From the NCBI GenBank assembly GCA_964347285.1, contig CAYFYE010000004.1, positions 731 to 64,730 on the forward strand: a stretch of 64,000 nt of DNA, in the 5' to 3' direction. The notes under the pieces were generated by a model. That model had not been told where the DNA came from. It ran no database searches and worked only from the letters and a program-made list of their open reading frames with translations. How positions within the stretch are numbered: the stretch's first letter is position 1; every line of letters starts with the position of its first letter. Shown here one piece after another: positions 1 to 64,000 of the stretch. The translations under genes and the position numbers were made by a program. Origin of the DNA: an uncultured Acidimicrobiia bacterium. GTDB lineage: Bacteria > Actinomycetota > Acidimicrobiia > Spongiisociales > JAOTWH01.

Positions 1-1453
1 CCACCATCTGCGCAGTCCGCGCCATCAATCGCAGCGCCTCCTCCTCAGCCCGGTATGAAGGAGCCAGCAGTAAGCCGTCGCCGTCGACAACGATCGAGAG
101 CGCCATTCCCTGCACGATCAGGAGATCGCGCTCCGTTCCTGCTTCGACGGGGGAACCAGAGCCGGCGGCTCCTACGGAATCGGACCCGAGAAGGCGGCGC
201 AGCTCCTCAGTGATTCGTTCCAACCCCGCCCCCAGGGGTCGGAAGGTGGCCCCGCCGCAGTCGGCGCACGGACCCAGATGACGACCACACCGGGGACAAT
301 CGGCGGCCCGTCCTCCCCCGGCACCGCAGGCGGCACACCGACGAACGCGTCCGCAGGCCACGCACGCAAAAGCGGGGGCGTAGCCGCGGGTGCGTGCCAG
401 AACGAAGGCCCGGCCTCCGGCCTTGAGCGCGCCCCGGAGCGCCACGGTGGCCCGCTCACCGAGGACCCCGCCTCCGGGGGGATCCTCGGTACGATCGGCC
501 AGCTCGACCAGCGGCCAGGCTCGGCCCGGCGCCTCCACCAAAGCGGCTCCGCTTGCCAGCACCTCGGCAGACGGAACACTCGACGCGGTCACCAAGGTGA
601 ACCGTTCGACCGCTGCTCGGCGTCGCAGCACATCGCGAGCGTGGGTCGTCGGGGTCTGGCGATCCTTGAGTCCCCGCCGGCCCTCACCGATCACCACCGC
701 CACGGCGAGTCGGGCGATCGGCCAGAAGGAAGCTTCTCTGGTCGCTACCACCACCATCCCGGGATGGGACGCAGCCGCCGTCCACGCCTCGGTCAGCGGG
801 CGGGCTCGGTACGAGGAGGCGGCGGTGATCACTCGGTTGCCGAAGCTCGACCGCAGCCGTTCAGCCAGGGCGTGGACTTCGACGACCGAGGGAGCAATCA
901 GGAGGGCGCTGCGGCCTTCGGACAGGGCCGCCCCGGCCAGCTCCGCCGCCTCATCGACGAAGGGACCCGGCCCCAAGAGATGACTGGGGCGACTGTGCTT
1001 GCCGGCGGCGATCGCGTCGCTCAAGGCTTCGAGCCGGCTCGGTGTGCGCACCGGCAAGCCGTCCAGATCCCGATCCGGGAGTCGCCTGGGCAGGCCGGGC
1101 GGCGCCGCTTTGGCCAGCATCGCCGCCATCGGAGCCACGTAGTGGAGCGCCGCCCAGCGGAGGGTCTCCAACAGGGCCGGGGTGACTACCGGGAGATCGC
1201 CCGAGATCGACAGTATGTCCTTGAGGCCATCGGTGGCGCCGGACCGTAAGGCGGTGACGTAACCGCGCACCCGTCGGCCTCCCAGCGGGACCCGCACCAG
1301 AGCGCCCACCGAGAGCTGGTCGGCCAGCGAATCTGGGATCGCATAGGCGAAGCCGTCGTCCACTGCAAATGTGGGGACGTCGGGGACCACCTGGGCAACG
1401 GAGGGGCGGTTCAGCGCTCCGTCCTGGACCGCATCGCCACGATCCGATCCCAC
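1..1453 (-). CDS. priA: Primosomal protein N' (PriA); runs off the left window edge; helicase motifs degenerate
   Basis: Absent from the ORF track (no stop in window). Manual translation gives VAQVVPDVPTFAVDDGFAYAIP..GALVRVPLGGRRVRGYV, PTTHARDV, RTRGYAP and the 8-Cys region CVAC..CAAC..CPRC..CADC. Follows coaBC. Start uncertain (GTG 1453, CTG 1414 or GTG 1390). Confidence 0.85.
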   Translation of the reverse strand, partial: MGSDRGDAVQDGALNRPSVAQVVPDVPTFAVDDGFAYAIPDSLADQLSVGALVRVPLGGRRVRGYVTALRSGATDGLKDILSISGDLPVVTPALLETLRWAALHYVAPMAAMLAKAAPPGLPRRLPDRDLDGLPVRTPSRLEALSDAIAAGKHSRPSHLLGPGPFVDEAAELAGAALSEGRSALLIAPSVVEVHALAERLRSSFGNRVITAASSYRARPLTEAWTAAASHPGMVVVATREASFWPIARLAVAVVIGEGRRGLKDRQTPTTHARDVLRRRAAVERFTLVTASSVPSAEVLASGAALVEAPGRAWPLVELADRTEDPPGGGVLGERATVALRGALKAGGRAFVLARTRGYAPAFACVACGRVRRCAACGAGGGRAADCPRCGRHLGPCADCGGATFRPLGAGLERITEELRRLLGSDSVGAAGSGSPVEAGTERDLLIVQGMALSIVVDGDGLLLAPSYRAEEEALRLMARTAQMV

Positions 1454-2601
1454 AGGCGCCGGGCCAGTTCTCGTTTTGCCAGCAGCTCCCAAGGCTCGGC
1501 GACTCCATCGGGGGTGATCAGCGTGACCCGGTTGGTGTCGGCACCAAAGCCGGATTCTTCTTCGGCCACGTCGTTGGCCACCAATAGGTCGACGCCCTTC
1601 GACGAGGCCTTGGCAATCGCCCCCTCGACCGAGCCGGTTTCTGCGGCAAAACCGACCAGAAAGGGCCGGGGTGACATGGCGGCGACGCCCGCCAGGATGT
1701 CCGGCGTCGGCTCGAGGGAAAGGTCCGGTGGTCCGTCGATGCGGCGCAGCTTTGCCGGGGCGGGCGCTTTGGGGCGGAAGTCGGCCACGGCCGCCGCCAT
1801 GACCACGACATCCTGTTCCTGGGCCCGCGACCACACTTCCTCGGCCATCTCGTCGGCGGTCTCGACGCTCACGATCGTCGCCCCGCCGGCGCCCAGTGCC
1901 GCGGTGGTCACGAGGACCACGGCCGCGCCGCGTTCTGCCGCTTCTCGGGCTACGGCGTGGCCCATCTTCCCCGATGAGCGATTGCCGAGATAGCGGACCG
2001 GGTCGACCGGTTCTCGGGTGCCCCCGGCGGTGACCAGCACCCTCCAGCCATCGAGATCTCGTTCACCAAACAGCCGGGCTGCGGCCGCGGCAATGTCGTC
2101 GGGTTCGGCCATCCGGCCCTGGCCCTCGTCTCCTCCCGCCAGCGGGCCCCATTCTGGACCGACCAGCCGGTACCCGAACTCAATGAGTCGGGTGACGTTG
2201 GCCTGGGTGGCCGGGTGCTCCCACATTTCCGTGTGCATGGCCGGAGCGAGCAACACCGGACACTGGGCCGCCAGGAGCGTTGCCGTGAGGAGGTCGTCGC
2301 TGATGCCGTTGGCCAATCGCCCCAGCAACCCGGCGGTTGCCGGCGCCACCACGATCGCTTCAGCCCATCCGGCCAACTCGGTGTGGGGGCTCACGTCGGA
2401 GGCGCCGAAGAACTTGGTGGCCGGCGGGCGCCCGGTGATGGCTGCCAGGGTTTGGGCGCCGAGGAAATGCTGCGCCGAGTCGGTGAGGATGGCGTGCACG
2501 TCGGCGCCGGCTTCGACCATGCGCCGGGCCAGATAGGCGGCCTTGTAGGCGGCAACGCCCCCGGTCACCCCGAGCAGCACGCGGCGCCCGGCCAGCATCA
2601 C
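1411..2601 (-). CDS. coaBC: Bifunctional phosphopantothenoylcysteine decarboxylase/ligase
   Basis: GVTGGVAAYKA, PAMHTEMW, TAGGTREPVDPVRYLGNRSSGKMG, VGFAAET motifs. Confidence 0.97.
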   Translation of the reverse strand: MMLAGRRVLLGVTGGVAAYKAAYLARRMVEAGADVHAILTDSAQHFLGAQTLAAITGRPPATKFFGASDVSPHTELAGWAEAIVVAPATAGLLGRLANGISDDLLTATLLAAQCPVLLAPAMHTEMWEHPATQANVTRLIEFGYRLVGPEWGPLAGGDEGQGRMAEPDDIAAAAARLFGERDLDGWRVLVTAGGTREPVDPVRYLGNRSSGKMGHAVAREAAERGAAVVLVTTAALGAGGATIVSVETADEMAEEVWSRAQEQDVVVMAAAVADFRPKAPAPAKLRRIDGPPDLSLEPTPDILAGVAAMSPRPFLVGFAAETGSVEGAIAKASSKGVDLLVANDVAEEESGFGADTNRVTLITPDGVAEPWELLAKRELARRLWDRIVAMRSRTER

Positions 2602-2828
2602 TACTCGCTCTGCTCGACGACGACCTTGTCCTCGGCGATCTCTTCGAAGGCAATAGAGAGGGGTTTATGGGAGAGCGAGTGGACTTGGGGGGGAACGTAG
2701 CTCCCTAGTCCTTCACCGAGCTGGTTGAAGTAGGCATTGATCTGGCGGGCCCGGCGCGATGCCAATACCACCAGCGTGAAACGGCTATCGGTCTTTTCGA
2801 GTACGCGTTCGATGGGCGGGTCGATCAT
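2601..2828 (-). CDS. rpoZ: RNA polymerase omega subunit
   Basis: [31 protein letters not shown]...[10 protein letters not shown]; ATG at 2828; between gmk and coaBC. Confidence 0.93.
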
Positions 2829-3472
2829 GGGATCTCCTCGGAGGAGCCGAGTATACCGGCTACCTCGGCGACCGCCCCGTCGAGATCGTCGTTGACTACC
2901 ACGTGATCGAACAGATCTTCGGCTGCCTCCATCTCGCGCCGGGCAATGTCCAACCGTCGCCGTATGTCGGCATCCGAGGTGTCGCCGCGCCCCCGTAGCC
3001 GATGTTCCAGCTCGGCCAGCGATGGTGGAGCGATGAAGATCATCAGTGCTTCCGGCATGGACCGCCGGACCGAGCGCGCCCCCTGCACTTCGATCTCCAG
3101 CAGCACATCCCGGCCCGCCTGGAGACCATCTTGAACGGGTCGGCGAGGGGTTCCGTAGCGATGCTGGTTGTACCAGGCCCACTCCAGGAAGTCCCCTGCT
3201 TGGATCCGGCGTCGGAACTCGTCGTCGCCGACGAAGTAGTAATCCTCCCCCTCCTTCTCGCCGGGTCGCTGCGGGCGGGTGGTCACCGAGACCGAGAAGT
3301 GGAGCGGCCTGACGGCGGCCAGGCGGTCCACGACGCTCGACTTACCGACCCCGGAAGGCCCGCTGATGACGATCAGGCGCCCCTTGCGGGGCCGGTCAGG
3401 AGAGGGCGTCGAGGAGAGCTTGTCGCTGTCGGGCTCCAAGGCCTCGAATCCGCCGATTGTCGGCAATGCCAT
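2825..3472 (-). CDS. gmk: Guanylate kinase (start uncertain; overlaps mIHF end)
   Basis: [39 protein letters not shown] motifs. Confidence 0.95.
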
Positions 3473-3710
3473 GCTCCTCCATCAGCCGGCCCGCTTTCAC
3501 CTTCCCGAGGCCGGGAAGGGCGGCCAACGCGGCGGAGATCTTCATCCCGCCGATGACGTCGTCCTGGTCGGCACGGCGAAAGAGCTCGGCGATGTCGACG
3601 GACCCGGTACGAAGCAGCTCCTTGATCTCGGCGCGCCGCCGTCGGGCCAAGGCTGCCTTCTCGAGAGCGGCCTCGCGCTGCTCGGGGGTCAGTTTCGGGG
3701 GTTGGGGCAT
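3396..3710 (-). CDS. mihF: Actinobacterial integration host factor
   Basis: MPQPPKLTPEQREAALEKAALARRRRAEIKELL...LPGLGKVKA...[15 protein letters not shown]; ATG 3710; upstream of gmk. Confidence 0.92.
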   Translation of the reverse strand: MPQPPKLTPEQREAALEKAALARRRRAEIKELLRTGSVDIAELFRRADQDDVIGGMKISAALAALPGLGKVKAGRLMEEHGIADNRRIRGLGARQRQALLDALS

Positions 3711-3739
3711 GGTTCTCCCTGGTATCTGGGGGAACTCTA

Positions 3740-4135
3740 TCAACCCTCCACCGGCGCCTCGGTCCGCTCGACAACGGTGTCGGCCAACCGGGCCAGAACT
3801 CCGTTGACAAAGGCCCCGCTCTTGGGGGTCGAGTAACGCTTGGCCAAAACGACCGCTTCGGATATCACGACGGCAATTGGAGTCTCCGGTCGGTGATGCA
3901 GCTCGTAGAGGCCCAGCCGGAGGATGTTGCGATCGACGGCGGGCATGCGCTCGACCCGCCAGTTGACCGACACCGCTCCGAGTTCTCGATCGAGCTGCCC
4001 CCGCTGAGACCAGACTCCCTCGAGGAGTCTTCGGGCCCTGGCTCCAAGGCCCTCGGTCGACGGTTGCTCGAGGTTTCCCAGCTCCGCTTCGTAGAGAGCG
4101 CGCAGCACTTGTTCGCGCGGCTCGGGAGAGCTCAT
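3740..4135 (-). CDS. nusB: Transcription antitermination factor NusB
   Basis: REQVLRALYE, WRVERMPAVDRNILRLG, EAVVLAKRYST...FVNGVL; downstream of efp. Confidence 0.95.
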   Translation of the reverse strand: MSSPEPREQVLRALYEAELGNLEQPSTEGLGARARRLLEGVWSQRGQLDRELGAVSVNWRVERMPAVDRNILRLGLYELHHRPETPIAVVISEAVVLAKRYSTPKSGAFVNGVLARLADTVVERTEAPVEG

Positions 4136-4692
4136 TGCACCCGCTCGAGGTACTGGCCGCTGCGGGTGTCGACCTTGATCCGATTCCCCTCTTCGACGAA
4201 GAGGGGGGCCTGGACGACCAGACCGGTTTCCACAGTGACGGGTTTCGTGGCCCCCGACACCCGATCCCCTTTGACCCCGGGCTCGGCGTGAACCACCTCG
4301 AGCTCCACTGCCGCCGGCAGGTCGATGCTGAGAGGCCGTCCCTGATAGGTAGGAACGACAACGGTCATGCCGTCGGTGAGGAAGGATGCGGCGTCGCTCA
4401 CCACTGACCGGGCCAGGGTGATCTGCTCGTAGCTCTGCAGATCCATGAGGTGGAAGGCCTCGTCATCGCCGTAGAGGAGCTGGTACTCGCGTCGATCTAT
4501 CACCGCTACTTCAACCGACTCGTCGGCCCGGAACGTTCGATCGAGAACGGCGCCGCTGGCGAGGTTCTTGAGTTTCATGCGGACGAACGCCTTTCCTTTG
4601 CCCGGCTTGACGTGTTGGTAGTCCACGATCTGAAAGAGCCCATCGGGCAGGTCCAGCGTCTGGCCGGGACGGACGTCGTTCGTAGTACTCAT
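4132..4692 (-). CDS. efp: Elongation factor P
   Basis: HVKPGKGKAFVR, TEPG-like AEPGVKGD, ETGLVVQAPLFVEEG..KVDTRSGQYLER. Confidence 0.97.
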   Translation of the reverse strand: MSTTNDVRPGQTLDLPDGLFQIVDYQHVKPGKGKAFVRMKLKNLASGAVLDRTFRADESVEVAVIDRREYQLLYGDDEAFHLMDLQSYEQITLARSVVSDAASFLTDGMTVVVPTYQGRPLSIDLPAAVELEVVHAEPGVKGDRVSGATKPVTVETGLVVQAPLFVEEGNRIKVDTRSGQYLERVQ

Positions 4693-5753
4693 GACCGCGT
4701 CAGATCTCGGGGAGATCCGGTGAGAAGCTCGGCTCCTTGGGTAGTCACCAACACCATATCCTCGATACGGACCCCGCCGACTCCCGGCACGTAGGCACCC
4801 GGCTCGATGGTCACCACATCGCCCGCTTGCAGCACGTCCTCCGAGCCCGAGCGCAGCGCAGGCGCTTCGTGGATCTCCAACCCGATACCGTGGCCGGTGG
4901 AGTGGAGGAATCGCTCCGCCAACCCGTGGTCACGAAGGACCGATCGGGCCGCTTCGTCGATGTCGCCTGCCTTCGCTCCCGGTAGCACTGCCTCGATTGC
5001 CGCCAGCTGCGCTTGGGCGACGGCCCGGTAGAGCCGCTCGACATCTTCGCCGGGGCGATTGCCGCCAAGCCACGTGGTGCGGGTCATGTCGGAGTGGTAG
5101 CCGTCGACGATGCAGCCGTAGTCGAGCAGGAGGAGGCCGTCACCGACCGGCTCGTCCCCGGTGAGATGGTGGGGCCGTGAGGCGTGAGCGCCCGAGGCCA
5201 CGATGGGATCCCAGTCGGGCGGTTTGCCACCCTTTCGTCGCATGATGTCGACGAGTTGCCACGCCAATTGCGCTTCAGTGATCGATGAACCCACCAACTC
5301 ATCGAGGACGGCATAGGCTTCGTCTCCGGTCCTGGCGGCCCGACCCAAGGCATCCACCTCATCCGAATCCTTCACCCGTCGCAGCGCCTCGACCGTTCCC
5401 TGCTGGGGCACCGGCTCGGCACCGATCTCTTTGGCAAGGGCCCTCGCCAAGAACCACGACACATGCTCCGACTCCAAGGCCACCTCGGAGTTCTTCCCTA
5501 TCACCGCGCCCAGGACCTCCAACAGCCTCCCCGAATAGACCTCCAGTTTCACATCGGGCAGCTCGGCAAGTAGGGCCTCAGCGATCTCGGCGTAGCGGCC
5601 GTCGGTCACGAAGACCGTCTGCTCCGCGCCTACGAACAGATAACCGTTGCTACCTGCGAACCCGGTCAGGTAGCGGAGGTTGGCGAGCTTGGAGACGAGC
5701 AGCGGCCGCTCCAGATTCTCGCGGATGCGATCGATGCGCTGCTGGTAGGTCAT
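4689..5753 (-). CDS. Xaa-Pro aminopeptidase (M24 family)
   Basis: NLRYLTGFAGS, TDGRY, DYG..DGYHSDMTRT, HSTGHGIGLEIHE, TIEPG, GGVRIED. Confidence 0.92.
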   Translation of the reverse strand: MTYQQRIDRIRENLERPLLVSKLANLRYLTGFAGSNGYLFVGAEQTVFVTDGRYAEIAEALLAELPDVKLEVYSGRLLEVLGAVIGKNSEVALESEHVSWFLARALAKEIGAEPVPQQGTVEALRRVKDSDEVDALGRAARTGDEAYAVLDELVGSSITEAQLAWQLVDIMRRKGGKPPDWDPIVASGAHASRPHHLTGDEPVGDGLLLLDYGCIVDGYHSDMTRTTWLGGNRPGEDVERLYRAVAQAQLAAIEAVLPGAKAGDIDEAARSVLRDHGLAERFLHSTGHGIGLEIHEAPALRSGSEDVLQAGDVVTIEPGAYVPGVGGVRIEDMVLVTTQGAELLTGSPRDLTRS

Positions 5754-6781
5754 GTGGCCGCAATCGCGTCCAGGGCCGCCCTCACCGTAGCGTCGTCGAC
5801 GTGAGCCACCACAGGATCGCCGATGCTACGCAGCAGCACCATTCGCAGCCCGGCCCGGTCCCGCTTCTTGTCGAGCTCGATCAGGTGGCTCACCGCCCTT
5901 CCTGCGGCCTCCACCTCGACAGGTAGACCGAGGCGAGCGACCGCCTCTCTCACCCGTCCGCTGCCGGTGAAACCGACCGCCTCAGCCGACGCCGCCGCTG
6001 CGGCCACCATTCCGACCGCGACGGCTTGCCCGTGGGTCATCTTGCAAGCCACCTCGACGGCGTGGCCGATCGTGTGACCGAAGTTCAGAAAGATACGTCG
6101 ACCCCGGTCCTCGAGATCTTCCCGCACCAGAGCGACCTTGACTGCTACCGCCCGCTCCACCATCTCTTTGATCGGCGCCGATGCTCCCCTCTTCTCCAAC
6201 AGCTCGACCAGACCGGGATCGCCCACAAAGCCCGCCTTCAATGCTTCGGCGGCACCGTCGGCCCACAGCGTTGGGGGTAGTGCATCGAGCACATCGAAAT
6301 CGATCACTACCCGGGCCGGAAGGGCAAAGGCTCCTACCAAGTTCTTGCCCACCACGTTGACACCGCTCTTGCCACCGATGGCCCCATCTACCGCCCCCAG
6401 CAGAGTGGTGGGCACGTGGACCGCCTCCACGCCTCGCAGATACACGGCAGCCACGAAACCGGCCAGGTCGGTGACCGAACCTCCGCCCACCCCCACGATG
6501 GAGTCGTCCCTCGTGAAGCCGATCTCGTTGAGCCACAGCGCCGTTTCCTCGACCACGGCCAGCGTCTTGGCAGCGTCGCCTTCGGGCACCACTCGCACCG
6601 CGACCTCGAGCCCCGATCGGCCGAGGTGGCGGCCCACTCGCCGGCCCCAGCGAGCTGCACCGGGCTGGGTGATCACGGCAGCCCGGGCCCGCTCCGGCCG
6701 AGCCGGCAATAGCTCCGCATCGTCGAGGAGGTCTCGGCCGAAGACGATCTCCGCCCCGCGTTGGATCAGGATGCGTTCCAC
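5750..6781 (-). CDS. aroB: 3-dehydroquinate synthase
   Basis: GGGSVTDLAGF, VPTTLLGAVDGAIGGKSG, LNFGHTIGHAVE, HGQAV, DKK. Confidence 0.96.
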   Translation of the reverse strand: MERILIQRGAEIVFGRDLLDDAELLPARPERARAAVITQPGAARWGRRVGRHLGRSGLEVAVRVVPEGDAAKTLAVVEETALWLNEIGFTRDDSIVGVGGGSVTDLAGFVAAVYLRGVEAVHVPTTLLGAVDGAIGGKSGVNVVGKNLVGAFALPARVVIDFDVLDALPPTLWADGAAEALKAGFVGDPGLVELLEKRGASAPIKEMVERAVAVKVALVREDLEDRGRRIFLNFGHTIGHAVEVACKMTHGQAVAVGMVAAAAASAEAVGFTGSGRVREAVARLGLPVEVEAAGRAVSHLIELDKKRDRAGLRMVLLRSIGDPVVAHVDDATVRAALDAIAAT

Positions 6782-7284
6782 AACTCGGCCACTTCGTCGA
6801 CGACCTGGTCCACGCCCTTGTCGCCGACGTCGACCACCTCGTGGGCGGCAGCGGAGTAGGCCCGCTCCCGCTGGGTCGCCAGCGCCCTCAGTTGCCGGAG
6901 AGGGTCCTGGTCGGCCAGGAGAGGGCGACCGGTGCCATTTCCCACTCGTCCGGCCAGTACGGTTGCCGGCGCCGACAGCCAGACGACGAGACCGGAGCCC
7001 CGCATCGCCGCCACGTTGTCGGCACGAAGGACGGTGCCGCCCCCGGTCGCCACCACCATTCCGCTACGGTCGGCCAACCGTGCCACCTCGGCCGCCTCGA
7101 GATCTCGGAACGCCTGCTCACCGCGTCGGCCCCACAGCTCGCCGACCGAACAACCCATCCGGTCGGCGATGAGCTCGTCGGTATCGATGGGGGCCAGACC
7201 GAGCCGCTCGGCCAACGACATCGCCACCGAGGTCTTGCCCGACCCCATCATGCCGATCAGCCAGATATTGCTGGGCCGGGCCAC
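6766..7284 (-). CDS. aroK: Shikimate kinase
   Basis: IWLIGMMGSGKTS, GEQAFRDLE, ATGGG, RPLL; GTG start at 7284 overlaps the aroC stop. Confidence 0.95.
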   Translation of the reverse strand: MARPSNIWLIGMMGSGKTSVAMSLAERLGLAPIDTDELIADRMGCSVGELWGRRGEQAFRDLEAAEVARLADRSGMVVATGGGTVLRADNVAAMRGSGLVVWLSAPATVLAGRVGNGTGRPLLADQDPLRQLRALATQRERAYSAAAHEVVDVGDKGVDQVVDEVAELWNAS

Positions 7285-8435
7285 TAGAACTCCGCCAGGC
7301 GTTTGCGGTAGCTCTGGACGGCTCCCGCGAAATCCTCGACCGTGTCTCCCCCGAACTTGCGCTGCGCCTCCTGGGCGAGCACGACGGCGGTCATGGCCTC
7401 GGCTACCACCCCGGCCGCCGGCACCGCGCACACGTCACTTCGCTCTCGAAAGGCAACGGAGGGTTCTTTGCTATCGACGTCAACGCTGTCCAACGGCCGC
7501 ATCAACGTGGACAGCGGTTTCATGGCAGCCCGGAGGCGAAGCCGCTGGCCGGTCGTCATTCCCCCTTCGATCCCTCCGGATCGATTGGTGGGACGGACGA
7601 AGTCTCCGTCGCGATAGGAGATCTCGTCATGGGCCTCCGAGCCGCGCCGGCGAGCGCCCACGATTCCATCACCGATCTCCACCGCCTTGATTCCCGGGAT
7701 CGACATGAGTGCCGCGGCCAGCCGGGCGTCGATTCGGCGGTCATGGTGGGTGTGGCTTCCCAGACCGGCAGGCACCCCGTAGCCGAGGACCTCGACCACT
7801 CCGCCCAGCGTGTCACGATCCTCCTTGGCGCTCTCGATTTCGGCCACCATGGCTTCGGAAGCCGTAGTGGAGAAGGCCCGCACCGGTGAAGCGTCGACAC
7901 GCTCCCGATCCCCCGGCTCCGGAACTCCCCCATCCGCCTCAACCGACCCGATGGCCACGACATGGCTGAGCACATCGACCCCGATGACTGCCAGCAACCG
8001 CCGAGCCAGGAAGCCGGCCACAGTACGGGCCGCGGTTTCCCGGGCCGAAGCCCGCTCCAGAATGTCACGAGCGTCATGCGTGTCGTATTTGAGCATGCCG
8101 GCCAGATCTGCATGCCCGGGTCGCGGCTGGGTGAGGCGGCGACGCGCCGGTCCCGGAGACAGAGGCGCCATCTCTTCCTCCCACTTGGGCCATTCGGTGT
8201 TGCGTACCAGCACAGCCACCGGACTTCCCAGGGTTTGCCCGAAGCGAATCCCCCCCAGGATCTCGACCTCGTCGCGCTCGACAGCCATGCGTCTCCCCCG
8301 GCCCGTGCCGTGCCGACGCCGCGCCAGCTCGGCCTGGAGATCGCCCAGCGCTACATCGAGCCCGGCGGGAAGGCCTTCGATCACCGTCACCAGGGCGGGG
8401 CCATGGGACTCGCCCGCTGTGAGGAATCGGATCAT
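7284..8435 (-). CDS. aroC: Chorismate synthase
   Basis: TAGESHGP, RPGHAD, ERASARETA, GGIEGGMT, KPLST, ERSDVC. Confidence 0.98.
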   Translation of the reverse strand: MIRFLTAGESHGPALVTVIEGLPAGLDVALGDLQAELARRRHGTGRGRRMAVERDEVEILGGIRFGQTLGSPVAVLVRNTEWPKWEEEMAPLSPGPARRRLTQPRPGHADLAGMLKYDTHDARDILERASARETAARTVAGFLARRLLAVIGVDVLSHVVAIGSVEADGGVPEPGDRERVDASPVRAFSTTASEAMVAEIESAKEDRDTLGGVVEVLGYGVPAGLGSHTHHDRRIDARLAAALMSIPGIKAVEIGDGIVGARRRGSEAHDEISYRDGDFVRPTNRSGGIEGGMTTGQRLRLRAAMKPLSTLMRPLDSVDVDSKEPSVAFRERSDVCAVPAAGVVAEAMTAVVLAQEAQRKFGGDTVEDFAGAVQSYRKRLAEF

Positions 8436-8459
8436 CGTGCGATGCTATACACCGAAAGT

Positions 8460-8496
8460 GGAGGAGGGCCCCCGGTTGGCCAAAGGGCCCTCCTCC
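8460..8496 (-). terminator. Intrinsic terminator-like hairpin closing the pilMNOP-like operon
   Basis: 12-bp perfect inverted repeat GGAGGAGGGCCC / GGGCCCTCCTCC, 31 nt after the 8528 stop. Confidence 0.7.
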
Positions 8497-8527
8497 GCGG
8501 TGCTCCGCAACTGCGGAGATCCGCGAC

Positions 8528-9097
8528 CTACTTGAGGATCTGCTGTCCCGTGCTGAGCTGGAACACGCTGTCCCCAAACATGATGACCGCCGTAGTCTCT
8601 GTGAGGCTGACCACCTTGTAGACGTCCGCAAACGTGTCGCCTACGCCGACATCGAACGTCTCGCCGTTCACGGTGATGGTGGCCCGCAGGACCCCACCCA
8701 CGGTGCGAATCTCGACGAGGGCCACGGTCACTTCGGGAGCGAACCCGTTTTCGGGTGGGACCACGCCATTCTCGGATGGGACCAGGCTGGGGCCCACCCC
8801 CGGCTGCCCGAAGAAGGGCGAGTCCTCGGTGATGAGAGGGCGGAAGGGATCCCGGGGCTGCGATATCTGTGCCTCCCCGGTGATTTCGATGGCGCCGGTC
8901 ACTTCCAGTGGTTGATCCACCGGGGATCCCACGCCGGCCAGGGGGCCCTCGAGGCCCGACCGGCTCGGGGCGAACAGCCCGGAGTCCACCACCGCCCAGC
9001 CGGAGGCCACCCCGGTGGCGATCAGCAGGGCGGCCGCCACCGTGGCCACCAGGCCTCGGCCCCGGCGTGGCTCATGAAGTCCTCGTGGTTCGATCAT
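8528..9097 (-). CDS. Type IV pilus-associated PilP-like protein with N-terminal TM helix
   Basis: Coupled to pilO (ATGA overlap); hydrophobic N-terminal segment; PRDPFRP motif; Pro-rich linker; beta-rich C-terminal domain. Confidence 0.6.
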   Translation of the reverse strand: MIEPRGLHEPRRGRGLVATVAAALLIATGVASGWAVVDSGLFAPSRSGLEGPLAGVGSPVDQPLEVTGAIEITGEAQISQPRDPFRPLITEDSPFFGQPGVGPSLVPSENGVVPPENGFAPEVTVALVEIRTVGGVLRATITVNGETFDVGVGDTFADVYKVVSLTETTAVIMFGDSVFQLSTGQQILK

Positions 9098-9759
9098 GGC
9101 GTCTCCTCCCCGCCCGCGTCGGTGGGAGCGACCTCTCCGCTCTCCTCGGCGGGAGCCTCTTCGCCCTCCTCGGCGGGAGCCTCGCCGCCCTCGGGGGCCG
9201 GGGCCAGCGGCGTCGGCAGGTTCGTTTCCAGCGTGAAGATCTGGGCGCTGATGCTGGAACTGACGCTGAGATTGCCGTCTTCATCGAACGAACTCGTGAT
9301 CGACAGCGCATCGATACGGACGAGGCGGTCCAGGTCGGCCAGGCCGTACAGGAATCCGAGTATCTCGAAGAACTGCCCCTCGACGGCGATACTCACGGGC
9401 ACCGAGACGAACGGCAACCCTTCGGTGGCCTCGGGAAGTGACGGTGTCAGGCTGCTGATCTCGACCCCGGCTTCGATCGCCAGGAGGTTGACGTCCTCGA
9501 TGAACTGCGCCAGCTCGGGAGTGCGGGGTATCGAGCGCTCCAGCTCCGCCGCGGCCCGTCTGAATGTCAGCTCGCTCTCCTGGATGGCCAGCAGAGCCGC
9601 CTTCTGACCGCGCAGGGCCTGGGCCTCGGTCTGGGCCGTGGCGATCTGATCGTCCGAGTCGGAGATCTCGCTTCGCTTGGGGTTGATGAAGAAGATGAAC
9701 CAAACCACCGTGACGACCAGCACCCCCAGGACCACGAGCAGAAGCGTGCTCCTCCTCAT
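9094..9759 (-). CDS. pilO: Type IVa pilus alignment protein PilO
   Basis: N-terminal TM, coiled coil, LERSIP..PELAQFIEDV, GQFFEILGFL..L..LDRLVRID; follows pilN. Confidence 0.88.
   Translation of the reverse strand: MRRSTLLLVVLGVLVVTVVWFIFFINPKRSEISDSDDQIATAQTEAQALRGQKAALLAIQESELTFRRAAAELERSIPRTPELAQFIEDVNLLAIEAGVEISSLTPSLPEATEGLPFVSVPVSIAVEGQFFEILGFLYGLADLDRLVRIDALSITSSFDEDGNLSVSSSISAQIFTLETNLPTPLAPAPEGGEAPAEEGEEAPAEESGEVAPTDAGGEETP
9142..9183 (-). repeat. 18-bp direct repeat (period 24) encoding acidic EAPAEE repeats in the PilO tail
   Basis: CTCCTCGGCGGGAGCCTC at 9142-9159 and 9166-9183. Confidence 0.8.
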
Positions 9760-10364
9760 CAGAACTCGGGAATCCTCCGCTCGAGCCGATCGGAGAGGGC
9801 CTCATCGGTGATGAACGTCGACGAGGTGAAGCGCACCACCGGCATCTCACCGATCAGGGCCTCCGAGAGGTTGGTGACCCAGGTTTTGTCAACCCCCGGG
9901 AAGCTCGTTGAGTCGAGGGCGCGCAGCCAGGCGGCGACATCGGGGAAGGCGAAGGCGGTCCCGGAGATCTGGATTTCCCCAATGGCGCCTGTTTCGGGGT
10001 TGACGGTGCCGGAGAAGGAATCGATCCACACCCGGTCGGGAATCACCCGGCCCAGGTCGTTGAGGAGGCGGCCCCAGACCACGTCATTCTCCAAGGCGGC
10101 GGCCAGCACCAAGACTGAGGCGTCGAATTCGGCTTTGATCCCCTCGAACTCGGACAGTTCCTCGACCTCCAGGCGGAGATCGTCGACGACGTCCTGCTCC
10201 TGGGCCAACTCGGCCTCCTTGTCGTCGACCTTCCCCTGCCACCACAGCGTGGCCGCTACCAGCAACGCCACATAGGCGATGCCGAGCACTACCCAAAGAG
10301 AGCGGCGTCGGCGGACCTTGGCCTTCTCCAACGCCTCCGGCGGGAGAAGGTTGATGGCCCGCAT
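9759..10364 (-). CDS. pilN: Type IVa pilus alignment protein PilN
   Basis: MRAINLLP motif, TM helix, W..LLNDL..VIPDRVWI; TGATG coupling to pilM places the start at 10364. Confidence 0.9.
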   Translation of the reverse strand: MRAINLLPPEALEKAKVRRRRSLWVVLGIAYVALLVAATLWWQGKVDDKEAELAQEQDVVDDLRLEVEELSEFEGIKAEFDASVLVLAAALENDVVWGRLLNDLGRVIPDRVWIDSFSGTVNPETGAIGEIQISGTAFAFPDVAAWLRALDSTSFPGVDKTWVTNLSEALIGEMPVVRFTSSTFITDEALSDRLERRIPEF

Positions 10365-11434
10365 CAGATCGTTCCCCAAAGAGCCAGGCCGACGCTCGTC
10401 GGTAGGACGGGCTGGGCGTCGAGCAGCTCGGCCTCGGTCAGATGTACGCGGCCCACGTCGACGCGTTCGAGCACCTTGGCCGCCTCGATCGGCGTGTCGA
10501 GGTCCCGACCCAGCCGGGCGGCGAGGTGGGGCAGGCGAGCTCCATTTCCCGCCACCACGATGCGCTCCAGGGCCGGTTCCCCTGATTGCCCGAGATAGAA
10601 GTTGACCGACCCCCGAATCTCATCGATGAGAGAATCTGCCTCGGCGGTGAGGAGGCGACGAGCCGCCTCCTCCTGCTCGTCGCCCGGCTCGGTCTCCCCG
10701 TCTCGCACCACGCCCAGGCGTCTCTTGAGAGACTCGGCCTCGTCGACTTCGATCCCCAATCCCGTGGCGAGAGTGGTAGTGAAGGCGTCTCCGCCCCGGG
10801 GCAGAATCCGCACGAAACGGGCCACACCGGCTCGCACGAACACGATCTGAGTGATCGTTCCGCCGATGTCCACGATCCCCTGCGGTGCCTCCTCGGCCAG
10901 CGGAAGCTCGGCCCCGATGGCGGCACGCACGAGGGCGAACGGCTGGAGGTCTACCGCCAAGGGAGCGATCGAGGCTGCCGAAGCCACCCGCACCAGGCCC
11001 TCGACGACCTCCTGGTGAGCCGCCACGACGAGAATCGACATCATCGCTTCCCCCTCGGGCGTGGTGAACTCCTCGATGGGAATGAAGTCGAGACGCGCCT
11101 CCTCGACCGGCATCGGGATCGAGTCCTGGACCTGGAACGGGAGGGCCTCGGCCAGCTCTTCCTCGCTCATCTGGGGAACATCGACCTGGCGAACAATCAC
11201 CCGCTGGTTGGCGGTGCCGATGACCACCCGCTTCTTCGGAAGCTTGGCCCGCTTCCACAGGGCGGCGACGGCTTCCGCCACTGCGTCTTCGTCGATGAGC
11301 TCCCCGGCCTCCACGGACCCCGGCGGCAGGGGCATCTCGGCAAAACGCCGAAGGATGAGTTTCGACTTTCGTGAATCGACTGCGGCAGCGCGCACAGCCA
11401 CACTGCCAATATCGAGGCCAACCGTAACCGGCAT
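10364..11434 (-). CDS. pilM: Type IVa pilus actin-like protein PilM
   Basis: VGLDIGS, VIVRQVDVP, FQVQDSIPMPVEEARLDF, VDIGG, GG..FT, GNGARL. Confidence 0.95.
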   Translation of the reverse strand: MPVTVGLDIGSVAVRAAAVDSRKSKLILRRFAEMPLPPGSVEAGELIDEDAVAEAVAALWKRAKLPKKRVVIGTANQRVIVRQVDVPQMSEEELAEALPFQVQDSIPMPVEEARLDFIPIEEFTTPEGEAMMSILVVAAHQEVVEGLVRVASAASIAPLAVDLQPFALVRAAIGAELPLAEEAPQGIVDIGGTITQIVFVRAGVARFVRILPRGGDAFTTTLATGLGIEVDEAESLKRRLGVVRDGETEPGDEQEEAARRLLTAEADSLIDEIRGSVNFYLGQSGEPALERIVVAGNGARLPHLAARLGRDLDTPIEAAKVLERVDVGRVHLTEAELLDAQPVLPTSVGLALWGTI

Positions 11435-11555
11435 CTCCGCTCCGCCTCACCGTTGCTCGGCGTGGTCCTTTCCGGACCCAACACAGCCCGGAAGAACTAC
11501 ATGTATGTGATTTGGAGGCTAGCAACCCCCCCGCCCGTCACCAAGGACCCGACCC

Positions 11556-12326
11556 TCAGATGCCCCGATACCAATCGGCCAGCTGCTGCCCCACCGCCAG
11601 GGCCGCGAACGCTCCGGTCACCAGGGCCGGGCCGAAGGGAACCGCATCTTTGCGGCCGCGCCGGCCGGTAACCAGGAGAGCGAGAGCCACCAGCCCGCCG
11701 CCGAGAACGGCCAGAGCGACGCCTGCGCCGAGGACTCCCCACGACTGATAGGCGAGGAAGAGCCCGAGCAGGGCAGCCAGCTTGACGTCACCGAAGCCGA
11801 ATCCTCCCCTGGCGACCAGAGCTACGACGAAGAGTCCACCGAAATAGGCCGCAGCCCCGGCCAGCGCCCGGACGTAGGAGTCCAAGTCGCCGTCCAGCAG
11901 CGCCCCGGCGAGCAGGAGTCCGGCACCGACCGCCAGGCCGGGAAAAAGGATCCGGTTGGGGATGCGCTGGTGATCGAGATCGGTGAGCACGAGCACCAGG
12001 CCGACGGCAACGAACCAGAGGTAGGCCGGCAGCGTCCACGAGGCTCCGATGACGACCACCGTGGCACCCCACAGCCCTGCCGTCGCCGCTTCGACGATGG
12101 GATAACGCGGCGAAATGGCGCCATCACAGTCTCGGCAACGTCCCCTCAGCAGGAACCACGACAGCACCGGGATGTTGTCGCGAGGCCGGATCGGGGCTCC
12201 GCACGCCGGGCAGGCGGAACCGGGACTGACGACGGAGCGTCCGGCCGGCACCCGGTACGCCACCACGTTGAGAAAGGAGCCGGCGATCAACCCCAGTGCG
12301 CCGGTCACGACCGTTAGAGCTACCAA
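11556..12326 (-). CDS. pilD: Prepilin peptidase / N-methyltransferase (A24A)
   Basis: GSFLNVVAYRVP, CPAC..CRDC zinc motif, SPRYPIVE, catalytic DLD and GFGDVKL; TTG start ~12326. Confidence 0.95.
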   Translation of the reverse strand: MVALTVVTGALGLIAGSFLNVVAYRVPAGRSVVSPGSACPACGAPIRPRDNIPVLSWFLLRGRCRDCDGAISPRYPIVEAATAGLWGATVVVIGASWTLPAYLWFVAVGLVLVLTDLDHQRIPNRILFPGLAVGAGLLLAGALLDGDLDSYVRALAGAAAYFGGLFVVALVARGGFGFGDVKLAALLGLFLAYQSWGVLGAGVALAVLGGGLVALALLVTGRRGRKDAVPFGPALVTGAFAALAVGQQLADWYRGI

Positions 12327-12781
12327 CTGTTTCCAGTGCAGTCGGTTACATCGTCCACGTCGGCCTCCGAACCTTTGCAGGTATAGCGGCCCGCATCCGG
12401 CCCCACTTGCACCAGCTTGATACCGAACCAAGTGCCGCTGCCCGATCGAGCGTACAACAGGACCTGTCCGTTGTCACCGGCATCGACTGCATCACCCACG
12501 ACCACGTGGATCGAGTGGGGCTGGGCGCCGCTGAAATCGAGGCTGGGCTCTTCGAGGCCCAGCTGGGCGACGTCGCCGGTGAAGCCCGAGCCGTCGGCGC
12601 CGATGATCGCCTCGACTTTGGCCCCGTTGACGAGATCACTCTTGGCGGCACTGTCCTGGGCACGACTGCGGAAGCCGAGATAGGTCGGAATGGCGATGCC
12701 GAGCAGAAGAGCGATGATCAGAACGACCACCATCAGCTCGATGAGGGTGAATCCCGTCTCGCGATTGCGGGCGATATGCAT
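12320..12781 (-). CDS. Second type IV pilin (class III signal peptide)
   Basis: RETG|FTLIELMVVVLIIALLLGIAIP with E5; C-terminal Cys pair. Confidence 0.92.
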   Translation of the reverse strand: MHIARNRETGFTLIELMVVVLIIALLLGIAIPTYLGFRSRAQDSAAKSDLVNGAKVEAIIGADGSGFTGDVAQLGLEEPSLDFSGAQPHSIHVVVGDAVDAGDNGQVLLYARSGSGTWFGIKLVQVGPDAGRYTCKGSEADVDDVTDCTGNSW

Positions 12782-12807
12782 CTCGTGCTCCGAACGCTTC
12801 CCCCCTG

Positions 12808-12834
12808 ATATCGGCAGTGCATCGGGAGGCCTGA
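12808..12834 (-). promoter_or_regulatory. Putative sigma-28/WhiG-type promoter of the second pilin
   Basis: Minus strand TCAGG-N15-CCGATAT, just downstream of the pilA terminator. Confidence 0.6.
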
Positions 12835-12847
12835 AGGATTCCCAACG

Positions 12848-12881
12848 AGAAGACGGGCCCGGGGTTCCGGGCCCGTCTTCT
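12848..12881 (-). terminator. Strong hairpin downstream of pilA
   Basis: 15-bp perfect stem AGAAGACGGGCCCGG / CCGGGCCCGTCTTCT with a 4-nt loop, 20 nt after the pilA stop. Confidence 0.85.
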
Positions 12882-12901
12882 GCGTCGTATGCGCCTGGCG
12901 C

Positions 12902-13378
12902 TTACTTCCAGCCGTCGGCGGTGTAGCCGGCGGGCAGCGTGAAGGGAGCGGTCGTGTCGTCGGCCGGACACGGCGCCGTGGCCGCCGCTTTGGCATAGCC
13001 AACGCCGGCCGATTCGCCGACCCAGATCGAGAACACTCCGCCGGAGGCGCTCTCCCGCTCGAGGCAGACCGAGCCGGCGCCGGTGGTCACCGCCACGGCG
13101 ACCGCGCTGTCGGCGTCCAAGTCGATGCTGGGCTCGATCGTCTTCAGCTCGTCCTCGGTCGTCGAGTAGACGTTGTTCTCCGTCCACCAGGCCTGCTCGG
13201 CCAGGAGGGCGTTGCGCAGATCGCTCTGAGCGCTGCGGTCCTGGGCGTTCTTGCGGAAGCCCAGGAACGAGGGGATGGCAATGGCGACGAGCACTGCAAT
13301 GATGAGCACCACGACCATCAACTCGATGAGGGTGAAGCCTTCGTCCTTGTGAAGGCGTTCACTCATCCTTTTGAGCAT
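12902..13378 (-). CDS. pilA: Type IV major pilin candidate
   Basis: KDEG|FTLIELMVVVLIIAVLVAIAIP, AQSDLRNA, Cys pair; GGAGG SD, own promoter and own terminator. Confidence 0.93.
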   Translation of the reverse strand: MLKRMSERLHKDEGFTLIELMVVVLIIAVLVAIAIPSFLGFRKNAQDRSAQSDLRNALLAEQAWWTENNVYSTTEDELKTIEPSIDLDADSAVAVAVTTGAGSVCLERESASGGVFSIWVGESAGVGYAKAAATAPCPADDTTAPFTLPAGYTADGWK

Positions 13379-13432
13379 GTGCGAACCTCCTGAGACATTC
13401 GCGCCGGGCCGTACCTCGGCCTGACCAGGGGA

Positions 13433-13460
13433 ATATCGGTTGCGCCTTTTCGCGACTTGA
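13433..13460 (-). promoter_or_regulatory. Putative sigma-28/WhiG-type promoter of pilA
   Basis: Minus strand TCAAG-N16-CCGATAT. Confidence 0.7.
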
Positions 13461-13568
13461 GCGCTTCATGTGGTGGTTCGGCTACCCACCGTATGACTAG
13501 TCATCGAGGGCTCAGCGGTAACGGCGGAGTCGGCACCGAGGCGGAGCCGGAGGGTCGAGGGCCTTGAC

Positions 13569-14792
13569 TCAATTGAGCAGGTTGGCCACGTTGAACATCG
13601 GCAGGTAGAGCGCGATGAGGATCCCGCCAACCGTGGTACCGAGCAGGATGATCAGCAGGGGCTCGATGAGGCTGGTGAGGGCGTTCACGGTGTCGTCGAC
13701 CTCGCGGTCGTAGAAGTCCGACACCTTGGCGAGCATCTCGTCGATGGCGCCGGTCTCCTCGCCCACCGCCATCATCTGCACGACCATGGGCGGGAACACT
13801 GGATGGCGATCCAGCGGCGAGGCCATCGACTCGCCCTGTTTCACCGAATCTCTCACGTCGACCAGGGCTCTGGCCAGGACGGCGTTTCCGGCCGTCTGGG
13901 AGACGATCTCGATGGCGTTGAGGATGGGAACGCCGGTGCGGCTCAGCACCGACAGGCTGCGCGAGAAGCGGCTCAGTGCCGTCTTGTGGGTCAGTTTGCC
14001 GAAGACAGGAATCTTCAGCTTGAAGGCATCGAAGGCAGATCGCCCCGACTCGGTGGCAATCCAGCGGCGCAACCCAAACACGACGGCGATGATCAGCAGC
14101 ACGGCGACGTACCAGTAGGTCGACAGGATGTTGCCGGCGCTGATGAGGGCCTTGGTGGGGAGCGGCAGGTCGCCGCCCAGCTCGGAGTACATGCCCTCGA
14201 ACATCGGCACGACGAAGATGAGCATGGCCGTCACGATCACCGCCACCAGGCCCAGGACGACGATGGGGTAGGCCATCGCCGACTTCACCTTGGATCGCAG
14301 GGTGACCGTGGCCTCCATCATGTCGGCCAGTCGCTCCAGCGTTTCGTCCAGGACACCGCCGACCTCACCGGCCCGGACCATTGCCACGAAGAGGTTGTTG
14401 AACACTTTGGGGTGCTTCGACATCGCGGCCGACAGGCTGGAACCCTTCTCGACCTCGCCCCTCACCTCGCCCACGACGGTGGCCAGGGCAGCACTCTCGG
14501 TCTGCTGTTCGAGGATCGACAGGGTGCGGATCAAGGACAAGCCGGAATTCACCATCGTGGCGAACTGTCGACTGAAGATCGCGATCTCCTTCACTTTGAC
14601 CCGATTGGACAGAGCGGGGATCTTGATCTCCATCTGGAGAGCAGAAACCTTCTTCTTCTCGACCGAGAGCGGAACCATGCCCCGCTCCCGGAGCGTTCGA
14701 ACGACCGCGCCGGCCGAATCGCCCTCGAGTTCGCCGCTCAGGACGTTCCCGGACTTGTCCCTGACCTTGTATGCAAACGTTGATGCGCTCAT
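13569..14792 (-). CDS. pilC: Type IV pilus platform protein PilC (T2SS F family)
   Basis: FSRQFATMVNSGL, VRAGEVGGVLDETL, KVKSAMAYP, GEETGAIDEML, LPMFN. Confidence 0.96.
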   Translation of the reverse strand: MSASTFAYKVRDKSGNVLSGELEGDSAGAVVRTLRERGMVPLSVEKKKVSALQMEIKIPALSNRVKVKEIAIFSRQFATMVNSGLSLIRTLSILEQQTESAALATVVGEVRGEVEKGSSLSAAMSKHPKVFNNLFVAMVRAGEVGGVLDETLERLADMMEATVTLRSKVKSAMAYPIVVLGLVAVIVTAMLIFVVPMFEGMYSELGGDLPLPTKALISAGNILSTYWYVAVLLIIAVVFGLRRWIATESGRSAFDAFKLKIPVFGKLTHKTALSRFSRSLSVLSRTGVPILNAIEIVSQTAGNAVLARALVDVRDSVKQGESMASPLDRHPVFPPMVVQMMAVGEETGAIDEMLAKVSDFYDREVDDTVNALTSLIEPLLIILLGTTVGGILIALYLPMFNVANLLN

Positions 14793-16387
14793 CAGCCCTT
14801 ACCAACCAGATTCCGGAACTCCTCGGGGCTCTGGGAGTGATCGACTGCCGCGTCGTAGGAGACCTTTCCTTGTCTGACCAAAGCGGCCAGCGACTGATCC
14901 ATCGTCTGCATCCCGTACTTGGCGCCGGCCTGCATTGCCGAGGCGATCTGGTGCGTCTTGCCCTCACGGATCAAGTTGCGAATGGCGGAGTTGGCCACCA
15001 TCACCTCTACGGCCGGAATTCGCCCCCTGCCGTCTACGGTCGGCAGCAGCTGCTGGGACACGACCGCCTGGATGGAGCCGGACAGCTGGACCCGGACCTG
15101 CTGCTGCTGATGGCTGGGAAAGACGTCGATGACGCGATCGATCGATTGCGGGGCGTCCTGGGTGTGCAGCGTGCCCAGCACGAGATGGCCTGTCTCGGCG
15201 GCGGTTATTGCGGTTGAGACGGTCTCCAGATCCCGCATCTCGCCCACCAGGATCACGTCGGGGTCCTGACGGAGCGCGTGCTTGAGAGCCGCGGCAAACC
15301 CCAGAGTGTCGGTGCCCACCTCCCGTTGGTTGACGATGGCTTCTTTGTGCCGATGCATGAATTCGATGGGGTCTTCGACCGTCATCACGTGGCATTTTCG
15401 AGTTGCGTTGACGACGTCTATCAATGAAGCGAGCGTGGTCGACTTCCCCGAGCCGGTCGGCCCGGTGACGAGGACCAGGCCGCGTGTCAGCTTGGCGAAA
15501 TGGGCAATGATCGGCGGCATGGCCAACTCGGTGAGGGAGAGGATCTCGTTGGGAATGGCTCTCATGACCGCTCCCACCGAATCTCGTTGGAAGAACACGT
15601 TGACCCGGAAGCGGCCCTTGCCGGGAAGCGGATGCGAGCAATCCAGCTCCCGCGTCTCTTCGAGCTGCTCGCGCTGGCGGCCGGTGAGGATCTCGTAGAT
15701 CATCGAGCGAAGGACGGCCGGTAACAGCATCGGGAAATCATCGATCGGCGTCAGCTCGCCGTTGATCCGGATCTGGGGAGGCGATCCGGCAGTGAGATGT
15801 AGATCGGATCCGCCCCGCTCGAGCAGAGTCTCGAGGAGTTCGTTGACGTGGGGACGGTCACCTTGCTGCGCTTCGGCAATGACTTCGATACCGCGGGGCG
15901 CGGCAACGCCCTCCTGAGCGTCGCCGGCGGCGGATTCGGCCAGCCCGGCGTAAGCCGCCTTGATGAGCAGCTCGAGCGGCTGCTTGTGCGCCAATCCCAG
16001 CACCACCTCGCCCCCGGTGGCCCGGCGCAGCATGGCCAGCTTCTCCTGATTGAAGGGGTCGGCGACGGCCATCACGATTCGTCCGGTCTCGTCGATGCTC
16101 ATCGGCAGCGCTGCCAACCGGCGGGCCACCTCCGGGTCGAGGCGCCGCATCGCCGCCGGATCGGGTTGATCTCCGGTTTTGGGATCGAGGCTGAAGAAAT
16201 CCAGGCTGAGCTCTCCGGCCACCACGGAGAGAATGTCCTCACTCCGCACCCGCCCCTCGTCGACCAGCAGGCGCGGCAGCGGAGTGCCCGACTCCTCGGC
16301 TCGCTGAAGCTGGTGCTCCAGGTCGTCCTTGGTGAGGAGACGGTTATCGACCAGGAGTTGGCCGAGCTGCCGTGCGACCTTGCTCAT
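14792..16387 (-). CDS. pilT: PilT retraction ATPase with N-terminal MshEN/T2SSE_N-like extension
   Basis: GGSDLHL, GPTGSGKSTT, TVEDPIE, RQDPDVILVGEMRD, AETGHLV, PilT signature AIRNLIRE; core starts at about residue 180 of 531. Confidence 0.93.
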   Translation of the reverse strand: MSKVARQLGQLLVDNRLLTKDDLEHQLQRAEESGTPLPRLLVDEGRVRSEDILSVVAGELSLDFFSLDPKTGDQPDPAAMRRLDPEVARRLAALPMSIDETGRIVMAVADPFNQEKLAMLRRATGGEVVLGLAHKQPLELLIKAAYAGLAESAAGDAQEGVAAPRGIEVIAEAQQGDRPHVNELLETLLERGGSDLHLTAGSPPQIRINGELTPIDDFPMLLPAVLRSMIYEILTGRQREQLEETRELDCSHPLPGKGRFRVNVFFQRDSVGAVMRAIPNEILSLTELAMPPIIAHFAKLTRGLVLVTGPTGSGKSTTLASLIDVVNATRKCHVMTVEDPIEFMHRHKEAIVNQREVGTDTLGFAAALKHALRQDPDVILVGEMRDLETVSTAITAAETGHLVLGTLHTQDAPQSIDRVIDVFPSHQQQQVRVQLSGSIQAVVSQQLLPTVDGRGRIPAVEVMVANSAIRNLIREGKTHQIASAMQAGAKYGMQTMDQSLAALVRQGKVSYDAAVDHSQSPEEFRNLVGKG

Positions 16388-16409
16388 CTCCGTTCGTTCC
16401 CGATGTTCA

Positions 16410-18080
16410 CTAGGCGACTACCCGTAGGACTTCTTCCAACGTCGTCGATCCGAGGCGTACCTTCTCCAACCCGTCTTCGCGCAGGGTTTTCATGCCTTGC
16501 TCGACGGCCATTGCCTTGACCTCGTCCGAGGGCCGTCGCTCTACGGCCATCCGCTGAATCTCCTCGCTCACCAGCATCACCTCGTTGATGGCGACCCGGC
16601 CTCGATAGCCCGTCTTGGAGCAGTTGACGCACCCGGCGGCCCGGTGCAACTCGGGAAAGTCGTCGAGCGTGAACCCGAACCTGGCGAGCTCGGACGCTTC
16701 GGGTTGATAGATCTCCTTGCACTTTCCGCACAGGCGGCGAGCCAGACGCTGGGCCACCACACAATCGAGCGCCGAGCTCACCAGATAGGCCTCCACCCCC
16801 ATCTCGATGAGGCGTCCCACGCTCGAGGCGGCGTCGTTGGTGTGGAGCGTGGAGAGGACCAGGTGACCGGTCAGTGCGGCCTCGACCGCGATCTTGGCAG
16901 TTTCGGCGTCGCGGATCTCACCGACGAGCACGATGTCGGGATCGGAGCGCAGGATGGATTTCAGAGCAGTCGAGAAGAGGAGCCCGGCCTTCCTGTTGAC
17001 CTGGACCTGAGTGATTCCTTCGAGCCGGTACTCGACCGGATCCTCCACCGTGATGATGTTGACGTCGGGTTTGTTGAGGATGCCCAGCGTGGAATACAGG
17101 GTGGTGGTCTTGCCGGATCCGGTGGGTCCGGTCAGCAGGATCGCCCCGTACGGCTTCGTGTAGGAGGATCGATAGCGCTCCAGGGCGGCCGGGAGGAAGC
17201 CGAGTTCCTCGAGAGTGCCCACCGAATCTGTTTTGTCGAGGATTCGCAGCACGGCCTTCTCCCCGTACATGGACGGAAGGGTGGCGACCCGCAGATCGAT
17301 GGGGCGCCCCCCCACCCGCAGACTCACGCGGCCGTCCTGGGGCACCCGGCGCTCGGCGATGTTGATGTCGGCCATGATCTTCAGACGGGAGATCACTGCA
17401 GCGGCAATAGCGCGCGGGGTGCTCATGACCTCCTGGAGCACTCCGTCGATGCGGAAGCGCACCCGGAGGTCGCGCTCGCCCGGCTCGACGTGGATGTCCG
17501 ACGCTCGCTCGTTCACCGCCCGGGTGATCAACGTGTTGAGCAGCTTGACCACCGGCGCTTCCTCCACGGCGGCTTCCAGGCCCTCGAGATCCTCGGTTTG
17601 GTCCTCTTCTCCGAGAGCCAGATCGGCCAGGTCGGTCACCGATGCGCCGAAGCTGGACATTCGACGGATGGCCTCGCTGATGTCGGAGCGGGTGGCCACC
17701 TTGGGTGCGATGTCGTAGCCGGTGACCGCTCGCATGTCGTCGATGGCCAGCACGTTGGCGGGATCGGCCATTGCCACAACGAGCCGGTCCTCCTCGAAGC
17801 CGATCGGGACGGCGCCGTAGCGAGTGGCCAGGTAATCGGGTACCAATGCGGTGGCGGCCGGATCGATGTTCACGTTGCCGAGATCGACGTACTCCAACCC
17901 GATCTGGCGGGCGAGGACCTTGACGAGCTCGGCCTCGTCGATCAGCCCTTCGTCGACGAGCACCCGGCCCAGCGGCATGCCCGACTCGGCCTGGAGGCTG
18001 ACCGCCTTGTCGAGCTGGTCGCGACTCAGCAAGCCTTCTTCCAGCAGCATGGTGCCCAAATGGCGGGCGTCGCTCGTCAC
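16410..18080 (-). CDS. pilB: PilB extension ATPase with tandem MshEN motifs
   Basis: HLGTMLLEEGLL..PLGRVLVDEGLI..LARQ, ASDIHVEP, GPTGSGKTT, LRSDPD..GEIRD, CGKC/CVNC zinc motif; GTG 18080 after GGGGAG SD preferred over 18125. Confidence 0.96.
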   Translation of the reverse strand: MTSDARHLGTMLLEEGLLSRDQLDKAVSLQAESGMPLGRVLVDEGLIDEAELVKVLARQIGLEYVDLGNVNIDPAATALVPDYLATRYGAVPIGFEEDRLVVAMADPANVLAIDDMRAVTGYDIAPKVATRSDISEAIRRMSSFGASVTDLADLALGEEDQTEDLEGLEAAVEEAPVVKLLNTLITRAVNERASDIHVEPGERDLRVRFRIDGVLQEVMSTPRAIAAAVISRLKIMADINIAERRVPQDGRVSLRVGGRPIDLRVATLPSMYGEKAVLRILDKTDSVGTLEELGFLPAALERYRSSYTKPYGAILLTGPTGSGKTTTLYSTLGILNKPDVNIITVEDPVEYRLEGITQVQVNRKAGLLFSTALKSILRSDPDIVLVGEIRDAETAKIAVEAALTGHLVLSTLHTNDAASSVGRLIEMGVEAYLVSSALDCVVAQRLARRLCGKCKEIYQPEASELARFGFTLDDFPELHRAAGCVNCSKTGYRGRVAINEVMLVSEEIQRMAVERRPSDEVKAMAVEQGMKTLREDGLEKVRLGSTTLEEVLRVVA

Positions 18081-18115
18081 GTCGTGCTCCCCGAGAGAAG
18101 GGTTTCTCCCCCTCC

Positions 18116-18144
18116 TCGTCGGCACCTAGCGTGGCGTCCTTAAG
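18116..18144 (-). promoter_or_regulatory. Putative sigma-28/WhiG-type promoter of pilB-pilT-pilC
   Basis: Minus strand TTAAG-N16-CCGACGA in the short aroE-pilB gap. Confidence 0.55.
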
Positions 18145-18155
18145 ACATTCGGTGG

Positions 18156-18929
18156 TCAGGACGCCGCCGCCAGCGCCTCCCTCATTGCGTCTTCGGGAGG
18201 GGTCCGTCCGGTCCAGGCCCGGAAGGACTCCGCCGCCTGGGCGATCAGCATTTCCAATCCGGTCACCAGCGGGATCCCTCGGGCCCTCGCCTCGATCACC
18301 GCCGGCGTGGGCGTGCTGCCGTACGCCATGTCGAACAGTCCTTCGGCGTCGGCCAGTGACAGCGGGAGCCGCTCCCCTCTCATACCCAACGGCGTGGCGT
18401 TGACCAGTACGGACCCGCGAGCCTCTTCACCCCAGGGAACGACTAGCGCGGTGATGCCCAGTCTGTCCACGAGCTCGGTCGCCGCTTCGCGCCGGCGCGC
18501 CTGAACGGACGGCCTCCGTCCCTCTAGTGCCAAGAGAGCGGCGGCCGCTGCACCTCCCGCCCCCAGGATCGTGACCGGCGCCGCGTCGGGCAGCCCGGCT
18601 TGTTCCCAGGCCTGCACGACGCCACCGACATCGGTCAGCAAACCCTCGACTCCGGATGGACCACCCACGAGCGTGTTGACCGCTCCGGCTCGGGCGGCGT
18701 ATGGGTGCAGGTGATCGGCCAGTCCGGCGGCCCGCCGCTTGTGCGGCATCGTCACATTGGCTCCGTCGAGGATTCCCCGCCGGATCTCCTCGACTGCTTC
18801 GACAAGACGCGCGTCGTCGACCTTCCTGGCTTCGTACCGGCCCGCTATCCCCAGGGCGCGCAGGGCGGCGTTGTGGATGGCCGGCGACAGGGAATGAGCA
18901 ACGGGATCCCCGAGCAGTACCAGCCTCAC
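18156..18929 (-). CDS. aroE: Shikimate dehydrogenase
   Basis: GDPVAHSLSP, NVTMPHK, GAVNT, GAGGAA, NATPLGM, GLEMLIAQA. Confidence 0.95.
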   Translation of the reverse strand: MRLVLLGDPVAHSLSPAIHNAALRALGIAGRYEARKVDDARLVEAVEEIRRGILDGANVTMPHKRRAAGLADHLHPYAARAGAVNTLVGGPSGVEGLLTDVGGVVQAWEQAGLPDAAPVTILGAGGAAAAALLALEGRRPSVQARRREAATELVDRLGITALVVPWGEEARGSVLVNATPLGMRGERLPLSLADAEGLFDMAYGSTPTPAVIEARARGIPLVTGLEMLIAQAAESFRAWTGRTPPEDAMREALAAAS

Positions 18930-20020
18930 GGGATGATGCCGTCTCGGCGGGCCTGCTCTTTGAACTCGAGAAACTCCGCCTCGGTTTCGGCAAAGCTGTG
19001 TTCGCCGTTTCGGGAGGTCAGCACGTAAAAGAGGAAGTCGGTGTCGGCGGGATCGGCCGCTGCCTCCAGAGATGCAATCCCCACACCGGCTATTGGTGTG
19101 GGAGGGAGGCCGGCCTCCCGATAGGTGTTGTACGGCGAGTCGACCTCCAGATCCTCGAGGGACAACGCCGGCTTGCGCTCTTCGAGGGCATACTGCACGG
19201 TGGCGTCGATCTGGAGGAGCATGTCTGCGGCCAGCCGGTTGTAGATCACGCTGGCTACCACGGCCCGCTCCTCGGGTATCCGGACTTCTTCCTCGACGAG
19301 AGAGGCGACGACGATGGCCTCATACTGGTCGACCCCGAGCTCTTCGAGACGGGACCAATCCACCTCGGCCAGCCGCTGCACCATCGTATCGGCCAGCCGC
19401 TGCAGAATGGCTTGTGGGGAATCGTCGGCTCCGAGGGAATAGGTGTCGGGGAAAAGCATTCCTTCCCAGCCGGCCACCTCATTGGGTGCTTCCCCGAGCA
19501 GTGCCGACGTCACCGAGCCGTCCAAGAGCGGGGCCCGCAGCTCCTCCACCGAGTAACCGGTCGCCCGAGCCAGCGCGGCAAGTGTCTCTTCCAAGGTGAG
19601 GCCCTCGACAACGGTGACCGTGATCTCGCTGATGCTTCCCGCCACGATGGCATCGATGGCGGCGTCCAGCTCCATCCCGGTCTCCAATTCGAACGTGCCC
19701 GCTTTGAGCTCCGCCGCCAGCTGGCGCTGCTCGACCCTGGTCGCAAAGTCGTCGCCGGCCGCCACCACTCCCTGTTCCTCCAGCAAGTCACCGATGTCCT
19801 GGGCACTGCTACCGGGGTCGACACGAACCGTCACCACGATCCCGGCAGCTATCTCGGCGCCCGAATCGTCGAAAGACTGCCTCAGGTTGGTCCCCAGCAC
19901 CCGGGCGGCAACCAGTAGCGCAGCCAGCAGAGCGATGATGAGCACGGCGCCGGTCAGTGGGCCGATCCACGGCCTCTGTGCGGGGCCCGGCTCCCGGTAT
20001 GGGTAGCGCTCCCGACTCAT
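18926..20020 (-). CDS. mltG: Endolytic peptidoglycan transglycosylase MltG
   Basis: N-terminal TM, EGMLFPDTY, ASLVEEE, VIYNRL..MLLQIDAT, SPYNTY..GLPPTPI. Confidence 0.95.
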   Translation of the reverse strand: MSRERYPYREPGPAQRPWIGPLTGAVLIIALLAALLVAARVLGTNLRQSFDDSGAEIAAGIVVTVRVDPGSSAQDIGDLLEEQGVVAAGDDFATRVEQRQLAAELKAGTFELETGMELDAAIDAIVAGSISEITVTVVEGLTLEETLAALARATGYSVEELRAPLLDGSVTSALLGEAPNEVAGWEGMLFPDTYSLGADDSPQAILQRLADTMVQRLAEVDWSRLEELGVDQYEAIVVASLVEEEVRIPEERAVVASVIYNRLAADMLLQIDATVQYALEERKPALSLEDLEVDSPYNTYREAGLPPTPIAGVGIASLEAAADPADTDFLFYVLTSRNGEHSFAETEAEFLEFKEQARRDGIIP

Positions 20021-20433
20021 TGACGACTCCGCAAATAGGCCTGCAGCATCACCGAGGCGGCCAGCTTGTCTCGGACCTCGCGCCGGTCCTCGCGGCGGAC
20101 CCCGGCCTCCAGAAGCACCCGTTCTGCCTCCACCGTGGTGAACTGCTCTGAACTGAAAACGACCGGCAGCCCAGTGATTTCGCCAATCAGCGTTCCGAAT
20201 CGGCGTGCTGCTTCGACGGCCGGGCCCTCCTGCCCACTCAGTTCGATCGGCAAGCCCACGACGACCCGTTCGACTTCGTAGTGATCCAGTATCGCCCTGA
20301 TGGCCTGCTCCAAGTCTCGGTCATCTAGGTCGATGACTTCCAACGGCAGAGCGGTGAGGCAGAGGGGATCGGAAATCGCCACCCCGACCCGGCGCTCGCC
20401 GTAGTCCAGACCGAGAATGCGCCCGGGGGCTAT
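20017..20433 (-). CDS. ruvX: YqgF/RuvX-family pre-16S rRNA nuclease
   Basis: RILGLDYGERRVGVAISDP, VVGLP, EQFTT, DKLAASVMLQAYL; between alaS and mltG; likely ATA start at 20433. Confidence 0.9.
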   Translation of the reverse strand: MAPGRILGLDYGERRVGVAISDPLCLTALPLEVIDLDDRDLEQAIRAILDHYEVERVVVGLPIELSGQEGPAVEAARRFGTLIGEITGLPVVFSSEQFTTVEAERVLLEAGVRREDRREVRDKLAASVMLQAYLRSRQ

Positions 20434-23054
20434 CGGGCCTCCAGAGCGGCCCGGGCCGACGAGCGGGCAGCCGCCAGGGCCTCTTCGACCTCGTCTCCCT
20501 TGGGGCCTCCCGCCTGTGCGAGTTCGGGATCCCTGCTGCCACCGCCGCCCAGGATACGGGCTCCATCCGCAACGATCTCGCCGGCCGAGACTCCTCCCTC
20601 CACGAGCGCCGTCGACACCGTCGCCACCAGGTTGCCCTTGCCGTCCCGCCGCGAGCCGAGGATCACGATCCCGACCCCGAGGCGATCCCGCACTTGCATC
20701 GTGAGCGCCCGCAGGTCATCCGGCGTCAGTCCCGGGACGGCGGCCACCACCAGACGGGCATCGCCGTAGACCTCGGCGGCCTCCGTCAGTTCCGCAGCTT
20801 GCCCGGCCCGGGCTCGATCCTCGAAAGCGGCCAGTCGAGCCTCCTGTTCGCGGGAGCGATCGGCCAGCGCTTGCACGGCGTCGAGGAGGCCCTCCGGCCG
20901 GGTGCGCAGCACGTCGGCGGCCGACTCGAGCTGGTGGCGCAGCTCGACCACTCGCTCATAGGCGGCCGAGCCCGTCAACGCGTCGACTCGCCGGAGATTG
21001 GATCCGATCGACCCCTCAGCGGTGAGCAGCACAGGCCCGGTCTGGCCGGCGCTTCGGACGTGGGTGCCGCCGCACAGCTCCCGCGAGTAGGAGCCGATCT
21101 CCACGACGCGAACCCGGTCGCCGTATTTGTCACCGAAGAAGGCCAGGGCCCCCAGTTGCTCGGCCTCGTCTTTCGACGTTTCGAAGGCGTGTACGTGGGC
21201 GTTTTCGATGACCCGTTCGTTGGCCCGACGCTCCACCTCGACGACCTCCTCGGGAGCGAGAGCGGCGTGGTGGCTGAAGTCGAACCGGACGCGTCCCGCT
21301 TCGACGAGGGACCCGGCCTGCTGGACGTGAGATCCGAGGACGTCCCGCAGGGCCCAGTGCAGAAGGTGAGTTCCCGTGTGGCTCTTGGCGACGAGTTCAC
21401 GACGAGCCGAATCGAGCACGGTCCGTGCCTCCTGACCGACCTGCACGGATCCAGAAACGACCCGGGCCCGATGGCCGTGCACGCCGGTGAGGGCAAACTG
21501 GGTATCGGTCACCTCGAGGGCCCCGGTTTCGGTCAGCATTCGGCCGGTGTCGCCGACCTGGCCTCCCGACTCCGCGTAGAAGGGGGTCCGGTCCAAGAAG
21601 ACTTCAATCTCCTGGCCCTCGTCGGCCCGATCCACCGACTCCCCTTCCCGTAGCAAGCTGAGGATCCGACCCGAGCCCTCGACCGCGTCGTAACCGATGA
21701 ACTCGGTGGGTCCGACGTGCTCGAGCACCGAGCGGTAGGCGTCGGCCAGGTCTGCAGCTTCGGAGCCTCGCCAGGCGGCCCGGGCCCTGGCCCGCTGCTC
21801 TTCCATCAGCTCTTCGAAGCCCTCCCGGTCCAGTTCGATGCCCCGTTCCGCAGCAATCTCCTCGGTCAGCTCGACCGGGAATCCGAAGGTATCGTGCAGC
21901 CGAAAGGCCAGTGATCCCGAGAGGCGGCTCCCTTCGCCGAGTTGGGCCAGGTCTGCCTCCAGCAGCTCGACCCCGGTCGCCAGGGTACGACGGAATCCGA
22001 ACTCCTCTCGCTCCGCCACGTCGACGATGAAATCCCGCTTCTCGTCGAGAGCGGGATAGGCGTTGCGCATCACGTCGACGGTTGCGTCGACGAGCAGCGG
22101 GGTAACCGCCTCCTCGGCTCCCAGGCTCCATGCGTGGCGTACCGCCCGACGCAGGATCCGGCGCAGCACATAGCCCCGGCCCTCGTTGGAGGGAACTACT
22201 CCGTCGCCGATGAGGAAGGCGACGGCGCGACCGTGGTCGGCCAGGATGCGCAGGGACACGTCGGCCGCATCGCTGTCTCCCAGGCGCACTCCGGTAGCCT
22301 GCTCCCCGGCCGCCATGATGGGACGGACCACGTCGGTCTCGAACGACGAGGGGACGCCTTGGACCACCATGGCAATGCGCTCCAGGCCTGCTCCGGTATC
22401 GATGTTCTTCGCCGGGAGATCGCCGACGACGTGGTAGGGCTCGTCCTGGATGTTTTGCATGAACACCAGATTCCAGATCTCGACGTAGCGGGCCTCGCTG
22501 CCGACCATCGGACCGCCTCCCTCACCGCGATCGGGGCCCAAGTCGACGAAGATCTCCGAGGAAGGACCGCACGGACCGGCCACGCCCATCTGCCAGAAGT
22601 TGTCCTTCCCCCCACGCTGCACCCGCTCCGGCGGGACTCCCACCGCGTCGATCCAGATTTGTTCGGCTTCATCGTCGCTGTCGTGGACGGTGAACCACAG
22701 GCGGTCGGGATCCAAGCCGAGCTTTTCGGTGACGAACTCATAGGCGAATGGAATGGCCTTTTCCTTGAAGTAATCACCGAAGCTGAAGTTGCCCAGCATC
22801 TCGAAGAAGGTGAAGTGATACGTTGTCGTTCCCACCACGTCGAGATCCTCCGTGCGGAAGCACTTCTGTACGGTGGCGGCGCGCCGATACGGGGGCTCTT
22901 CGTCGCCCAACATGTACGGCTTGAACTGCACCATCCCGGCATTGGTGAGCAGGAGCGTGGGGTCGGTCGGGATCAGCGACGAACTGGGAACGACCGTGTG
23001 CTCCCGGGCCCCGAAGAAGTCCAGGAACTCGCGACGGATCGAGTTGGAGTCCAT
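20430..23054 (-). CDS. alaS: Alanine--tRNA ligase
   Basis: LLLTNAGMVQFKP, TFFEMLGNFSFGDYFK, GPCGPSSE, IDTGAGLER, HTGTHLLH, ELCGGTHV. Confidence 0.99.
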   Translation of the reverse strand: MDSNSIRREFLDFFGAREHTVVPSSSLIPTDPTLLLTNAGMVQFKPYMLGDEEPPYRRAATVQKCFRTEDLDVVGTTTYHFTFFEMLGNFSFGDYFKEKAIPFAYEFVTEKLGLDPDRLWFTVHDSDDEAEQIWIDAVGVPPERVQRGGKDNFWQMGVAGPCGPSSEIFVDLGPDRGEGGGPMVGSEARYVEIWNLVFMQNIQDEPYHVVGDLPAKNIDTGAGLERIAMVVQGVPSSFETDVVRPIMAAGEQATGVRLGDSDAADVSLRILADHGRAVAFLIGDGVVPSNEGRGYVLRRILRRAVRHAWSLGAEEAVTPLLVDATVDVMRNAYPALDEKRDFIVDVAEREEFGFRRTLATGVELLEADLAQLGEGSRLSGSLAFRLHDTFGFPVELTEEIAAERGIELDREGFEELMEEQRARARAAWRGSEAADLADAYRSVLEHVGPTEFIGYDAVEGSGRILSLLREGESVDRADEGQEIEVFLDRTPFYAESGGQVGDTGRMLTETGALEVTDTQFALTGVHGHRARVVSGSVQVGQEARTVLDSARRELVAKSHTGTHLLHWALRDVLGSHVQQAGSLVEAGRVRFDFSHHAALAPEEVVEVERRANERVIENAHVHAFETSKDEAEQLGALAFFGDKYGDRVRVVEIGSYSRELCGGTHVRSAGQTGPVLLTAEGSIGSNLRRVDALTGSAAYERVVELRHQLESAADVLRTRPEGLLDAVQALADRSREQEARLAAFEDRARAGQAAELTEAAEVYGDARLVVAAVPGLTPDDLRALTMQVRDRLGVGIVILGSRRDGKGNLVATVSTALVEGGVSAGEIVADGARILGGGGSRDPELAQAGGPKGDEVEEALAAARSSARAALEAR

Positions 23055-23067
23055 GGTCGCAGGCAGG

Positions 23068-23271
23068 TTAGTGCCCGGTCCCCTCCCCGCTCTGGGGAGC
23101 GACCACCCGTCCCGTCCATGCCAGGACGTCGGCGGCGGCCGCTACCGCGGCCCGACGGAGATTCGAGGGTGTCAGGCGTTCTCGCATTCTCACCAGCTTG
23201 GTGACGAGGTACGCCCCACCTCCGACTGCGGTGATCAATCCGGCTAGGAACCAGCGAATTCGCAGCAGCAT
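23068..23271 (-). CDS. Small single-TM protein upstream of alaS (resembles DUF6167-type proteins)
   Basis: MLLRIRWFLAGLITAVGGGAYLVTKLVRMRERLTP; ATG 23271 preceded by TACTCT -10 at 7 nt. Confidence 0.7.
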   Translation of the reverse strand: MLLRIRWFLAGLITAVGGGAYLVTKLVRMRERLTPSNLRRAAVAAAADVLAWTGRVVAPQSGEGTGH

Positions 23272-23333
23272 CGGGCCAAGAGTACCGGGCGGACCCGACC
23301 GCGACTCGCCCAATCCGGGCGGGATGGACCTCG

Positions 23334-24701
23334 TCAGTCGGCAGCGGCTTCGTCCTCACCGGCGCGTGGCCGCAGCCGGGAACGGCCCATCACCCGGTCG
23401 ATCTGGTCCAGGCGCTCGGCGATGGCGCGCTCCCGTCCCCGGGCGACCGGCCGGTAGATCGTGAGTCCTTCTGCCTCTTCGGGCAGATAGCGCTGCTCGA
23501 CCAGAGCGTCCGGGTGATCGTGCGGGTAGCGATAGCCGACCCCGTGGCCGAGCGCCTTCTCCCCTGGGTAGGCGGCCGAGCGCAAATGGGCGGGCACCTC
23601 GGCCGCCGGGGTTTCGTGAACGGCCCTTTGGGCCGCGGCCATCGATGCTTTCACCGAGTTCGACTTCGGTGCCATGCTCAGGTATAGGGCGGCGTGGGTC
23701 AGGGCATGACCGGCCTCGGGCAGGCCGACATATTGGAGGGCCCGTGCCGCGTCCACCGCTATGCCCAGAGCGGTCGAGTCGGCCAGACCGATGTCCTCCG
23801 AGGCCAAGATGATCATCCGTCTGGCGATGAACTCGGGGTCTTCACCGGCCTCCAACATCGTATGCAGCCAATAGAGAGCCGCATCGGGGTCGGAGCCGCG
23901 TACGCTCTTGATGAACGCCGAGATGACGTCGTAATGCTGATCGCCCTTGCGGTCGTAGCGAATGATGCGGCGCTGCAGGGCCTCCTCGATCTCAGCCAGG
24001 TGGAGGATCTGGTTTTCGGCCAGCGTTGCCGCCACCTCGAGGGCGTTGAGGGCCAGCCGAGCATCTCCCCCTACCCGCTGAGCCAGGGCCCGTCGGGCCT
24101 CGTCCTTCATTTCCAGAACACCGTCCAGGCCCACCGGAGACACCAGGGCCCGGTCGATGAGCTCGCCCACTGCTTCCGGATCCAGTCCCTCCAAGCGGAA
24201 CAAGGTGCAGCGGCTCATGAGCGGAGAGTTGACTTCAAAGAAGGGGTTCTCGGTCGTGGCTCCGACGAGGATCACGATGCCCTCCTCCACCCCGGGAAGC
24301 AGGGCGTCCTGTTGTGCCTTCGTAAACCGGTGAATCTCATCGAGGAACAGCACGGTCCGGCGCCCCTCCTGCTCCAGGCGTTGGGTCGCCGATGCCAGCA
24401 CCTCCCGCACCTCCTTGACTCCGGCGGAAGTGGCGGAAAGGGCATCGAATTCGGCCCCCGAGTGAACGGCAACGAGACGGGCCAGGGTCGTCTTGCCGGA
24501 ACCGGGCGGACCCCAAAGGATCATCGATACCGGCGATCCAGACGAAACCATGGCCCGGAAGGCGCAACCAGGGCCCAGGAGGTGAGGCTGGCCTACGACC
24601 TCATCGAGCGTCCTCGGACGCATCCGCGCTGCCAGCGGAGCGGCTCGCCTGCGGCGCTCGGCCCGCTCACCGGCCCACAGGTCATCCATCGTTCCACTCA
24701 T
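23334..24701 (-). CDS. rarA: Replication-associated recombination protein A
   Basis: PLAARMRP, WGPPGSGKTT, DEIHRF, GATTENP, YDVISAFIKSVRGSDPDAA, SEDIG. Confidence 0.97.
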   Translation of the reverse strand: MSGTMDDLWAGERAERRRRAAPLAARMRPRTLDEVVGQPHLLGPGCAFRAMVSSGSPVSMILWGPPGSGKTTLARLVAVHSGAEFDALSATSAGVKEVREVLASATQRLEQEGRRTVLFLDEIHRFTKAQQDALLPGVEEGIVILVGATTENPFFEVNSPLMSRCTLFRLEGLDPEAVGELIDRALVSPVGLDGVLEMKDEARRALAQRVGGDARLALNALEVAATLAENQILHLAEIEEALQRRIIRYDRKGDQHYDVISAFIKSVRGSDPDAALYWLHTMLEAGEDPEFIARRMIILASEDIGLADSTALGIAVDAARALQYVGLPEAGHALTHAALYLSMAPKSNSVKASMAAAQRAVHETPAAEVPAHLRSAAYPGEKALGHGVGYRYPHDHPDALVEQRYLPEEAEGLTIYRPVARGRERAIAERLDQIDRVMGRSRLRPRAGEDEAAAD

Positions 24702-26481
24702 TGGAGCCTTCCTCCAGCTCCTTTCGCACCTCGGGCCGCAGGTCGATTCCTAGGTCGTAAAGCTGGAAATCGTCGACGGTAGTCGGCGATCCGGTCATCG
24801 GATCGAGGCCGCTCTGCGTCTTCGGGAACGGGATCACGTCCCGGATGCTCGAAGCCCCGACCAGGATGGCGATCAACCGGTCGAGGCCGACCGCGAAGCC
24901 GGCGTGCGGGGGTGTTCCGTAGCGGAGCGCCTCCATGAACCAGCCGAAGCGGCGCCCGGCCTGGTCGGACGAGATGCCGAGGATCTCGAAGACTTTTGCC
25001 TGGGTGTCCGGGTCGTGAATCCGGACGCTGCCCGACCCCAGCTCGGTGCCGTTGAGGACCAGGTCGTAGGCCCGGGCAGCCGCTTGGGCCGGAGCGGCGG
25101 CCATCTCCTCGACGTCCACCGGAGCGGTGAACGGGTGGTGAGCGGGCACCAGATCGCCGGCGGCGTCCACCTCGAAAACCGGGAAATCGATCACCCACAG
25201 GAACGAGAGCTCGTCGTGGCCCTCCGGCCGACCGAAGTCGAGCCGGAGTTGTCCCAGTGTCCCGCCCGCCGATCGGGCCTCATCGGCCACCAGCAACAGG
25301 AGGTCGCCACTTCCGGCGTCGAGGGCAGCAAGGATTGCCTCCTGCTCCGGCGGGCTCAGATACTTGGCGACCGGGGATCGCAGCGAGCGCTGGTCCTCGA
25401 CGACCATCCACACCAGTCCGGCCGCTCCCAGTTCCTGCGCTCTGGCGACCAGTCCGTCGAGGGCACTGCGAGCCAAGTCCTGGCGTCCGACGTTGATGGC
25501 CCGGACCACTCCGCCCGCCTCCAGGACGGCGGCGAACGCCTCGAACGAGGTGTCGGCCAAGACGGCCGATAGGTCGGCGATCTCCATCCCGAAGCGCACG
25601 TCGGGTTTGTCGGTGCCGTAACGGGCCATTGCATCGGCGTATGAAAGGCGTGGGAAAGGTGGCGACGGACTCGTTCCCCGCACTGCGGCTACGGCCGCCA
25701 CCACCGCCAGTTCTACCGCCTCCAGGACATCGTCGCGTCCCCAGAACGAGCCTTCCACGTCGAGCTGGGTGAACTCCACCTGGCGGTCGGCCCGAAAGTC
25801 CTCGTCGCGGTAGCAGCGGGCGATCTGGTAATAGCGCTCCACGCCGCCGATCATGAGGAGCTGCTTGAAGAGCTGAGGGGATTGAGGAAGGGCATAGAAG
25901 TTGCCTTTGCGCAACCTCGAGGGGACCAGCAGATCGCGGGCCCCCTCCGGCGTGGAACGCACCAATGTGGGCGTTTCTACCTCGAGGAAGCCTTCGGCGT
26001 CCAAGGCATGACGGATGGCGCTGATGGCCGCGGAGCGGGCCCGTAGGTTGGATGCCATCTTGGGCCGCCGCAGATCGAGATAGCGGTATTTGAGCCGTCG
26101 CAGCTCATCGGCGTCGACCCGATCGCCGATCTGTAGAGGCAGCGGCTCGGAAGGGCTGAGCACTCGCAGTTTGGTCAGGGCTACTTCCACATCTCCAGTC
26201 GGCATGTCGGGATTAGCGGTGCCCTCCGGCCTGGCCCGAACCGTGCCCGCCGCCGCCACGCAGTACTCCACTCTCATTCCTCGGGCCGCCTCGCCAACTG
26301 CCGGATCGGCCTCGGGGTCGACGACTGCCTGGACGATGCCGGAGGCGTCTCGTACATCGAGGAACACCACGCCGCCGTGGTCCCGTCGGTTGGCCACCCA
26401 GCCTGCCAGGCGCACCTCCGCTCCGGCGTCGTCGAGTCGGAGCGTGCCGGCGCCCCGATCCCTCAGCGGCTCTTCAGCCAC
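24682..26481 (-). CDS. aspS: Aspartate--tRNA ligase, likely non-discriminating (Asp/Asn)
   Basis: RRDHGG (His typical of ND-AspRS), YRYLDLRR, LPQSPQLFKQ, EFTQLD, HHPFT, GLDR. Confidence 0.98.
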   Translation of the reverse strand: MAEEPLRDRGAGTLRLDDAGAEVRLAGWVANRRDHGGVVFLDVRDASGIVQAVVDPEADPAVGEAARGMRVEYCVAAAGTVRARPEGTANPDMPTGDVEVALTKLRVLSPSEPLPLQIGDRVDADELRRLKYRYLDLRRPKMASNLRARSAAISAIRHALDAEGFLEVETPTLVRSTPEGARDLLVPSRLRKGNFYALPQSPQLFKQLLMIGGVERYYQIARCYRDEDFRADRQVEFTQLDVEGSFWGRDDVLEAVELAVVAAVAAVRGTSPSPPFPRLSYADAMARYGTDKPDVRFGMEIADLSAVLADTSFEAFAAVLEAGGVVRAINVGRQDLARSALDGLVARAQELGAAGLVWMVVEDQRSLRSPVAKYLSPPEQEAILAALDAGSGDLLLLVADEARSAGGTLGQLRLDFGRPEGHDELSFLWVIDFPVFEVDAAGDLVPAHHPFTAPVDVEEMAAAPAQAAARAYDLVLNGTELGSGSVRIHDPDTQAKVFEILGISSDQAGRRFGWFMEALRYGTPPHAGFAVGLDRLIAILVGASSIRDVIPFPKTQSGLDPMTGSPTTVDDFQLYDLGIDLRPEVRKELEEGSNEWNDG

Positions 26482-27692
26482 TCCCCCACCTCCTCGATGG
26501 CGATCTCGCTCTCGGACCCGTCCGCCATCGAGCGCATGGTCACCCTTCCCCGCTCCATCTCCTCACCGACGACGGCGACCGCCGCTGCACCGCGGCGGTG
26601 GGCCGCCTTGAATTGGGCCCGGACCGTTGCTTCTCGGGCCAGCCGATCGGTGCGGAGCCCATCGGAGCGAAGTCGAGCGGTCAACTCTTCGGCCTGTCCA
26701 CGTCGGGCCGGGTCGGCCAAGACGACGAAGACGTCGAGTGCCGGAATCTCCTCGGTCCCCTCCAGGGCCAAGACGATCCGGTCCATCCCCAATGAAAACC
26801 CGACGGCAGGGGTGGGGACCCCGCCCAGCGCCTCGGCCAGGCCGTCGTAGCGTCCGCCGCCGCCGAGCTCGGCCTGAGCCGCCTCGTACGACGGCGACGT
26901 GTACTCGAACACGGTCCGGGTGTAGTAGTCCAAGCCCCGGACCAGCCTGGGCTCTTCGCGGTACTTGATCCCGGCTTCGTCCAGACCTTGCTTGACCGCC
27001 TGGTAGTGGTCGCCACTCGCCTTGTTCAGCCAATCGACGGGGACGGGAGCATCGGCGAGCTTGGGAGCATCCACTTTGCAGTCGAGGACCCGCAGGGGGT
27101 TGAGGTCCATGCGACTCCGGCAGTCGTCACACAACTCCTGACGCCGCTGCTCGAGGTATTCGAGGAGAATCCGGCGGTAGGCGGCCCGTGACTCGGGATC
27201 GCCTATCGAATTGATACCGACTTCGACGTCGGTGATGCCGATTTCGCGGTAGTAGCGGTGCCCGATCTCGATCACCTCGACGTCGGCGCCCGGAGCGTCC
27301 TCGCCGACGTATTCCACCCCCACCTGAAAGAACTGCCGGCGTCTTCCTGCTTGGGGCTGCTCGTAGCGGAACATAGGACCGGCGTAGGCGACTTTCATGA
27401 TCCCGGGCGACCCGGCCTGCAGGTAAGCCCGTACCACCGACGCAGTGGCCTCGGGGCGAAGCGTCATGGACCGGCCCGCCTTGTCCTCCCAGGTGAACAT
27501 TTGCTTTTGCACCACCTCGGTGGCCTCACCCACCGTCCGCTCGAACACCTCGGTTGCCTCGAAGATGGGGGTCATGATCAGTTCGTACCCATATCGCTCG
27601 GTGATGCCGTCCCACACCCGCAGCAGGCGTCGCCACCGGCGGGAAGCCGGGGGAAGGATGTCGTCGGTCCCTTTGGGGGCGCGGAACTTCAC
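26463..27692 (-). CDS. hisS: Histidine--tRNA ligase
   Basis: PKGTDD, LRPEATAS, FRYEQPQAGRRRQFFQ, VRGLDYYTRTVFE, GGGRYDGL; GTG 27692. Confidence 0.98.
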   Translation of the reverse strand: MKFRAPKGTDDILPPASRRWRRLLRVWDGITERYGYELIMTPIFEATEVFERTVGEATEVVQKQMFTWEDKAGRSMTLRPEATASVVRAYLQAGSPGIMKVAYAGPMFRYEQPQAGRRRQFFQVGVEYVGEDAPGADVEVIEIGHRYYREIGITDVEVGINSIGDPESRAAYRRILLEYLEQRRQELCDDCRSRMDLNPLRVLDCKVDAPKLADAPVPVDWLNKASGDHYQAVKQGLDEAGIKYREEPRLVRGLDYYTRTVFEYTSPSYEAAQAELGGGGRYDGLAEALGGVPTPAVGFSLGMDRIVLALEGTEEIPALDVFVVLADPARRGQAEELTARLRSDGLRTDRLAREATVRAQFKAAHRRGAAAVAVVGEEMERGRVTMRSMADGSESEIAIEEVGEWLKSR

Positions 27693-28345
27693 TGGATGGG
27701 CTCCTGGAGGAAGGGATTGGAGCGGCGTTCCCGGGCCAGCGTAGTCGCGGGCCCGTGGCCGGGCAGCACCTCGGTGTCGGCGGGCAGCGGGAGCACCCTG
27801 GCCGTCATCGAGGCCATCAAAGTAGGCAAGTCTCCGCCGGGCAGGTCCCACCGGCCCACGCTCCCGGCAAAGAGCAAGTCACCGGAGAACAGCAGGCCCT
27901 CCCGCTCGACGTAGAAGCAGCAGTGCCCCGGGGTATGGCCCGGGGTGTGGAGGACTTCCAAGGAGAGACCGGCGATGTCGAGGACCCGACCGTCGGACAA
28001 CCTTTCGTAGCGTTCCGGTTGAGCGAACTCCCCGGCCGGCAACGCCCCCAGAAACCAAGCCACCTGCATGGCGGGATCGGCTGCCAGCCACTCGTCGTCG
28101 GGGTGGATATACGCAGCCGCCGAGGTCCGCTCGACGACGTCGCCGGCCCCGCCCAGGTGGTCGACGTGCCCGTGAGTCAACAGGAGAGCGGCCCCTGCCA
28201 ACCGATGGCGCTCTAGCAGCGACGTGACTCCATCCACGTCGGGAGGGGCGTCGACGATGATCGCCGGGCCGCCCGCCTCGGCGGCCAAGACGTAGCAGTT
28301 GGTTTGGGCGGCCCAAAGGGGCCTGTTGTCGAGGACGAGGGACAT
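27689..28345 (-). CDS. MBL-fold metallo-hydrolase (glyoxalase II-like)
   Basis: LLTHGHVDHLGG, HTPGHTPGH, FSGDLLF, PGHG; usual neighbour of hisS. Confidence 0.93.
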   Translation of the reverse strand: MSLVLDNRPLWAAQTNCYVLAAEAGGPAIIVDAPPDVDGVTSLLERHRLAGAALLLTHGHVDHLGGAGDVVERTSAAAYIHPDDEWLAADPAMQVAWFLGALPAGEFAQPERYERLSDGRVLDIAGLSLEVLHTPGHTPGHCCFYVEREGLLFSGDLLFAGSVGRWDLPGGDLPTLMASMTARVLPLPADTEVLPGHGPATTLARERRSNPFLQEPIQ

Positions 28346-28408
28346 CGCCTTGGCAGCGTACTCAGGTGGAAAGGGACTGTGATCCCCGGCGAGAAGCCGG
28401 GAATCGTC

Positions 28409-29860
28409 CTACAGCAGTTCCTGGGTGGCGACGATCTGGACTCCGTCAAACTTCTTGAGCATGAAGTCCGAGGTCAAATCATCGTCCATGACGATATTCG
28501 CACTGCCTTCGGTCGAGCTCTCCCGAAGGGGGCTCGACGCCGAGTCGCAGGCTGATTCCACGACGACGTTCCCAAAGACGTTGATCCCCGAGGAGTACCG
28601 GACCTGCTCATGGGTTGCCAGAAGTCCTTTGACGCCGATCTGCGACTCGATATTCAGATCACCGCCGGCAACGAAGACGTATTTGTTCGCTCCGGGAGGT
28701 GCCTCGAGATCCCCCTGGCTCATGACGTGGATGGTGCCGCCCGACGTCGAGCAGTCCATCGCGGCGTCAACCGTTCCGGCCAGGATGCTCCACTGGGTGA
28801 TGCCGTCCCTCGGCCTCTTCGGCCGCACGATCACGTCGGCGCCGTCTACATAGAACACTCCGGGCGGAACGCGGCTCCTCTCGAACTCGACCGTCGTAGA
28901 TCCCACTCCGAATATGCCGAGATTGGGATGCATGAACGCTCCCGAGCACGGCTTGCCCGGCTCCGCCCTCATCTCCTCGGCGACGGCCGTATTGGCCGGA
29001 CCGGCATACACCCCGCTGGCGGGTGGCGAGAAAGACGCCCCGAAGCGGCAGACGTCGTACTCGGAACGATGGTGGGCACTGAGTGGATTGATGGATGGGA
29101 TGAACTGGTACTCCACCTCGACGGGACAGTCGGGCCCCTCCGTGGATTCCGGGTCGTATCCGGTGACGCACTCGTCGACGATTGCGGCTCCGCCCTGAAC
29201 GTCCATCTTTCCGTTCGTATGCGCGCCGCCGGTGATGAAGCTGCCACCGGTGATCGTGAGTGGACCGTCGGAGAGGATGGCGACTCCAGGGTCCCATGCC
29301 TCGGTTCCGACGAGCGGCCAGTAATCCACGACGACTACTCGCTCCTTGCGGACGCCGGCGTCGAGAGCAGGAGTGAAGCCCACCCCGTACAGCACCAGCC
29401 CCTCCTCGGGGCCGACGACCACGACCTCACCTTCTGGGGTCTCGAGGACCGTGTCGGGCTCGGCGCTCGCCAGAGACTCGGCGGCATCGAGCACATCCTG
29501 TTTGGTGGGAGAGGACGGCATGGAGACCATATTCACTGCATCACTCAGGTCGAGGCTTTCGATGACGTCATCAACGTCGTCGAACGTCGTGGGGACATCA
29601 TCGAAGATCGGATCGAGCGCGGTGAGGGTCGTATCGATTCCACTCTCGGCGACGTGGACCGCCTGTTCGAATGTGCGATCTCCACTGACCACGCGGTTTT
29701 CGCTCGCAGTAGTGACGACCAAGACCACGGATATGGCGACGAGGATGGCACCCAGGATGACCACCGAGGCCATGGCCAGTCCGCGTTCTTCCCTGCGCAG
29801 CCGATTGGCCAGACCCATGATTCGACGGTCTCTCGGCGTGCCGGTTTTACTCATCATCAC
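28409..29860 (-). CDS. PilX-like minor pilin with large C-terminal domain
   Basis: REERG|LAMASVVILGAILVAISVVLVV (no E5), A..VAESG motif, Gly/Val/Ile-rich beta-repeat C-terminus, 6 Cys. Confidence 0.8.
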   Translation of the reverse strand: MMMSKTGTPRDRRIMGLANRLRREERGLAMASVVILGAILVAISVVLVVTTASENRVVSGDRTFEQAVHVAESGIDTTLTALDPIFDDVPTTFDDVDDVIESLDLSDAVNMVSMPSSPTKQDVLDAAESLASAEPDTVLETPEGEVVVVGPEEGLVLYGVGFTPALDAGVRKERVVVVDYWPLVGTEAWDPGVAILSDGPLTITGGSFITGGAHTNGKMDVQGGAAIVDECVTGYDPESTEGPDCPVEVEYQFIPSINPLSAHHRSEYDVCRFGASFSPPASGVYAGPANTAVAEEMRAEPGKPCSGAFMHPNLGIFGVGSTTVEFERSRVPPGVFYVDGADVIVRPKRPRDGITQWSILAGTVDAAMDCSTSGGTIHVMSQGDLEAPPGANKYVFVAGGDLNIESQIGVKGLLATHEQVRYSSGINVFGNVVVESACDSASSPLRESSTEGSANIVMDDDLTSDFMLKKFDGVQIVATQELL

Positions 29861-29864
29861 GCTC

Positions 29865-30383
29865 CTATTGGCTGTTCCGCGCCTCGACCGTCGTTTGCAC
29901 CGATCGCGCTTTTACCGAGTCGGAAGGGTCGAGATCGATGGCGAGGGTGAGGGTGAGGGTGTTGTCGGCCACGGCGAACTCACTGTCGGCGGCGATCACT
30001 CCCCGCGCCACCATTGCGGCCGGGTCCGAGCTGTCGTCGGTCGACCGCTGCAGGGTTCCGTCACCCAAGATCTCATAGGTGACCAGCTCCCCGACATCGG
30101 GAGCTCCGCCACTTCTGTCCTCGTCCACCCAGAACGAGAATGAATCGTCGCCGCTGCCGGGCGGGTAGATCTCGGTCGCGAAGCGGACCTCCTTGACAAT
30201 GCGACTCTTGGCGGCGCGCAGGGCGTCGATCACTTCCAGACGCGCCTCTTGGGCACGGTCGGCGCGCACTACAGCGATCATCCACGTGACCATGCCGGCG
30301 GTCACTACTGCAGCGATGAACATCGCCACCATCAGCTCGACCAGCGTCAAACCCCGCTGGTCACGGTGCGTGAACCTCCTCAC
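29865..30383 (-). CDS. PilW/PulJ-like minor pilin
   Basis: RDQRG|LTLVELMVAMFIAAVV; GTG 30383 overlaps the upstream stop. Confidence 0.85.
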   Translation of the reverse strand: MRRFTHRDQRGLTLVELMVAMFIAAVVTAGMVTWMIAVVRADRAQEARLEVIDALRAAKSRIVKEVRFATEIYPPGSGDDSFSFWVDEDRSGGAPDVGELVTYEILGDGTLQRSTDDSSDPAAMVARGVIAADSEFAVADNTLTLTLAIDLDPSDSVKARSVQTTVEARNSQ

Positions 30384-30871
30384 CGGGACCTCGCTCTCGA
30401 GAACAGCGACGAGGTGTGGTGTTCGCGCTCGGTGCCTCCGGCCGACCAGTTGACGATGACGACCACGCGTCGCAGGTCGGCGTCGACTTCGGTGACGTAC
30501 TGCCAAACGACGAATTCCTGGCCGTCGAGAGTTTCGATGCGCCTCGGGTCGATGAGACCGGCACTGGCGTCGATGACCAGCGCTTCGTTGCCGGGGAGGT
30601 CGGCCGCCGACGCTTTGAGGTTGCTTCCGGCCACCCTAGGGTCACCCGCTTCGACGGTCGACATCGCCACCTCGTCCCAGGTCATCGATCGAGCCGTCTC
30701 CACGCCCTCGATGCTGAGCTGGGTAGCCTGCTCCTGGATCCGTGCTTCGCGACCGCTGCGAAAGCTGGCGTTCAACGAAGCCCCCAGCGCGACGAACAGG
30801 ATCACCGCCAGGACCAGTGCCACCAGCCCTTCCACGATCGTGAAGCCGCGCTCGTTCACGGCGAAATCCAT
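30380..30871 (-). CDS. PilV/PulI-like minor pilin
   Basis: NERG|FTIVEGLVALVLAVILFVALG...VRRV-type C-terminal strand (LRRVVVIVNW); start ATG 30871 or 30916. Confidence 0.85.
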   Translation of the reverse strand: MDFAVNERGFTIVEGLVALVLAVILFVALGASLNASFRSGREARIQEQATQLSIEGVETARSMTWDEVAMSTVEAGDPRVAGSNLKASAADLPGNEALVIDASAGLIDPRRIETLDGQEFVVWQYVTEVDADLRRVVVIVNWSAGGTEREHHTSSLFSRARSR

Positions 30872-30925
30872 GGATCGCCGACTCGTTGGGCGCGTTGTCC
30901 TGGGGCTGGTTGCCATTCAGTAGGG

Positions 30926-30953
30926 CTATCGACCACCGTTCGCGGCGACTTGA
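30926..30953 (-). promoter_or_regulatory. Putative sigma-28/WhiG-type promoter of the minor-pilin operon
   Basis: Minus strand TCAAG-N16-TCGATAG; shares TCAAGTCGC with the pilA promoter. Confidence 0.65.
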
Positions 30954-31016
30954 GGCGGGTCCGCCACGACAGTGGGTCATTCGCCTCCGAAAGGAATGAC
31001 TAGCTACCGGAACCGG

Positions 31017-33209
31017 TCAGCGGCCTGCTTCGGGCAGCAGGCGGTACGCGTCGAACACGCCCTCGGTGTTGCGGAGTTGGCCGATCAGGCGCTCCAGTTG
31101 CTCGGGATCGCCGAGTTCCAGCTCGTAGCGGAGCACCGCCACCCGATCGCGGCCGGTCGCCGTCGAAGAGGCGGTGATGTTGGCCCCGATGTCCGCCAAC
31201 AGCGAGGTGACATCCCGGAGAAGGCGGGGGCGATCGAGGGCCTCGATCTGGACCCAGACGCTGAAGGCTCCAACATGGTCCGGATCCCAGGCCACATCGA
31301 TCATGCGCTCGGATTGCTCGCCGAGCGCAATGATGTTGGTGCAATCGGAACGATGCACCGACACTCCCCTTCCCACCGTCACGAAGCCCACGATGGCGTC
31401 TCCAGGCACCGGGGCGCAGCAGCGGGCGACCCGGACCAGGACATCGTCGAGCCCCTCGACGATGATGGCGCCCGAGGGACGCCGCAGCCGGGTAGGCGGC
31501 GCCGGCTCGAGAAGATCTTGCGGCTCTTCTTCCTCGGGGCGAAGACGCCGTACCAGCCTGGTCACCACCGTCTCGGGGGCAACCTTCCCCTCCCCAAGGG
31601 CCGCGTACAGGGCATCGAGATCCCGGTAGCTCATCCGTTCGGCGATTTCGAGGAGGTGCCGGTCCCGCTCGGCGGCTCCCAGGCCGAGGCCTTCGCGACG
31701 GATCAGCTCGCCGAGGTGCTCCCGGCCCTCTGACACGGCTGCTTCACGCCGCTCCTTCGAGAACCATTGGCGAATCTTGGCGGCCGCCCGCGACGACTTG
31801 ACGAGGCCGAGCCAGTCCCTGCTCGGTCCGGCGTCGGGCGCCTTGGAGGTCGAGATCTCGACGATGTCTCCCGACTTCAGCTCGGTAGCCAAAGGAACGA
31901 GCCGTCCGTTCACTTTGGCGCCGACGCATCGATGGCCCACCTCGGTGTGGATCGAGTATGCGAAGTCGACCGGGGTGGCCCCTCTCGGCAGCGTGATCAC
32001 ATCGCCCTTGGGGGTGAGGACGAACACCTCGTCCTGGTACAGGTCGATCTTCAGGTTGGCCAAGAACTCGGAAGGGTCGGTGTACTCCTCTTGGAGGAAC
32101 CGGATGTCCGACATCCATTTGAGATCGTCGGGGCCGATGCCCTCCTTGTAGCGCCAATGAGAGGCGATGCCGTACTCGGCTCGCTCGTTCATGTCCCGCG
32201 TCCGGATCTGCACCTCCAGCGGCTTGCCGTCGGGACCGACCACCGTGGTGTGCAGGCTCTGGTACAGGTTGAACTTGGGCATGGCCACGTAGTCCTTGAA
32301 GCGGCCGTGAACGGGCGGCCACAGGGTGTGGACCACTCCCAGAGCCGCGTAGCAGTCCCGCACCTCGTCGACCACGATGCGAATGCCGATCAGGTCGTGG
32401 ATCTCTTCGAAGGGAAGGCCGGTCTCCATCATCTTGCGGTAGATGCTGTAGGGATGCTTGGGCCGTCCGTGCACGTCGCCCCCGATGTCGTGCTCCGCAA
32501 GCGTTGCCGACACCACCTCGATGACCTTTTCGATGTAGGCGTCCCGTTCGGGAGCGCGCGACCGCAACAGCTGGCCGATCTCGGCGTTGCGCTTGGGAAA
32601 GAGGATGGCGAAGCAGCGATCCTCCATCTCATGCTTGATCTCTTGAACCCCGAGCCGGTGAGCCAGCGGTGCGTAGATCTCGAGGGTTTCCCGGGCAATC
32701 CGTTCCTGCTTCTCGGGGGCCAGCGCATCCAGGGTGCGCACGTTGTGCAGGCGATCGGCCAGCTTGATGAGGAGGACTCGTACATCAGCTGCCATTGCCA
32801 CCACCATCTTGCGGATGCTGGCCGCCTGCTGCTCTTCTTTGGTGGTAAAGCTGATCCGGTCCAGCTTGGTGACCCCGTCAATCAGACGGGCTACCTCGGC
32901 GCCGAACTCCCGGCTCACCTCGTCCAGCGTCACGTCGGTGTCCTCGACGGTGTCGTGGAGCAGAGCCGCGGCGATGGTGTCGGCGTCCATTCCGTACTCG
33001 GCAAGGATCATGGCGACCGTGAGCGGATGGGAGATGAACGGCTCGCCGCTCTTGCGTATCTGGCCGCTGTGCCATTTGTGGGCGAGGGCGTAGGCCCGGT
33101 GAATGGAGCCGTTGGAGGCTTCGGGGTGGTGTTTGTCGAATGCTCGCAGCAGCGACTGCAGCTCGGCGACGACGGCGTCGTCGGGTCGACGACGCTCAGG
33201 GCTCGTCAT
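31017..33209 (-). CDS. relA: Bifunctional (p)ppGpp synthetase/hydrolase Rel
   Basis: HD motif LLHDTVED, IKLADRLHN, GRPKHPYSIY, YQSLHT, EVQIRT, TGS and ACT domains. Confidence 0.98.
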   Translation of the reverse strand: MTSPERRRPDDAVVAELQSLLRAFDKHHPEASNGSIHRAYALAHKWHSGQIRKSGEPFISHPLTVAMILAEYGMDADTIAAALLHDTVEDTDVTLDEVSREFGAEVARLIDGVTKLDRISFTTKEEQQAASIRKMVVAMAADVRVLLIKLADRLHNVRTLDALAPEKQERIARETLEIYAPLAHRLGVQEIKHEMEDRCFAILFPKRNAEIGQLLRSRAPERDAYIEKVIEVVSATLAEHDIGGDVHGRPKHPYSIYRKMMETGLPFEEIHDLIGIRIVVDEVRDCYAALGVVHTLWPPVHGRFKDYVAMPKFNLYQSLHTTVVGPDGKPLEVQIRTRDMNERAEYGIASHWRYKEGIGPDDLKWMSDIRFLQEEYTDPSEFLANLKIDLYQDEVFVLTPKGDVITLPRGATPVDFAYSIHTEVGHRCVGAKVNGRLVPLATELKSGDIVEISTSKAPDAGPSRDWLGLVKSSRAAAKIRQWFSKERREAAVSEGREHLGELIRREGLGLGAAERDRHLLEIAERMSYRDLDALYAALGEGKVAPETVVTRLVRRLRPEEEEPQDLLEPAPPTRLRRPSGAIIVEGLDDVLVRVARCCAPVPGDAIVGFVTVGRGVSVHRSDCTNIIALGEQSERMIDVAWDPDHVGAFSVWVQIEALDRPRLLRDVTSLLADIGANITASSTATGRDRVAVLRYELELGDPEQLERLIGQLRNTEGVFDAYRLLPEAGR

Positions 33210-33729
33210 AGCTCACCAGCGAGGTCAGCGGCACGTCGTCGGGCACCTGCTTGCGGCCGTTGAGAAAGGCCAGCTCGACGAGAACCGATACTCCGACGAC
33301 TTCGGCGCCGAGACGCTGCGCCAGCCTGATTGCGGCCGCGGCGGTACCGCCGGTGGCCAGGACGTCGTCGACGATCACAACCCGGTCGCCGGGCTCGAGG
33401 GCATCGCGATGCACCTCGAGCAGGTCGGTGCCGTATTCGAGCTCGTATTCCTCCGCTTCTACGTGATAGGGGAGCTTGCCGGGCTTGCGGACCGGTACGA
33501 AACCCACACCCAATCGGCGGGCCACCGGGACCCCGAAGATGAAGCCCCGGGCTTCGATCCCGATGACCTTGCTCACCGCGTCCTGCTCATAGGGGTCGGC
33601 CAGCCCGGCCACGGCCGCGGAGAGCGCCTCGCTGTCGGCGAGGACCGGCGTGATGTCCTTGAACACCACCCCCGGCTGGGGGAAGTCGGGGATGTCCCGA
33701 ATGAGCGCCTTGAAATCCTTTTCCGTCAC
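33196..33729 (-). CDS. apt: Adenine phosphoribosyltransferase
   Basis: IPDFPQPGVVFKDITP, EARGFIFG, RKPGKLP, VDDVLATGGT. Confidence 0.97.
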   Translation of the reverse strand: MTEKDFKALIRDIPDFPQPGVVFKDITPVLADSEALSAAVAGLADPYEQDAVSKVIGIEARGFIFGVPVARRLGVGFVPVRKPGKLPYHVEAEEYELEYGTDLLEVHRDALEPGDRVVIVDDVLATGGTAAAAIRLAQRLGAEVVGVSVLVELAFLNGRKQVPDDVPLTSLVSYDEP

Positions 33730-33761
33730 GGCCCCACCTTATTACGCCGGGTCATCGAGCC

Positions 33762-34859
33762 TCATCCCTTGCGGCGGCGGCGTTTGGGGGGGCGGGCCAC
33801 TGCTCCGCTCCCCGCCCGAGGCCTGACCTCGGGCTCGACACGTTGCGGCGGTCGATCGGTGGACCCGGGCGTCGCAGCGGACACCGCTGGGGCCGGTTCG
33901 GCAACCGGAGCGCTCACCTTTCGGGCGGCACGCCGCTCCACTCTCTGCCAGCGGGCCTCTCGCTGCTTCCATACCGCCAGCAGCGGAGCGGCGACGAAGA
34001 TCGAGGAATAGGTGCCGGCGGCGATGCCCACGAAGAGGGCCAGGGCGAACTCGCGCAGGGTGGCCGCCCCCAAGAGATACGCTCCCACGAAGAGGAGGCT
34101 CCCCACCGGCAGCAAGCTGGTCAACGACGTGTTGATGGATCTCATGAGAACGAGGTTCATCGACAGGTTGACGATGTCCCCGATCGGACGCTCGTCGCCG
34201 TAGTAGTCGATCTCTTCGACGACCTTGTCGAACACCACCACGCTGTCGTACAGCGAGTAGCCGAGGATCGTCAAGACGGCGATGACGGTGGCCGGGGTGA
34301 CCTCGAATCCGGTCACCGAATACACGCCGGACGTGATCAGCAAGTCGTGGAAGAGGGCAACCAGGGCTGCGGCCGCCATTCGCCATTCGAGGCGGAGCCA
34401 GATGAACGCCGCCACCACGCCCACAAAGATGATGAGGGCCCACAAGGCCCGGTCGGCCACTTGACGCCCGAAGGTCGGTCCGACCGATTCCACGCTGGCG
34501 TCGTCGACGTCCACTCCGGCAACGCCGGTGATCACTTCCACGAGCTCGGTCTCTTGGGCCGGGTCCAGCTCCTCGGTCTGCACCCGGACGCCCTCTCCCC
34601 CACCGGTCAGCTGCACCTTGGCGCCGGCCCGCCCCACTCCGGCGAGAGCGTCGCGCATGTCGGCCACCTCGATGCCTGCCTCGTTCGGCACCTCCACCAC
34701 CGTCCCGCCGGCAAAATCGACACTCAGGTTGAGCCCGCGCACGGCCAGCGACAGGACCGCAAGGAAGATGAGCGTCCCCGACAGGATGAACCACCGCCGC
34801 CGGTTGCCGACGAAGTCGATCGAAGTCTCGGCCCGGTAGAGGCGCCGGAGGACGCTCAC
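33762..34859 (-). CDS. secF: Protein translocase subunit SecF
   Basis: DFAGG, SVGPTFG, LFHDL, GYSLYDSVVVFD, RSINTS. Confidence 0.96.
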   Translation of the reverse strand: MSVLRRLYRAETSIDFVGNRRRWFILSGTLIFLAVLSLAVRGLNLSVDFAGGTVVEVPNEAGIEVADMRDALAGVGRAGAKVQLTGGGEGVRVQTEELDPAQETELVEVITGVAGVDVDDASVESVGPTFGRQVADRALWALIIFVGVVAAFIWLRLEWRMAAAALVALFHDLLITSGVYSVTGFEVTPATVIAVLTILGYSLYDSVVVFDKVVEEIDYYGDERPIGDIVNLSMNLVLMRSINTSLTSLLPVGSLLFVGAYLLGAATLREFALALFVGIAAGTYSSIFVAAPLLAVWKQREARWQRVERRAARKVSAPVAEPAPAVSAATPGSTDRPPQRVEPEVRPRAGSGAVARPPKRRRRKG

Positions 34860-36493
34860 GTCGTCGCCTCCGTTGCCGCTCCCCCAGAGGGGTGCCCTAC
34901 CGCTCCTCGTACCGTGAATCGTCCGCCCTCACCCATCCGGGTCCTCACCAGCAAGGCCGTGGCCGGCCGGGTGAAGAAATAGGCGACGAGCACGTCGGTG
35001 ACCGTGGCGATGCCCAAGGCGAGTGCAAACCCTTCCACCGCCCCGATGGCGAGAGTGAACAGCAAGACCGCCATTGCGAACGACACTGCATCGGCGGTGA
35101 GGATGGTGCGGAAGGCGCGCGGGAAAGCGTGGTCGACCGATGAGCGCAGCGCCCGGCCGTTACGCACCTCTTCCTTGATGCGTTCGAAATAGACGATGTA
35201 CGAATCCGAGGTGATGCCGATCGAGACGATGATTCCGGCCACTCCGGCCAGCGTGAGGGTGCGGCCCTGCAGCTCACCGAGCAACGAGAAGGCCACCAGG
35301 AGGATCGACCCGAATACCGTCAAACCAACCACAGCGACCAGGCCGAGCGCCCGGTAGTAGGCCAGCATGGCGAGGGCCACGAGAATGAGCCCGCCGATGC
35401 CGGCGACCAGGCCGGCATTCAGGGAATCGGCGCCGAGCGTCGCCGAGACCTGTTCGACCCGGTCCCTTTGGAAGGTGGTGGGCAGGGCGCCGTAGCGGAG
35501 CACCGTGGCCAGGTCCTCGGCCTCTCTCTGCGGGTCGGCGGTGCCGCTGCCGATGGTGATCTGCACCGCTTGGGCCGACAGCCCCTCGGTCGGGGTCACC
35601 TCGGCCGCCACCTGGGGAGCCGACACCACCGTTCCGTCGAGCACGATGGCGAAGCGCCGCCGGGGATCACCCACCGGGAACCCCGCCAGGACCTTGGTGG
35701 CGTCTTCGAACCTCTGAGCCCCTTCCGAGGTGAAGTCGGGGTCGACCACCCACCCCTGAACGAAGCTGCCGGTGGAGCCACCGCCCTGGAAGCCGGCCTG
35801 GGCTCCGGTGATGTCGGCGCCCAGCACCAGGGCGGGGCCGACGTGGTAGATCAGGCCGGTCGACTCCTCGAGCAGCCAGGCCTCCTGAGTCGGATCGTCA
35901 ACGATGGTCAGTCCGGTTTCCGGGTCGACCCCGGGTGGAAAGACGACGTCGGCGAGGGGGTCGGCAAGAGTGGTTGTGGTGGTAGTGCCCTCAGTGGTGG
36001 TCGCAGTGCCCTCCTCCCCGGTCGTGGTTGTCGTCGCCTGCTCGTCCCCGATCGTGGTGGTCGTGGCCTGCTCGGCGGCCCGCTCGGCGGCGGCCGAGGT
36101 CAGGGCATCCTCGGCGAACGGGCTCACTCCGGGCACCGATCCAACGTCGAAGACCTGGCGGAAGGACAGCTGACCGGTCGTGCCCACCGCGTTGAGGGCG
36201 CGCTCGCGGTCGGTGACACCGGGGAGTTGGATTTCGATGCTGCGGCCGCCCTTGACGGCGATCTCGGGTTCTTGAACGCTTCCGAGCGAGGCAATGCGCC
36301 GCTCCATGATGTCCTTGGCCTTCTCGAGGACCTCTTCATCGGTGCCCTCGGGGGCCGACAGCACGACCGAGAAGCCTCCCTGGAGGTCGAGGCCGAGAAC
36401 CGGCTCGGTGCCGGTGACCAGCACAGCGACCAGTCCGCCCCAGGCCACGAGCAGGGCGATGAGCGTCAGGAGGAAGGCGCGGCCGCGGCTCAC
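34856..36493 (-). CDS. secD: Protein translocase subunit SecD with Thr-rich insertion
   Basis: LGLDLQGG, FAIVLDG, LRYGALP, IGITSDSYIVYFERIKEE. Confidence 0.96.
   Translation of the reverse strand: MSRGRAFLLTLIALLVAWGGLVAVLVTGTEPVLGLDLQGGFSVVLSAPEGTDEEVLEKAKDIMERRIASLGSVQEPEIAVKGGRSIEIQLPGVTDRERALNAVGTTGQLSFRQVFDVGSVPGVSPFAEDALTSAAAERAAEQATTTTIGDEQATTTTTGEEGTATTTEGTTTTTTLADPLADVVFPPGVDPETGLTIVDDPTQEAWLLEESTGLIYHVGPALVLGADITGAQAGFQGGGSTGSFVQGWVVDPDFTSEGAQRFEDATKVLAGFPVGDPRRRFAIVLDGTVVSAPQVAAEVTPTEGLSAQAVQITIGSGTADPQREAEDLATVLRYGALPTTFQRDRVEQVSATLGADSLNAGLVAGIGGLILVALAMLAYYRALGLVAVVGLTVFGSILLVAFSLLGELQGRTLTLAGVAGIIVSIGITSDSYIVYFERIKEEVRNGRALRSSVDHAFPRAFRTILTADAVSFAMAVLLFTLAIGAVEGFALALGIATVTDVLVAYFFTRPATALLVRTRMGEGGRFTVRGAVGHPSGGAATEATT
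36015..36074 (-). repeat. 30-bp imperfect tandem duplication encoding EQATTTT(I/T)G in SecD
   Basis: Units 36015-36044 and 36045-36074 match at 27/30 positions. Confidence 0.8.
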
Positions 36494-36494
36494 G

Positions 36495-36806
36495 TCAGTC
36501 CGGCTGGGTCACCTTGGACGCAATGGCTCGGCGGGCCACCCGGAGTGAGCCGCCGTCCTCCACCTCGATCACCATCGAGTCCTCATCCATCCGGCGAATG
36601 ATCCCGTAGATGCCTCCAGCCGTCTGCACCTCGTCGCCGATTTCGAGCGAGCCCATCAGCTCCTGATGACGACGGGCCCGGCCCCTTTGGGGACGCAGAA
36701 TGAGGAGATAGAAGATGCCGCCCAGAATCGCTCCGTAGATGAGCAACGTCACCAGCGCATTGGATCCGTTGGTGCTCTCTTGGGCCAGGATCAGGCTTTC
36801 GAACAT
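36495..36806 (-). CDS. yajC: Preprotein translocase subunit YajC
   Basis: YLLILRPQ, L.IGDEVQTAGGIYG; ATG 36806 after GGAGGA. Confidence 0.93.
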   Translation of the reverse strand: MFESLILAQESTNGSNALVTLLIYGAILGGIFYLLILRPQRGRARRHQELMGSLEIGDEVQTAGGIYGIIRRMDEDSMVIEVEDGGSLRVARRAIASKVTQPD

Positions 36807-36870
36807 GATTCCTCCGGCGGCGCCGTCGTCACGGCTGCGCGTGGCACGGCGGAAAGGAGATTCGGAATCG

Positions 36871-39002
<2,132 letters not shown>

Positions 39003-39061
39003 CCCGCTCAGGGTAAGCGGCCCTCCGGTGCTGCGTGCCGCCTACCGCCCGACCGCCGCCT

Positions 39062-40105
39062 TCACCGTTCCAGCAAGGTCGCCTGATCTCCCCCCTCCGG
39101 CACCGGCGGATTGAGGCCCAAGTGCTCGAAGGCGCGCCGGGTGGCCGTCCGCCCCCGGGGCGTGCGCTGCAACATGCCCAGCCGAAGAAGGTAGGGCTCA
39201 TAGGCGTCCTCGACGGTCTCGGGCTCCTCGCCCACGGCGATGGCGAGCGTCGAAAGCCCCACCGGTCCGCCGCCGAACTTCTCGGCGACGGCGCGCAGGA
39301 TGGATCGGTCGACCCGGTCGAGGCCCAGATCATCGACCTCGAACATGGCCAGGGCGTCGCGGGCCGTGGTGTGATCCACCGACCCGTCGGCGCGCACCTC
39401 GGCGTAATCGCGCACCCGGCGCAGCAGTCGGTTGGCGATACGAGGAGTTCCCCGGCTCCGTTCGGCGATAGCCAGGGCGCCTTCTTCGTTGATCGGTACC
39501 TCGAGAATGCCCGCCGAGCGGTGCACGATGGCATGGAGGTCGCCGGGCCGGTAGTAGTCGAGGCGGGCCACGTAGCCGAAGCGGTCCCGCAGGGGCGGCG
39601 ACACCCTGCCGACCCGAGTGGTGGCGCCGATGAGGGTGAAGGGCGGCAGATCGAGCCGAATCGAACGGGCCGCCGGACCCTTGCCGACCACTATGTCGAT
39701 GTGGAAGTCTTCCATCGCCGGATAGAGGACCTCCTCCACGACGCGCGGCAGACGGTGGACCTCGTCGACGAACAGCACATCGCCGATCTCGAGATGGGTC
39801 AACACCGCGGCCAGGTCACCCGGCCGCTCCAACGCCGGCCCCGAGGTGGCCCTGAGGCCTGCGCCCATCTCGGCGGCGAGGATGCCGGCGAGGGTCGTCT
39901 TGCCGAGGCCGGGGGGACCGGAGAACAAGGTGTGATCGAGCGGCTCGCGTCGAGACCGGGCGGCTTCGATCAGTATGTGGAGCCGCTCCTTGAGGTCGGT
40001 CTGGCCGACGAACTCCTCGAGATTGCGGGGCCGGAGTCCCGGTTGAGCCTCGAACAGTTCGTCTTCGGGAGCCGCCGGACCGGCCAAGAGCCCTTCGTCC
40101 CTCAC
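39062..40105 (-). CDS. ruvB: Holliday junction branch migration ATPase
   Basis: [41 protein letters not shown]. Confidence 0.98.
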
Positions 40106-40109
40106 GTGT

Positions 40110-40688
40110 TCACTCCTCGCCTCCCAGTGATTGGAGCGCTCGACGAAGCAGGTCCTCGACCGACCCCTCGACGGGAAGCTCGGCGATCGCCGCCTTCACC
40201 TCGGCGGTTTGATAGCCGAGCGAGTCGAGAGCCTGTCGCACCTCCGACAAGACCGATCCTTCGGCTCCCGGGACCTCCCCGTTATCGAGCTCTAGCTTGG
40301 GACGGAGCTCGATGATCAACTTCTGGGCACTGCGCTTGCCTATGCCGGGGACCGTCTCGAGGGTGGCGATGTCGTCGGCCATGACCGCCCGCCGGAGTTC
40401 TCCGGGCGTCAGCGAACCGCACACCGCCAGGGCCACCTTGGGTCCGATGCCCGACGCCGTCAGCAGGATCCTGAAGACGTCACGCTCCTCTTCCGTGGGA
40501 AACCCGTAGAGATCGAGGATGTCCTCGCGCACATGCAGGTGAGTATGTACAACCACTTCCTCCCCCAGCCCCGGCAGCTCCCCGAGGCCGCGCGGGGTGG
40601 TCGCCACCTCGTACCCGACGCCGCCGACGTCCACCACGATCCGCTCCCCGGATCGAGCGACCAGGGTTCCTCCGAGCCGGCCGATCAC
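40110..40688 (-). CDS. ruvA: Holliday junction branch migration protein
   Basis: [34 protein letters not shown]; GTG 40688. Confidence 0.96.
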
Positions 40689-41179
40689 CTGGCCCTCTCT
40701 ACGGCCTGCCGCACCGGTGTGCGCTGGACATGGCACAGCGCCACTGCCAGCGCATCGGCGGCATCGGGGGAAGCAGGCTCGGTCAGTCCGAGCCGGCGCT
40801 CGACCATACGCTGCACTTGTTCCTTGGGAGCATTACCGTATCCGGTCACCGCCGCCTTGACCGCCGAGGGCGTGTATTCGAAGACGGGCAGGCCCGCCTG
40901 GGCCAGCGTGAGCAGCACCACTCCCGAGGCCCGGCCCACCGCAGTGGCGGTGCGCAGGTTGCGGTTGGTAAAGACCTCTTCGACGGCCGCCTCGTCCGGG
41001 CGGTACTCGGCGATCAGCGCCTCCAGGTCGCCGTGGAGCTCGGTGAGACGGAGGGGCAGGGGCGCAGCGGGATCGGTGCGCAATATCCCGATGCCGACCG
41101 CTTTGGATGTCCCCGCCGAATCTTCCACGACGGCATAGCCGGTGGCGGCCAGTCCCGGGTCGATGCCCAATACGAACAT
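40685..41179 (-). CDS. ruvC: Holliday junction resolvase
   Basis: VLGIDPG, EEVF, YTP..VK.AVTGYGNA.KEQV, DAADALAVA. Confidence 0.97.
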   Translation of the reverse strand: MFVLGIDPGLAATGYAVVEDSAGTSKAVGIGILRTDPAAPLPLRLTELHGDLEALIAEYRPDEAAVEEVFTNRNLRTATAVGRASGVVLLTLAQAGLPVFEYTPSAVKAAVTGYGNAPKEQVQRMVERRLGLTEPASPDAADALAVALCHVQRTPVRQAVERAR

Positions 41180-41187
41180 ATGTACGG
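41172..41187. promoter_or_regulatory. Putative LexA (SOS) box over the ruvC start codon
   Basis: CGAAC-ATAT-GTACG, one mismatch to the CGAAC-N4-GTTCG core. Confidence 0.55.
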
Positions 41188-41279
41188 TTCATGGTAGGGC
41201 CGGCCCCCGACCCGGCCAAGGATCTGCCCATCAAGGCCACGCGGGGGTGGCCCGCCCGGTCGGTCCTCGCACCCTCGAC

Positions 41280-42017
41280 TCAGCCGACTTCCGCCATCAC
41301 CTCGTCGGGGATGTCGAAGTTGCCGTATACGGCCTGGACGTCGTCGAGGTCTTCGAGCGCGTCCAACAGGCGCAGCACCTTGGGGGCATCTCCGGCCTCG
41401 ACCGGCACCGTTGCCGTGGGCATCTGGGTGACCTCGGCGGTTTCGATGGAAAGGCCGGCCTCTTCCAATGCTGCTCGCACCGCGGCGACGCGGCCCGGCT
41501 CACAAAGAACTTCCCACTGCCGGCCCGATGGGCGGATGTCGTCGGCGCCGCCCTCGAGGGCGGCCATCATCACCTCGTCCTCGTCCCCAGAGACGAGAAG
41601 GTAGCCGCGCTGCTGGAAGAGATAGGCAACCGAGCCGGGCTCGCCCAGGCTGCCCTGGTTGCGACTGAACGTCGAGCGGACCTCCGAGCCGACCCGGTTG
41701 CGATTGTCGGTCAGGCAATGCACGTACAGGGCCACGCCTCCCGGGGCGTAGCCCTCGTACCACACCTCCTCATAGCTGATGCCTTCCACCTCGCCGGTGC
41801 CTCGTTTCACGGCCCGATCGATGTTGTCGTGGGGCATCGACGCCGCCTTGGCTTTGTCGATGGCCGTGGCCAAGGCGTAGTTGGCTTCCGGATCGCCCCC
41901 ACCTTCGCGGGCGGCCACCTCTATGGCCCGAGCCAGCTTGGCGAAAAGCTGGCCGCGGGCGGCGTCTTTGGCGCCCTTCTTGCGCTTGATCGTGGACCAT
42001 TTCGAGTGTCCCGACAT
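41280..42017 (-). CDS. yebC: YebC/PmpR-family protein
   Basis: MSGHSKWSTIKRKKG, YEGYAPGG, TDNRNR, LEDLDDVQAVY. Confidence 0.97.
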   Translation of the reverse strand: MSGHSKWSTIKRKKGAKDAARGQLFAKLARAIEVAAREGGGDPEANYALATAIDKAKAASMPHDNIDRAVKRGTGEVEGISYEEVWYEGYAPGGVALYVHCLTDNRNRVGSEVRSTFSRNQGSLGEPGSVAYLFQQRGYLLVSGDEDEVMMAALEGGADDIRPSGRQWEVLCEPGRVAAVRAALEEAGLSIETAEVTQMPTATVPVEAGDAPKVLRLLDALEDLDDVQAVYGNFDIPDEVMAEVG

Positions 42018-42586
42018 CAGCCCTCTCCAGCCATCTCCAGCAGCATTGTATGGATCCGCACATCGTCGGTGAGCTCGGGGTGAAACGAGGTCGCCAGGAT
42101 CGTGCCCTGGCGGACCATCACCGCGTGCCCGTCCGACTCGGCCAGGACCCGCACTCCGGCGCCGACCTTGTCCACCCAGGGGGCCCGAATGAACACGGCT
42201 CGAAATGTCCCGTCAAGGCCGTCGATCTCGATGTCTTCTTCGAAGGAGGCCAGTTGGCGTCCGAAAGCATTGCGCTCTACTACCACATCGAGGACGCCCA
42301 GCAACGGTTGCTCCCTGCCGGTGGTGGCGGAAGCGAGAAGGATCATCCCGGCACAGGTCCCCAGCGTCGGCAACCCGTCGGCGATGAGGTCGTGGAGGGG
42401 GCCGAGCAGGTGGTACCTCTCGGCCAGTTTTCCGATCGTCGTCGACTCGCCGCCGGGGATGATGACGGCGTCGAGGCCGGAGAGTTGCTCGGGCGCCCGA
42501 ACCTCCACGGCATCGGAGCCCAGCGAGCGGACCATGGCGGCGTGCTCGCGGAAATCTCCTTGGAGGGCCAGCACGCCGACGCGCAT
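42017..42586 (-). CDS. pdxT: PLP synthase glutaminase subunit
   Basis: MRVGVLALQGDFREH, PGGESTT, GTCAGMILL, FIRAP, SFHPEL; ATG 42586. Confidence 0.97.
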   Translation of the reverse strand: MRVGVLALQGDFREHAAMVRSLGSDAVEVRAPEQLSGLDAVIIPGGESTTIGKLAERYHLLGPLHDLIADGLPTLGTCAGMILLASATTGREQPLLGVLDVVVERNAFGRQLASFEEDIEIDGLDGTFRAVFIRAPWVDKVGAGVRVLAESDGHAVMVRQGTILATSFHPELTDDVRIHTMLLEMAGEG

Positions 42587-42590
42587 CCGG

Positions 42591-43478
42591 CTATTGCCCC
42601 CGGACCTGCATCTTTTCGGTCTCGGGCATCGTGGCCGTATCGAGCCCGGACATCGGCTCGCCCAGTCCCTCGGAGACCTTGGCAACGATCGCGGCGTCCC
42701 GGAAATGGGTGGTGGCCTCGACGATGGAGCGGCCCCGGTGGGCCGGGTCGGCGCTCTTGAAGATGCCCGACCCCACGAAGATGCCGTCACAGCCCAGCTG
42801 CATCATCAGGGCTGCGTCCGCTGGAGTAGCGATCCCGCCGGCGGCGCAATTGTCCACCGGGAGCCGGCCGGTGGCCGCCACCTCTTCGACCAGCTCGTAG
42901 GGGGCCCTCAGCTCCTTGGCCGCGCTCATCAGCTCGTCCCGGCCCAAGGTGGCCAAACTCCTGATCTGGGTGGTCATCAGGCGCATGTGTCGTACCGCCT
43001 CGACGACGTTGCCGGTACCCGGCTCGCCCTTGGTGCGAATCATCGCCGCCCCCTCACCAATGCGGCGGAGCGCCTCGCCCAAGTCCCGGGCCCCGCACAC
43101 GAAGGGCACGGTGAACGCCCACTTGTCCACGTGGTGCTCCTCGTCGGCCGGCGTCAACACCTCGCTCTCGTCGATGTAGTCGACGCCCAGAGCCTGCAGC
43201 ACCTGGGCCTCGGCAAAGTGGCCGATCCGCACCTTGGCCATGACCGGAATCGACACCGCCGCCATGATCTCCTTGACCCGCACGGGATCGGCCATCCGAG
43301 CCACCCCGCCGGCGGCCCGGATGTCGGCCGGGACCCGCTCAAGAGCCATGACGGCAACGGCCCCGGCCTCCTCGGCGGTGGCGGCCTGCTCGGCGGTGGT
43401 GACATCCATGATCACCCCGCCTTTCAGCATTTCGGCCAGGCCTCGCTTGACCCGAACGGTTCCTCGTTCCGACTCCAC
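42591..43478 (-). CDS. pdxS: PLP synthase lyase subunit
   Basis: [47 protein letters not shown]. Confidence 0.97.
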
Positions 43479-43507
43479 GACGACGATTGTATCGCCCGGC
43501 CCGGCTC

Positions 43508-44542
43508 CTACCGGCCGACGGCATCGTGGTAGGCCCCCAGATAGCCCGACGTCACCGCATCACGATCGAAGCGCCGAACCCGCGACCGGGCCCGAGTGCC
43601 GAGCTCCCCGGCTCGCTGCTGATCCTCGAGCAGCGATGTCACCGCGGACGCCAGTCCCCCGGCATCGCCCGGTGCCACCAAGACCCCGGTATCGCCCAGC
43701 ACTGCGGCGAAGGCCGGAAGGCCACTCGCGACGACTGCACAGCCGGCGGCCATTCCCTCCGCCACCACCAACCCGAAGCTCTCGCCTCCCGTATTCGGGG
43801 CGCACAACACCGTCGCAGATGCCAGCAGGCGCCGCTTCTCGGGGGGGCCGACCGAGCCGACACAGGTGACGCCCGAGGGCAACTGTTCTCTCTCGGCGCC
43901 GACCACCAGAAGTTCGGCGGCCGGCACTCTTTGCCTGACCGAAGGCCACGCCTCCAAGAGCACCGCCAGACCCTTGCGCGGTTCGTCCCGCCCGATGAAG
44001 ATGACCCGGGCGGGCCGCCGCGCCTCGTCGACCTCGTACGAGGAGACGTCGATTCCGTTGGGGATGACCCGGGGCCGGCACAGCCCACGCACCGCGGCTG
44101 CGGCCACGTTGCTGACTGCGGTGGCCACTGCCAGCCGCGCCGCCCAGCGCCGCAACACGGGGCGGGCCCACCGGTAGGCGGCCCGCACTCCCCTACCCGG
44201 ATCGGCGTGGAACGTACCCACCTTGGGCGGGCCCTTCCCTAGGAGGACCGACAGAGAGACGACCGGCACGAAGGGTTCGTGGAGGTGAACGACATCGGCA
44301 CTACGTACCGCATCCAGCGCTGCCCGAGCGGCACCGGGGCCCAGAGCGATCGGGGCCCGGGACCGGTTGACAGGGAACAGCACCGTCCCGGCCACCGGCG
44401 TGGCCCGGACCTCCTCGGTCCCGGGGGCGACCAACCATGCCTCGTGGCCGGCCTCGTGCAGCCATTCGGTCAGCCGCACCGCTTGATCCTGGACTCCCCC
44501 GGGACGGTCCAGTCCATACGGGCAGACGACGGCGATCTTCAC
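43508..44542 (-). CDS. pimA: GT4 glycosyltransferase, phosphatidyl-myo-inositol alpha-mannosyltransferase-like
   Basis: [42 protein letters not shown]; position in the pgsA-patA-pimA operon; GTG 44542. Confidence 0.8.
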
Positions 44543-45438
44543 GCTGCTGCGGTCTCGGCGCCTGCCCGGGTTTGGTCCGAGGGCCAGTTGGGCTGCATGA
44601 TGTGCCACTGCTCCGGCGCCGCCCTGATGATCTCCTCCAGCTTGTGGGCCAGGGCCTGGGTTCCGAGGGCGATTCTCTCCTCCCGGGTCGGGGCGTCGGG
44701 GATCTCGAGACGGGGATGGACCACCAGCCGGTGCCCGCGACCTTCCTTGAAGTAGGAGCCGATGGGGAGGAGCCAGGCTCCGGTGCGGTCGGCCAAGGCC
44801 ACCGGTCCGGCCGGAAGGGTGGTTTCCTCTCCGAAGAAGAGGACCGGTACGCCGTCGCCCTTGACATCACGGTCGCACAGAAGGGCCACCGTGCCCCCGC
44901 GGCGGAGAACCCCGATGAGCTGCCTCGTCACGTTGGCCCCCTTCTCGGCGATGATCACCTCGATGCCGAACCGCTGGCGAGCCTGCCGGAACCAGTCAAC
45001 GATGCGACGGTTCCGCAGTGCCTCGGCCACCGCCACCACCGGATAGCCCACCGCGGCCGACTTGGTGCCGGCCGCCTCCCAGTTGCCGAGGTGGGGAAGT
45101 GCCAGGATCACTCCATGTTCCCCGGAGGCGTCGACCAGTTCCTTGCCGATCACCTCGGAGTGGTCGACGACCGCTTGCCGGCGACGGGGTCGCATCCAGA
45201 AGACCTCGGCCCAGTAGCGCCCGTAGGAGGCGAACATGGCCCGCGCCGTCGGTCGAGGGTCGACACCGGGCCCGAGCGCACGCCGCATGTGCCGCTCGGC
45301 CATCGCCAGCCTCTCTCCGGCGACGAAGGACAGCGAATAGCCGAGGCCCCGGCCCACCCGGCGGATCACCGGTTCCGGGAACAGGCCGAAGATTCCCGTG
45401 AGCACCCGGTAGATCAGATAGCCGGCGAGGTCCCTCAC
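44539..45438 (-). CDS. patA: Phosphatidylinositol mannoside acyltransferase
   Basis: YGRYWAE.F, LPHLGNWE, LLCDRD, FFG...LPAGP, PEQWH.MQP.W; GTG 45438. Confidence 0.85.
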   Translation of the reverse strand: MRDLAGYLIYRVLTGIFGLFPEPVIRRVGRGLGYSLSFVAGERLAMAERHMRRALGPGVDPRPTARAMFASYGRYWAEVFWMRPRRRQAVVDHSEVIGKELVDASGEHGVILALPHLGNWEAAGTKSAAVGYPVVAVAEALRNRRIVDWFRQARQRFGIEVIIAEKGANVTRQLIGVLRRGGTVALLCDRDVKGDGVPVLFFGEETTLPAGPVALADRTGAWLLPIGSYFKEGRGHRLVVHPRLEIPDAPTREERIALGTQALAHKLEEIIRAAPEQWHIMQPNWPSDQTRAGAETAAA

Positions 45439-46055
45439 GCGCCGAGGTGGGCCCAGGTGCGGTAGGCCCGCTGGGCCGCGGTGAACCAGGTGAGCGCGAC
45501 CATGATCCACAGCATGGGAAGGATGGTGGCAGGGCCCAGGCCCTCGATACCGACGGCGACCAACATGACCAGCATGCGCTCCGCCCTTCCCATCAGCCCA
45601 CCTTTGCCTTCGACCCCCCATCCTTCGGCCTTGGAGCGGATGTAGGGGACGAGAAGCGAGCCGACCAGCGCAGCCAAGCACAGGGTGACCCGGACGGCGC
45701 TGTCGACCAGGAAATAGGCGAGGCCGGCCCACAGGGCCGCTTCGCCCAGCCGGTCGGCGAGGGTGTCCAGGAAGGCGCCTCGTCGCGATGTCTTGCCGGT
45801 GACCCGGGCGAGTGGACCGTCGAGGACGTCGAGGGTCGCCCCCACACCGGCGACCAGCGCTCCCGCCAGCAGCCGCCCGGTGGCGATCAGGGCGGCACCG
45901 CCGATCGTGACCGCCAGGCCGGCAATCGTGACCGCGCTCGGAGACACGTGGGCCCGCGCCAGGGCTCTACCGAGTGGAACGACCACCCGGTCGACGCCCT
46001 TGCGTGCTTTGACGTCGAGCACCACCGTCCCCTTGCCGGCCAGGCAAGGTACCAC
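45435..46055 (-). CDS. pgsA: CDP-alcohol phosphatidyltransferase (phosphatidylinositol phosphate synthase); start may be 46022-46025
   Basis: DVLDGPLAR..GAFLDTLADRL, YIRSKAE, GLMGRAER. Confidence 0.88.
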   Translation of the reverse strand: MVPCLAGKGTVVLDVKARKGVDRVVVPLGRALARAHVSPSAVTIAGLAVTIGGAALIATGRLLAGALVAGVGATLDVLDGPLARVTGKTSRRGAFLDTLADRLGEAALWAGLAYFLVDSAVRVTLCLAALVGSLLVPYIRSKAEGWGVEGKGGLMGRAERMLVMLVAVGIEGLGPATILPMLWIMVALTWFTAAQRAYRTWAHLGA

Positions 46056-46108
46056 AGGAAGGGGGGCCTCCGGCCCTCACTAGACTCTCCGGACCGGACG
46101 AGGGAGGC

Positions 46109-48163
46109 ATGGGATTGGAGCCGGAGAGGATCCGGAACGTTGCACTGGTCGGCCATAGCGGATCCGGGAAGACCTCGTTAGCCGAAGCTCTGCTCTTTGC
46201 AGCCGGGACCATCAATCGGCTGGGCCGGGTCGAGGATGGCAACACCGTCACCGACTTCGAGCCGGAGGAGACCGAGCGCTCCGTTTCCATCAGTCTCGGA
46301 CTGGCACCGTTCGACTGGGCCGGCCACAAGATCAACATCATCGACACCCCGGGGTACGCCGATTTCATCGGCGACGTTCGCTCTGCGCTCCGTTCGGCCG
46401 ACCTGGCACTGTTTGTCGTTTCGGCAGTCGACGGCGTGGAGGTCCAGACCGAGGCGATCTGGCAGCTGGCAGCCGAAGAAGGCATCGCCCGGGCCATCTT
46501 CGTCAACAAGCTCGATCGGGAGCGTTCCGACTACCGATCGGTGCTCGCCGAGCTCAAGGAGGCGTTTGGAACCGGGGTCGCCCCGGTGGAGATGCCGATC
46601 GGCGCCGAGGCGCAACTCTCCGGGGTGGCCGGCATCGTTTCCCACCATGCCTTCACCTACCAGCCCGACGATCCCAAGGGCACCGAAGTCGAGCTTCCCG
46701 ATGAGATCAAGGAGCAGGTCGAGGAGGTCCATACCGCGCTGGTAGAGGCCGTGGTGGAGAACGACGACGAGCTCCTCGAGGCCTACTTCGAGGGCCGCGA
46801 GCCGACGCTCGACCAGCTCACCGCCGGCCTCCGCAAGGGAATCATCGAGGGATCGATCTTTCCGGTTCTGTGCGGCTCGGCCACCAAGCTGGTCGGCATC
46901 GACCGGCTGGCGGACTTGCTCATCAGGGATGCTCCCTCCCCCCTCGACCGCCGCCCCCCGCCACTCGCCGAAGGCGAGAGCACTCCTGATCCCGGCGGTC
47001 CGACGGCCGCCTACGTCTTCAAGACACTGTCCGACCCGTATGTGGGGCGCATCTCGCTGTTTCGCCTGTTTTCGGGGACGATCAAGGCCGACGACTCGCT
47101 CGAGATCGCCCGTGATCGAAGCAGTGGGCGAATGCACAATCTCTTCTTCGTGCGCGGTAAGACCCACCACGACACCGGAGAGGTGACCTTCGGCGACATC
47201 GCTGCGGTCGCCAAGCTGGAAGCGATCCGCTCCGGCGACACACTGCGGACGCCCAAATCGGGCGTCGTCATCGAACCGGTCGCGGTACCGAAACCCCAAA
47301 TGTCGGTGGCGGTGAGCCCGCTCACCACTCAGGACGAGGAGAAGCTCTCCACTGCCCTGACGAGATCGGTCGAGGAAGACCCCACCTTGCGGGTAGAGCG
47401 GCGGGCCGAGACCAAGCAGACGATCCTGTCCGGCATGGGAGACTCCCACCTCGAGGTGGCGCTCTCCAAGCTATCGCGCAAGTTCGGTGTGGAGGTGAGC
47501 ACCGAGATTCCCCGGGTCCCCTATCGAGAAACCATCACCTCGTCGGCCGAAGCCGAGGGCAAGCACAAGAAGCAGACCGGGGGTCGGGGCCAGTTCGGCG
47601 TCGCTTTCGTTCGCTTCGAGCCGCTTCCCCCCGGTTCGGGCTACGAATTCGAAGATGCCATCAAGGGTGGGTCGATCCCCCGCCAACTCATACCGGCGGT
47701 AGACAAAGGCATCCGGGAGGCGCTGGAGCGAGGTCCGCTGGCCGGCTATCCGATGGTGGACGTCAAGGCCACGGTATTCGACGGTAAGTACCACTCGGTG
47801 GACTCCGACGAACTCTCATTCCGCATGGCCGGCATTCAGGCGGTCCGGGCCGCGTCCCCCGCCCTCAACCCGGTCCTCCTCGAGCCCTACGTCAAGGTGC
47901 GGATCGTCGCCCCGGAGGACTACATGGGCGACATCATCGGCGACCTCAACGCCAAGCGCGGCCGGGTGGGCGGCATGGACTCGGTCGGGAGGATGCGAGT
48001 TGTGAGTGCCGAGGTGCCGCTGGCCGAGATGCAGCAGTACACGATCGACCTGCGATCGATCACGGGAGGCCGGGGAACCTTCGAGATGGAGTTCTCTCAT
48101 TACGAGCAGGCCCCACCCCAAGAAACACAGAAGGTGATTGCGGCAGCCCAAGCGGAGGAGTGA
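46109..48163 (+). CDS. fusA2: Elongation factor G-like protein (EF-G2)
   Basis: GHSGSGKT, RSVSI instead of RGITI, DTPG, NKLD, KKQTGGRGQFG, DGKYHSVDS; divergent from pgsA. Confidence 0.9.
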   Translation: MGLEPERIRNVALVGHSGSGKTSLAEALLFAAGTINRLGRVEDGNTVTDFEPEETERSVSISLGLAPFDWAGHKINIIDTPGYADFIGDVRSALRSADLALFVVSAVDGVEVQTEAIWQLAAEEGIARAIFVNKLDRERSDYRSVLAELKEAFGTGVAPVEMPIGAEAQLSGVAGIVSHHAFTYQPDDPKGTEVELPDEIKEQVEEVHTALVEAVVENDDELLEAYFEGREPTLDQLTAGLRKGIIEGSIFPVLCGSATKLVGIDRLADLLIRDAPSPLDRRPPPLAEGESTPDPGGPTAAYVFKTLSDPYVGRISLFRLFSGTIKADDSLEIARDRSSGRMHNLFFVRGKTHHDTGEVTFGDIAAVAKLEAIRSGDTLRTPKSGVVIEPVAVPKPQMSVAVSPLTTQDEEKLSTALTRSVEEDPTLRVERRAETKQTILSGMGDSHLEVALSKLSRKFGVEVSTEIPRVPYRETITSSAEAEGKHKKQTGGRGQFGVAFVRFEPLPPGSGYEFEDAIKGGSIPRQLIPAVDKGIREALERGPLAGYPMVDVKATVFDGKYHSVDSDELSFRMAGIQAVRAASPALNPVLLEPYVKVRIVAPEDYMGDIIGDLNAKRGRVGGMDSVGRMRVVSAEVPLAEMQQYTIDLRSITGGRGTFEMEFSHYEQAPPQETQKVIAAAQAEE

Positions 48164-49455
48164 TGATGACCGACAGCACAGCCAAGATCATCCGGAACGG
48201 ATCCGAGCTCGAGGTCGACGTCGTCGAGGGCACCGAAGGCGACGAGGGCCTCGACATCGCCCGCCTGCGATCGGACACCGGTCTGGTCAGTTTCGACCCG
48301 GGCTTCGGCAACACCGCCAGCACCAAGAGCGGGGTGAGCTACGTGGACGGCGAGGCCGGAGAGCTGCGCTATCGCGGCTACACGATCGAGGACCTGGCCG
48401 AACACAGCTCCTTTCTCGAAGTGGCCTACCTCCTCTACTACGGCGAGCTGCCCACCGAGGACCAACTCGCCGAGTGGAGCTCGGTGATCACCCACCACAC
48501 GCTCGTCAACGAAGAGATGAAGCGGCTCTTCGACGCGTTTCCGAAGAAGGCTCACCCGATGGCGATCCTGTCGGCGGCCACCTCGGCACTGTCGACCTTC
48601 TATCAGGATTACCTCGATCCGCTCGATCCCGAGGCCGTCGACCAGAGCACGATCCGACTCCTCGCCAAGGTGCCCACCATTGCCGCCTGGGCCTACAAGA
48701 AGTCGATCGGCCAGCCTTACGTGTATCCCCAGAACTCGCTGGACTACGCGGCCAACTTCCTGCACATGATGTTCGCCACGCCGAGCGAGCCCCTGGTCGT
48801 CGACCCCGTGCTCGCCCGGGCGCTCGACGTGCTGCTGATACTCCACGCCGATCACGGACAGAACTGCTCCACTTCGACGGTGCGCATGGTCGGCTCCAGC
48901 CACGCCAACTTGTTTGCCTCGGTGGCGGCCGGCATGAACGCTCTGTGGGGACCCCTCCACGGCGGAGCCAACCAGGCCGTGGTGGAGATGCTCGAACACA
49001 TCCACGCCGACGGCGGCGACGTCGATCGGTACGTCGCCAAGGCGAAAGACCACGACGACCCCTTCCGGCTGATGGGTTTCGGGCATCGGGTCTACAAGAA
49101 CTACGACCCGCGGGCTCGCATCCTCAAAGGCTTCGCCGACGAGGTGCTTGCCCGGCTGGAGCGCGAGGACCCGCTGCTGGAGATCGCCGTGAAACTGGAG
49201 CAAGTGGCCCTCAACGAGGAGTACTTCATCGAGCGGCGCCTGTACCCCAACGTCGACTTCTACTCGGGGATCATGTTCCGGGCGCTGGGCTTCCCGCTCC
49301 AGATGTTCACCGTGCTGTTCTCGATGGGGCGGCTTCCCGGCTGGATCGCGCAGTGGGCGGAGATGATGCGCGATCCCACCACGCGGATCGGACGGCCCCG
49401 ACAGATCTACGTAGGAGAGACCCAGCGGGACTACGTGCCGGTGGCCGACCGGTAG
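48160..49455 (+). CDS. gltA: Citrate synthase (type II-like)
   Basis: DPGFGNTA, LRYRGY, HADHGQNCST, LHGGANQAV, GFGHRVYKNYDPR, PNVDFYSG. Confidence 0.97.
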   Translation: MMMTDSTAKIIRNGSELEVDVVEGTEGDEGLDIARLRSDTGLVSFDPGFGNTASTKSGVSYVDGEAGELRYRGYTIEDLAEHSSFLEVAYLLYYGELPTEDQLAEWSSVITHHTLVNEEMKRLFDAFPKKAHPMAILSAATSALSTFYQDYLDPLDPEAVDQSTIRLLAKVPTIAAWAYKKSIGQPYVYPQNSLDYAANFLHMMFATPSEPLVVDPVLARALDVLLILHADHGQNCSTSTVRMVGSSHANLFASVAAGMNALWGPLHGGANQAVVEMLEHIHADGGDVDRYVAKAKDHDDPFRLMGFGHRVYKNYDPRARILKGFADEVLARLEREDPLLEIAVKLEQVALNEEYFIERRLYPNVDFYSGIMFRALGFPLQMFTVLFSMGRLPGWIAQWAEMMRDPTTRIGRPRQIYVGETQRDYVPVADR

Positions 49456-49458
49456 CGA

Positions 49459-49923
49459 TCAGCCGTCGGCTATGGGCTCCGAGTAGGAGTCCACGACACC
49501 TCCGCTCAATGCGTCCACCCGGACCAGGGCGCGCTCGGCCGGGGGTTCATCGGCGGAGAACACCAGTACGTTCCAGACGGGGCGGGCCCGCCACCCCTGG
49601 AAGCTCACTTGAGCCGAAGCGTGACCGACGGCGAAAGGCACGGCGCGGTTGGCGATCTCGAGGGCGGCCGACTCGCGGACCTTCAGGTCCCACGCACTGG
49701 TCACGTGATAGAGACCGATGACGGCGAGGGCGGTCGCCATCCCCCACAGTCCCACAGGTAAACCGGCGATGGCGGCCGCTCCGCACAGGAGTGCGCCCAC
49801 CAGATACACCCTCCCCGCCAATCGGCGGCGGCGGGGACTGGGCACCGCGTAGGGCCCGACTGCCGCCGAGTCGAGATCCTCGGGGACACCCTCCGACTCG
49901 GCGATGGATCGCGGGATTTCCAC
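49459..49923 (-). CDS. Hypothetical membrane protein (2 TM plus possible PepSY-like C-terminus)
   Basis: GTG 49923 right after the MMPL stop; two hydrophobic segments; VWNVLV...VRVDALSGGVV. Confidence 0.7.
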   Translation of the reverse strand: MEIPRSIAESEGVPEDLDSAAVGPYAVPSPRRRRLAGRVYLVGALLCGAAAIAGLPVGLWGMATALAVIGLYHVTSAWDLKVRESAALEIANRAVPFAVGHASAQVSFQGWRARPVWNVLVFSADEPPAERALVRVDALSGGVVDSYSEPIADG

Positions 49924-49925
49924 GG

Positions 49926-52541
49926 CTACTCCAGGCCCGGCCCGGGGGCGGCGGCTGTCCCGAATTCGAAGCCGCATTCCGGAGCTGTGTATTCCACGAT
50001 CGGTTCGCCCCGCCGCCGATGCCAGCGGTCCCACAACACCAGCATGCTGGGCAGTACCAGCACCGCGGCCACCAGCGCGAAGGAGATGGCGTAGCCGGTC
50101 ACCAGCCCCAGTTGCTTAAAGGGCTTCAACGACGACGTCACCAGGATCCCGAACCCGGCAACAGTAGTGAAGGCCGACCCGGCCAGGGCCCCACCGGTGT
50201 GGGTCATGGTGGACCGGATGGCCTCTTCGGGACTGTCCCATCGCACCCGGTCTTCCTGGTAGCGGTGGGTGATATGGATGCTGTAGGGAACCCCGATTCC
50301 GATGGCGATGGCCGCGATCATCGCCGTGACCGGATTGAAGGAGATGCCGGTCAGGGCCATCATCCCGAACACCCAGAGGACGACGAGAGCCACCGGGGCA
50401 ATCGTCAGCACTCCCAAGAACGGGCGACGCGCCGAGACGTAGAACGTGACCACGAGCAGCGCCATCGCCGCTGCCAGCGTGATCGCCAGTGACGAAGCCT
50501 GAGAGTTCTGCAGCGATTCCACTACGCCGCGGGCGATGATGTTCTCGTTGGTGGGAACCGCGCTCACCCCGTCGATGGCATCGAACGGAGCCAGGTCGGC
50601 GCGCAGCTCGTCGGCGAGCACGGCGGCGTCCTGTTCGCCGGCCTGGGTGGCCACGCTCATGTTGACGTAGCGAATCGCTCCGTTCTCGTCGGCGGCCAGC
50701 ACCCGGTTCATTGCCTGCGGGGTCTCGGCGGCGGCCGCCTCGTATAGCGAGGCCACGTCGGCATCGGAGCTGACCGTCAGGTCCGCCTGCAGCCCCAGCG
50801 TGGACGCCCGGGCCGCGAATTCGGCATCGAAAAACTGCGGGTCGCCGCCTTGATCGAGAGGGGTGGCCAGCTGGCCGATGATCGACGCCGGCGACTCGAC
50901 GGCCGCCCTGGGGCCGAACATCAGCACGCTGGGAGTGTCATCCATGTTCTCCCAGGCCTTCACCATGGCGTTGTGCGCCTCCGGCGTCTGCACCACGCCC
51001 TCGACGAGCACGTTGGTGGTCTCGCCGAGACCCCCACCGAATTCCTCGTCGAGCACGTCGAACACCTCCAGCATCGGGGAATCCTCGGGGAGGAAGTCGG
51101 TGAAGCTGAACGTGGTGTCCAGGCTGACCAGGCCCCAGGTGCCCAGCCCGCCTACGCCTACCGCCAGCGTGAGCATCAGGGCCGGAACCCGCTCGGCGAA
51201 CACGGCCACTCGGCCCATGAGCGTGGGCAGCAGTCGCTCGCTCGAATGACCCATGGCCTCCACCGGGAGCCGGCCCCCTTGCTCGGCACGGCGGTCCAGC
51301 AGTATCCGCACCGACGGAACGAAGGTCAGCATGAGGACGAACGCGGCCCCGATTCCCACTGCGGCCAAGATTCCAAAGTCGGCGATGGCCGTCACCGGGC
51401 TGAACACGTTGGTGAGGAAGCCGACCGCCGTCGTCACCGTCGCCAGAACCAGAGCCACCCCGACCGTCCTCGTCGCCTTCGAAGCCGCCCCGTTGACGTC
51501 TTCGCCTCCTCCGACCTCCTCCCGGTACCGGGCCGTGAGGTGGATTGCGTAGTCCACCCCCAAGCCGATCAGCAAAATCGGAATGACCCGCAGAACTTCA
51601 TTGAACTTGCCGATGACCCCGAGATACTTGGGACCGAGAAGCACGCCGATGCCGTTCATCCACACGATCGACATGACGATCACACCGAGAGCGAGCAGCA
51701 CATCGGCAGACGCACGTCGCAGGGAGGCCCGGCGGGTCATTCTTCCCTTGGGGTGAATCCAGAAGACCGAGCCGAGGATGACGAGGATGATGAGAAACGC
51801 CGATCCGAACAGCCGACCGATCTCCCGCTCGAAGACGTCGGTGTCGGAGAACAGCAGCGCGAAACTGAACGGCCGGGCCTCGATGGCGCCCATGTCGACT
51901 TCGGCGATGTCATCGGCCATGTCCACCTCGATCGCCTGGAGCTCGGACCCGTTGGGATCGTCCTCCAGCACGCCGGAATCGAGCAGCACCACCATGATCC
52001 CTGCCGGGGATTCGGGCACAGACAGGTCGGTGGCGCCCTCTCGCTGGGAGAGGCTCAGCGTCAGCTCTCCCTGCGTCTCGGGGGGCAGCCCGGCGAGGCC
52101 TGCCAGATACGCTTCCTTCACCTGATCGTCGGTTGCGGCCGTGGGCGCCACCCCCATTTCTTCCAGGCCCAGAAGCGCCGGCCGGAAGAATCCCTGGATA
52201 TGGCCGCCCGGCAACCCGGAGAACAGCTCGGCGGCCCGGCTCGATCGGATGGCTTCCTCGACCGCCAGATAGACCCGCAGCCCTTCGGCCGTCAGCACGT
52301 CCCCGGATTCGGCGGTGAACACCACTTGTACCGGAGCGACGGCACTCGCCTCGAACTCCTCCTGGATGACCTGTCCGGCCAGGAACTCCTCGGAGTCCGG
52401 CGAGAAGCCCTCGTTGCCGGTGGCCTGCTCGGCCTGGGGAAGGAACGCCCCAAAGACGACGGTAAGGGCCAGCGAGCCCAGGAGCACCGGGACCGGGGCG
52501 CGTCTAACGAGTGCGGCGAGCAGCTCGGCGAAGCGCGTCAC
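49926..52541 (-). CDS. MMPL/RND-family transporter
   Basis: Two RND-like repeats: GLGVDYAIH..RYREE and GIGVPYSIH..RYQED; about 12 TM helices. Confidence 0.92.
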   Translation of the reverse strand: MTRFAELLAALVRRAPVPVLLGSLALTVVFGAFLPQAEQATGNEGFSPDSEEFLAGQVIQEEFEASAVAPVQVVFTAESGDVLTAEGLRVYLAVEEAIRSSRAAELFSGLPGGHIQGFFRPALLGLEEMGVAPTAATDDQVKEAYLAGLAGLPPETQGELTLSLSQREGATDLSVPESPAGIMVVLLDSGVLEDDPNGSELQAIEVDMADDIAEVDMGAIEARPFSFALLFSDTDVFEREIGRLFGSAFLIILVILGSVFWIHPKGRMTRRASLRRASADVLLALGVIVMSIVWMNGIGVLLGPKYLGVIGKFNEVLRVIPILLIGLGVDYAIHLTARYREEVGGGEDVNGAASKATRTVGVALVLATVTTAVGFLTNVFSPVTAIADFGILAAVGIGAAFVLMLTFVPSVRILLDRRAEQGGRLPVEAMGHSSERLLPTLMGRVAVFAERVPALMLTLAVGVGGLGTWGLVSLDTTFSFTDFLPEDSPMLEVFDVLDEEFGGGLGETTNVLVEGVVQTPEAHNAMVKAWENMDDTPSVLMFGPRAAVESPASIIGQLATPLDQGGDPQFFDAEFAARASTLGLQADLTVSSDADVASLYEAAAAETPQAMNRVLAADENGAIRYVNMSVATQAGEQDAAVLADELRADLAPFDAIDGVSAVPTNENIIARGVVESLQNSQASSLAITLAAAMALLVVTFYVSARRPFLGVLTIAPVALVVLWVFGMMALTGISFNPVTAMIAAIAIGIGVPYSIHITHRYQEDRVRWDSPEEAIRSTMTHTGGALAGSAFTTVAGFGILVTSSLKPFKQLGLVTGYAISFALVAAVLVLPSMLVLWDRWHRRRGEPIVEYTAPECGFEFGTAAAPGPGLE

Positions 52542-52609
52542 AGTTTCCTCTCCAGGTGTCGGCGGGCCAGCCTACGCAGCGACAATGTCAACACAAGCTC
52601 GCCGTCCGC

Positions 52610-54541
52610 TCAGCGTGGCGGCCGGCACAGCTCCACCAGCTCATCGGCGGCCTCGTCCAGGGCGACGCCCCGACGCTCGCCCTCATCGCCGCGCCGGCGC
52701 ACTCCGACCGTGCCGTGGGCGGCGTCATCGTCCCCGACCACCAGCACGGCCGGATGGTGCTGGGTGAGGGCCCGCCGGATCTTCTCCCCCACCGTGTCGT
52801 CGGCTTCGTCGACCTCGACCCGCAGTCCCTCGAGTCGGAGGCGATCGGCCACCGAAGCCGCATAGTCGTGGTGGCGATCGGCGACGGGAACCACGGACAC
52901 CTGGACCGGACTCAGCCACGGCGGGAAAGCTCCGGCGTAGTGCTCGGTGAGTATGCCGACGAAGCGTTCCACCGATCCCAGCAGGGCTCGGTGGACCATC
53001 ACCGGCCTCTCCCTGGTGTTCTCAGACGTGGCGTACTCCAGGTCGAAGTTCTGGGGTTGGAGGAAATCCACCTGAAGGGTGGTGAGCTGCCACCTCCGCC
53101 CGATGGCGTCGCGCACGTGGACGTCGATCTTGGGCCCGTAGAAGGCCCCCTCCCCCTCGGCCACTTGGTAGTCGAGGCCGGAGGCGTCGAGGGCTTCCGC
53201 CAGGGCCCGCTCGGCCTTGTCCCACAGGGCCGCCTCGCCGACGAAGGGTTCGGGACGCGTGGACAGGTCGGCTTCGAAATCCTCGAACCCGAAGTCGCGC
53301 AGGACCATCAGCGTGAAATCCAACAGTCGACGCAGCTCCTCGCCGAGGCCGGACTCGGTGACGAAGATGTGGCTGTCATCCTGGGTGAAGCCGCGGGCCC
53401 GCAACAGCCCGTGCACCACCCCTGATCGTTCGTAGCGATACACGGTGCCCAGCTCGAAGAGCCGGAGGGGAAGCTCCCGATAGCTTCGGCCTCGCGTCTT
53501 GTAGACCAGGATGTGGAACGGGCAGTTCATCGGCTTGACGAAGTAGCGGTGCCCCTCGTCCATGACCATCTCCGGGTACATGCCCTCGGCATAGAACTCC
53601 AGGTGCCCCGACGTCTCCCACAGGCTGCTGCGAGCCACGTGAGGCGTGGCCACGATTTCGTACTCGTGAGCGATGTGGGTACGGCGGCTGTAATCCTCGA
53701 CGACGGTCCGCAGAATGCCCCCTTTGGGATGCCACACCGCCAGGCCCGAGCCCAATTCCTGGGGGAACGAGAAGAGATCAAGCTCCGGGCCCAAGCGTCG
53801 ATGGTCCCGTCGCTCCGCTTCCTCCAGGCGGTGCAGGTACTCCTCGAGGGCCTTGGGGTCCTCCCAGGCCGTGCCGTAGATGCGCTGCAATTGGGGGCGG
53901 TGCTCGTCCCCCCGCCAGTAGGCGCCGGCGGTGCGGAGGAGCTTGATGGCCCGCAGCCTTCCCGTCGAGTGAATGTGAGGCCCTCGGCACAGGTCCACGA
54001 ACCCGTCGTTTCGATAGAGAGTGACCGCCTCTCCGCCGGCACCCTCGGCCTCGTCGACAGATTCGATGATCTCCACTTTGAACGGCTGATCGGCAAAGAG
54101 CTCCAGGGCCGCGGCCTTGGACACCTCGTCGCGGACGAATGGTTGATCCGCTTCGATGATCTCGGCCATACGACTCTCGATGCGATCCAGGTCCTCTGGG
54201 GTGAACGGGCGCCCGACGTCGAAGTCGTAGTAGAAGCCGTCCTCGATCGGAGGTCCGATGGCAAAGCTGGCCCCTTCGAACAGATCGAGAACGGCCTGGG
54301 CAAGCACATGGGCGGCCGAATGGCGCAGTACCGATCGCCCCTCGTCGGTGTCCTCGGTCACGATCTCGATTGAACCGTCGCCGGGTAGGGCCCGGTCCAG
54401 GTCGATCAGGTGCCCATCGTGCCTGACCGCAACGGCGGCGGCCGCCAGCCGAGGGCCGATCTGCTCGGCCACGGTGCGTCCGGTCGCCCCGTTCGGGAAC
54501 TCGTGGAGGGAGCCATCGGGAAACATGAGTCGAATCGTCAT
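52610..54541 (-). CDS. thrS: Threonine--tRNA ligase
   Basis: TGS domain, RHSAAHVLA, DLCRGPH, RDHR, KPMNCPFH, RARGFTQDDSH, FYGPKID; ATG 54541 after GAGGA. Confidence 0.98.
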   Translation of the reverse strand: MTIRLMFPDGSLHEFPNGATGRTVAEQIGPRLAAAAVAVRHDGHLIDLDRALPGDGSIEIVTEDTDEGRSVLRHSAAHVLAQAVLDLFEGASFAIGPPIEDGFYYDFDVGRPFTPEDLDRIESRMAEIIEADQPFVRDEVSKAAALELFADQPFKVEIIESVDEAEGAGGEAVTLYRNDGFVDLCRGPHIHSTGRLRAIKLLRTAGAYWRGDEHRPQLQRIYGTAWEDPKALEEYLHRLEEAERRDHRRLGPELDLFSFPQELGSGLAVWHPKGGILRTVVEDYSRRTHIAHEYEIVATPHVARSSLWETSGHLEFYAEGMYPEMVMDEGHRYFVKPMNCPFHILVYKTRGRSYRELPLRLFELGTVYRYERSGVVHGLLRARGFTQDDSHIFVTESGLGEELRRLLDFTLMVLRDFGFEDFEADLSTRPEPFVGEAALWDKAERALAEALDASGLDYQVAEGEGAFYGPKIDVHVRDAIGRRWQLTTLQVDFLQPQNFDLEYATSENTRERPVMVHRALLGSVERFVGILTEHYAGAFPPWLSPVQVSVVPVADRHHDYAASVADRLRLEGLRVEVDEADDTVGEKIRRALTQHHPAVLVVGDDDAAHGTVGVRRRGDEGERRGVALDEAADELVELCRPPR

Positions 54542-54658
54542 ATCGTCCTCGAAGCCATCGTCGGGTGCCGGGCGAAGGCTCAGAGTACTCGGGGTTCCAA
54601 CACCGGCCTTCTCCAAACCTGCGAGAATGCCCGGGCCGCAACGAGGGACCGTCCGGAA

Positions 54659-55522
54659 ATGGAGGTTGACCAGCTGGTCGCCCGCATCGCCAAAGGGGGG
54701 CGGGTGCAGGAACTCACGCCGGGGGCCCAGCGTGCCGTCGGGGCCAACCGACTCTTTCGGCTGTGGACCGAGAACACCACCCGCATCATCAAGGTCTACG
54801 GAAATCCCGCCCGGGAACGCAGGGAGCGACATGCCCTCACCGCTCTGCGCGGCATCGATGGCCTGCCCGTCGTCGTGGACCGGGGCGCCGAAGGGCCGAC
54901 CCACTGGGCGGTCTTCCAAGATGCCGGCAGCTGGAACTTGGCCAACCTGCCCGAGAATCCGGCTCTGGCTCGCAGGGCCGGAGAGGTGCTTCGCGCCATT
55001 CACGGGGCCAATCCCGAGCCACTCTCCAACCTGGCTCGCGGTATCGATCAGGAGTGGGTGACGGTCGACTTCATCTCGACGTTTCGACGACTCGACCGCT
55101 ACCGGGGCCGCCTTGCCATGTCTGAGGAGCTGCTCTCGGCGGCTCGCCGCGTGCGTCCTCCGTTTGCGTCACCACCCCGTGTGGCCCACACGAACCCGAT
55201 CCCCGAGAATTTCCTCGTAGACGAACGGGGCAACGTGACGCTCATCAATTGGGAATGGGCCACCCTCGCTCCCCTGGAATGGGATCTGAGTCTGTCGTTG
55301 TGGATGCTCGGCCTGCGGTCGGGTCGCCAGTCTGCCGCCTCCTTTGCACAGGGCTACGGAGTCGAGATGGAAGGATCGCAGCTCGACCGATGGACCGTCT
55401 ATCACGCCGGCATGATGCTGGTCTACGAGTCTGAGAACCGGATCAAGGGGCGCCTGGACGATCTCGACTACCTCATCGACGAATTGCGGCGCGCCGTTGC
55501 CGGATCGCGCGCTCCCGTCTGA
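54659..55522 (+). CDS. APH/choline-kinase-fold protein, probable pseudokinase
   Basis: IIKVYG, helix-C ERHAL, HTNPIPENFLV and LINWEWA..P.EWDL; ATG 54659; divergent from thrS. Confidence 0.8.
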   Translation: MEVDQLVARIAKGGRVQELTPGAQRAVGANRLFRLWTENTTRIIKVYGNPARERRERHALTALRGIDGLPVVVDRGAEGPTHWAVFQDAGSWNLANLPENPALARRAGEVLRAIHGANPEPLSNLARGIDQEWVTVDFISTFRRLDRYRGRLAMSEELLSAARRVRPPFASPPRVAHTNPIPENFLVDERGNVTLINWEWATLAPLEWDLSLSLWMLGLRSGRQSAASFAQGYGVEMEGSQLDRWTVYHAGMMLVYESENRIKGRLDDLDYLIDELRRAVAGSRAPV

Positions 55523-55533
55523 CGTTGAAAATA

Positions 55534-55555
55534 CTCGGCCCGGGCGGCGGCCGAG
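55534..55555 (+). terminator. Small hairpin after the pseudokinase
   Basis: CTCGGCC / GGCCGAG inverted repeat; no U-tract. Confidence 0.35.
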
Positions 55556-55592
55556 CCTACGCTGGCGGGGTCCGTCACGTACGGAGGACCCC

Positions 55593-55790
55593 TTGCTCGA
55601 GATCATCGCCGCGAGTTCCCTGGTTGCTGCGTTGATTGTTGCCTTCTCCCTCCGTCGTCCCGCCCTGCTTCGTGGATCCGAGCCCGCCACCGGCCAATTC
55701 GTCGACGACGACCTCCCCTGTCCATGGTGCTTGGCGCCGACCGGAGAAGACGACGATCGCTGCCCGTCGTGCGGCAAGCACTTCGGCTGA
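55593..55790 (+). CDS. 65-aa protein with N-terminal TM and C-terminal Cys4 zinc ribbon
   Basis: GGAGGA SD plus TTG; hydrophobic N-terminus; CPWC..CPSCG. Confidence 0.75.
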   Translation: MLEIIAASSLVAALIVAFSLRRPALLRGSEPATGQFVDDDLPCPWCLAPTGEDDDRCPSCGKHFG

Positions 55791-55877
55791 GCCTCTGGAG
55801 CCCCAGTTCCGGGTCTGCGAGGCAGCACCAAAAGGCAGCTGAGCACGATGAACCCGCCCTGCGTGCCCAGGTTTTGC

Positions 55878-55905
55878 TTGTGCGGTGGCGTTCTGGGTGT
55901 ATTCT
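55878..55905 (+). promoter_or_regulatory. Putative housekeeping-sigma promoter
   Basis: TTGTGC-N16-TATTCT upstream of the 55970 ORF. Confidence 0.45.
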
Positions 55906-55969
55906 GGCGCCCGAGGCAAGGCAAGGGAAGGCGAGGGACCCGTCGTTGGTGGCAACGATTGGAGGACCC

Positions 55970-56155
55970 ATGCCATCCACGCTGAGTGACGCCAATATCG
56001 AGCGCGTCGGCACTCCCCACTCTCTGACCTACCGCTGTCGCCGATGCGGCCAGGTATGGGCAGTGATGTCGTTGCCCGGCGGTCGCCGGCGCCCCCGAGG
56101 TTGGTGGCGGTGTCCGGCAGGATGTAACGGCGTCCCGGTGTTTGGCACGATCTGA
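55970..56155 (+). CDS. 61-aa Cys4 zinc-ribbon protein
   Basis: GGAGGA SD plus ATG; YRCRRCG...WWRCPAGC. Confidence 0.72.
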   Translation: MPSTLSDANIERVGTPHSLTYRCRRCGQVWAVMSLPGGRRRPRGWWRCPAGCNGVPVFGTI

Positions 56156-56164
56156 CGTCTAGAA

Positions 56165-56184
56165 GCGGGGTCCGCGGGCCCCGC
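56165..56184 (+). terminator. GC hairpin after the small zinc-ribbon ORF
   Basis: GCGGGG / CCCCGC stem 9 nt after the stop. Confidence 0.45.
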
Positions 56185-56208
56185 ACCGACTCGGCATGGG
56201 GCGGACAA

Positions 56209-56390
56209 CCCCTGCGGTGTGGCACACCAACTGCCTGGCAACAGACCAGACGTACCAAGCCACGCCGCAAGATCGAGACCGGCGCCTTCGGGCGCCGGCT
56301 CTCTGCCTCGACGTGGCTGTGCGAAGTCCCGGGAGGAAGCGAGTACTAGGAACTCCCTTTCACATAGCTCCGGTGTCTCGGCGGCGGGGA
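56209..56390 (+). ncRNA. Structured ~180-nt RNA, 6S (SsrS)-like long hairpin
   Basis: CCGGCGCC-UUCG-GGCGCCGG apex; AGCCACG/CGTGGCT and ACACC/GGTGT arms; 5' CCCCUGCGGUGU and 3' CGGCGGCGGGGA ends; unpaired central region. Folded by eye only. Confidence 0.5.
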
Positions 56391-56473
56391 CGGTCGGGGA
56401 CCAGGGTCTTGCCCGTGAACCTCCCATCGGAAACGCACAGCGCAACACGGAACACGGCTTATCCTGTGGCTCC

Positions 56474-57436
56474 GTGAGCAGTGTCGGCCTGGTCCTCGGC
56501 GGTGGGGGGATCACCGGCGCTGCATGTCAGACCGCCACCCTCCTCGCCTTACACATGGCCACGGGTTGGGACCCGGCCTCGGCCCAAGTCGTGGTGGGCA
56601 CGTCGGGCGGTGCAGTGATCGCGGCGATGGTGCGTGGGCACGGGATCTCCATCGACGCGCTCGTGGGTGACGCCCATGGGCCCCACGAGCTGACTTCCCA
56701 GCTGAAGGCGCAGCTCTTCACCCGGGCCCGGCCCGGCGGGATCGTCAGCTGGGCCCGTCACGGGCTACTCCGAGGCCTCACCCGGCCCGGACTCAGCTTC
56801 GTGCTCGGCAGCCCTGCCCCCTTCAGCGTGTCGGGAATTGCCGAATGGGTGGACACCCGCCTGGGCGACTTCGACGGGGGCTGGCCCGACCGCCCTACCG
56901 TCATCGTGGCCTTCGATCTCGAAAACGGGCGGCGGGTCGCCTTCGGGACCGATGAGGCCCCCGACGTGACCCTGCCCGACGCCGTGGCCGCGTCGTGTGC
57001 GGTACCCCTCATCTATCAACCCCACGTCATCGATGGGCGTCACTACCTCGACGGGGGAGTCGTTTCGGGCACTCACGCCGATCTGGTGCTCGGCTCGACC
57101 GAGCCACTCGACCTCGTTCTCGTGCTCGCTCCGATGGCCCTGAGCTCGCGTCGACCGGGAGCTCGCTTCTACGAACCTTTCCTGGACCGGGCCGGCAGCA
57201 AGGCGCTCGATGCCGAAATCGAGCACATCGCCGCCGCCTGGCCGGAATCGGAGATCCTCATCATGACCCCACCCGAGGAGACCCTCGACGAACTCCGCCC
57301 CAATCCGATGGCGGTCGAAGCCACCGTGCCCTCCTTTTTCCGGACTCTGCGCTCCCTCCGTCACGACCTGGCCCAGCCCGAAGTCTGGGACGTACTCTCC
57401 CGCCACCTCCTCCAGCCCAACGCCGTCGGCCGCTGA
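56474..57436 (+). CDS. Patatin-like phospholipase
   Basis: LVLGGGGITG, GTSGG nucleophile, YLDGG; GTG 56474. Confidence 0.92.
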   Translation: MSSVGLVLGGGGITGAACQTATLLALHMATGWDPASAQVVVGTSGGAVIAAMVRGHGISIDALVGDAHGPHELTSQLKAQLFTRARPGGIVSWARHGLLRGLTRPGLSFVLGSPAPFSVSGIAEWVDTRLGDFDGGWPDRPTVIVAFDLENGRRVAFGTDEAPDVTLPDAVAASCAVPLIYQPHVIDGRHYLDGGVVSGTHADLVLGSTEPLDLVLVLAPMALSSRRPGARFYEPFLDRAGSKALDAEIEHIAAAWPESEILIMTPPEETLDELRPNPMAVEATVPSFFRTLRSLRHDLAQPEVWDVLSRHLLQPNAVGR

Positions 57437-57562
57437 ACCAAGCCCCCAACAGGCCCACTCCGAGTGGCGGTGGCACCGGCCGCCCTCCCGCGGGGCCTCC
57501 TTTCCGGCCCAAGGGGTCGTTGGCCCCTGTCGCTCGGGCTCGGAGGGGCTTATCTTGAGCTA

Positions 57563-58210
57563 GTGGAGACGGCCGAAGTCACCGTCGATGTGGTCCGGGT
57601 CGTTTTGCCGGGTCTGCTCACAGTGCCCGACCAGGCCACCGCTGTGGTGGTATTCGCCCACGGCAGCGGGAGCAGCCGCTTCAGCGCCCGCAATGCGGCA
57701 GTGGCCGCCCATCTGAACGGCCTGGGACAGGCAACGTTGCTCTTCGACCTCCTCACCCCCGAAGAGGCCGCCGACCGCTCCAACGTCTTCGACATCGATC
57801 TGCTCGCCGATCGCCTCGACGAGGCCGGGCGGTGGGTCGGCCGGCACTCCGAAACCGCTCACCTGCCGCTCGGCTATTTCGGAGCTTCCACCGGAGCGGC
57901 CGCCGCCCTCCAGGCGGCGGCCCGCCGCCCCCAATCGGTCGGTGCGGTGGTGAGCAGAGGGGGTCGCCCCGATCTGGCCGGGCCGTTCTTGCCTTCCGTC
58001 CAAGCACCGACGATGCTCATCGTGGGGGGTTCCGACTACGGCGTCATCGATCTGAACCGCCAGGCCGCCCTTCTCCTCCGTTGCCAGCACCAGTTGGAGA
58101 TCGTTCCCGGGGCTACTCATCTCTTCGAGGAGCCGGGCGCCCTCGAGCAGGTGTCCGAGCTGGCCGGTAGTTGGTTTGCCCGGTGGCTGACGGCCGAGCC
58201 GGAACCGTGA
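57563..58210 (+). CDS. Alpha/beta hydrolase (dienelactone hydrolase-like)
   Basis: VFAHGSGSSRFSARN, GYFGASTGAAAAL, SRGGRPDLA, IVGGSD, GATHLFEEPG; GTG 57563. Confidence 0.9.
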   Translation: METAEVTVDVVRVVLPGLLTVPDQATAVVVFAHGSGSSRFSARNAAVAAHLNGLGQATLLFDLLTPEEAADRSNVFDIDLLADRLDEAGRWVGRHSETAHLPLGYFGASTGAAAALQAAARRPQSVGAVVSRGGRPDLAGPFLPSVQAPTMLIVGGSDYGVIDLNRQAALLLRCQHQLEIVPGATHLFEEPGALEQVSELAGSWFARWLTAEPEP

Positions 58211-59190
58211 GGCTGGCCCTTGCCGGCGACACCATGCTGGGTCGTCTGGTCGCCGACCGTTTGGCCCACAGCCCTCCCAATTCCCTTTTCTCGCCTGCAG
58301 TCCTCGAGGCGACCGCGGGGGCCGACCTGTTCGTGCTCAACCTGGAATGCTGTATCTCGAGTCGCGGCGAGCCGTGGCCCGATTCGCGCAAGCCTTTCTT
58401 CTTTCGGGCCCCGCCGGTTGCAGTGGAGGTGCTGCATGCCCTCGGAGTGGACGCGGTCACTCTCGCCAACAACCATGCCCTCGACTACGGATTCGAGGCC
58501 CTCGAGGACACCCTCGACCTACTCGAAGAAGGCGCCATCGCCGTGGTGGGAGCAGGACACGATCTCGAGGAGGCCCGCCGGCCGGCCCTCCTCGAGCATC
58601 AGGGGTTCCGAGTCGGTGTGGTCGGGGTCACCGACCATCCCCAGGACTTCGCCGCGGGACCGGATCGGCCCGGGGTGGCCTTTGCCGACCTGTGGGAGTC
58701 GAGCGTCCCCCAGTGGGTCGTCGATCTGGTCGACTCCCTGCCGGTGGACGCGGTCCTGGTGACTCCGCATTGGGGGCCCAACATGACCGCCTCCCCGGTC
58801 GCCCACGTCCGACGTTCGGCACAGCAGCTGACGGACGCCCGAGCCACCATCGTGGCCGGGCATTCGGCTCACACCTTCCACGGCGTCGAGGGCTCGGTGC
58901 TTTTCGATCTGGGTGACTTCATCGACGACTACGCCGTCGACCCGGTGATGCGCAACGATCTGGGCCTGCTGTGGTTCGTCGACCTCGATGTTTCCGGAGC
59001 CCGCCGGATCGAAGCACTCCCCCTGGCCCTCGACTTCTGTTACACCCGCCTGGCCGGGCCTGAGGAGATGGAGTGGATCTCGGCGCGCTTGCGGCGGGCC
59101 TGCGCCGAGTTCGGAACCGACGTCCGAGAAGAGGGAGGCCGTCTGGTAATCGAACCGGTGACGGGCCCTGGCCCGGCACGCCCGATGTAG
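58207..59190 (+). CDS. CapA-family metallophosphatase
   Basis: LAGDTMLGR, NLEC, LANNHALDYG, HWG, GHSAH, DLGDF; GTG 58207. Confidence 0.9.
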   Translation: MRLALAGDTMLGRLVADRLAHSPPNSLFSPAVLEATAGADLFVLNLECCISSRGEPWPDSRKPFFFRAPPVAVEVLHALGVDAVTLANNHALDYGFEALEDTLDLLEEGAIAVVGAGHDLEEARRPALLEHQGFRVGVVGVTDHPQDFAAGPDRPGVAFADLWESSVPQWVVDLVDSLPVDAVLVTPHWGPNMTASPVAHVRRSAQQLTDARATIVAGHSAHTFHGVEGSVLFDLGDFIDDYAVDPVMRNDLGLLWFVDLDVSGARRIEALPLALDFCYTRLAGPEEMEWISARLRRACAEFGTDVREEGGRLVIEPVTGPGPARPM

Positions 59191-59221
59191 TACGGAAACC
59201 AGGAGCGTTAGCCTCGGTCGC

Positions 59222-62200
59222 GTGCCAGCCCTCGATCTGTTCTCGGAAGCCACCGCAGCGTGGTTCCGGGCCGCCTTCGCTTCTCCTACTGCTGCCCAGG
59301 AGCACGGCTGGCCGGCCATCGCCTCGGGTGAGCACACCCTGATCCACGCTCCCACCGGGTCGGGCAAGACGTTGGCGGCATTCCTGTGGTGTCTGGATCG
59401 GGTCCTGGTGGAGCCCGTTCCCCCGGCTGAAAAGCGCACCCGAGTGCTGTACGTCTCGCCCCTGAAGGCGCTGGCATACGACATCGAACGCAACCTCCGC
59501 GCCCCCCTAGCGGGCATCGCTGTGGCCGCCGGAAGGCTCGGGCTGGACGCGCTACCCGAGGTCGTCACCGCCATGCGGACCGGCGACACCCCTCCCGACG
59601 AGCGACGGCGCCTCCATCGCCATCCCCCCGACATCCTCATCACCACACCGGAGTCGCTCTATTTGATGCTCACCTCTCGGATACGCGAAACCCTGGCCGC
59701 GGTGCGCTGGGTCATCGTCGATGAGGTCCACGCTTTGGCCGGCAACAAGCGGGGAGCCCACCTGGCCCTGTCCCTGGAGCGCCTCGAAGAGATCATTGAG
59801 AGCTCGCCACAGCGCATCGGGCTCTCGGCCACCCAACGACCGCTTCAGGAGATCGGCCGCTTCCTGGGAGGCGGCACCGTCGCCGGGGACCAATGGCGGC
59901 CTCGAGGGGTGCGGATCGTCGATGCTCCCCGGGACAAGGAACTCGAGATCGAGGTCGTCGTGCCGATCGAGGACATGGCCCGGCCCGAGGAATCGCTGGA
60001 CATCCAGGAGGGTCCCGGAGCCACCGGGCCGCCGCGCCGCTCCATCTGGCCGACCATGTATCCCCGGCTGCTCGACCTGGTCCAGGCCCACCGATCGACG
60101 ATCATCTTCGCCAACAGCAGGGCGCTCGCCGAGCGCATCGCCCGCCAGCTCAACGACTTGGCCGAGACCGAAGTGGCCCAGGCCCACCACGGCTCGGTGT
60201 CTCGGGAACAGCGGATCGAGATCGAGGATCGGCTCAAGCGGGGCGCGTTACGGGCGGTCGTAGCCACCTCGACCCTCGAGCTGGGGATCGATATGGCCAC
60301 CGTCGACCTGGTGATCATGGTGGAGTCGCCCCCCAGCGTCGCCAGCGGCCTGCAGAGGGCCGGCCGGGCCGGTCACCAGGTGGGAATTCCCAGTCGGGCC
60401 CGGGTCTTTCCCAAGCATCGAGGCGACCTGCTCGAAGCGGCCGTCGTGGTCCAGGGCATGTACCGGGGTGCCATCGAGCCAACGGCCGTGCCCGCCAACC
60501 CTCTCGACGTACTCGCCCAGCAGATCGTGGCTGCGGTGAGCATGGACGAATGGGACGTCGAGAGGCTGTTCTCCGTGGCCCGCCGGGCGGCACCGTATGC
60601 CGATCTGGGACGGGGGTCGTATGAGGCGGTGCTCGACATGCTGTCCGGGCGCTTTCCGTCCGACCAGTTCGCCGAGCTGCGACCCAGATTGGTCTGGGAC
60701 CGGGTCGCCGGCTCTCTGTCGGCCCGGGCCGGCGCCCGGATGCTGGCGGTCACCAATCCGGGGACCATTCCCGACCGCGGCCTGTACCGGGTTGTGCTAC
60801 CCGAGGGAGGCAAGGTGGGTGAGCTCGACGAGGAGATGGTCTACGAGTCCCGGCCCGGAGACGTCTTCCTGCTCGGATCATCCGCCTGGCAGATCAGCGA
60901 GATCGATCACGATCGGGTAGTGGTGGCTCCGGCCCCCGCCGGAGCGACTCCCCGCCTCCCGTTCTGGAGAGGAGACGGCTTGGGCAGGCCCATCGAGCTG
61001 GGACGAGCAGTAGGCGAGTTCCTTCGCAGCTTGGCCCCGCTCCACCCCGAGGAAGTGGCCCGGCGCCTCCAGGCCGACTACCGGCTCGATCCGCTGGCCG
61101 CCGCCAACCTGAGCGCCTACCTGGCCGAGGAAAAGGAGGCCACCGGCACGCTCCCCACCGACCGGACCCTGGTGATCGAACGTTTTCGCGACGAGATCGG
61201 TGACTGGCGAATGGTGCTGCTGTCTCCCTTCGGAGCCCGGGTGCACGCCCCTTGGGCTCTGGCCGCCTCCCGCCGGCTGCGCGAGGAATACGGCTTCGAT
61301 GCAGACGGGATCTGGAGCGACGACGGCGTCGTCTTCCGCTTTCCCGACGCCGACGAGTCCCCCGACCCCGCGGTCCTGCTCATCGATCCCGACGAGGTGG
61401 AGCAGCTGGTCATAGACGAGGTCGGCGAGAGCGCGCTGTTTGCCTCCCGCTTCCGAGAGGCCGCCGCCAGGGCGCTGCTGCTGCCCCGACGGCGGCCCGA
61501 CCGCCGCACGCCGCTCTGGCTGCAACGGCGACGCTCCACCGACCTCCTCAAGGTGGCTCGCGACTATGGCTCCTTCCCCATCGTGCTCGAGGCCTATCGA
61601 GAGATGCTGCAAGATCACTTCGACCTGCCCGCCCTCATCCAGCTGCTAGGCGCGATTCGCTCTCGCGAGATCAGGGTGGCCCAGGCCGACACCCAATCCC
61701 CGAGTCCCTTCGCCTCCTCCCTGCTGTTCGACTTCGTCGCCACCTACATGTACGAGTACGACGCACCCTTGGCCGAACGGCAGGCCACTGCATTGACCCT
61801 GGACCGGGATCTGCTGCGTGAGCTGCTCGGTGAGCCCGAGCTGCGAACGCTTCTCGACCCCGAGGCCCTCCAACAGGTCGAACTGGAGCTGCAGCGGCTC
61901 GCCCCCGGCTACCGGGTCAGCGGGGCCGACGGCATTCACGACCTGCTCCGTCATCTCGGTCCACTGACCCGGCCCGGCATCGAAGCCCGCATCGATGACC
62001 CGGCCACGGTTCGGCAGCTGCTGACCGACCTCGAGGCCGCCGGCCGGGTGTTCCCGGCCGGCGGCGATGAACGCTGGGCGGCTGCCGAGGATGCCGCTCG
62101 TTTACGCGACGGGCTGGGCGTCTCCCTTCCACAAGGCATTCCCGGCGACTTCCTCGAACCGGTGGAAGATCCTCTCGGTGACATCATCGGGCGGTACGCC

Positions 62201-63607
62201 CGAACCCGGGCTCCGTTCACTACGGCCGAGGCTTCCGACGACTTGGGGCTGCCGGCGGCGGTAGTCGCCGGGGTCCTCGAGCGCCTGGAGGCATCCGGGC
62301 GGGTGGCTCGGGGGGCGTTCCGGCCCCACGGCGAGGACCAAGAATGGGCCGACACCGAAGTTCTGCGTCGGATTCGCAGACGATCGCTGGCCGCTCTTCG
62401 CAAACAGGCCGAGCCGGCCGAGCCGGCCGCTTTGGCGATGCTCCTTCCGGAATGGCAGGGCGTCGGCAGCAAGGCCGCCGGGCCGGACCGGCTGGTCGAG
62501 ATCGCACGCGTCCTCCAGGGAAGCCCGATACCGGCCTCGATCCTCGAACACGACGTCCTGCCCGCTCGTATGTCCTATCAGCCCGAGCTTCTCGACCAGC
62601 TCACGGCTTCGGGCGAGATGGTGTGGGTGGGGCGCGGTCCGCTCGGAGCCCGGGACGGAAGGGTGGCTCTCTATCTGCGAGATCAGATCCCCCTCCTCCA
62701 CCTGGCCCTCGAGGGCGAGCGTCCCAAGGGAACAATCCACACCGCCCTTCGGCGCCACCTCCAAGATCGAGGAGCCTCCTTCTTCCGTGACCTCTATCAG
62801 GCCGCCGGTGGAGGGGATCCCGGAGAGGTGCTCGACGCGCTCTGGGACCTGGTCTGGTCCGGAGAAGTGACCAACGACACGATTGCGCCGTTGCGCGCCT
62901 TCCTGTGGGGCAAGGTCCGCAGTCGAACTCAGCGGCGCCCCCACGTGCCCGGGTCCGTGCCCCCCTCGGCAACGGGCCGGTGGTACCTGGTCACCGATCT
63001 GGTGGAGCCCGCTCCCCCGATCACCGAGCGGGCCGCCGCCGTCGTTCGACAGCTCCTCGATCGCAACGGCCTGCTCACCAGGTCGGTGGTGTCCGCCGAG
63101 GGCGTTCCCGGCGGTTTCTCGGCCGTCTATCCGGTGCTGCGGGCCATGGAGGACGCCGGCCGGGTGCGACGCGGCTATTTCGTAGAGGGGCAGGGCGGCA
63201 CCCAGTTCTCGCTCCCCGGGGCCGTCGATCGGCTCCGCCGCCGTCCCGAATCCGAGGCCCGCCTCCTCGCTGCCGCGGATCCTGCCAACCCCTACGGAGC
63301 AGCCATCCCGTGGGTGGAGCATCCGGCGGGCCGGCCGAGCCGTAGTGCCGGCGCTTTCGTTCTCCTCGTGGATGGTGAGCTGGTGGCATTCGTGGAGCGG
63401 GGCGGCCGCAAGGTGATCACGTTCACCGATGATGACGAGGTGCTCGACAAGGCGGCCGGCCTCATCGTCGATCTCGCCGCAACTCGGCTCCGCCGGATGG
63501 AGATCGAGATGGTGGACGGCGCCCCTACCGCCCATACCCCCTTCGGCGCTCGTCTCGCCCAGGCCGGGTTCCGCCAGTCCTACAAAGGCCTGGCCTATCG
63601 AGGCTGA
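59222..63607 (+). CDS. lhr: Lhr-family SF2 helicase (long form)
   Basis: APTGSGKT, TTPESL, DEVH, GLSAT, HHGS, TLELGID, QRAGRAGH; extended C-terminal domain. Confidence 0.95.
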   Translation: MPALDLFSEATAAWFRAAFASPTAAQEHGWPAIASGEHTLIHAPTGSGKTLAAFLWCLDRVLVEPVPPAEKRTRVLYVSPLKALAYDIERNLRAPLAGIAVAAGRLGLDALPEVVTAMRTGDTPPDERRRLHRHPPDILITTPESLYLMLTSRIRETLAAVRWVIVDEVHALAGNKRGAHLALSLERLEEIIESSPQRIGLSATQRPLQEIGRFLGGGTVAGDQWRPRGVRIVDAPRDKELEIEVVVPIEDMARPEESLDIQEGPGATGPPRRSIWPTMYPRLLDLVQAHRSTIIFANSRALAERIARQLNDLAETEVAQAHHGSVSREQRIEIEDRLKRGALRAVVATSTLELGIDMATVDLVIMVESPPSVASGLQRAGRAGHQVGIPSRARVFPKHRGDLLEAAVVVQGMYRGAIEPTAVPANPLDVLAQQIVAAVSMDEWDVERLFSVARRAAPYADLGRGSYEAVLDMLSGRFPSDQFAELRPRLVWDRVAGSLSARAGARMLAVTNPGTIPDRGLYRVVLPEGGKVGELDEEMVYESRPGDVFLLGSSAWQISEIDHDRVVVAPAPAGATPRLPFWRGDGLGRPIELGRAVGEFLRSLAPLHPEEVARRLQADYRLDPLAAANLSAYLAEEKEATGTLPTDRTLVIERFRDEIGDWRMVLLSPFGARVHAPWALAASRRLREEYGFDADGIWSDDGVVFRFPDADESPDPAVLLIDPDEVEQLVIDEVGESALFASRFREAAARALLLPRRRPDRRTPLWLQRRRSTDLLKVARDYGSFPIVLEAYREMLQDHFDLPALIQLLGAIRSREIRVAQADTQSPSPFASSLLFDFVATYMYEYDAPLAERQATALTLDRDLLRELLGEPELRTLLDPEALQQVELELQRLAPGYRVSGADGIHDLLRHLGPLTRPGIEARIDDPATVRQLLTDLEAAGRVFPAGGDERWAAAEDAARLRDGLGVSLPQGIPGDFLEPVEDPLGDIIGRYARTRAPFTTAEASDDLGLPAAVVAGVLERLEASGRVARGAFRPHGEDQEWADTEVLRRIRRRSLAALRKQAEPAEPAALAMLLPEWQGVGSKAAGPDRLVEIARVLQGSPIPASILEHDVLPARMSYQPELLDQLTASGEMVWVGRGPLGARDGRVALYLRDQIPLLHLALEGERPKGTIHTALRRHLQDRGASFFRDLYQAAGGGDPGEVLDALWDLVWSGEVTNDTIAPLRAFLWGKVRSRTQRRPHVPGSVPPSATGRWYLVTDLVEPAPPITERAAAVVRQLLDRNGLLTRSVVSAEGVPGGFSAVYPVLRAMEDAGRVRRGYFVEGQGGTQFSLPGAVDRLRRRPESEARLLAAADPANPYGAAIPWVEHPAGRPSRSAGAFVLLVDGELVAFVERGGRKVITFTDDDEVLDKAAGLIVDLAATRLRRMEIEMVDGAPTAHTPFGARLAQAGFRQSYKGLAYRG

Positions 63608-63609
63608 TC

Positions 63610-64000
63610 GTGCCCGAGGGTGACGCCGTCTACCGCACCGCCCATCTCTGCGCGACGCCCTCGCCGGAGAGACGGTCGACGTCGACGGTTCGGCCCCGGC
63701 GCTGCGGCCTGGGCTCGACGATTGAGCGGTCGTGCTGTGACCGACGTCGAGAGCATTCGAGAGCGAGACCTTGTTCGCGCCAACCGCCACCGGGCCCGCC
63801 GGCTGATATTGACCAACCGCAAACAAGAGCGCCGGATCACCTCCGGTGACCGACGGCGGGGTCGCGGACTGTGGGTTTACGGCCGGGCCGGCCGGGCCTG
63901 CCGACGGTGCGGCGATGCCATCGCCCGGGGCCGGCTCGGCAACCCGCCCCGACTCACCTACCGGTGCCCGGGATGCCAGCGGCTCCCCACCGGCGACTGA
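63610..64000 (+). pseudogene. nei: Fragmented Fpg/Nei DNA glycosylase (nei)
   Basis: MPEGD start and C-terminal WVYGRAG..CRRC..CPGC zinc finger. Frameshifts at ~63646 and ~63707. Only 391 nt; the GKHL region and most of the H2TH domain are missing. Confidence 0.8.

What the first reader, a model, noticed from the sequence alone, without database searches (positions are those of the whole stretch)
8528..30953. Complete monoderm type IVa pilus system with apparent multi-level c-di-GMP wiring
Seen: pilB, pilT, pilC, two pilins, pilD, pilMNO, a PilP-like gene and a separate pilVWX-like operon. MshEN-like motifs occur on both ATPases, and four units share a sigma-28-type promoter. Known: MshEN binds c-di-GMP, and WhiG is held by the c-di-GMP-dependent anti-sigma RsiG. 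Inference: c-di-GMP could act on pilus gene transcription, on extension and possibly on retraction. This is the best candidate for an uncharacterised system in the window.
Basis: partly seen in the sequence, partly recalled or inferred. Interest (0 to 1): 0.65.

Follow-up and report, generated by a model that had tools for sequence, protein, structure and literature searches.

The report
Acidimicrobial pilus cluster under WhiG control
This is a complete, secretin-less type IV pilus gene set from an uncultured Acidimicrobiia bacterium, apparently switched on by the WhiG sigma factor as already shown in Rubrobacter; its unusual parts are a retraction motor carrying an extra PilB-type N-terminal domain and a PilP-like protein with no secretin partner.

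Summary
On the minus strand lie pilB, pilT, pilC, two pilins, pilD, pilMNO and a PilP-like gene (8528-18144). A separate minor-pilin operon lies at 28409-30954. Four WhiG/sigma-28-type sites, (C)TCAAG-N15-nCCGATA, precede pilB, both pilins and the minor-pilin operon. The pilB and major-pilin sites are conserved across Acidimicrobiia families.

The genome (2.6 Mb MAG) has one WhiG, a twin-helix RsiG homologue and six GGDEF genes, four of which carry the same site. It has no flagellar FlhA and no secretin.

- **Transcription:** c-di-GMP control through RsiG-WhiG is well supported, but it was published for Rubrobacter in 2021 and predicted for other actinobacteria in 2026.
- **Extension:** PilB's MshEN motif is near-canonical, with one tolerated deviation, so c-di-GMP control of extension is plausible.
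- **Retraction:** PilT does carry a complete MshEN-fold domain, but its motif is degenerate, with six of 22 key positions off. None of 117 family members fits even the relaxed motif. Direct c-di-GMP control of retraction is therefore unlikely, about 0.2-0.25.

Undescribed in the searched literature: the N1D-PilT fusion (one ancient event, widespread in the class) and a PilP/GspC-HR-fold protein in a secretin-less genome.

Verdict: a new variant of a known kind, of moderate interest.

The parts
8528..9097 (-). PilP-like protein (189 aa). It has a TM helix at residues 14-38, a disordered linker with an invariant QPRDPFxPL (77-88), and a C-terminal PilP/GspC-HR-fold beta domain (124-188). It has no lipobox Cys.
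   Evidence: TIGR03021 E 1.6e-4, below cut-off. Family alignment. AF2 mean pLDDT 78.8, C-domain >93. Foldseek top 12 hits are all PilP/GspC-HR/GspB, with TM 0.77 to 3oss_C.
9094..9759 (-). pilO
   Evidence: Pfam PilO 6.4e-15
9759..10379 (-). pilN
   Evidence: Pfam PilN 2.6e-9
10364..11434 (-). pilM (actin-like platform protein). No WhiG-type site lies upstream of it.
   Evidence: Pfam PilM_2 1.4e-43. Upstream sequence read. No PWM hit.
11556..12431 (-). pilD prepilin peptidase. The true start is probably downstream of 12431, because the longest ORF overlaps pilin2.
   Evidence: Pfam A24_N_bact 3.9e-32 and Peptidase_A24 1.7e-14
12320..12781 (-). Second pilin (153 aa, ...RETG|FTLIELMVV...)
   Evidence: N_methyl 2.3e-8; NCBIfam pilin models
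12808..12836 (-). WhiG-type promoter-like site before pilin2: CTTCAG-N15-GCCGATAT
   Evidence: PWM 17.7 bits, genome rank 27; sequence
12843..12887 (-). GC-rich hairpin directly after pilin1 (terminator-like, no U tract)
   Evidence: RNA fold -45.5 kcal/mol, z -7.2, 0 of 200 shuffles as stable
12902..13378 (-). Major pilin candidate (158 aa, ...KDEG|FTLIELMVV...), monocistronic
   Evidence: N_methyl 1.9e-8; orthologous pilins in relatives
13433..13461 (-). WhiG-type promoter-like site before pilin1: CTCAAG-N15-ACCGATAT
   Evidence: PWM 21.0 bits, genome rank 7. The same motif sits upstream of the major pilin in most relatives' loci where a pilin was found, at least 9 of 14.
13569..14792 (-). 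pilC platform protein
   Evidence: Pfam T2SSF 3.3e-64, two repeats
14792..16387 (-). N1D-PilT fusion (531 aa). Residues 1-160 are an MshEN/GSPII-fold domain with a degenerate c-di-GMP motif. Residues 181-523 are a complete PilT with AIRNLIRE.
   Evidence: TIGR01420 483 bits; MshEN 2.3e-12; NF053729 35.5 < 38. 32% identity to PilB N1D, E 6e-18. AF2 pLDDT 92.5 with Foldseek hits to PilF GSPII-B and MshE 5HTL. Motif statistics.
16410..18080 (-). pilB extension ATPase. The likely true start is GTG 18080 (VTSDARHLG...); the longest ORF reaches 18125. Its N-terminal MshEN has a near-canonical double motif.
   Evidence: TIGR02538 624 bits; MshEN 6.8e-23; NF053729 59.9 > 38. Start inferred from relatives' N-termini and promoter position. 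PDB hits to PilF, MshE and PilB N-domains.
18116..18144 (-). WhiG-type promoter-like site before pilB-pilT-pilC: CTTAAG-N15-GCCGACGA. It lies in the 30-nt gap after aroE.
   Evidence: PWM 14.9 bits, rank 84. It is weak alone, but orthologous sites sit at the same place in at least 12 relatives.
28409..29860 (-). 483-aa PilX-like large minor-pilin / tip-protein candidate (hydrophobic N-terminus RGLAMASVVILGAIL...)
   Evidence: No Pfam or NCBIfam hit. Translation. Assignment rests on position and N-terminal segment only.
29865..30506 (-). Minor pilin. The N_methyl motif is at residues 48-72 of the longest ORF, so the true start is near 30390.
   Evidence: N_methyl 7.5e-9; HpsC/GspH-like N-terminus
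30380..30871 (-). PilV-like minor pilin. The likely start is ATG 30871 (MDFAVNERG|FTIVEG...).
   Evidence: TIGR02523 pilV weak, HpsB-like; translation
30926..30954 (-). WhiG-type promoter-like site before the minor-pilin operon: CTCAAG-N15-GTCGATAG
   Evidence: PWM 20.8 bits, genome rank 8; sequence

Best explanation
The stretch holds the type IVa pilus machinery of an uncultured, monoderm Acidimicrobiia bacterium. It sits between aroC and aroE, with a separate minor-pilin operon about 10 kb away.

Transcription:
- Four of its transcription units start from promoters of the WhiG (sigma-28 family) type: pilB-pilT-pilC, the major pilin, a second pilin with pilD, and the minor-pilin operon.
- The genome's single WhiG has no flagellar genes to serve. 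It is paired with a twin-helix RsiG homologue.
- By homology with Streptomyces and Rubrobacter, c-di-GMP-loaded RsiG sequesters WhiG. High c-di-GMP should therefore switch pilus gene transcription off.
- The same promoter type precedes four of the six GGDEF genes, an HD-GYP gene, several sensor kinases and a second PilT paralogue. That would give feedback on c-di-GMP itself.

Extension: PilB carries a near-canonical MshEN double motif and probably binds c-di-GMP, as MshE and PilF do.

Retraction:
- The cluster's PilT is a true retraction-type ATPase that long ago acquired a complete PilB-type N1D (MshEN-fold) domain.
- The domain's c-di-GMP motif is degenerate throughout the family. It most likely serves as a docking or regulatory module, for example on the PilM/PilC platform, not as a canonical c-di-GMP sensor.

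Shown: genes, folds, motif content, promoter conservation and enrichment, and the presence of WhiG, RsiG and DGC genes.

Inferred: use of the promoters by WhiG, c-di-GMP binding by RsiG and PilB, the sign of regulation, and the role of the PilT N1D.
For: Gene content.

Taxon and MAG.

WhiG: 272 bits against a cut-off of 189.6, at xerC-whiG-rpsB-tsf-pyrH-frr.

RsiG homologue (contig C80, 179 aa):
- E 2e-11 over the full length to S. venezuelae RsiG (6PFJ/6PFV), and 3e-4 to R. radiotolerans RsiG 7LQ4.
- Single copy in 106 of 151 class genomes.
- Motif residues are conserved in relatives.

No FlhA and no secretin. Six GGDEF genes.

Promoters:
- CTCAAG-N15-GCCGATAA is conserved upstream of the major pilin and of pilB in loci from many families, while the surrounding sequence is not conserved.
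- With a PWM built from relatives only, the own genome gives 38 hits at or above 17 bits against 5-12 in shuffles. 18 of the 38 fall in the 15% of the genome that is non-coding.
- Four of the six GGDEF genes have a site just upstream of a start codon.
- Other targets include PilT2, an HD-GYP gene, a CheA-like kinase, sensor kinases and response regulators.

Published precedent and consensus, T(A/C)AA-N16-GCCGATAA. RsiG is reported in 3 of 4 Acidimicrobiales.

PilB motif. Position-1 substitutions are tolerated in binders.

PilT N1D:
- Fold.
- Degeneracy: 0 of 117 match the relaxed motif. Gly10 of motif I is kept in 3%, Gly3 of motif II in 1%.
- One ancient fusion: PilB-N1D and PilT-N1D are split by a single 100/100 branch.
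- Full-length matches in about 39 of 151 class genomes.
Against: - No transcription start sites or expression data exist. Only DNA metagenome runs hold the locus.
- The pilB site is weak on its own (14.9 bits, rank 84).
- pilMNO-pilP has no such site.
- This genome's RsiG has Ala in place of the conserved Ser in helix alpha-1, and Tyr/Glu in place of Gln/Asp in alpha-5. Its c-di-GMP affinity is therefore uncertain.
- Motif rules are imperfect predictors. PilF GSPII-A fails to bind even after its consensus is restored, and Gln-to-Glu mutants of GSPII-B still crystallise with c-di-GMP bound.
- Relatives' PilB N1Ds show a median of 3 deviations from the relaxed motif.
- My gene calls for the genome-wide test are rough (GC3-based).
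Confidence: 0.75

Rival explanations
1. c-di-GMP acts at three levels, including directly on retraction, because the PilT N1D is a working, non-canonical c-di-GMP receptor.
For: - The domain has the complete MshEN fold with high model confidence and matches c-di-GMP-bound GSPII-B and MshE.
- The hydrophobic Leu/Val positions 2, 6, 7, 12, 17 and 21 that stack on guanine are 79-100% conserved.
- NF053729 misses its cut-off by only 2.5 bits.
- Glu can replace the motif Gln in PilF GSPII-B crystals that still hold c-di-GMP (PMC12207366 listed).
- The N-domain is under clear purifying selection across the class.
Against: - None of 117 family members fits even the relaxed motif of Wang et al. 2016.
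- Gly10 of motif I is Arg in 94 of 117.
- Gly3 of motif II, whose backbone NH binds the guanine, is Ala, Pro or Thr in 99% and Pro in this protein.
- Position 11 of motif II is polar or charged.
- PilF GSPII-A, with one degenerate half, does not bind.
Confidence: 0.2
2. The pilus genes are WhiG-dependent, but in this lineage the switch is not gated by c-di-GMP. RsiG would act as a plain anti-sigma factor, or respond to another signal, so there is no c-di-GMP wiring at the transcription level.
For: - This genome's RsiG has lost the Ser of the alpha-1 motif.
- Its alpha-5 has Tyr for Gln and Glu for Asp.
- No Acidimicrobiia RsiG has been tested for binding in the papers read.
Against: - Relatives keep [DE]xxxSxxRxxxHxxxD in alpha-1 and ExxxSxxR in alpha-5.
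- His at the Gln position is common in RsiG homologues and judged compatible with binding.
- WhiG-type sites precede four of six GGDEF genes and an HD-GYP gene. This linkage matches the Rubrobacter c-di-GMP feedback design.
Confidence: 0.12
3. The shared upstream motifs are not WhiG promoters. They would be chance matches, or sites for another sigma or regulator.
For: - The -35 element is TCAAG, not the textbook TAAA, and the strict textbook pattern gives no hit in the window.
- Several top PWM hits fall in regions I called coding.
Against: - The two-block architecture keeps a fixed 15-nt spacing, and its position is conserved before pilin and pilB in many families.
- Enrichment is four-fold over shuffles and three-fold in non-coding DNA.
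- TCAA is part of the published WhiG2 consensus T(A/C)AA.
- Only one sigma-28-family gene passes the cut-off in the genome.
Confidence: 0.04

Closest known systems
Rubrobacter radiotolerans (RsiG)2-(c-di-GMP)2-WhiG switch controlling type IV pilus genes (Schumacher et al. 2021, PMC8325347). The phylum-wide WhiG2 regulon prediction is in Denis et al. 2026 (bioRxiv 10.64898/2026.01.14.699351).
   Same: - A non-flagellated actinobacterium has one WhiG and an RsiG.
- Several sigma-28-type promoters lie inside the T4P cluster.
- The same promoter type also lies before DGC/PDE genes.
   Different: - The class is different (Acidimicrobiia). It is not treated in either paper's regulon analysis, although RsiG was noted in 3 of 4 Acidimicrobiales.
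- RsiG here is the twin-helix monomer type, not the single-motif dimer.
- The -35 element is TCAAG.
- There is no TSS mapping or biochemistry here.
c-di-GMP-binding extension ATPases: V. cholerae MshE (5HTL), T. thermophilus PilF GSPII-B/C, M. xanthus PilB and C. perfringens PilB2
   Same: PilB has an N-terminal MshEN domain with two tandem 24-residue motifs joined by a 5-residue spacer. It passes NCBIfam's c-di-GMP motif model.
   Different: Position 1 of motif I is His, with an Arg one residue earlier. Binding is untested.
Canonical PilT retraction ATPases (P. aeruginosa, V. cholerae, about 345 aa)
   Same: The PilT core is complete, with Walker motifs and AIRNLIRE, and covers TIGR01420 in full. 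The gene sits between pilB and pilC.
   Different: - It carries about 180 extra N-terminal residues forming a full PilB-type N1D/MshEN-fold domain.
- Canonical PilT has none and is listed as not binding c-di-GMP (PMC10333796).
- No description of such a fusion turned up in the paper searches.
T. thermophilus PilF GSPII-A domain (9G1W; Neissner et al. 2025, PMC12002112)
   Same: It has the MshEN fold with a degenerate binding motif. GSPII-A is the top Foldseek hit for the PilT N-domain model, and it is a natural non-binder.
   Different: GSPII-A sits on an extension ATPase next to two binding domains. Here the degenerate domain is the only N-domain, and it is on a retraction ATPase.
PilP / GspC HR domain / GspB of diderm T4aP and T2SS
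   Same: The C-terminal beta-sandwich fold matches. The gene sits right after pilMNO. An RDPF-type motif lies in the linker.
   Different: - It is anchored by a TM helix, not a lipid.
- The genome has no secretin for the HR domain to bind.
- The family is confined to Acidimicrobiia-like sequences and is mostly annotated as hypothetical.

Membership tests
Type IVa pilus machinery (monoderm form) | PilB-type extension ATPase, PilT-type retraction ATPase, PilC platform protein and PilD prepilin peptidase | tested here: met
   TIGR02538 624 bits (just under its 675 equivalog cut-off). T2SSE 6e-139, TIGR01420 483 > 319, T2SSF 3e-64, A24_N + Peptidase_A24.
Type IVa pilus machinery (monoderm form) | PilM, PilN and PilO alignment proteins, with major and minor pilins carrying the G|FTLxE class III signal | tested here: met
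   PilM_2 1e-43, PilN 3e-9, PilO 6e-15. Four ORFs carry N_methyl motifs.
Type IVa pilus machinery (monoderm form) | No outer-membrane secretin | tested here: met
   PF00263 finds nothing in the 90%-complete genome, while the control genomes ring.
MshEN c-di-GMP receptor domain | MshEN/GSPII fold (4-helix N-subdomain plus alpha/beta C-subdomain) | tested here: met
   PilB: phmmer to PilF, MshE and PilB N-domains, E 1e-54 to 1e-18. PilT N-domain: AF2 pLDDT 92.5, Foldseek hits to 8PFA, 8PDK and 5HTL with TM 0.64-0.67.
MshEN c-di-GMP receptor domain | Two tandem 24-residue motifs RLGxx(L/V/I)(L/V/I)xxG(L/V/I)(L/V/I)xxxxLxxxLxxQ, tested on PilB | tested here: met
   HLGTMLLEEGLLSRDQLDKAVSLQ, spacer AESGM, PLGRVLVDEGLIDEAELVKVLARQ. 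Only position 1 of motif I falls outside the relaxed motif. NF053729 scores 59.9 > 38.
MshEN c-di-GMP receptor domain | The same two motifs, tested on the PilT N-domain | tested here: not met
   QLGQLLVDNRLLTKDDLEHQLQRA and PLPRLLVDEGRVRSEDILSVVAGE have 3 + 3 key positions off. NF053729 scores 35.5 < 38. 0 of 117 family members match.
MshEN c-di-GMP receptor domain | Measured c-di-GMP binding | not testable with these tools
   Needs ITC or DRaCALA on the purified N-domains.
WhiG (sigma-28 family) regulon | A FliA/WhiG-type sigma factor encoded in the genome | tested here: met
   TIGR02479 272 bits > 189.6, a single hit over the cut-off. Conserved xerC-whiG-rpsB locus.
WhiG (sigma-28 family) regulon | Promoters matching T(A/C)AA-N16-GCCGATAA, placed upstream of start codons and conserved in relatives | tested here: met
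   Four window sites, footprinting in relatives, and enrichment over shuffles and in non-coding DNA.
WhiG (sigma-28 family) regulon | Transcription starts at these sites, dependent on WhiG | not testable with these tools
   No RNA runs hold the locus.
RsiG anti-sigma factor | Full-length homology to structurally defined RsiG | tested here: met
   Residues 21-176 align to 22-175 of the 176-residue 6PFJ chain, E 2e-11. Also 7LQ4, 7LQ2 and 7LQ3.
RsiG anti-sigma factor | Two E(X)3S(X)2R(X)3Q(X)3D c-di-GMP motifs | tested here: inconclusive
   Own alpha-1 is DxxxAxxRxxxHxxxD and alpha-5 is ExxxSxxRxxxYxxxE. Relatives keep Ser in alpha-1. His at the Gln position is accepted in the literature.
PilP / GspC HR-domain proteins | HR beta-sandwich fold | tested here: met
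   The Foldseek top 12 are all PilP, GspC-HR or GspB, with probability mostly 1.00 (0.92-1.00). 7 of 50 family members hit Pfam T2SSB.
PilP / GspC HR-domain proteins | Lipoprotein anchor and a secretin N0 partner | tested here: not met
   There is no Cys in the N-terminal segment, and a TM helix spans 14-38. No secretin is present in the genome.

The most novel reading that the evidence does not exclude
The N1D on PilT is a working control module. It would give the retraction motor the same docking domain as PilB, so the two motors compete for one site on the PilM/PilC platform. Because only PilB's N1D keeps the c-di-GMP motif, c-di-GMP would set the extension-to-retraction ratio by changing PilB's side of that competition. 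Alternatively, the PilT N1D itself binds c-di-GMP or another nucleotide in a non-canonical way. Either version would be the first retraction ATPase with a built-in regulatory N-domain. It would be conserved across a whole actinobacterial class and would work together with a PilP-like HR-domain protein that has lost, or never had, a secretin partner.
Probability: 0.2. Interest if true: 0.7.

Novelty: new variant of a known kind. Interest (0 to 1): 0.45.

Why it matters
- **WhiG-RsiG link.** It extends the link between WhiG-RsiG-c-di-GMP and type IV pili from Rubrobacter to Acidimicrobiia, a large, mostly uncultured class abundant in soils, sediments and waters. Pili and c-di-GMP turnover genes again appear to form one WhiG regulon. 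This supports the published idea that pilus control is an old role of this switch.
- **N1D-PilT fusion.** It flags a widespread, apparently undescribed PilT architecture. How extension and retraction motors take turns on one machine is an open question in the field. A PilT that carries PilB's own docking and sensor domain is a natural experiment on that question.
- **PilP-like protein.** A PilP-fold protein in a cell without a secretin raises the question of what the HR domain binds in monoderms.

Tried and rejected
1. The textbook pattern TAAA-N13-17-CCGAWA gave 0 hits in the window, and GCCGATA was not enriched. The local -35 element is TCAAG, so I moved to footprinting and a PWM.
2. The published search rule (one mismatch to T[AC]AA-N16-GCCGA) is too loose at 66% GC: it gives 1755 hits.
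3. RsiG was not found by the strict or mildly relaxed E..S..R..Q..D regex. The only exact match is a membrane protein on C6 and the next is GrpE. RsiG turned up only with a twin-site search allowing one mismatch and was then confirmed against the PDB.
4. I tried to fetch R. radiotolerans rsiG by its native primer sequence in genome contigs and found no match. The other primers in the paper belong to codon-optimised genes.
5. NCBIfam has no model that hits the RsiG homologue.
6. A PDB sequence search with the PilP-like protein gave nothing. Only the fold comparison worked.
7. The sigma-70 and terminator scan of the cluster found no sigma-70-like promoter and missed the pilin1 hairpin, which has no U tract.
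8. A search for RNA-seq runs to map transcript 5' ends found only DNA metagenomes.
9. ComEC is present, but it is present in most bacteria, so it does not decide between DNA uptake and motility.
10. The WhiG-like site before the M23-peptidase/rsiG pair scores only 13.7 bits, so I do not claim autoregulation.

Full report
**What is there**

The window is 64-70% G+C, and all relevant genes run on the minus strand. Profile searches give, in transcription order:
- pilB (16410-18125)
- a PilT-family gene (14792-16387)
- pilC (13569-14792)
- a pilin (12902-13378)
- a second pilin (12320-12781)
- pilD (11556-12431)
- pilM, pilN and pilO (9094-11434)
- a 189-aa ORF (8528-9097)

Upstream of pilB lie housekeeping genes: aroE, mltG, ruvX, alaS, rarA, aspS, hisS and an MBL hydrolase. 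Beyond them is a second pilus operon at 28409-30916, with two prepilin-type genes and a 483-aa PilX-like gene. The gene downstream of the cluster is chorismate synthase.

The genome is a 2.63-Mb, 187-contig, about 90%-complete MAG. It has no secretin and no flagellar FlhA.

**The PilP-like gene**

By sequence it only grazes the PilP model (E 1.6e-4, below cut-off) and hits nothing in the PDB. I collected its family (284 proteins, nearly all unnamed, Acidimicrobiia). I then aligned 50 of them and predicted the structure.
- The model has a TM helix (residues 14-38).
- A disordered linker follows, with an invariant QPRDPFxPL.
- A confident C-terminal beta domain (pLDDT >93) completes it.

The twelve best PDB matches are all PilP, GspC-HR or GspB. 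So the label is right at the fold level. The protein has no lipobox, however, and the genome has no secretin for it to bind.

**Promoters**

The textbook sigma-28 pattern gave nothing in the window. Reading the intergenic regions showed a shared two-block motif, (C)T(C/T)A(A/G)G-N15-nnCGA(T/C)(A/G), before pilB, pilin1, pilin2 and the minor-pilin operon.

To test it independently, I took the pil loci of 20 other Acidimicrobiia genomes from many families.
- CTCAAG-N15-GCCGATAA-like sites sit upstream of the major pilin in most of the 14 loci where a pilin was found (at least 9). They also sit upstream of pilB in at least 12 loci. The surrounding sequence is not conserved.
- A weight matrix built only from those relatives' sites was run over the window's own genome. 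It gave 38 hits at or above 17 bits against 5-12 in shuffles, and 18 of the 38 fall in the 15% of the genome that I called non-coding.

The window sites score as follows:

| Site | Coordinates | Bits | Genome rank |
|---|---|---|---|
| pilin1 | 13433-13461 | 21.0 | 7 |
| minor-pilin operon | 30926-30954 | 20.8 | 8 |
| pilin2 | 12808-12836 | 17.7 | 27 |
| pilB | 18116-18144 | 14.9 | 84 |

The pilB site is weak alone but orthologous to the conserved sites. It also implies that pilB really starts at GTG 18080, which matches the N-termini of relatives. A very stable hairpin follows pilin1, so the major pilin is its own unit. pilM has no such site.

**Who reads these promoters**

- The genome has one FliA/WhiG-type sigma over the curated cut-off (272 bits). 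It sits at xerC-whiG-rpsB-tsf-pyrH-frr.
- With no flagellar export gene present, it is not a flagellar sigma.
- RsiG was missed by strict motif searches. A twin-site search allowing one mismatch found a 179-aa ORF on contig C80.
- That ORF matches S. venezuelae RsiG over its full length (E 2e-11) and R. radiotolerans RsiG as well (E 3e-4).
- The protein is single-copy in 106 of 151 genomes sampled across the class.
- Relatives keep [DE]xxxSxxRxxxHxxxD in helix alpha-1 and ExxxSxxRxxx[YFHQ]xxx[DEN] in alpha-5. This genome's copy has Ala for the alpha-1 Ser.

**A regulon that looks like Rubrobacter's**

Six GGDEF genes exist, and four have a WhiG-type site right before a start codon. Other well-placed sites precede:
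- a giant HD-GYP protein
- a REC-GGDEF-HD-GYP protein
- a CheA-like hybrid kinase
- two sensor kinases
- a response regulator
- the HEAT-repeat gene of an HD-GYP operon noted earlier in this scan
- a pilin-like paralogue
- a second, 363-aa PilT paralogue that lacks AIRNLIRE

This is the published Rubrobacter picture. There, three WhiG promoters lie in the pilus cluster and five lie before DGC/PDE genes, with TSS mapping and RsiG-WhiG-c-di-GMP structures (PMC8325347). The 2026 preprint gives the WhiG2 consensus T(A/C)AA-N16-GCCGATAA. It predicts pilus targets in five families, and Acidimicrobiia are not mentioned. The 2021 paper had already noted twin-motif RsiG in 3 of 4 Acidimicrobiales. The transcription-level wiring is therefore well supported here, but it is a new member of a known design.

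**The two ATPases**

PilB:
- Its N-terminus reads HLGTMLLEEGLLSRDQLDKAVSLQ-AESGM-PLGRVLVDEGLIDEAELVKVLARQ.
- Against the relaxed motif of Wang et al. 2016, only position 1 of motif I (His) is off.
- NCBIfam's c-di-GMP motif model passes (59.9 > 38).
- c-di-GMP binding by PilB is therefore likely.

PilT (531 aa):
- Residues 181-523 cover the whole PilT model and carry AIRNLIRE.
- Residues 1-160 align with PilB's N1D in register (32% identity, E 6e-18).
- That domain folds with pLDDT 92.5 into the complete MshEN/GSPII fold.
- The motif reads QLGQLLVDNRLLTKDDLEHQLQRA / PLPRLLVDEGRVRSEDILSVVAGE. Gly10 of motif I is Arg. Gly3 of motif II is Pro. Position 11 of motif II is Arg. Both closing Gln are gone.
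- Across 117 family members none fits the relaxed motif. Gly10(I) is kept in 3% and Gly3(II) in 1%, whereas the hydrophobic positions are 79-100% conserved.

Calibration cuts both ways:
- PilF GSPII-A, with one degenerate half, does not bind.
- Gln-to-Glu mutants of GSPII-B still hold c-di-GMP in crystals.
- Relatives' PilB domains themselves show a median of three deviations.

I put canonical binding by the PilT N1D at about 0.2-0.25.

The fusion:
- It is old and single. PilB-N1Ds and PilT-N1Ds separate on one branch with 100/100 support.
- It is widespread. Full-length matches occur in about 39 of 151 class genomes across many families, and all 120 best database homologues have the same two-domain architecture.
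- I found no paper describing a PilT with this domain.

**How it most likely works**

These steps are inferred.
1. At low c-di-GMP, free WhiG drives the pilins, pilB-pilT-pilC, the minor pilins and the second PilT, together with DGC/PDE genes that feed back on the signal.
2. As c-di-GMP rises, RsiG captures WhiG and new synthesis stops, while PilB's MshEN domain binds c-di-GMP and existing machines keep extending.
3. The two levels would thus have opposite signs: less new machinery, but more extension from machines already built.
4. The PilT N1D most likely docks the retraction motor on the platform as PilB's does.

Whether the pili serve motility, adhesion or DNA uptake cannot be told. ComEC is present, but that is uninformative.

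**Verdict**

The features I found no published description of are the N1D-PilT fusion and the secretin-less PilP-fold protein.

Noticed in passing
window 8528-9097 (-): A PilP/GspC-HR-fold protein is encoded after pilMNO in a genome with no secretin. It has a TM helix and no lipobox, and an invariant QPRDPFxPL in its linker. What the HR domain binds in a monoderm is unexplained.
   Followed up: partly
own genome, contig C76:6967-8082 (+): A second PilT paralogue of canonical length (363 aa) lacks the AIRNLIRE motif. It is preceded by one of the best WhiG-type sites in the genome (ATAAAG-N15-GCCGATAC, 20.2 bits). The only AIRNLIRE-bearing PilT is the N1D-fused one.
   Followed up: partly
own genome: C56:2579-3791, C60:8016-10116, C9:27482-29145, C73:2783-3999: Four of the six GGDEF genes carry a WhiG-type site immediately upstream of a start codon. 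An HD-GYP giant protein (C98) and a REC-GGDEF-HD-GYP protein (C9) are among the targets. This suggests WhiG-driven feedback on c-di-GMP, as in Rubrobacter.
   Followed up: partly
own genome, C106:2281-5416 (+): The third-best site in the genome (21.6 bits) precedes a CheA-like hybrid kinase (HPt-HATPase-CheW-REC), followed by a REC-domain protein. The pair lies between guaA and a UvrD/PcrA helicase. It may be a small chemosensory module in the same regulon.
   Followed up: no
own genome, C60:10229-10705 (-): A 146-aa protein has a C-terminal half resembling the major pilin (..AVCLWSEAASGTVFGIW..) but a non-canonical N-terminus. It has a 19.0-bit WhiG-type site and runs divergently from a GGDEF gene that has its own site.
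   Followed up: no
own genome, C80:8246-9974 (+): rsiG lies directly downstream of a coiled-coil M23 peptidase gene. A weak WhiG-like site (13.7 bits) precedes the pair. This genome's RsiG has Ala where all examined relatives have the motif Ser in helix alpha-1.
   Followed up: partly
That operon may therefore belong to the same regulon.
   Followed up: no
window 7284-18929: The whole pil cluster is inserted between aroC (chorismate synthase, 7284-8435) and aroE (18156-18929). From memory, mycobacteria keep a lone prepilin-peptidase-like gene at that position, which would fit cluster loss elsewhere in the phylum. I did not check this.
   Followed up: no
relatives' loci L008, L015, L022, L024 (pilB-pilT gap): In relatives with a longer pilB-pilT spacer, an extra WhiG-type site sits just before the fused pilT. 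In the window the gap is only 22 nt and has no such site.
   Followed up: no

What the first reader, a model, noticed from the sequence alone, without database searches (positions are those of the whole stretch)
12808..30953. Shared sigma-28/WhiG-type promoter marks four pilus transcription units
Seen, all on the minus strand and all intergenic: pilin2 TCAGG-N15-CCGATAT (12808-12834), pilA TCAAG-N16-CCGATAT (13433-13460), pilB TTAAG-N16-CCGACGA (18116-18144) and minor pilins TCAAG-N16-TCGATAG (30926-30953). The pilA and pilV copies share TCAAGTCGC although they lie 17 kb apart. Known: this resembles FliA/SigD/WhiG promoters (TAAA-N15/16-GCCGATAA). WhiG-RsiG has been linked to type IV pilus genes in Rubrobacter, and FliA-family sigmas to Actinoplanes zoospore genes. 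Inference: a WhiG-like regulon joins the split pil loci.
Basis: partly seen in the sequence, partly recalled or inferred. Interest (0 to 1): 0.62.

Follow-up and report, generated by a model that had tools for sequence, protein, structure and literature searches.

The report
WhiG-type promoters drive type IV pilus genes
In this non-flagellated Acidimicrobiia genome, the pilus genes sit behind promoters of the "flagellar" sigma-28/WhiG type, which extends a link already shown in Rubrobacter to another actinobacterial class.

Summary
The four sites exist as described; the only error is that the pilB TTAAG starts at 18143, not 18144.

They belong to a real promoter class:
- T[AC]AAG-N14-16-N[CT]CGATA occurs 13 times in the 2.63-Mb genome. 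11 of these lie just upstream of a same-strand gene.
- A matrix trained without the window's pil sites finds 16 upstream sites where shuffles give about 0.1.
- The minor-pilin and pilA sites score high, pilin2 is borderline, and pilB is weak on its own.
- All four positions are conserved in Acidimicrobiia relatives. There, every strong hit lay before a pilin, pilB or pilT gene, and none lay before about 49 other genes.

The genome has one WhiG orthologue and no FlhA. The other targets include c-di-GMP enzymes, as in the Rubrobacter WhiG regulon.

WhiG control of type IV pili is already published, so this is a new member of a known kind.

Open points:
- No RsiG was found.

Two side leads:
- A conserved FlgM-like mini-protein.
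- A conserved ACTAGT element upstream of the pilin promoters.

The parts
30926..30953 (-). WhiG/sigma-28-type promoter of the minor-pilin operon: TCAAG-N16-TCGATAG, 60 nt after the relA stop
   Evidence: Sequence. Matrix score 23.6, reached by none of 20 shuffles. An equivalent site sits 9-60 nt after relA in 6 of 11 relatives that carry minor pilins there.
28409..30871 (-). Minor-pilin operon: 30380-30871 (or start 30916), 29865-30383, and a 483-aa protein at 28409-29857
   Evidence: N_methyl motif in two of the ORFs. Gene calls.
18116..18143 (-). Candidate WhiG-type promoter of pilB-pilT-pilC: TTAAG-N16-CCGACGA, in the aroE-pilB spacer
   Evidence: Sequence. Weak matrix score of 8.9. The same position holds T[AC]AAG-N15-GCCGA[AC] in 9 of the 11 closest Acidimicrobiia loci, and the AG and GCCG columns are invariant. 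G006 also has TTAAG.
13569..18080 (-). pilB (16410-18080), pilT with an MshEN N-terminus (14792-16387), pilC (13569-14792)
   Evidence: Pfam T2SSE, MshEN and T2SSF. The pilB start was fixed by alignment to relatives.
13433..13460 (-). WhiG-type promoter of pilA: TCAAG-N16-CCGATAT
   Evidence: Sequence. Matrix score 21.7, E about 0.05. An equivalent site lies 83-100 nt upstream of the prepilin Gly codon in most relatives.
12902..13378 (-). pilA, the major pilin
   Evidence: N_methyl motif. The FTLIELMVVVLIIA N-terminus is shared with relatives.
12843..12887 (-). Strong hairpin terminator after pilA
   Evidence: Free energy -41 kcal/mol, z = -6.5, stem followed by UCUUCUCGUU. It implies that pilin2 needs its own promoter.
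12808..12834 (-). WhiG-type promoter of pilin2(-pilD): TCAGG-N15-CCGATAT. The -10 GCCGATAT is perfect and the -35 is degenerate.
   Evidence: Sequence. Matrix score 15.5, p about 1e-3 for this spacer. TCAAG...GCCGAAA or TCGATA lies 29-51 nt upstream of the Gly codon in L007, L008, L010 and L013.
9094..12781 (-). pilin2 (12320-12781), pilD (11556-12308), pilM (10364-11434), pilN (9759-10364), pilO (9094-9735)
   Evidence: Pfam N_methyl, Peptidase_A24, PilM_2, PilN and PilO.
13493..13504 (.). Palindrome ATGACTAGTCAT about 40 nt upstream of the pilA -35. Conserved ACTAGT upstream element of unknown function.
30997..31003 (-). CTAGTCA element about 45 nt upstream of the minor-pilin -35
   Evidence: It is conserved after relA in 8 of 11 relatives that carry minor pilins there.

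Best explanation
The four sites are promoters read by RNA polymerase carrying the genome's single sigma-28-family factor. That factor is a WhiG orthologue encoded at G000 C25:3920-4720, outside the window. The organism has no flagellum.

In this organism WhiG drives a regulon whose core is the type IVa pilus. It has four transcription units in the window: the minor pilins, pilB-pilT-pilC, pilA, and pilin2-pilD with perhaps pilMNO. A second pilT lies elsewhere in the genome. The regulon also includes c-di-GMP-turnover enzymes, a histidine kinase, a CheY-like receiver and cell-wall enzymes.

The split pil loci, 12.8 kb apart and separated by housekeeping genes, are therefore co-ordinated by one sigma factor.

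Shown: the motif class, its genome-wide enrichment, its conservation before pil genes, and the presence and type of the sigma factor.

Inferred: that WhiG is the factor that reads these sites, the transcription starts, and upstream control by c-di-GMP.
For: Motif class:
- The strict motif has 13 genome hits, 11 upstream of a same-strand gene.
- T[AC]AA-N15-17-[GA]CCGATA has 8 hits, all 8 upstream of a gene, where 0.8 is expected.
- A matrix built without the pil sites gives 16 sites at E <= 0.1.
- In a whole-genome scan, 16 of 20 top hits lie in the 10.6% of the genome that is intergenic.

Sigma factor:
- One WhiG-family sigma scores 272 bits and 281 bits to S. venezuelae WhiG in PDB 6PFJ.
- No FlhA in this genome or in 29 of 30 relatives.

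Conservation:
- pilB site; pilA and pilin2 sites; minor-pilin site.
- In 48 relatives' loci, all 28 upstream hits scoring >= 13 precede pilins, pilB or MshEN-pilT. None precedes any of about 49 other genes.

Context:
- Other targets are a GGDEF-EAL protein, an HD-GYP protein, a second PilT and Ppk1, matching the Rubrobacter regulon (PMC8325347).
- A strong terminator after pilA means pilin2 needs its own promoter.
- No sigma-70-like promoters were found in 12000-31500.
- All 21 relatives with PilB also have WhiG.
Against:
- The pilB site is not significant on its own: score 8.9, an unusual TTAA at -35 and CGACGA at -10.
- pilin2 has a degenerate -35.
- Neither pilB nor pilin2 would pass the published search rule, which needs an exact T[AC]AA.
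- Six or seven relatives have WhiG but no PilB, so WhiG is not dedicated to pili.
- No RsiG was detected.
- Gene calls come from my own simple caller.
Confidence: 0.8

Rival explanations
1. Only the pilA and minor-pilin sites are real WhiG promoters. The pilB and pilin2 matches are chance look-alikes, and those units are read from other promoters or by read-through.
For: pilB scores 8.9, and about 69 hits that good are expected in the upstream set. pilin2 scores 15.5, with about 2 expected. Both miss the exact T[AC]AA -35 used in published searches.
Against: The pilB position carries T[AC]AAG-N15-GCCGA in 9 of the 11 closest loci, and the TTAAG variant recurs in G006. pilin2 follows a -41 kcal/mol terminator, and its relatives have TCAAG...CCGAAA at the same distance. 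No sigma-70-like alternative was found.
Confidence: 0.12
2. The motif is read by another sigma factor, or is a transcription-factor site, and its likeness to sigma-28 promoters is coincidental.
For: Four other sigma-70-family genes exist. No experiment ties WhiG to the motif in this organism.
Against: The bipartite form, the fixed spacer and both half-sites match the established FliA/SigD/WhiG consensus. WhiG is the only family member above the cut-off. The target set mirrors the Rubrobacter WhiG regulon, which has mapped transcription starts.
Confidence: 0.05
3. The matches are composition artefacts of GC-rich intergenic DNA, not functional elements.
For: CCGA and TCAAG are common words in a 67% GC genome. 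The matrix also hits conserved coding sequence, for example inside relA at 32271-32302.
Against: Dinucleotide-aware shuffles give about 0.1 hits where 16 are seen. There is a roughly 34-fold intergenic excess. Hits are restricted to pil genes in relatives.
Confidence: 0.03

Closest known systems
Rubrobacter radiotolerans (RsiG)2-(c-di-GMP)2-WhiG regulon (Schumacher et al. 2021, PMC8325347)
   Same: A non-flagellated, unicellular actinobacterium. WhiG-type promoters define several transcription units in the type IV pilus cluster. Further WhiG promoters sit before DGC/PDE genes. The WhiG residues that contact c-di-GMP and RsiG are conserved here (K57, G61, R62; T235, L236, Y239, E240, L242).
   Different: A different class (Acidimicrobiia). 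The -35 is mostly TCAAG rather than TAAA. The pil genes are split by 12.8 kb of housekeeping genes. No RsiG was detected. No transcription start mapping is available.
Phylum-wide predicted WhiG regulons (Denis et al. 2026, bioRxiv 10.64898/2026.01.14.699351)
   Same: The consensus T(A/C)AA-N16-GCCGA. Type IV pili and c-di-GMP enzymes are recurrent predicted targets.
   Different: That survey names Cellulomonadaceae, Cryptosporangiaceae, Sanguibacteraceae, Rubrobacteraceae, Jonesiaceae and Actinoplanes. Acidimicrobiia are not mentioned anywhere in the text. Its rule would find only two of the four sites here.
Classical FliA/SigD-FlgM flagellar regulon
   Same: The same promoter consensus and sigma family. 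A FlgM-like mini-protein is encoded in this genome.
   Different: There is no flagellar export gate, so FlgM secretion through a hook-basal body cannot be the release mechanism. The targets are pili, not flagella.

Membership tests
Sigma-28 (FliA/SigD/WhiG)-dependent promoter | Bipartite -35 T(A/C)AA and -10 (G)CCGA(TAA), written T(A/C)AA-N16-GCCGA | tested here: met
   pilA is TCAA-N16-ACCGATAT. The minor-pilin site is TCAA-N16-GTCGATAG. pilin2 is TCAG-N15-GCCGATAT, with one -35 mismatch and a spacer one base short. pilB is TTAA-N16-GCCGACGA, with a -35 mismatch. Two sites meet the rule fully and two meet it partly.
Sigma-28 (FliA/SigD/WhiG)-dependent promoter | A cognate sigma-28-family factor is encoded in the genome | tested here: met
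   TIGR02479 at 272 bits, above the 189.6 cut-off, and the only such hit. 281 bits to S. venezuelae WhiG in PDB 6PFJ.
Sigma-28 (FliA/SigD/WhiG)-dependent promoter | Motif over-represented upstream of genes relative to chance | tested here: met
   There are 16 sites where shuffles give about 0.1, and 11 of 13 strict hits lie upstream of a same-strand gene.
Sigma-28 (FliA/SigD/WhiG)-dependent promoter | Transcription start about 6-9 nt downstream of the -10; transcription depends on the sigma factor | not testable with these tools
No culture or in vitro system is available.
[quoted passage not shown] | WhiG2-type sigma that keeps the c-di-GMP contacts (K57, G61, R62) and the RsiG contacts (T235, L236, Y239, E240, L242) | tested here: met
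   All eight residues are identical in the alignment to 6PFJ_A (PLVKFVAGRV; VVTLYYYEGL).
[quoted passage not shown] | An RsiG anti-sigma factor with the motif E-x3-S-x2-R-x3-Q-x3-D | tested here: inconclusive
   No small protein carries the motif, even when it is relaxed. The one exact hit is a 434-aa membrane protein with no likeness to any PDB chain at E < 0.1, RsiG chains included. The genome is 90% complete, the search used the motif only, and no RsiG profile was at hand.
[quoted passage not shown] | WhiG promoters before type IV pilus genes and before DGC/PDE genes | tested here: met
   Four pil units in the window and PilT2 at C76. A GGDEF-EAL gene at C60:8050 and an HD-GYP gene at C98.
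Flagellar FliA/FlgM regulon | Flagellar export and structural genes present | tested here: not met
   No FHIPEP/FlhA in this genome. Only 1 of 30 relatives and 16 of 121 genomes of the class have it.
Flagellar FliA/FlgM regulon | A FlgM anti-sigma-28 factor | tested here: inconclusive
   A 50-aa ORF at C77:10175-10327 matches the C-terminal part of Pfam FlgM at 31 bits, above the 25-bit cut-off. It is conserved as a 34-58-aa ORF in relatives. The best PDB hit is FlgM 9wsf_B at E = 0.007. Binding to WhiG was not tested.

The most novel reading that the evidence does not exclude
In non-flagellated Acidimicrobiia, the WhiG pilus regulon may be governed differently from Rubrobacter and Streptomyces.

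- A conserved FlgM-like mini-protein of 34-58 aa could act as the anti-sigma factor, with or instead of an RsiG that was not detected. It was found in 21 of 121 genomes of the class. All 21 have WhiG and 16 lack flagella.
- A conserved ACTAGT palindrome about 40 nt upstream of the -35 of the pilin promoters could be the site of a second, unidentified regulator.

The published view is that FlgM was lost early in the phylum.
Probability: 0.22. Interest if true: 0.6.

Novelty: new member of a known kind. Interest (0 to 1): 0.4.

Why it matters
This finding adds Acidimicrobiia, a widespread and mostly uncultured class, to the lineages where the old flagellar sigma factor has been kept after loss of flagella and drives type IV pili and c-di-GMP enzymes. 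WhiG is present in 87 of 121 sampled Acidimicrobiia genomes, but FlhA in only 16.

The result supports the idea that WhiG control of pili is ancestral in the phylum and not a Rubrobacter peculiarity.

It also supplies a lineage-specific consensus, T(C/A)AAG-N16-(C/T)CGATA, for annotating promoters in metagenome-assembled genomes. It shows that strict published search rules miss conserved weak sites such as pilB.

The missing RsiG and the FlgM-like mini-protein make the question of what controls WhiG here directly testable.

Tried and rejected
- **BldD as the factor for the ACTAGT palindrome.** The perfect palindrome TGACTAGTCA also lies upstream of a BldD orthologue (C20:14208-14693), and its half-sites resemble the BldD box. 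In 28 relatives' loci, only about two carry a similar palindrome before bldD. Four carry the canonical TCAC-N5-GTGA instead. The idea is not supported.
- **RNA structure or known RNA family at the promoters.** There are no Rfam hits in the window. The relA-minor-pilin spacer folds no better than shuffles, z = -0.2.
- **RsiG search by motif.** Exact and relaxed motifs, in called genes and in six frames, gave nothing convincing.
- **Autoregulation of whiG.** No site scores above 9.1 upstream of whiG or xerC.
- **A faulty control.** My first matrix control used reverse complements of upstream regions. It was contaminated by divergent promoters and was replaced by shuffles.
- **The shared TCGC after TCAAG at pilA and the minor pilins.** It is not conserved in relatives, so it is probably chance.
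Full report
**Observation**

- pilin2: TCAGG-N15-CCGATAT (12834-12808).
- pilA: TCAAG-N16-CCGATAT (13460-13433).
- pilB: TTAAG-N16-CCGACGA (18143-18116).
- Minor pilins: TCAAG-N16-TCGATAG (30953-30926).

**Gene layout**

Pfam gives the following minus-strand layout:
- relA (31017-33209), then site 4.
- Three minor-pilin genes (30871-28409).
- A metallo-beta-lactamase-fold gene, hisS, aspS, rarA, alaS, mltG and aroE, then site 3.
- pilB, pilT (with an MshEN N-terminus) and pilC, then site 2.
- pilA, a hairpin, then site 1.
- pilin2, pilD, pilM, pilN and pilO.

pilB starts at GTG 18080. This matches the conserved GTGACnACCG start of relatives, so site 3 is intergenic.

**Organism and sigma factor**

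PilB's best matches are Acidimicrobiia metagenome-assembled genomes, at 64-72% identity. The assembly is 2.63 Mb in 187 contigs, 67% GC and 90% complete.

It encodes one sigma factor above the FliA/WhiG cut-off (272 bits), at C25:3920-4720 between xerC and rpsB-tsf-pyrH-frr. From memory, this is the neighbourhood of whiG in Streptomyces.

The sigma factor scores 281 bits against S. venezuelae WhiG in PDB 6PFJ/6PFV, and 158 bits against E. coli FliA. It keeps all eight residues that contact c-di-GMP or RsiG in that structure (K57, G61, R62, T235, L236, Y239, E240, L242; the residue list is).

There is no FlhA in this genome or in 29 of 30 relatives. Across 121 genomes of the class, WhiG is present in 87 and FlhA in 16.

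**Is the motif more than chance?**

I made rough gene calls with my own caller: 2546 genes, leaving 10.6% of the genome intergenic.
- T[AC]AA-N15-17-[GA]CCGATA has 8 hits in the genome. All 8 are intergenic and upstream of a same-strand gene, where 0.8 is expected.
- T[AC]AAG-N14-16-N[CT]CGATA has 13 hits. 11 are upstream of a same-strand gene. One more is intergenic near a contig end, and one lies at the 5' edge of a called gene. The look-alikes ending in CGACA are all coding.
- A two-block weight matrix was seeded and iterated without the window's pil sites. It finds 16 upstream sites at a score where Markov shuffles give about 0.1.
- Scanning every position of the genome gives 20 hits scoring >= 19.5. 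16 of them are intergenic and upstream of a gene.

Scores of the four sites:
- Minor pilins 23.6 and pilA 21.7. Essentially no shuffle hits are this good.
- pilin2 15.5, with about 2 such hits expected genome-wide, or p about 1e-3 for its 120-nt spacer.
- pilB 8.9, or p about 0.02 for its 75-nt spacer.

**The regulon**

Other targets are listed:
- A second PilT (C76, with a perfect TAAAG-N16-CCGATA).
- A GGDEF-EAL protein (C60).
- An HD-GYP protein fused to cadherin-like repeats (C98).
- Polyphosphate kinase (C16).
- A histidine kinase (C22) and a CheY-like receiver (C33).
- An L,D-transpeptidase, a SpoIID-like protein, a CAP-domain protein, a patatin and a histidine phosphatase.

Pili plus c-di-GMP enzymes is exactly what was found for WhiG in Rubrobacter, where transcription starts were mapped (PMC8325347).

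**Comparative evidence**

*pilB.* In the aroE-pilB spacer, 9 of the 11 closest loci carry T[AC]AAG-N15-GCCGA[AC] at the same place. In the alignment, the AG of the -35 and the GCCG of the -10 are invariant, while mean column identity is 53%. The genus-level relative G006 has the same unusual TTAAG.

*pilA.* A TCAA(G/C/T)...CCGATA site lies 83-100 nt upstream of the prepilin Gly codon in nearly all relatives with a recognisable pilA.

*pilin2.* TCAAG...GCCGAAA or TCGATA lies 29-51 nt upstream of the Gly codon in L007, L008, L010 and L013, again after a terminator. In the window, pilA is followed by a -41 kcal/mol hairpin with z = -6.5, so pilin2 needs its own promoter.

*Minor pilins.* Of 29 relatives' relA loci, 11 have minor pilins directly downstream. 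6 of those 11 have a site scoring >= 15.7, placed 9-60 nt after the relA stop. The 18 loci without pilins there have none above 13.3.

*Control.* In 48 relatives' loci, all 28 upstream regions with a hit scoring >= 13 precede pilins, pilB or the MshEN-pilT gene. None of about 49 other upstream regions has such a hit. In several relatives that lack the pilB site, the site sits before pilT instead.

*Phyletic pattern.* All 21 relatives with PilB have WhiG. Two relatives of one genus lack both. Six or seven have WhiG without PilB. WhiG is therefore needed where there are pili, but it is not dedicated to them.

**Mechanism**

The best reading is that WhiG holoenzyme initiates at all four sites. 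This ties together two pil loci that are separated by 12.8 kb of housekeeping genes.

My per-site confidence is:
- about 0.9 for pilA and for the minor pilins;
- about 0.75 for pilin2;
- about 0.7 for pilB.

No sigma-70-like promoters were found in 12000-31500.

How WhiG itself is controlled is open:
- It looks RsiG- and c-di-GMP-competent, but no RsiG was found by motif.
- A 50-aa ORF at C77:10175-10327 matches the sigma-binding C-terminal part of Pfam FlgM at 31 bits, above the 25-bit cut-off.
- Its counterparts in relatives are 34-58-aa ORFs in a conserved ychF / DUF368 / dtd / antiporter neighbourhood. All seven aligned members hit only FlgM in Pfam, and the best PDB hit is FlgM in a FliA complex at E = 0.007.
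- In the class it is detected in 21 of 121 genomes. All 21 have WhiG and 16 have no flagellum.
- The literature holds that FlgM is absent from almost all actinobacterial flagellar clusters. This is a lead, not a finding.

**A second cis element**

An ACTAGT-centred element lies about 40 nt upstream of the -35 at pilA (ATGACTAGTCAT, 13504-13493) and at the minor pilins (CTAGTCA, 31003-30997). It lies 18 nt upstream of the -35 at the GGDEF-EAL gene.

In relatives, 12 of 93 matrix hits have CTAGT or ACTAG within 80 nt upstream, where 0.7 is expected. Ten of the 12 are pilA or minor-pilin promoters, one lies before pilB (L131), and one (L089) was not assigned to a gene. Most sit at -31 to -50.

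I tested whether this could be the operator of the BldD orthologue, and that is not supported.

**Comparison and novelty**

WhiG control of type IV pili is established in Rubrobacter and Actinoplanes. It is predicted in several Actinomycetes families.

Acidimicrobiia are not mentioned in the 2026 survey. A search for papers holding 'Acidimicrobiia', 'type IV pil' and 'sigma' returned three, and none makes the link.

This is a new member of a known kind, with a lineage-typical TCAAG -35.

**Limits**

- Gene calls and the matrix are my own and are rough.
- The relatives are not phylogenetically independent.

Noticed in passing
window 13493-13504 and 30997-31003; G000 C60:7994: A conserved ACTAGT-centred element (ATGACTAGTCAT or CTAGTCA) lies about 40 nt upstream of the -35 of the pilA and minor-pilin promoters, and 18 nt upstream at a GGDEF-EAL gene. 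It is conserved at the same offset in relatives: 12 of 93 matrix hits have it, where 0.7 is expected. The binding factor is unknown, and a BldD link was tested and not supported.
   Followed up: partly
G000 C77:10175-10327 (-), outside the window; loci L147-L158: A 50-aa ORF matches the C-terminal, sigma-binding part of FlgM (Pfam, 31 bits against a 25-bit cut-off) in a genome without flagella. It is conserved as a 34-58-aa ORF near ychF, DUF368, dtd and an antiporter in relatives. It was detected in 21 of 121 genomes of the class, all with WhiG.
   Followed up: partly
G000 C20:14208-14693 (-); loci L159-L187: A BldD orthologue: an XRE helix-turn-helix domain plus RQD-x8-RRDD, which resembles the c-di-GMP motif of Streptomyces BldD (recalled from memory). 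It is present in 28 of 31 relatives. Four relatives have a canonical TCAC-N5-GTGA box 40-60 nt upstream of it.
   Followed up: partly
loci L140, L142-L146, L133 (relatives): In relatives that lack a WhiG-type site before pilB, a strong site (score up to 21.5) sits before the next ATPase gene, the MshEN-domain pilT.
   Followed up: partly
window 14792-18080: Both PilB and the 531-aa PilT carry MshEN domains (Pfam). This domain binds c-di-GMP in Vibrio MshE, so c-di-GMP might act on the pilus motors as well as on transcription.
   Followed up: no
G000 C98:3-2798 and C16:5985-8057: Two of the six best-scoring WhiG-type promoters precede an HD-GYP phosphodiesterase fused to six cadherin-like repeats and polyphosphate kinase Ppk1.
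   Followed up: no
window 32271-32302 (-), inside relA: A matrix hit (score 15.3) inside relA recurs at the same coding position in most relatives. It reflects a conserved peptide (FKDY...PK), not a promoter, and is a caution for matrix scans of coding DNA.
   Followed up: yes
G000 C60:10229-10669 (-): A 146-aa protein behind a strong WhiG-type promoter has an N-terminus that loosely resembles a prepilin (RG/VKPTE followed by a hydrophobic stretch). It has no Pfam match.
   Followed up: no

What the first reader, a model, noticed from the sequence alone, without database searches (positions are those of the whole stretch)
15851..16387. PilT fused to a PilB-like MshEN/T2SSE_N N-terminal module
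Seen: a clear PilT (AIRNLIRE) of 531 aa whose core starts at about residue 180. The extension RQLGQLLVDNRLLTKDDLEHQLQRAEESGTPLPRLLVDEGRV parallels the adjacent PilB RHLGTMLLEEGLLSRDQLDKAVSLQAESGMPLGRVLVDEGLI (ESG.PL.R.LVDEG shared), followed by a T2SSE_N-like segment (MAVADP..). Known: canonical PilT lacks this domain; in PilB it binds c-di-GMP and docks on PilM. Inference: a duplication gave the retraction motor a regulatory or docking module, so both motors could sense the same signal or compete for PilM. Several motif Gly/Gln residues are changed, so nucleotide binding may be lost.
Basis: partly seen in the sequence, partly recalled or inferred. Interest (0 to 1): 0.7.

Follow-up and report, generated by a model that had tools for sequence, protein, structure and literature searches.

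The report
PilT retraction motor with degenerate MshEN domain
This uncultured Acidimicrobiia bacterium's pilus-retraction motor (PilT) carries the N-terminal MshEN/GSPII domain that reviews say marks only the opposing extension motor; the fusion is real, old and shared by a whole lineage, but its c-di-GMP-binding residues are gone, so it is more likely a protein-binding or regulatory handle than a c-di-GMP sensor.

Summary
ORF 14792-16387 (minus strand, 531 aa) is an intact PilT-family ATPase (TIGR01420 483 bits, residues 181-523). It is preceded by a complete two-subdomain MshEN/GSPII domain (Pfam 47 bits; the 19 Foldseek matches at E <= 0.001 are all MshEN/GSPII domains) and a roughly 30-residue flexible linker.

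The fusion is not peculiar to this genome. All 240 listed homologues, in two clades, have the same architecture. Every named one comes from an Acidimicrobiia or Actinomycetota metagenome-assembled genome (MAG). The gene order pilB-pilT-pilC is kept.

The PilT-borne domains form their own clade. That clade shows the same groupings as the neighbouring PilB domains and evolves under purifying selection (dN/dS 0.04-0.29). This points to an ancient duplication of a PilB N-domain, not a recent local one.

The c-di-GMP motif is degraded across the whole family. The motif-II glycine is A/P/T, the motif-I turn glycine is Arg, and both glutamines are lost. These changes resemble those in the proven non-binder PilF GSPII-A. 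The neighbouring PilB keeps its motif.

PilT keeps the helix bundle as conserved as PilB's but relaxes the subdomain that binds GspL in type II secretion. That weakens the idea of identical competition for PilM.

I found no paper on this architecture. Verdict: a new variant of a known kind, of moderate interest, with function untested.

The parts
14792..16387 (-). pilT gene encoding the 531-aa MshEN-PilT fusion protein
   Evidence: ORF and translation. TIGR01420 483.5 bits and PF05157 47.2 bits. Full-length AF2 model pLDDT 90.
16208..16387 (-). MshEN_N subdomain (residues 1-60): four-helix bundle carrying the two degenerate 24-residue c-di-GMP motifs (motif I residues 7-30 = 16298-16369; motif II residues 36-59 = 16211-16282)
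   Evidence: Helices 3-14, 20-33, 37-43 and 49-59 in the AF2 model. NF053729 35.5 bits, below the cutoff of 38. Key-position table.
15938..16207 (-). MshEN_C subdomain (residues 61-150), the alpha/beta fold equivalent to the GspE/PilB N1 domain, including the AVADP motif
   Evidence: Pfam MshEN match at residues 72-148. Foldseek matches to MshE, PilF GSPII, XpsE-N and EpsE-N1. Lower conservation than in PilB.
15851..15937 (-). Variable linker (residues 151-179)
   Evidence: Gappy and poorly conserved in 121 homologues. pLDDT below 50 from residue 158 in the N-domain model and 61-68 over 151-180 in the full-length model.
14792..15850 (-). PilT ATPase core (residues 180-531 plus stop) with Walker A GPTGSGKST, Asp box EDPIEF, Walker B DVILVGEMRD, His box TGHLVLGTLHT and AIRNLIRE
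   Evidence: Sequence. E 1.7e-122 to the top-ranked solved PilT chain 5zfq_A and 2.7e-121 to 6ojx_A, aligned over the whole core.
16410..18125 (-). pilB extension ATPase, 22 nt upstream, with an N-terminal MshEN domain that matches the c-di-GMP motif model
   Evidence: TIGR02538 624 bits, PF05157 80.9 bits and NF053729 59.9 bits against a cutoff of 38.
13569..14792 (-). pilC platform protein. Its ATG overlaps the pilT stop codon (TGATG).
   Evidence: Pfam T2SSF. Sequence at the junction.
9094..13378 (-). Rest of the pilus cluster: two pilins (12902-13378, 12320-12781), pilD (11556-12431), pilM (10364-11434), pilN (9759-10379), pilO (9094-9759)
   Evidence: Pfam N_methyl, Peptidase_A24, PilM_2, PilN and PilO.

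Best explanation
The gene encodes a catalytically intact PilT-type type IVa pilus ATPase. Its N-terminus carries a complete MshEN/GSPII domain joined by a flexible linker.

The domain descends from a PilB-type N-domain that was copied onto PilT early in Actinomycetota evolution, at least before the sampled Acidimicrobiia diverged. It has been inherited vertically and kept under purifying selection since then.

In this clade the residues that make the canonical c-di-GMP pocket have been replaced in a conserved way. I therefore infer that the domain no longer binds c-di-GMP in the MshE manner. I infer instead that it works as a protein-interaction or regulatory handle, like the non-binding GSPII-A 'landing pad' of Thermus PilF or the PilZ-binding N-domain of Xanthomonas PilB. 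The handle would tether PilT to, or couple its ATPase to, the cytoplasmic base of the pilus machine (PilM/PilN/PilC or an adaptor).

Shown here: the architecture, the fold, the family-wide motif changes, the phylogeny and the selection. Inferred: loss of c-di-GMP binding (about 0.7), the handle function (about 0.45) and the identity of the partner (open).
For: Architecture and fold:
- Pfam and NCBIfam hits.
- AF2 models.
- Foldseek: all 19 matches at E <= 0.001 are MshEN/GSPII domains. The best is PilF GSPII-A (9g1w), a proven non-binder.
- A profile search of PDB sequences gives the same set.

Intact motor:
- All PilT motifs are present.
- E 1e-122 to solved PilT structures.
- TIGR02538 (PilB) is far below its cutoff.

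Lineage-wide spread:
- All 120 listed homologues carry PF05157+PF00437.
- So do all 120 listed relatives of a second clade.
- 24 species genomes show pilB followed directly by MshEN-pilT.

Old and vertical:
- The PilT_N clade has SH-aLRT 99 and the PilB_N clade 99, with matching internal groupings.
- Together they separate from the PilB domains of other phyla at SH-aLRT 93.

Selection: dN/dS is 0.04-0.29 in the N-domain.

Motif decay, in PilT clade 1:
- Motif-I position 10: Gly replaced by Arg in 78%.
- Motif-II position 3: Gly replaced by A/P/T (0% Gly).
- Both Gln positions replaced by A/E and R/E.
- Motif-II position 11: hydrophobic residue replaced by R/H/Q.
- The PilB proteins of the same genomes keep the Gly residues (88-100%).
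- NF053729 scores are 28.7-37.6 bits or none for PilT_N, against 54.5-66.4 for PilB_N.

Literature:
- MshE G11L and G40I abolish binding, and the non-binder XpsE has similar changes (PMC5013675).
- PilF GSPII-A does not bind. It has Ala at the motif-II Gly and His/Arg at the Gln sites, and is proposed to be a landing pad (PMC12002112).
- The double Gln-to-Glu change abolishes binding in GSPII-B (PMC11731258).
- The GSPII domain next to the motor is needed for PilMN stimulation of PilF (PMC6325625).
Against: - No binding or interaction has been measured, so loss of c-di-GMP binding is a sequence-based prediction.
- Motif I keeps its RxLG glycine (96%) and the hydrophobic clusters, so one guanine half-site may survive.
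- Position-1 substitutions are tolerated in PilF GSPII-B (K, L), which shows the motif is flexible.
- The MshEN_C subdomain, which binds GspL in type II secretion systems, is the less constrained part in PilT (0.44 against 0.67 in PilB). The helix bundle is as constrained as in PilB (0.55 against 0.57). This fits a ligand or a new partner on the bundle better than PilB-like docking on PilM.
- In Thermus, no GSPII domain is essential for binding PilMN (PMC6325625).
- I could not check whether a second, canonical PilT exists in this genome, because the genome search was shut.
Confidence: 0.55

Rival explanations
1. The domain is still a small-molecule sensor. It would use the retained motif-I half-site and the strongly conserved helix bundle to bind c-di-GMP weakly or asymmetrically, or to bind another guanine nucleotide (cGAMP, pGpG, (p)ppGpp, GTP). 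Retraction would then be gated directly by a messenger.
For: - The motif-I Gly is kept in 96%, and the Leu cluster positions are largely kept.
- The MshEN_N bundle is as conserved in PilT as in PilB (0.55 against 0.57), while MshEN_C is relaxed.
- NF053729 scores sit just under the cutoff (35.5 bits here, 37.6 in L011).
- Some members outside this clade pass the cutoff (P0212 52.4 bits, Egibacteraceae P0243 42 bits).
- MshEN also binds cGAMP (PMC5013675).
- The motif tolerates non-Arg residues at position 1 (PMC11731258).
Against: - The motif-II Gly is absent in 100% of clade 1 and is Trp in 75% of clade 2.
- G40I abolishes binding in MshE, and Ala at this site obstructs the pocket in PilF GSPII-A.
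- Both phosphate-contacting Gln residues are lost. In the window protein one is Glu, and the double Q-to-E change abolishes binding in GSPII-B.
- No GGDEF motif lies in the window, though this says little about the genome as a whole.
Confidence: 0.2
2. The domain acts within the motor. It would be an intramolecular regulator or oligomerisation aid that stabilises or auto-inhibits the PilT hexamer, with no external partner.
For: - Deleting GSPII domains alters the stability of PilF complexes (PMC6325625).
- c-di-GMP binding at the N1D changes nucleotide affinity in Chloracidobacterium PilB (review PMC11656802).
- The clade-specific conserved charged residues (R6, D14, R16, K20, D21, E24, R48, D51) could form an interface with the core.
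Against: - The linker is long, variable and of low confidence.
- pTM of 0.64 despite pLDDT of 90 suggests no fixed docking of the domain on the core.
- Canonical PilT hexamers are stable without such a domain (general knowledge of the solved PilT structures listed).
Confidence: 0.15
3. The domain is a functionless evolutionary leftover, or the annotated start is wrong and the cell makes a canonical short PilT.
For: - The N-domain accumulates non-synonymous changes two to six times faster than the core in seven of nine gene pairs.
- The GGAG directly abuts the ATG, which is atypical spacing for a ribosome-binding site.
Against: - dN/dS is 0.04-0.29 in the N-domain across nine pairs.
- The domain is kept in frame in all 240 listed homologues.
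- Residues 1-25 are conserved, with Met1 aligned in 80 of 121.
- The AF2 model is confident (pLDDT 93-97).
- There is no stop codon or frameshift.
Confidence: 0.05

Closest known systems
Canonical PilT retraction ATPases of type IVa pili (solved PilT chains 5zfq_A, 6ojx_A, 2ewv_A and 3jvu_A)
   Same: The core (residues 180-531) aligns end to end at E 1e-110 to 1e-122. All ATPase motifs and AIRNLIRE are present. The gene sits between pilB and pilC.
   Different: Canonical PilT has only the N2D and CTD, about 345-390 aa. This protein adds a 150-aa MshEN/GSPII domain plus a linker. A 2024 review states that this N1D distinguishes extension ATPases from retraction ATPases (PMC11656802).
Thermus thermophilus PilF GSPII-A domain (9g1w), a non-c-di-GMP-binding MshEN-type domain
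   Same: It is the best Foldseek match (E 4.5e-9). It shows the same kind of motif decay: a non-Gly residue at motif-II position 3 and non-Gln residues at both position-24 sites. It is proposed to be a stable landing pad for partners (PMC12002112).
   Different: It sits on an extension ATPase, as the first of three tandem GSPII domains. Its lack of binding also depends on an N-cap helix and on contacts between subdomains, which I could not assess here.
Vibrio cholerae MshE N-terminal domain (MshEN, 5htl) and c-di-GMP-binding PilB N-domains
   Same: The two-subdomain fold is the same (TM normalised to the target 0.65-0.66). The 24+5+24 motif layout is the same. The motif-I LG, the Leu cluster positions and the motif-II turn Gly are retained.
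   Different: The motif-II Gly, the motif-I turn Gly and both Gln residues are replaced. The c-di-GMP motif model scores below its cutoff. The host protein is PilT, not PilB or GspE.
Xanthomonas PilB N-domain / XpsE N-domain (7lkm-7lko, 2d27, 2d28)
   Same: [quoted passage not shown] They are Foldseek matches at E 1e-7 to 5e-6 (PMC5013675, PMC11656802).
   Different: Sequence identity is only 15-26%. No PilZ or FimX homologue is present in this pilus cluster. The host is a PilT.
PilZ-PilT fusions of Omnitrophota
   Same: Another case of a c-di-GMP-related domain fused to the front of a PilT motor (AI notes, not checked here).
   Different: The domain family differs (PilZ, apparently with an intact motif), and so do the phylum and the origin.

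Membership tests
PilT/PilU family type IVa pilus ATPase (TIGR01420) | Whole-protein score above the curated cutoff | tested here: met
   483.5 bits against a cutoff of 319.1, covering profile positions 2-343 of 343.
PilT/PilU family type IVa pilus ATPase (TIGR01420) | Walker A, Asp box, Walker B, His box and the PilT-specific AIRNLIRE helix, with no tetracysteine zinc motif | tested here: met
   GPTGSGKST, EDPIEF, DVILVGEMRD, TGHLVLGTLHT and AIRNLIRE are read in the translation. The CxxC...CxxC motif is present in the neighbouring PilB and absent here.
PilT/PilU family type IVa pilus ATPase (TIGR01420) | Two-domain architecture (N2D + CTD only, about 345-400 aa) | tested here: not met
   The protein is 531 aa with an extra MshEN domain at residues 1-150. 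Core membership holds, but the architecture departs from the family norm.
PilT/PilU family type IVa pilus ATPase (TIGR01420) | Powers pilus retraction in vivo | not testable with these tools
   The organism is known only from metagenomes.
MshEN / GSPII (T2SSE_N) domain, PF05157 | Pfam score above the gathering threshold | tested here: met
   47.2 bits against 23.1, residues 72-148.
MshEN / GSPII (T2SSE_N) domain, PF05157 | Fold: four-helix bundle plus alpha/beta subdomain | tested here: met
   AF2 secondary structure. All 19 Foldseek matches at E <= 0.001 are MshEN/GSPII domains, with TM normalised to the target 0.51-0.69.
c-di-GMP-binding MshEN receptors (MshE type) | Two intact 24-residue motifs RLGxx(L/V/I)(L/V/I)xxG(L/V/I)(L/V/I)xxxxLxxxLxxQ separated by 5 residues | tested here: not met
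   - In the window protein, motif I has Arg at position 10 and Ala at position 24.
- Motif II has Pro at position 3, Arg at position 11 and Glu at position 24.
- NF053729 scores 35.5 bits against a cutoff of 38.
- None of the 121 clade members matches the relaxed motif of PMC5013675. That pattern also fails many PilB domains, so it is weak evidence on its own.
c-di-GMP-binding MshEN receptors (MshE type) | Measured binding of c-di-GMP | not testable with these tools
   Requires ITC, DRaCALA or DSF on purified protein.
PilB/GspE extension or secretion ATPases (TIGR02538, TIGR02533) | Score above the curated cutoff, with the zinc-binding CTD | tested here: not met
   TIGR02538 scores 184 bits against 675.65 and TIGR02533 scores 153 bits against 630.25. 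There is no tetracysteine motif.

The most novel reading that the evidence does not exclude
In Acidimicrobiia the retraction motor has turned the former c-di-GMP-binding four-helix bundle into a new, conserved sensing or docking surface. The bundle is as constrained as in PilB. It keeps one guanine half-site (the motif-I LG and the Leu cluster) and has gained clade-specific charged residues (R6, D14, R16, K20, D21, E24, R48, D51). Meanwhile the PilM/GspL-type subdomain drifts. If the bundle binds a guanine nucleotide other than canonical c-di-GMP, or binds a dedicated partner, then retraction in this class would be gated directly at the motor. The 'N1D = extension motor' rule would then give way to a view of the N1D as a general, re-targetable handle that either motor can carry.
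Probability: 0.15. Interest if true: 0.8.

Novelty: new variant of a known kind. Interest (0 to 1): 0.5.

Why it matters
Current reviews use the N-terminal GSPII/MshEN domain to tell pilus extension motors from retraction motors (PMC11656802). They place c-di-GMP control on the extension side. A whole bacterial class in which PilT also carries this domain breaks that rule.

It also shows that automatic annotation hides the architecture, because every named member is labelled only 'PilT/PilU family type 4a pilus ATPase' or PilT.

The family is a natural experiment on what the N1D does. The same domain sits on both antagonistic motors of one machine, in one case with the c-di-GMP motif and in the other with a conserved degenerate version. 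Comparing the two could show how motors are recruited to, or exchanged at, the pilus base in actinobacteria. It would also help refine sequence rules for predicting c-di-GMP binding by MshEN domains.

Tried and rejected
- Whole-genome search for a second, canonical PilT and for GGDEF/EAL genes. The genome search and the fetch from genomes were shut, so this is untested. Within the 64-kb window there is one PilT and one PilB and no GGDEF motif by a simple pattern.
- A diverse 25-sequence N-domain alignment could not seed the genome scan. A closer 10-sequence alignment worked, but its two peptide patterns limit reach to close relatives. The 24 fusion loci are therefore not a full taxonomic survey.
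- The search of the 50%-identity representative library with the N-domain alone returned mostly fragments and multi-GSPII PilF-like proteins. It gave little for the survey.
- The relaxed motif pattern of PMC5013675 matched no PilT N-domain. It also failed in 55 of 80 PilB N-domains, so I did not rely on it and tabulated key positions instead.
- I considered a recent local duplication of the neighbouring PilB N-domain. I rejected it because identity is 32% and the two domain sets form separate, parallel clades.
- I considered that the protein is a second extension ATPase. I rejected it on PilB/GspE model scores far below cutoff and the absence of the zinc motif.
- The tree cannot settle whether there was one fusion or two. 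Clade 2 joins the Acidimicrobiia PilB domains with support of only 56.
- RNA evidence for the start codon: only metagenome DNA runs hold the sequence.
- Literature searches for MshEN/GSPII/T2SSE_N together with PilT, and for Acidimicrobiia pili, found no description of the fusion.
Full report
**Observation**

The minus-strand ORF 14792..16387 encodes a 531-aa protein.
- Residues 181-523 match the PilT/PilU model TIGR01420 end to end (483.5 bits, cutoff 319.1).
- The Walker A, Asp box, Walker B, His box and AIRNLIRE motifs are all present.
- The core aligns with solved PilT structures at E 1e-110 to 1e-122.
- PilB and GspE models score far below their cutoffs, and the tetracysteine motif seen in the neighbouring PilB is absent.
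- Residues 72-148 pass the Pfam MshEN model (47.2 bits against 23.1).
- Residues 7-57 match the NCBIfam c-di-GMP motif model at 35.5 bits, just under its cutoff of 38.

**Fold**

AlphaFold2 on an alignment of 21 N-domains gives four helices followed by an alpha/beta subdomain (pLDDT 80). Residues 158-180 fall below pLDDT 50.

The full-length model on 58 sequences has mean pLDDT 90. The N-domain scores 93-97, the linker 61-68, and pTM is 0.64. This is what a well-folded domain on a flexible tether would give.

All 19 Foldseek matches at E <= 0.001 against the PDB are MshEN/GSPII domains: Thermus PilF GSPII-A (best, E 4.5e-9) and GSPII-B, V. cholerae MshE, XpsE-N, and the Xanthomonas PilB-N/PilZ complex. 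A profile search of PDB sequences returns the same set.

**Context**

The gene lies in a complete type IVa pilus cluster: pilB, pilT, pilC, two pilins, pilD, pilM, pilN, pilO, and an unassigned 189-aa ORF. The cluster is inserted between aroE and aroC-aroK-aroB.

pilT starts 22 nt after pilB ends. Its stop codon overlaps the pilC start as TGATG. The window holds one PilT and one PilB.

**Distribution**

- All 120 listed homologues (57-76% identical, 507-551 aa) carry PF05157+PF00437. Every name attached to them is an Acidimicrobiia or Actinomycetota MAG.
- A second clade, found with the divergent member P0212, gives another 120 proteins with the same architecture (538-633 aa). These are again Actinomycetota MAGs, and in the one place examined the gene order is pilB-pilT-pilC.
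- A scan of species-representative genomes returned 24 loci with MshEN-pilT directly downstream of pilB, all from Acidimicrobiia or Actinomycetota MAGs.
- PilT genes next to pilB in Bacillota, Elusimicrobiota and other phyla lack the domain.
- A partial Egibacteraceae protein also has the domain.
- No cultured organism appeared.
- The scan's two peptide patterns limit it to close relatives, so the outer boundary of the distribution is not established.

**Origin**

In a maximum-likelihood tree of 104 N-domains, the PilT-borne domains form one clade (SH-aLRT 99). The PilB domains of the same genomes form another (99). Both show the same internal groupings: window+L001+L002, L021+L023, L007+L010, and the L011/L016 group.

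With clade 2 and other divergent members added, all PilT-borne domains plus the Acidimicrobiia PilB domains separate from the PilB domains of other phyla (93). Whether there was one fusion or two is unresolved, because the relevant node has support of only 56.

The domain is under purifying selection. dN/dS is 0.04-0.29 in nine gene pairs, though in seven of the nine pairs its non-synonymous rate is two to six times that of the core.

This supports an ancient duplication of a PilB-type N-domain onto PilT, followed by vertical descent. It does not support a recent local event.

**The c-di-GMP site**

MshEN binds c-di-GMP through two 24-residue motifs. The third-position Gly of each motif hydrogen-bonds a guanine through its backbone. 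A Gly at position 10 makes the helix turn, and the final Gln contacts ribose and phosphate. G11L and G40I abolish binding (PMC5013675).

In the window protein:
- Motif I reads QLGQLLVDNRLLTKDDLEHQLQRA, with Arg at position 10 and Ala at position 24.
- Motif II reads PLPRLLVDEGRVRSEDILSVVAGE, with Pro at position 3, Arg at position 11 and Glu at position 24.

Across 120 clade members these changes are systematic:
- Position 10 of motif I is Arg in 78%.
- Position 3 of motif II is A/P/T and never Gly.
- The Gln sites are A/E and R/E.
- Position 11 of motif II is R/H/Q.

In clade 2 the motif-II position 3 is Trp in 75%. The PilB proteins of the same genomes keep these glycines (88-100%).

The c-di-GMP motif model scores PilT N-domains at 28.7-37.6 bits or not at all. 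It scores the neighbouring PilB domains at 54.5-66.4.

[quoted passage not shown] That domain has Ala at the motif-II glycine, where it obstructs the pocket, and His/Arg at the Gln sites. Its authors propose that it is a landing pad for partners (PMC12002112). A double Gln-to-Glu change abolishes binding in GSPII-B (PMC11731258).

I therefore think canonical c-di-GMP binding is lost, at about 0.7. This is a prediction. Motif I keeps its LG and the Leu clusters, and the motif is known to tolerate some changes.

**Where the constraint lies**

I compared PilT and PilB N-domains from the same 22 genomes.

| Subdomain | PilT mean pairwise identity | PilB mean pairwise identity |
|---|---|---|
| Four-helix bundle (residues 1-60) | 0.55 | 0.57 |
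| MshEN_C (residues 61-150) | 0.44 | 0.67 |

In MshEN_C, 31 positions are conserved only in PilB and 4 only in PilT. In the bundle, 12 positions are conserved only in PilT. Most of these are charged: R6, D14, R16, K20, D21, E24, R48 and D51.

MshEN_C is the counterpart of the EpsE/GspE N1 domain that binds GspL, the PilM homologue (Foldseek matches 2bh1 and 4pht; PMC6325625, PMC11656802). This result weakens the idea that PilT competes with PilB for PilM through an identical interface. It points instead to the remodelled helix bundle as the functional surface.

From the helix topology I infer that several of these residues lie at the turn end of the bundle, away from the old pocket. I could not verify this on coordinates.

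**Mechanism**

The best-supported reading has three parts.
- The protein is a working PilT motor.
- Its MshEN domain has lost canonical c-di-GMP binding.
- The domain serves as a protein-interaction or regulatory handle at the pilus base.

Precedents are GSPII-A (landing pad), the Xanthomonas PilB N-domain (binds PilZ), and PilF GSPII-C (needed for PilMN stimulation of ATPase activity, though not for binding).

The rivals are a retained or altered nucleotide sensor (0.2), an intramolecular regulator or hexamer stabiliser (0.15), and a functionless remnant or wrong start codon (0.05, contradicted by selection and conservation).

**Novelty**

A 2024 review states that the N1D distinguishes extension ATPases from retraction ATPases (PMC11656802). 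The founding MshEN paper lists many partner domains but not PilT. Full-text searches found no description of this fusion.

Database names are only 'PilT/PilU family type 4a pilus ATPase' or 'twitching motility protein PilT'.

Earlier notes of this scan reached the same reading for other Acidimicrobiia genomes. These are not independent evidence, but they show that the window is one ordinary member of the family.

I class it as a new variant of a known kind, with interest 0.5. It is a clear exception to a textbook rule and spans a whole lineage. However, its function is unknown, the organisms are uncultured, and this copy has nothing unique.

**Limits**

- The genome search and the fetch from genomes were shut. 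I could not test whether a canonical PilT or any c-di-GMP enzymes exist elsewhere in the genome.
- No RNA data exist for the organism.
- No coordinates were available for mapping residues on the models.

Noticed in passing
window 8528-18125 (minus strand): The whole pilus cluster (pilB-pilT-pilC-pilA-pilA2-pilD-pilM-pilN-pilO-orf189) sits as a block between aroE (18156-18929) and aroC-aroK-aroB (5750-8435). It lies inside the alaS-ruvX-mltG-aroE...aroC-aroK-aroB-pepP-efp-nusB housekeeping run.
   Followed up: partly
window 16410-18125 (minus strand): The neighbouring PilB N-domain keeps both motif glycines and both glutamines and scores 59.9 bits on the c-di-GMP motif model (cutoff 38). PilB is therefore the likely c-di-GMP receptor of this machine. 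Its motif starts R-H-LG rather than RLG, as in 88% of Acidimicrobiia PilB.
   Followed up: partly
window 14790-14794: The pilT stop codon and the pilC start codon overlap (TGATG), which suggests translational coupling of the retraction motor and the platform protein.
   Followed up: no
window 8528-9097 (minus strand): A 189-aa ORF directly after pilO has no Pfam match. It is possibly a lineage-specific pilus component (a PilP-like or other alignment protein).
   Followed up: no
JGI contig carrying P0366 (genes listed, no DNA held): In the second MshEN-PilT clade, pilB is preceded by genes for a Roadblock/LC7 protein, a PatA_N protein and a GPN-type ATP_bind_1 protein. This set is reminiscent of MglB/MglA-like polarity modules or actinobacterial conservons next to the pilus motors.
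   Followed up: no
L008, L015, L022, L026: pilB or pilT is split by frameshifts in several MAGs. In L022 and L026 this removes part of the PilT N-domain from the reading frame. The cause may be assembly error rather than real truncation.
   Followed up: no
P0212 clade: In clade 2 the motif-II glycine position is a conserved Trp (75%) and position 21 is Arg (72%). The aromatic side chain might occupy the former guanine pocket.
   Followed up: no
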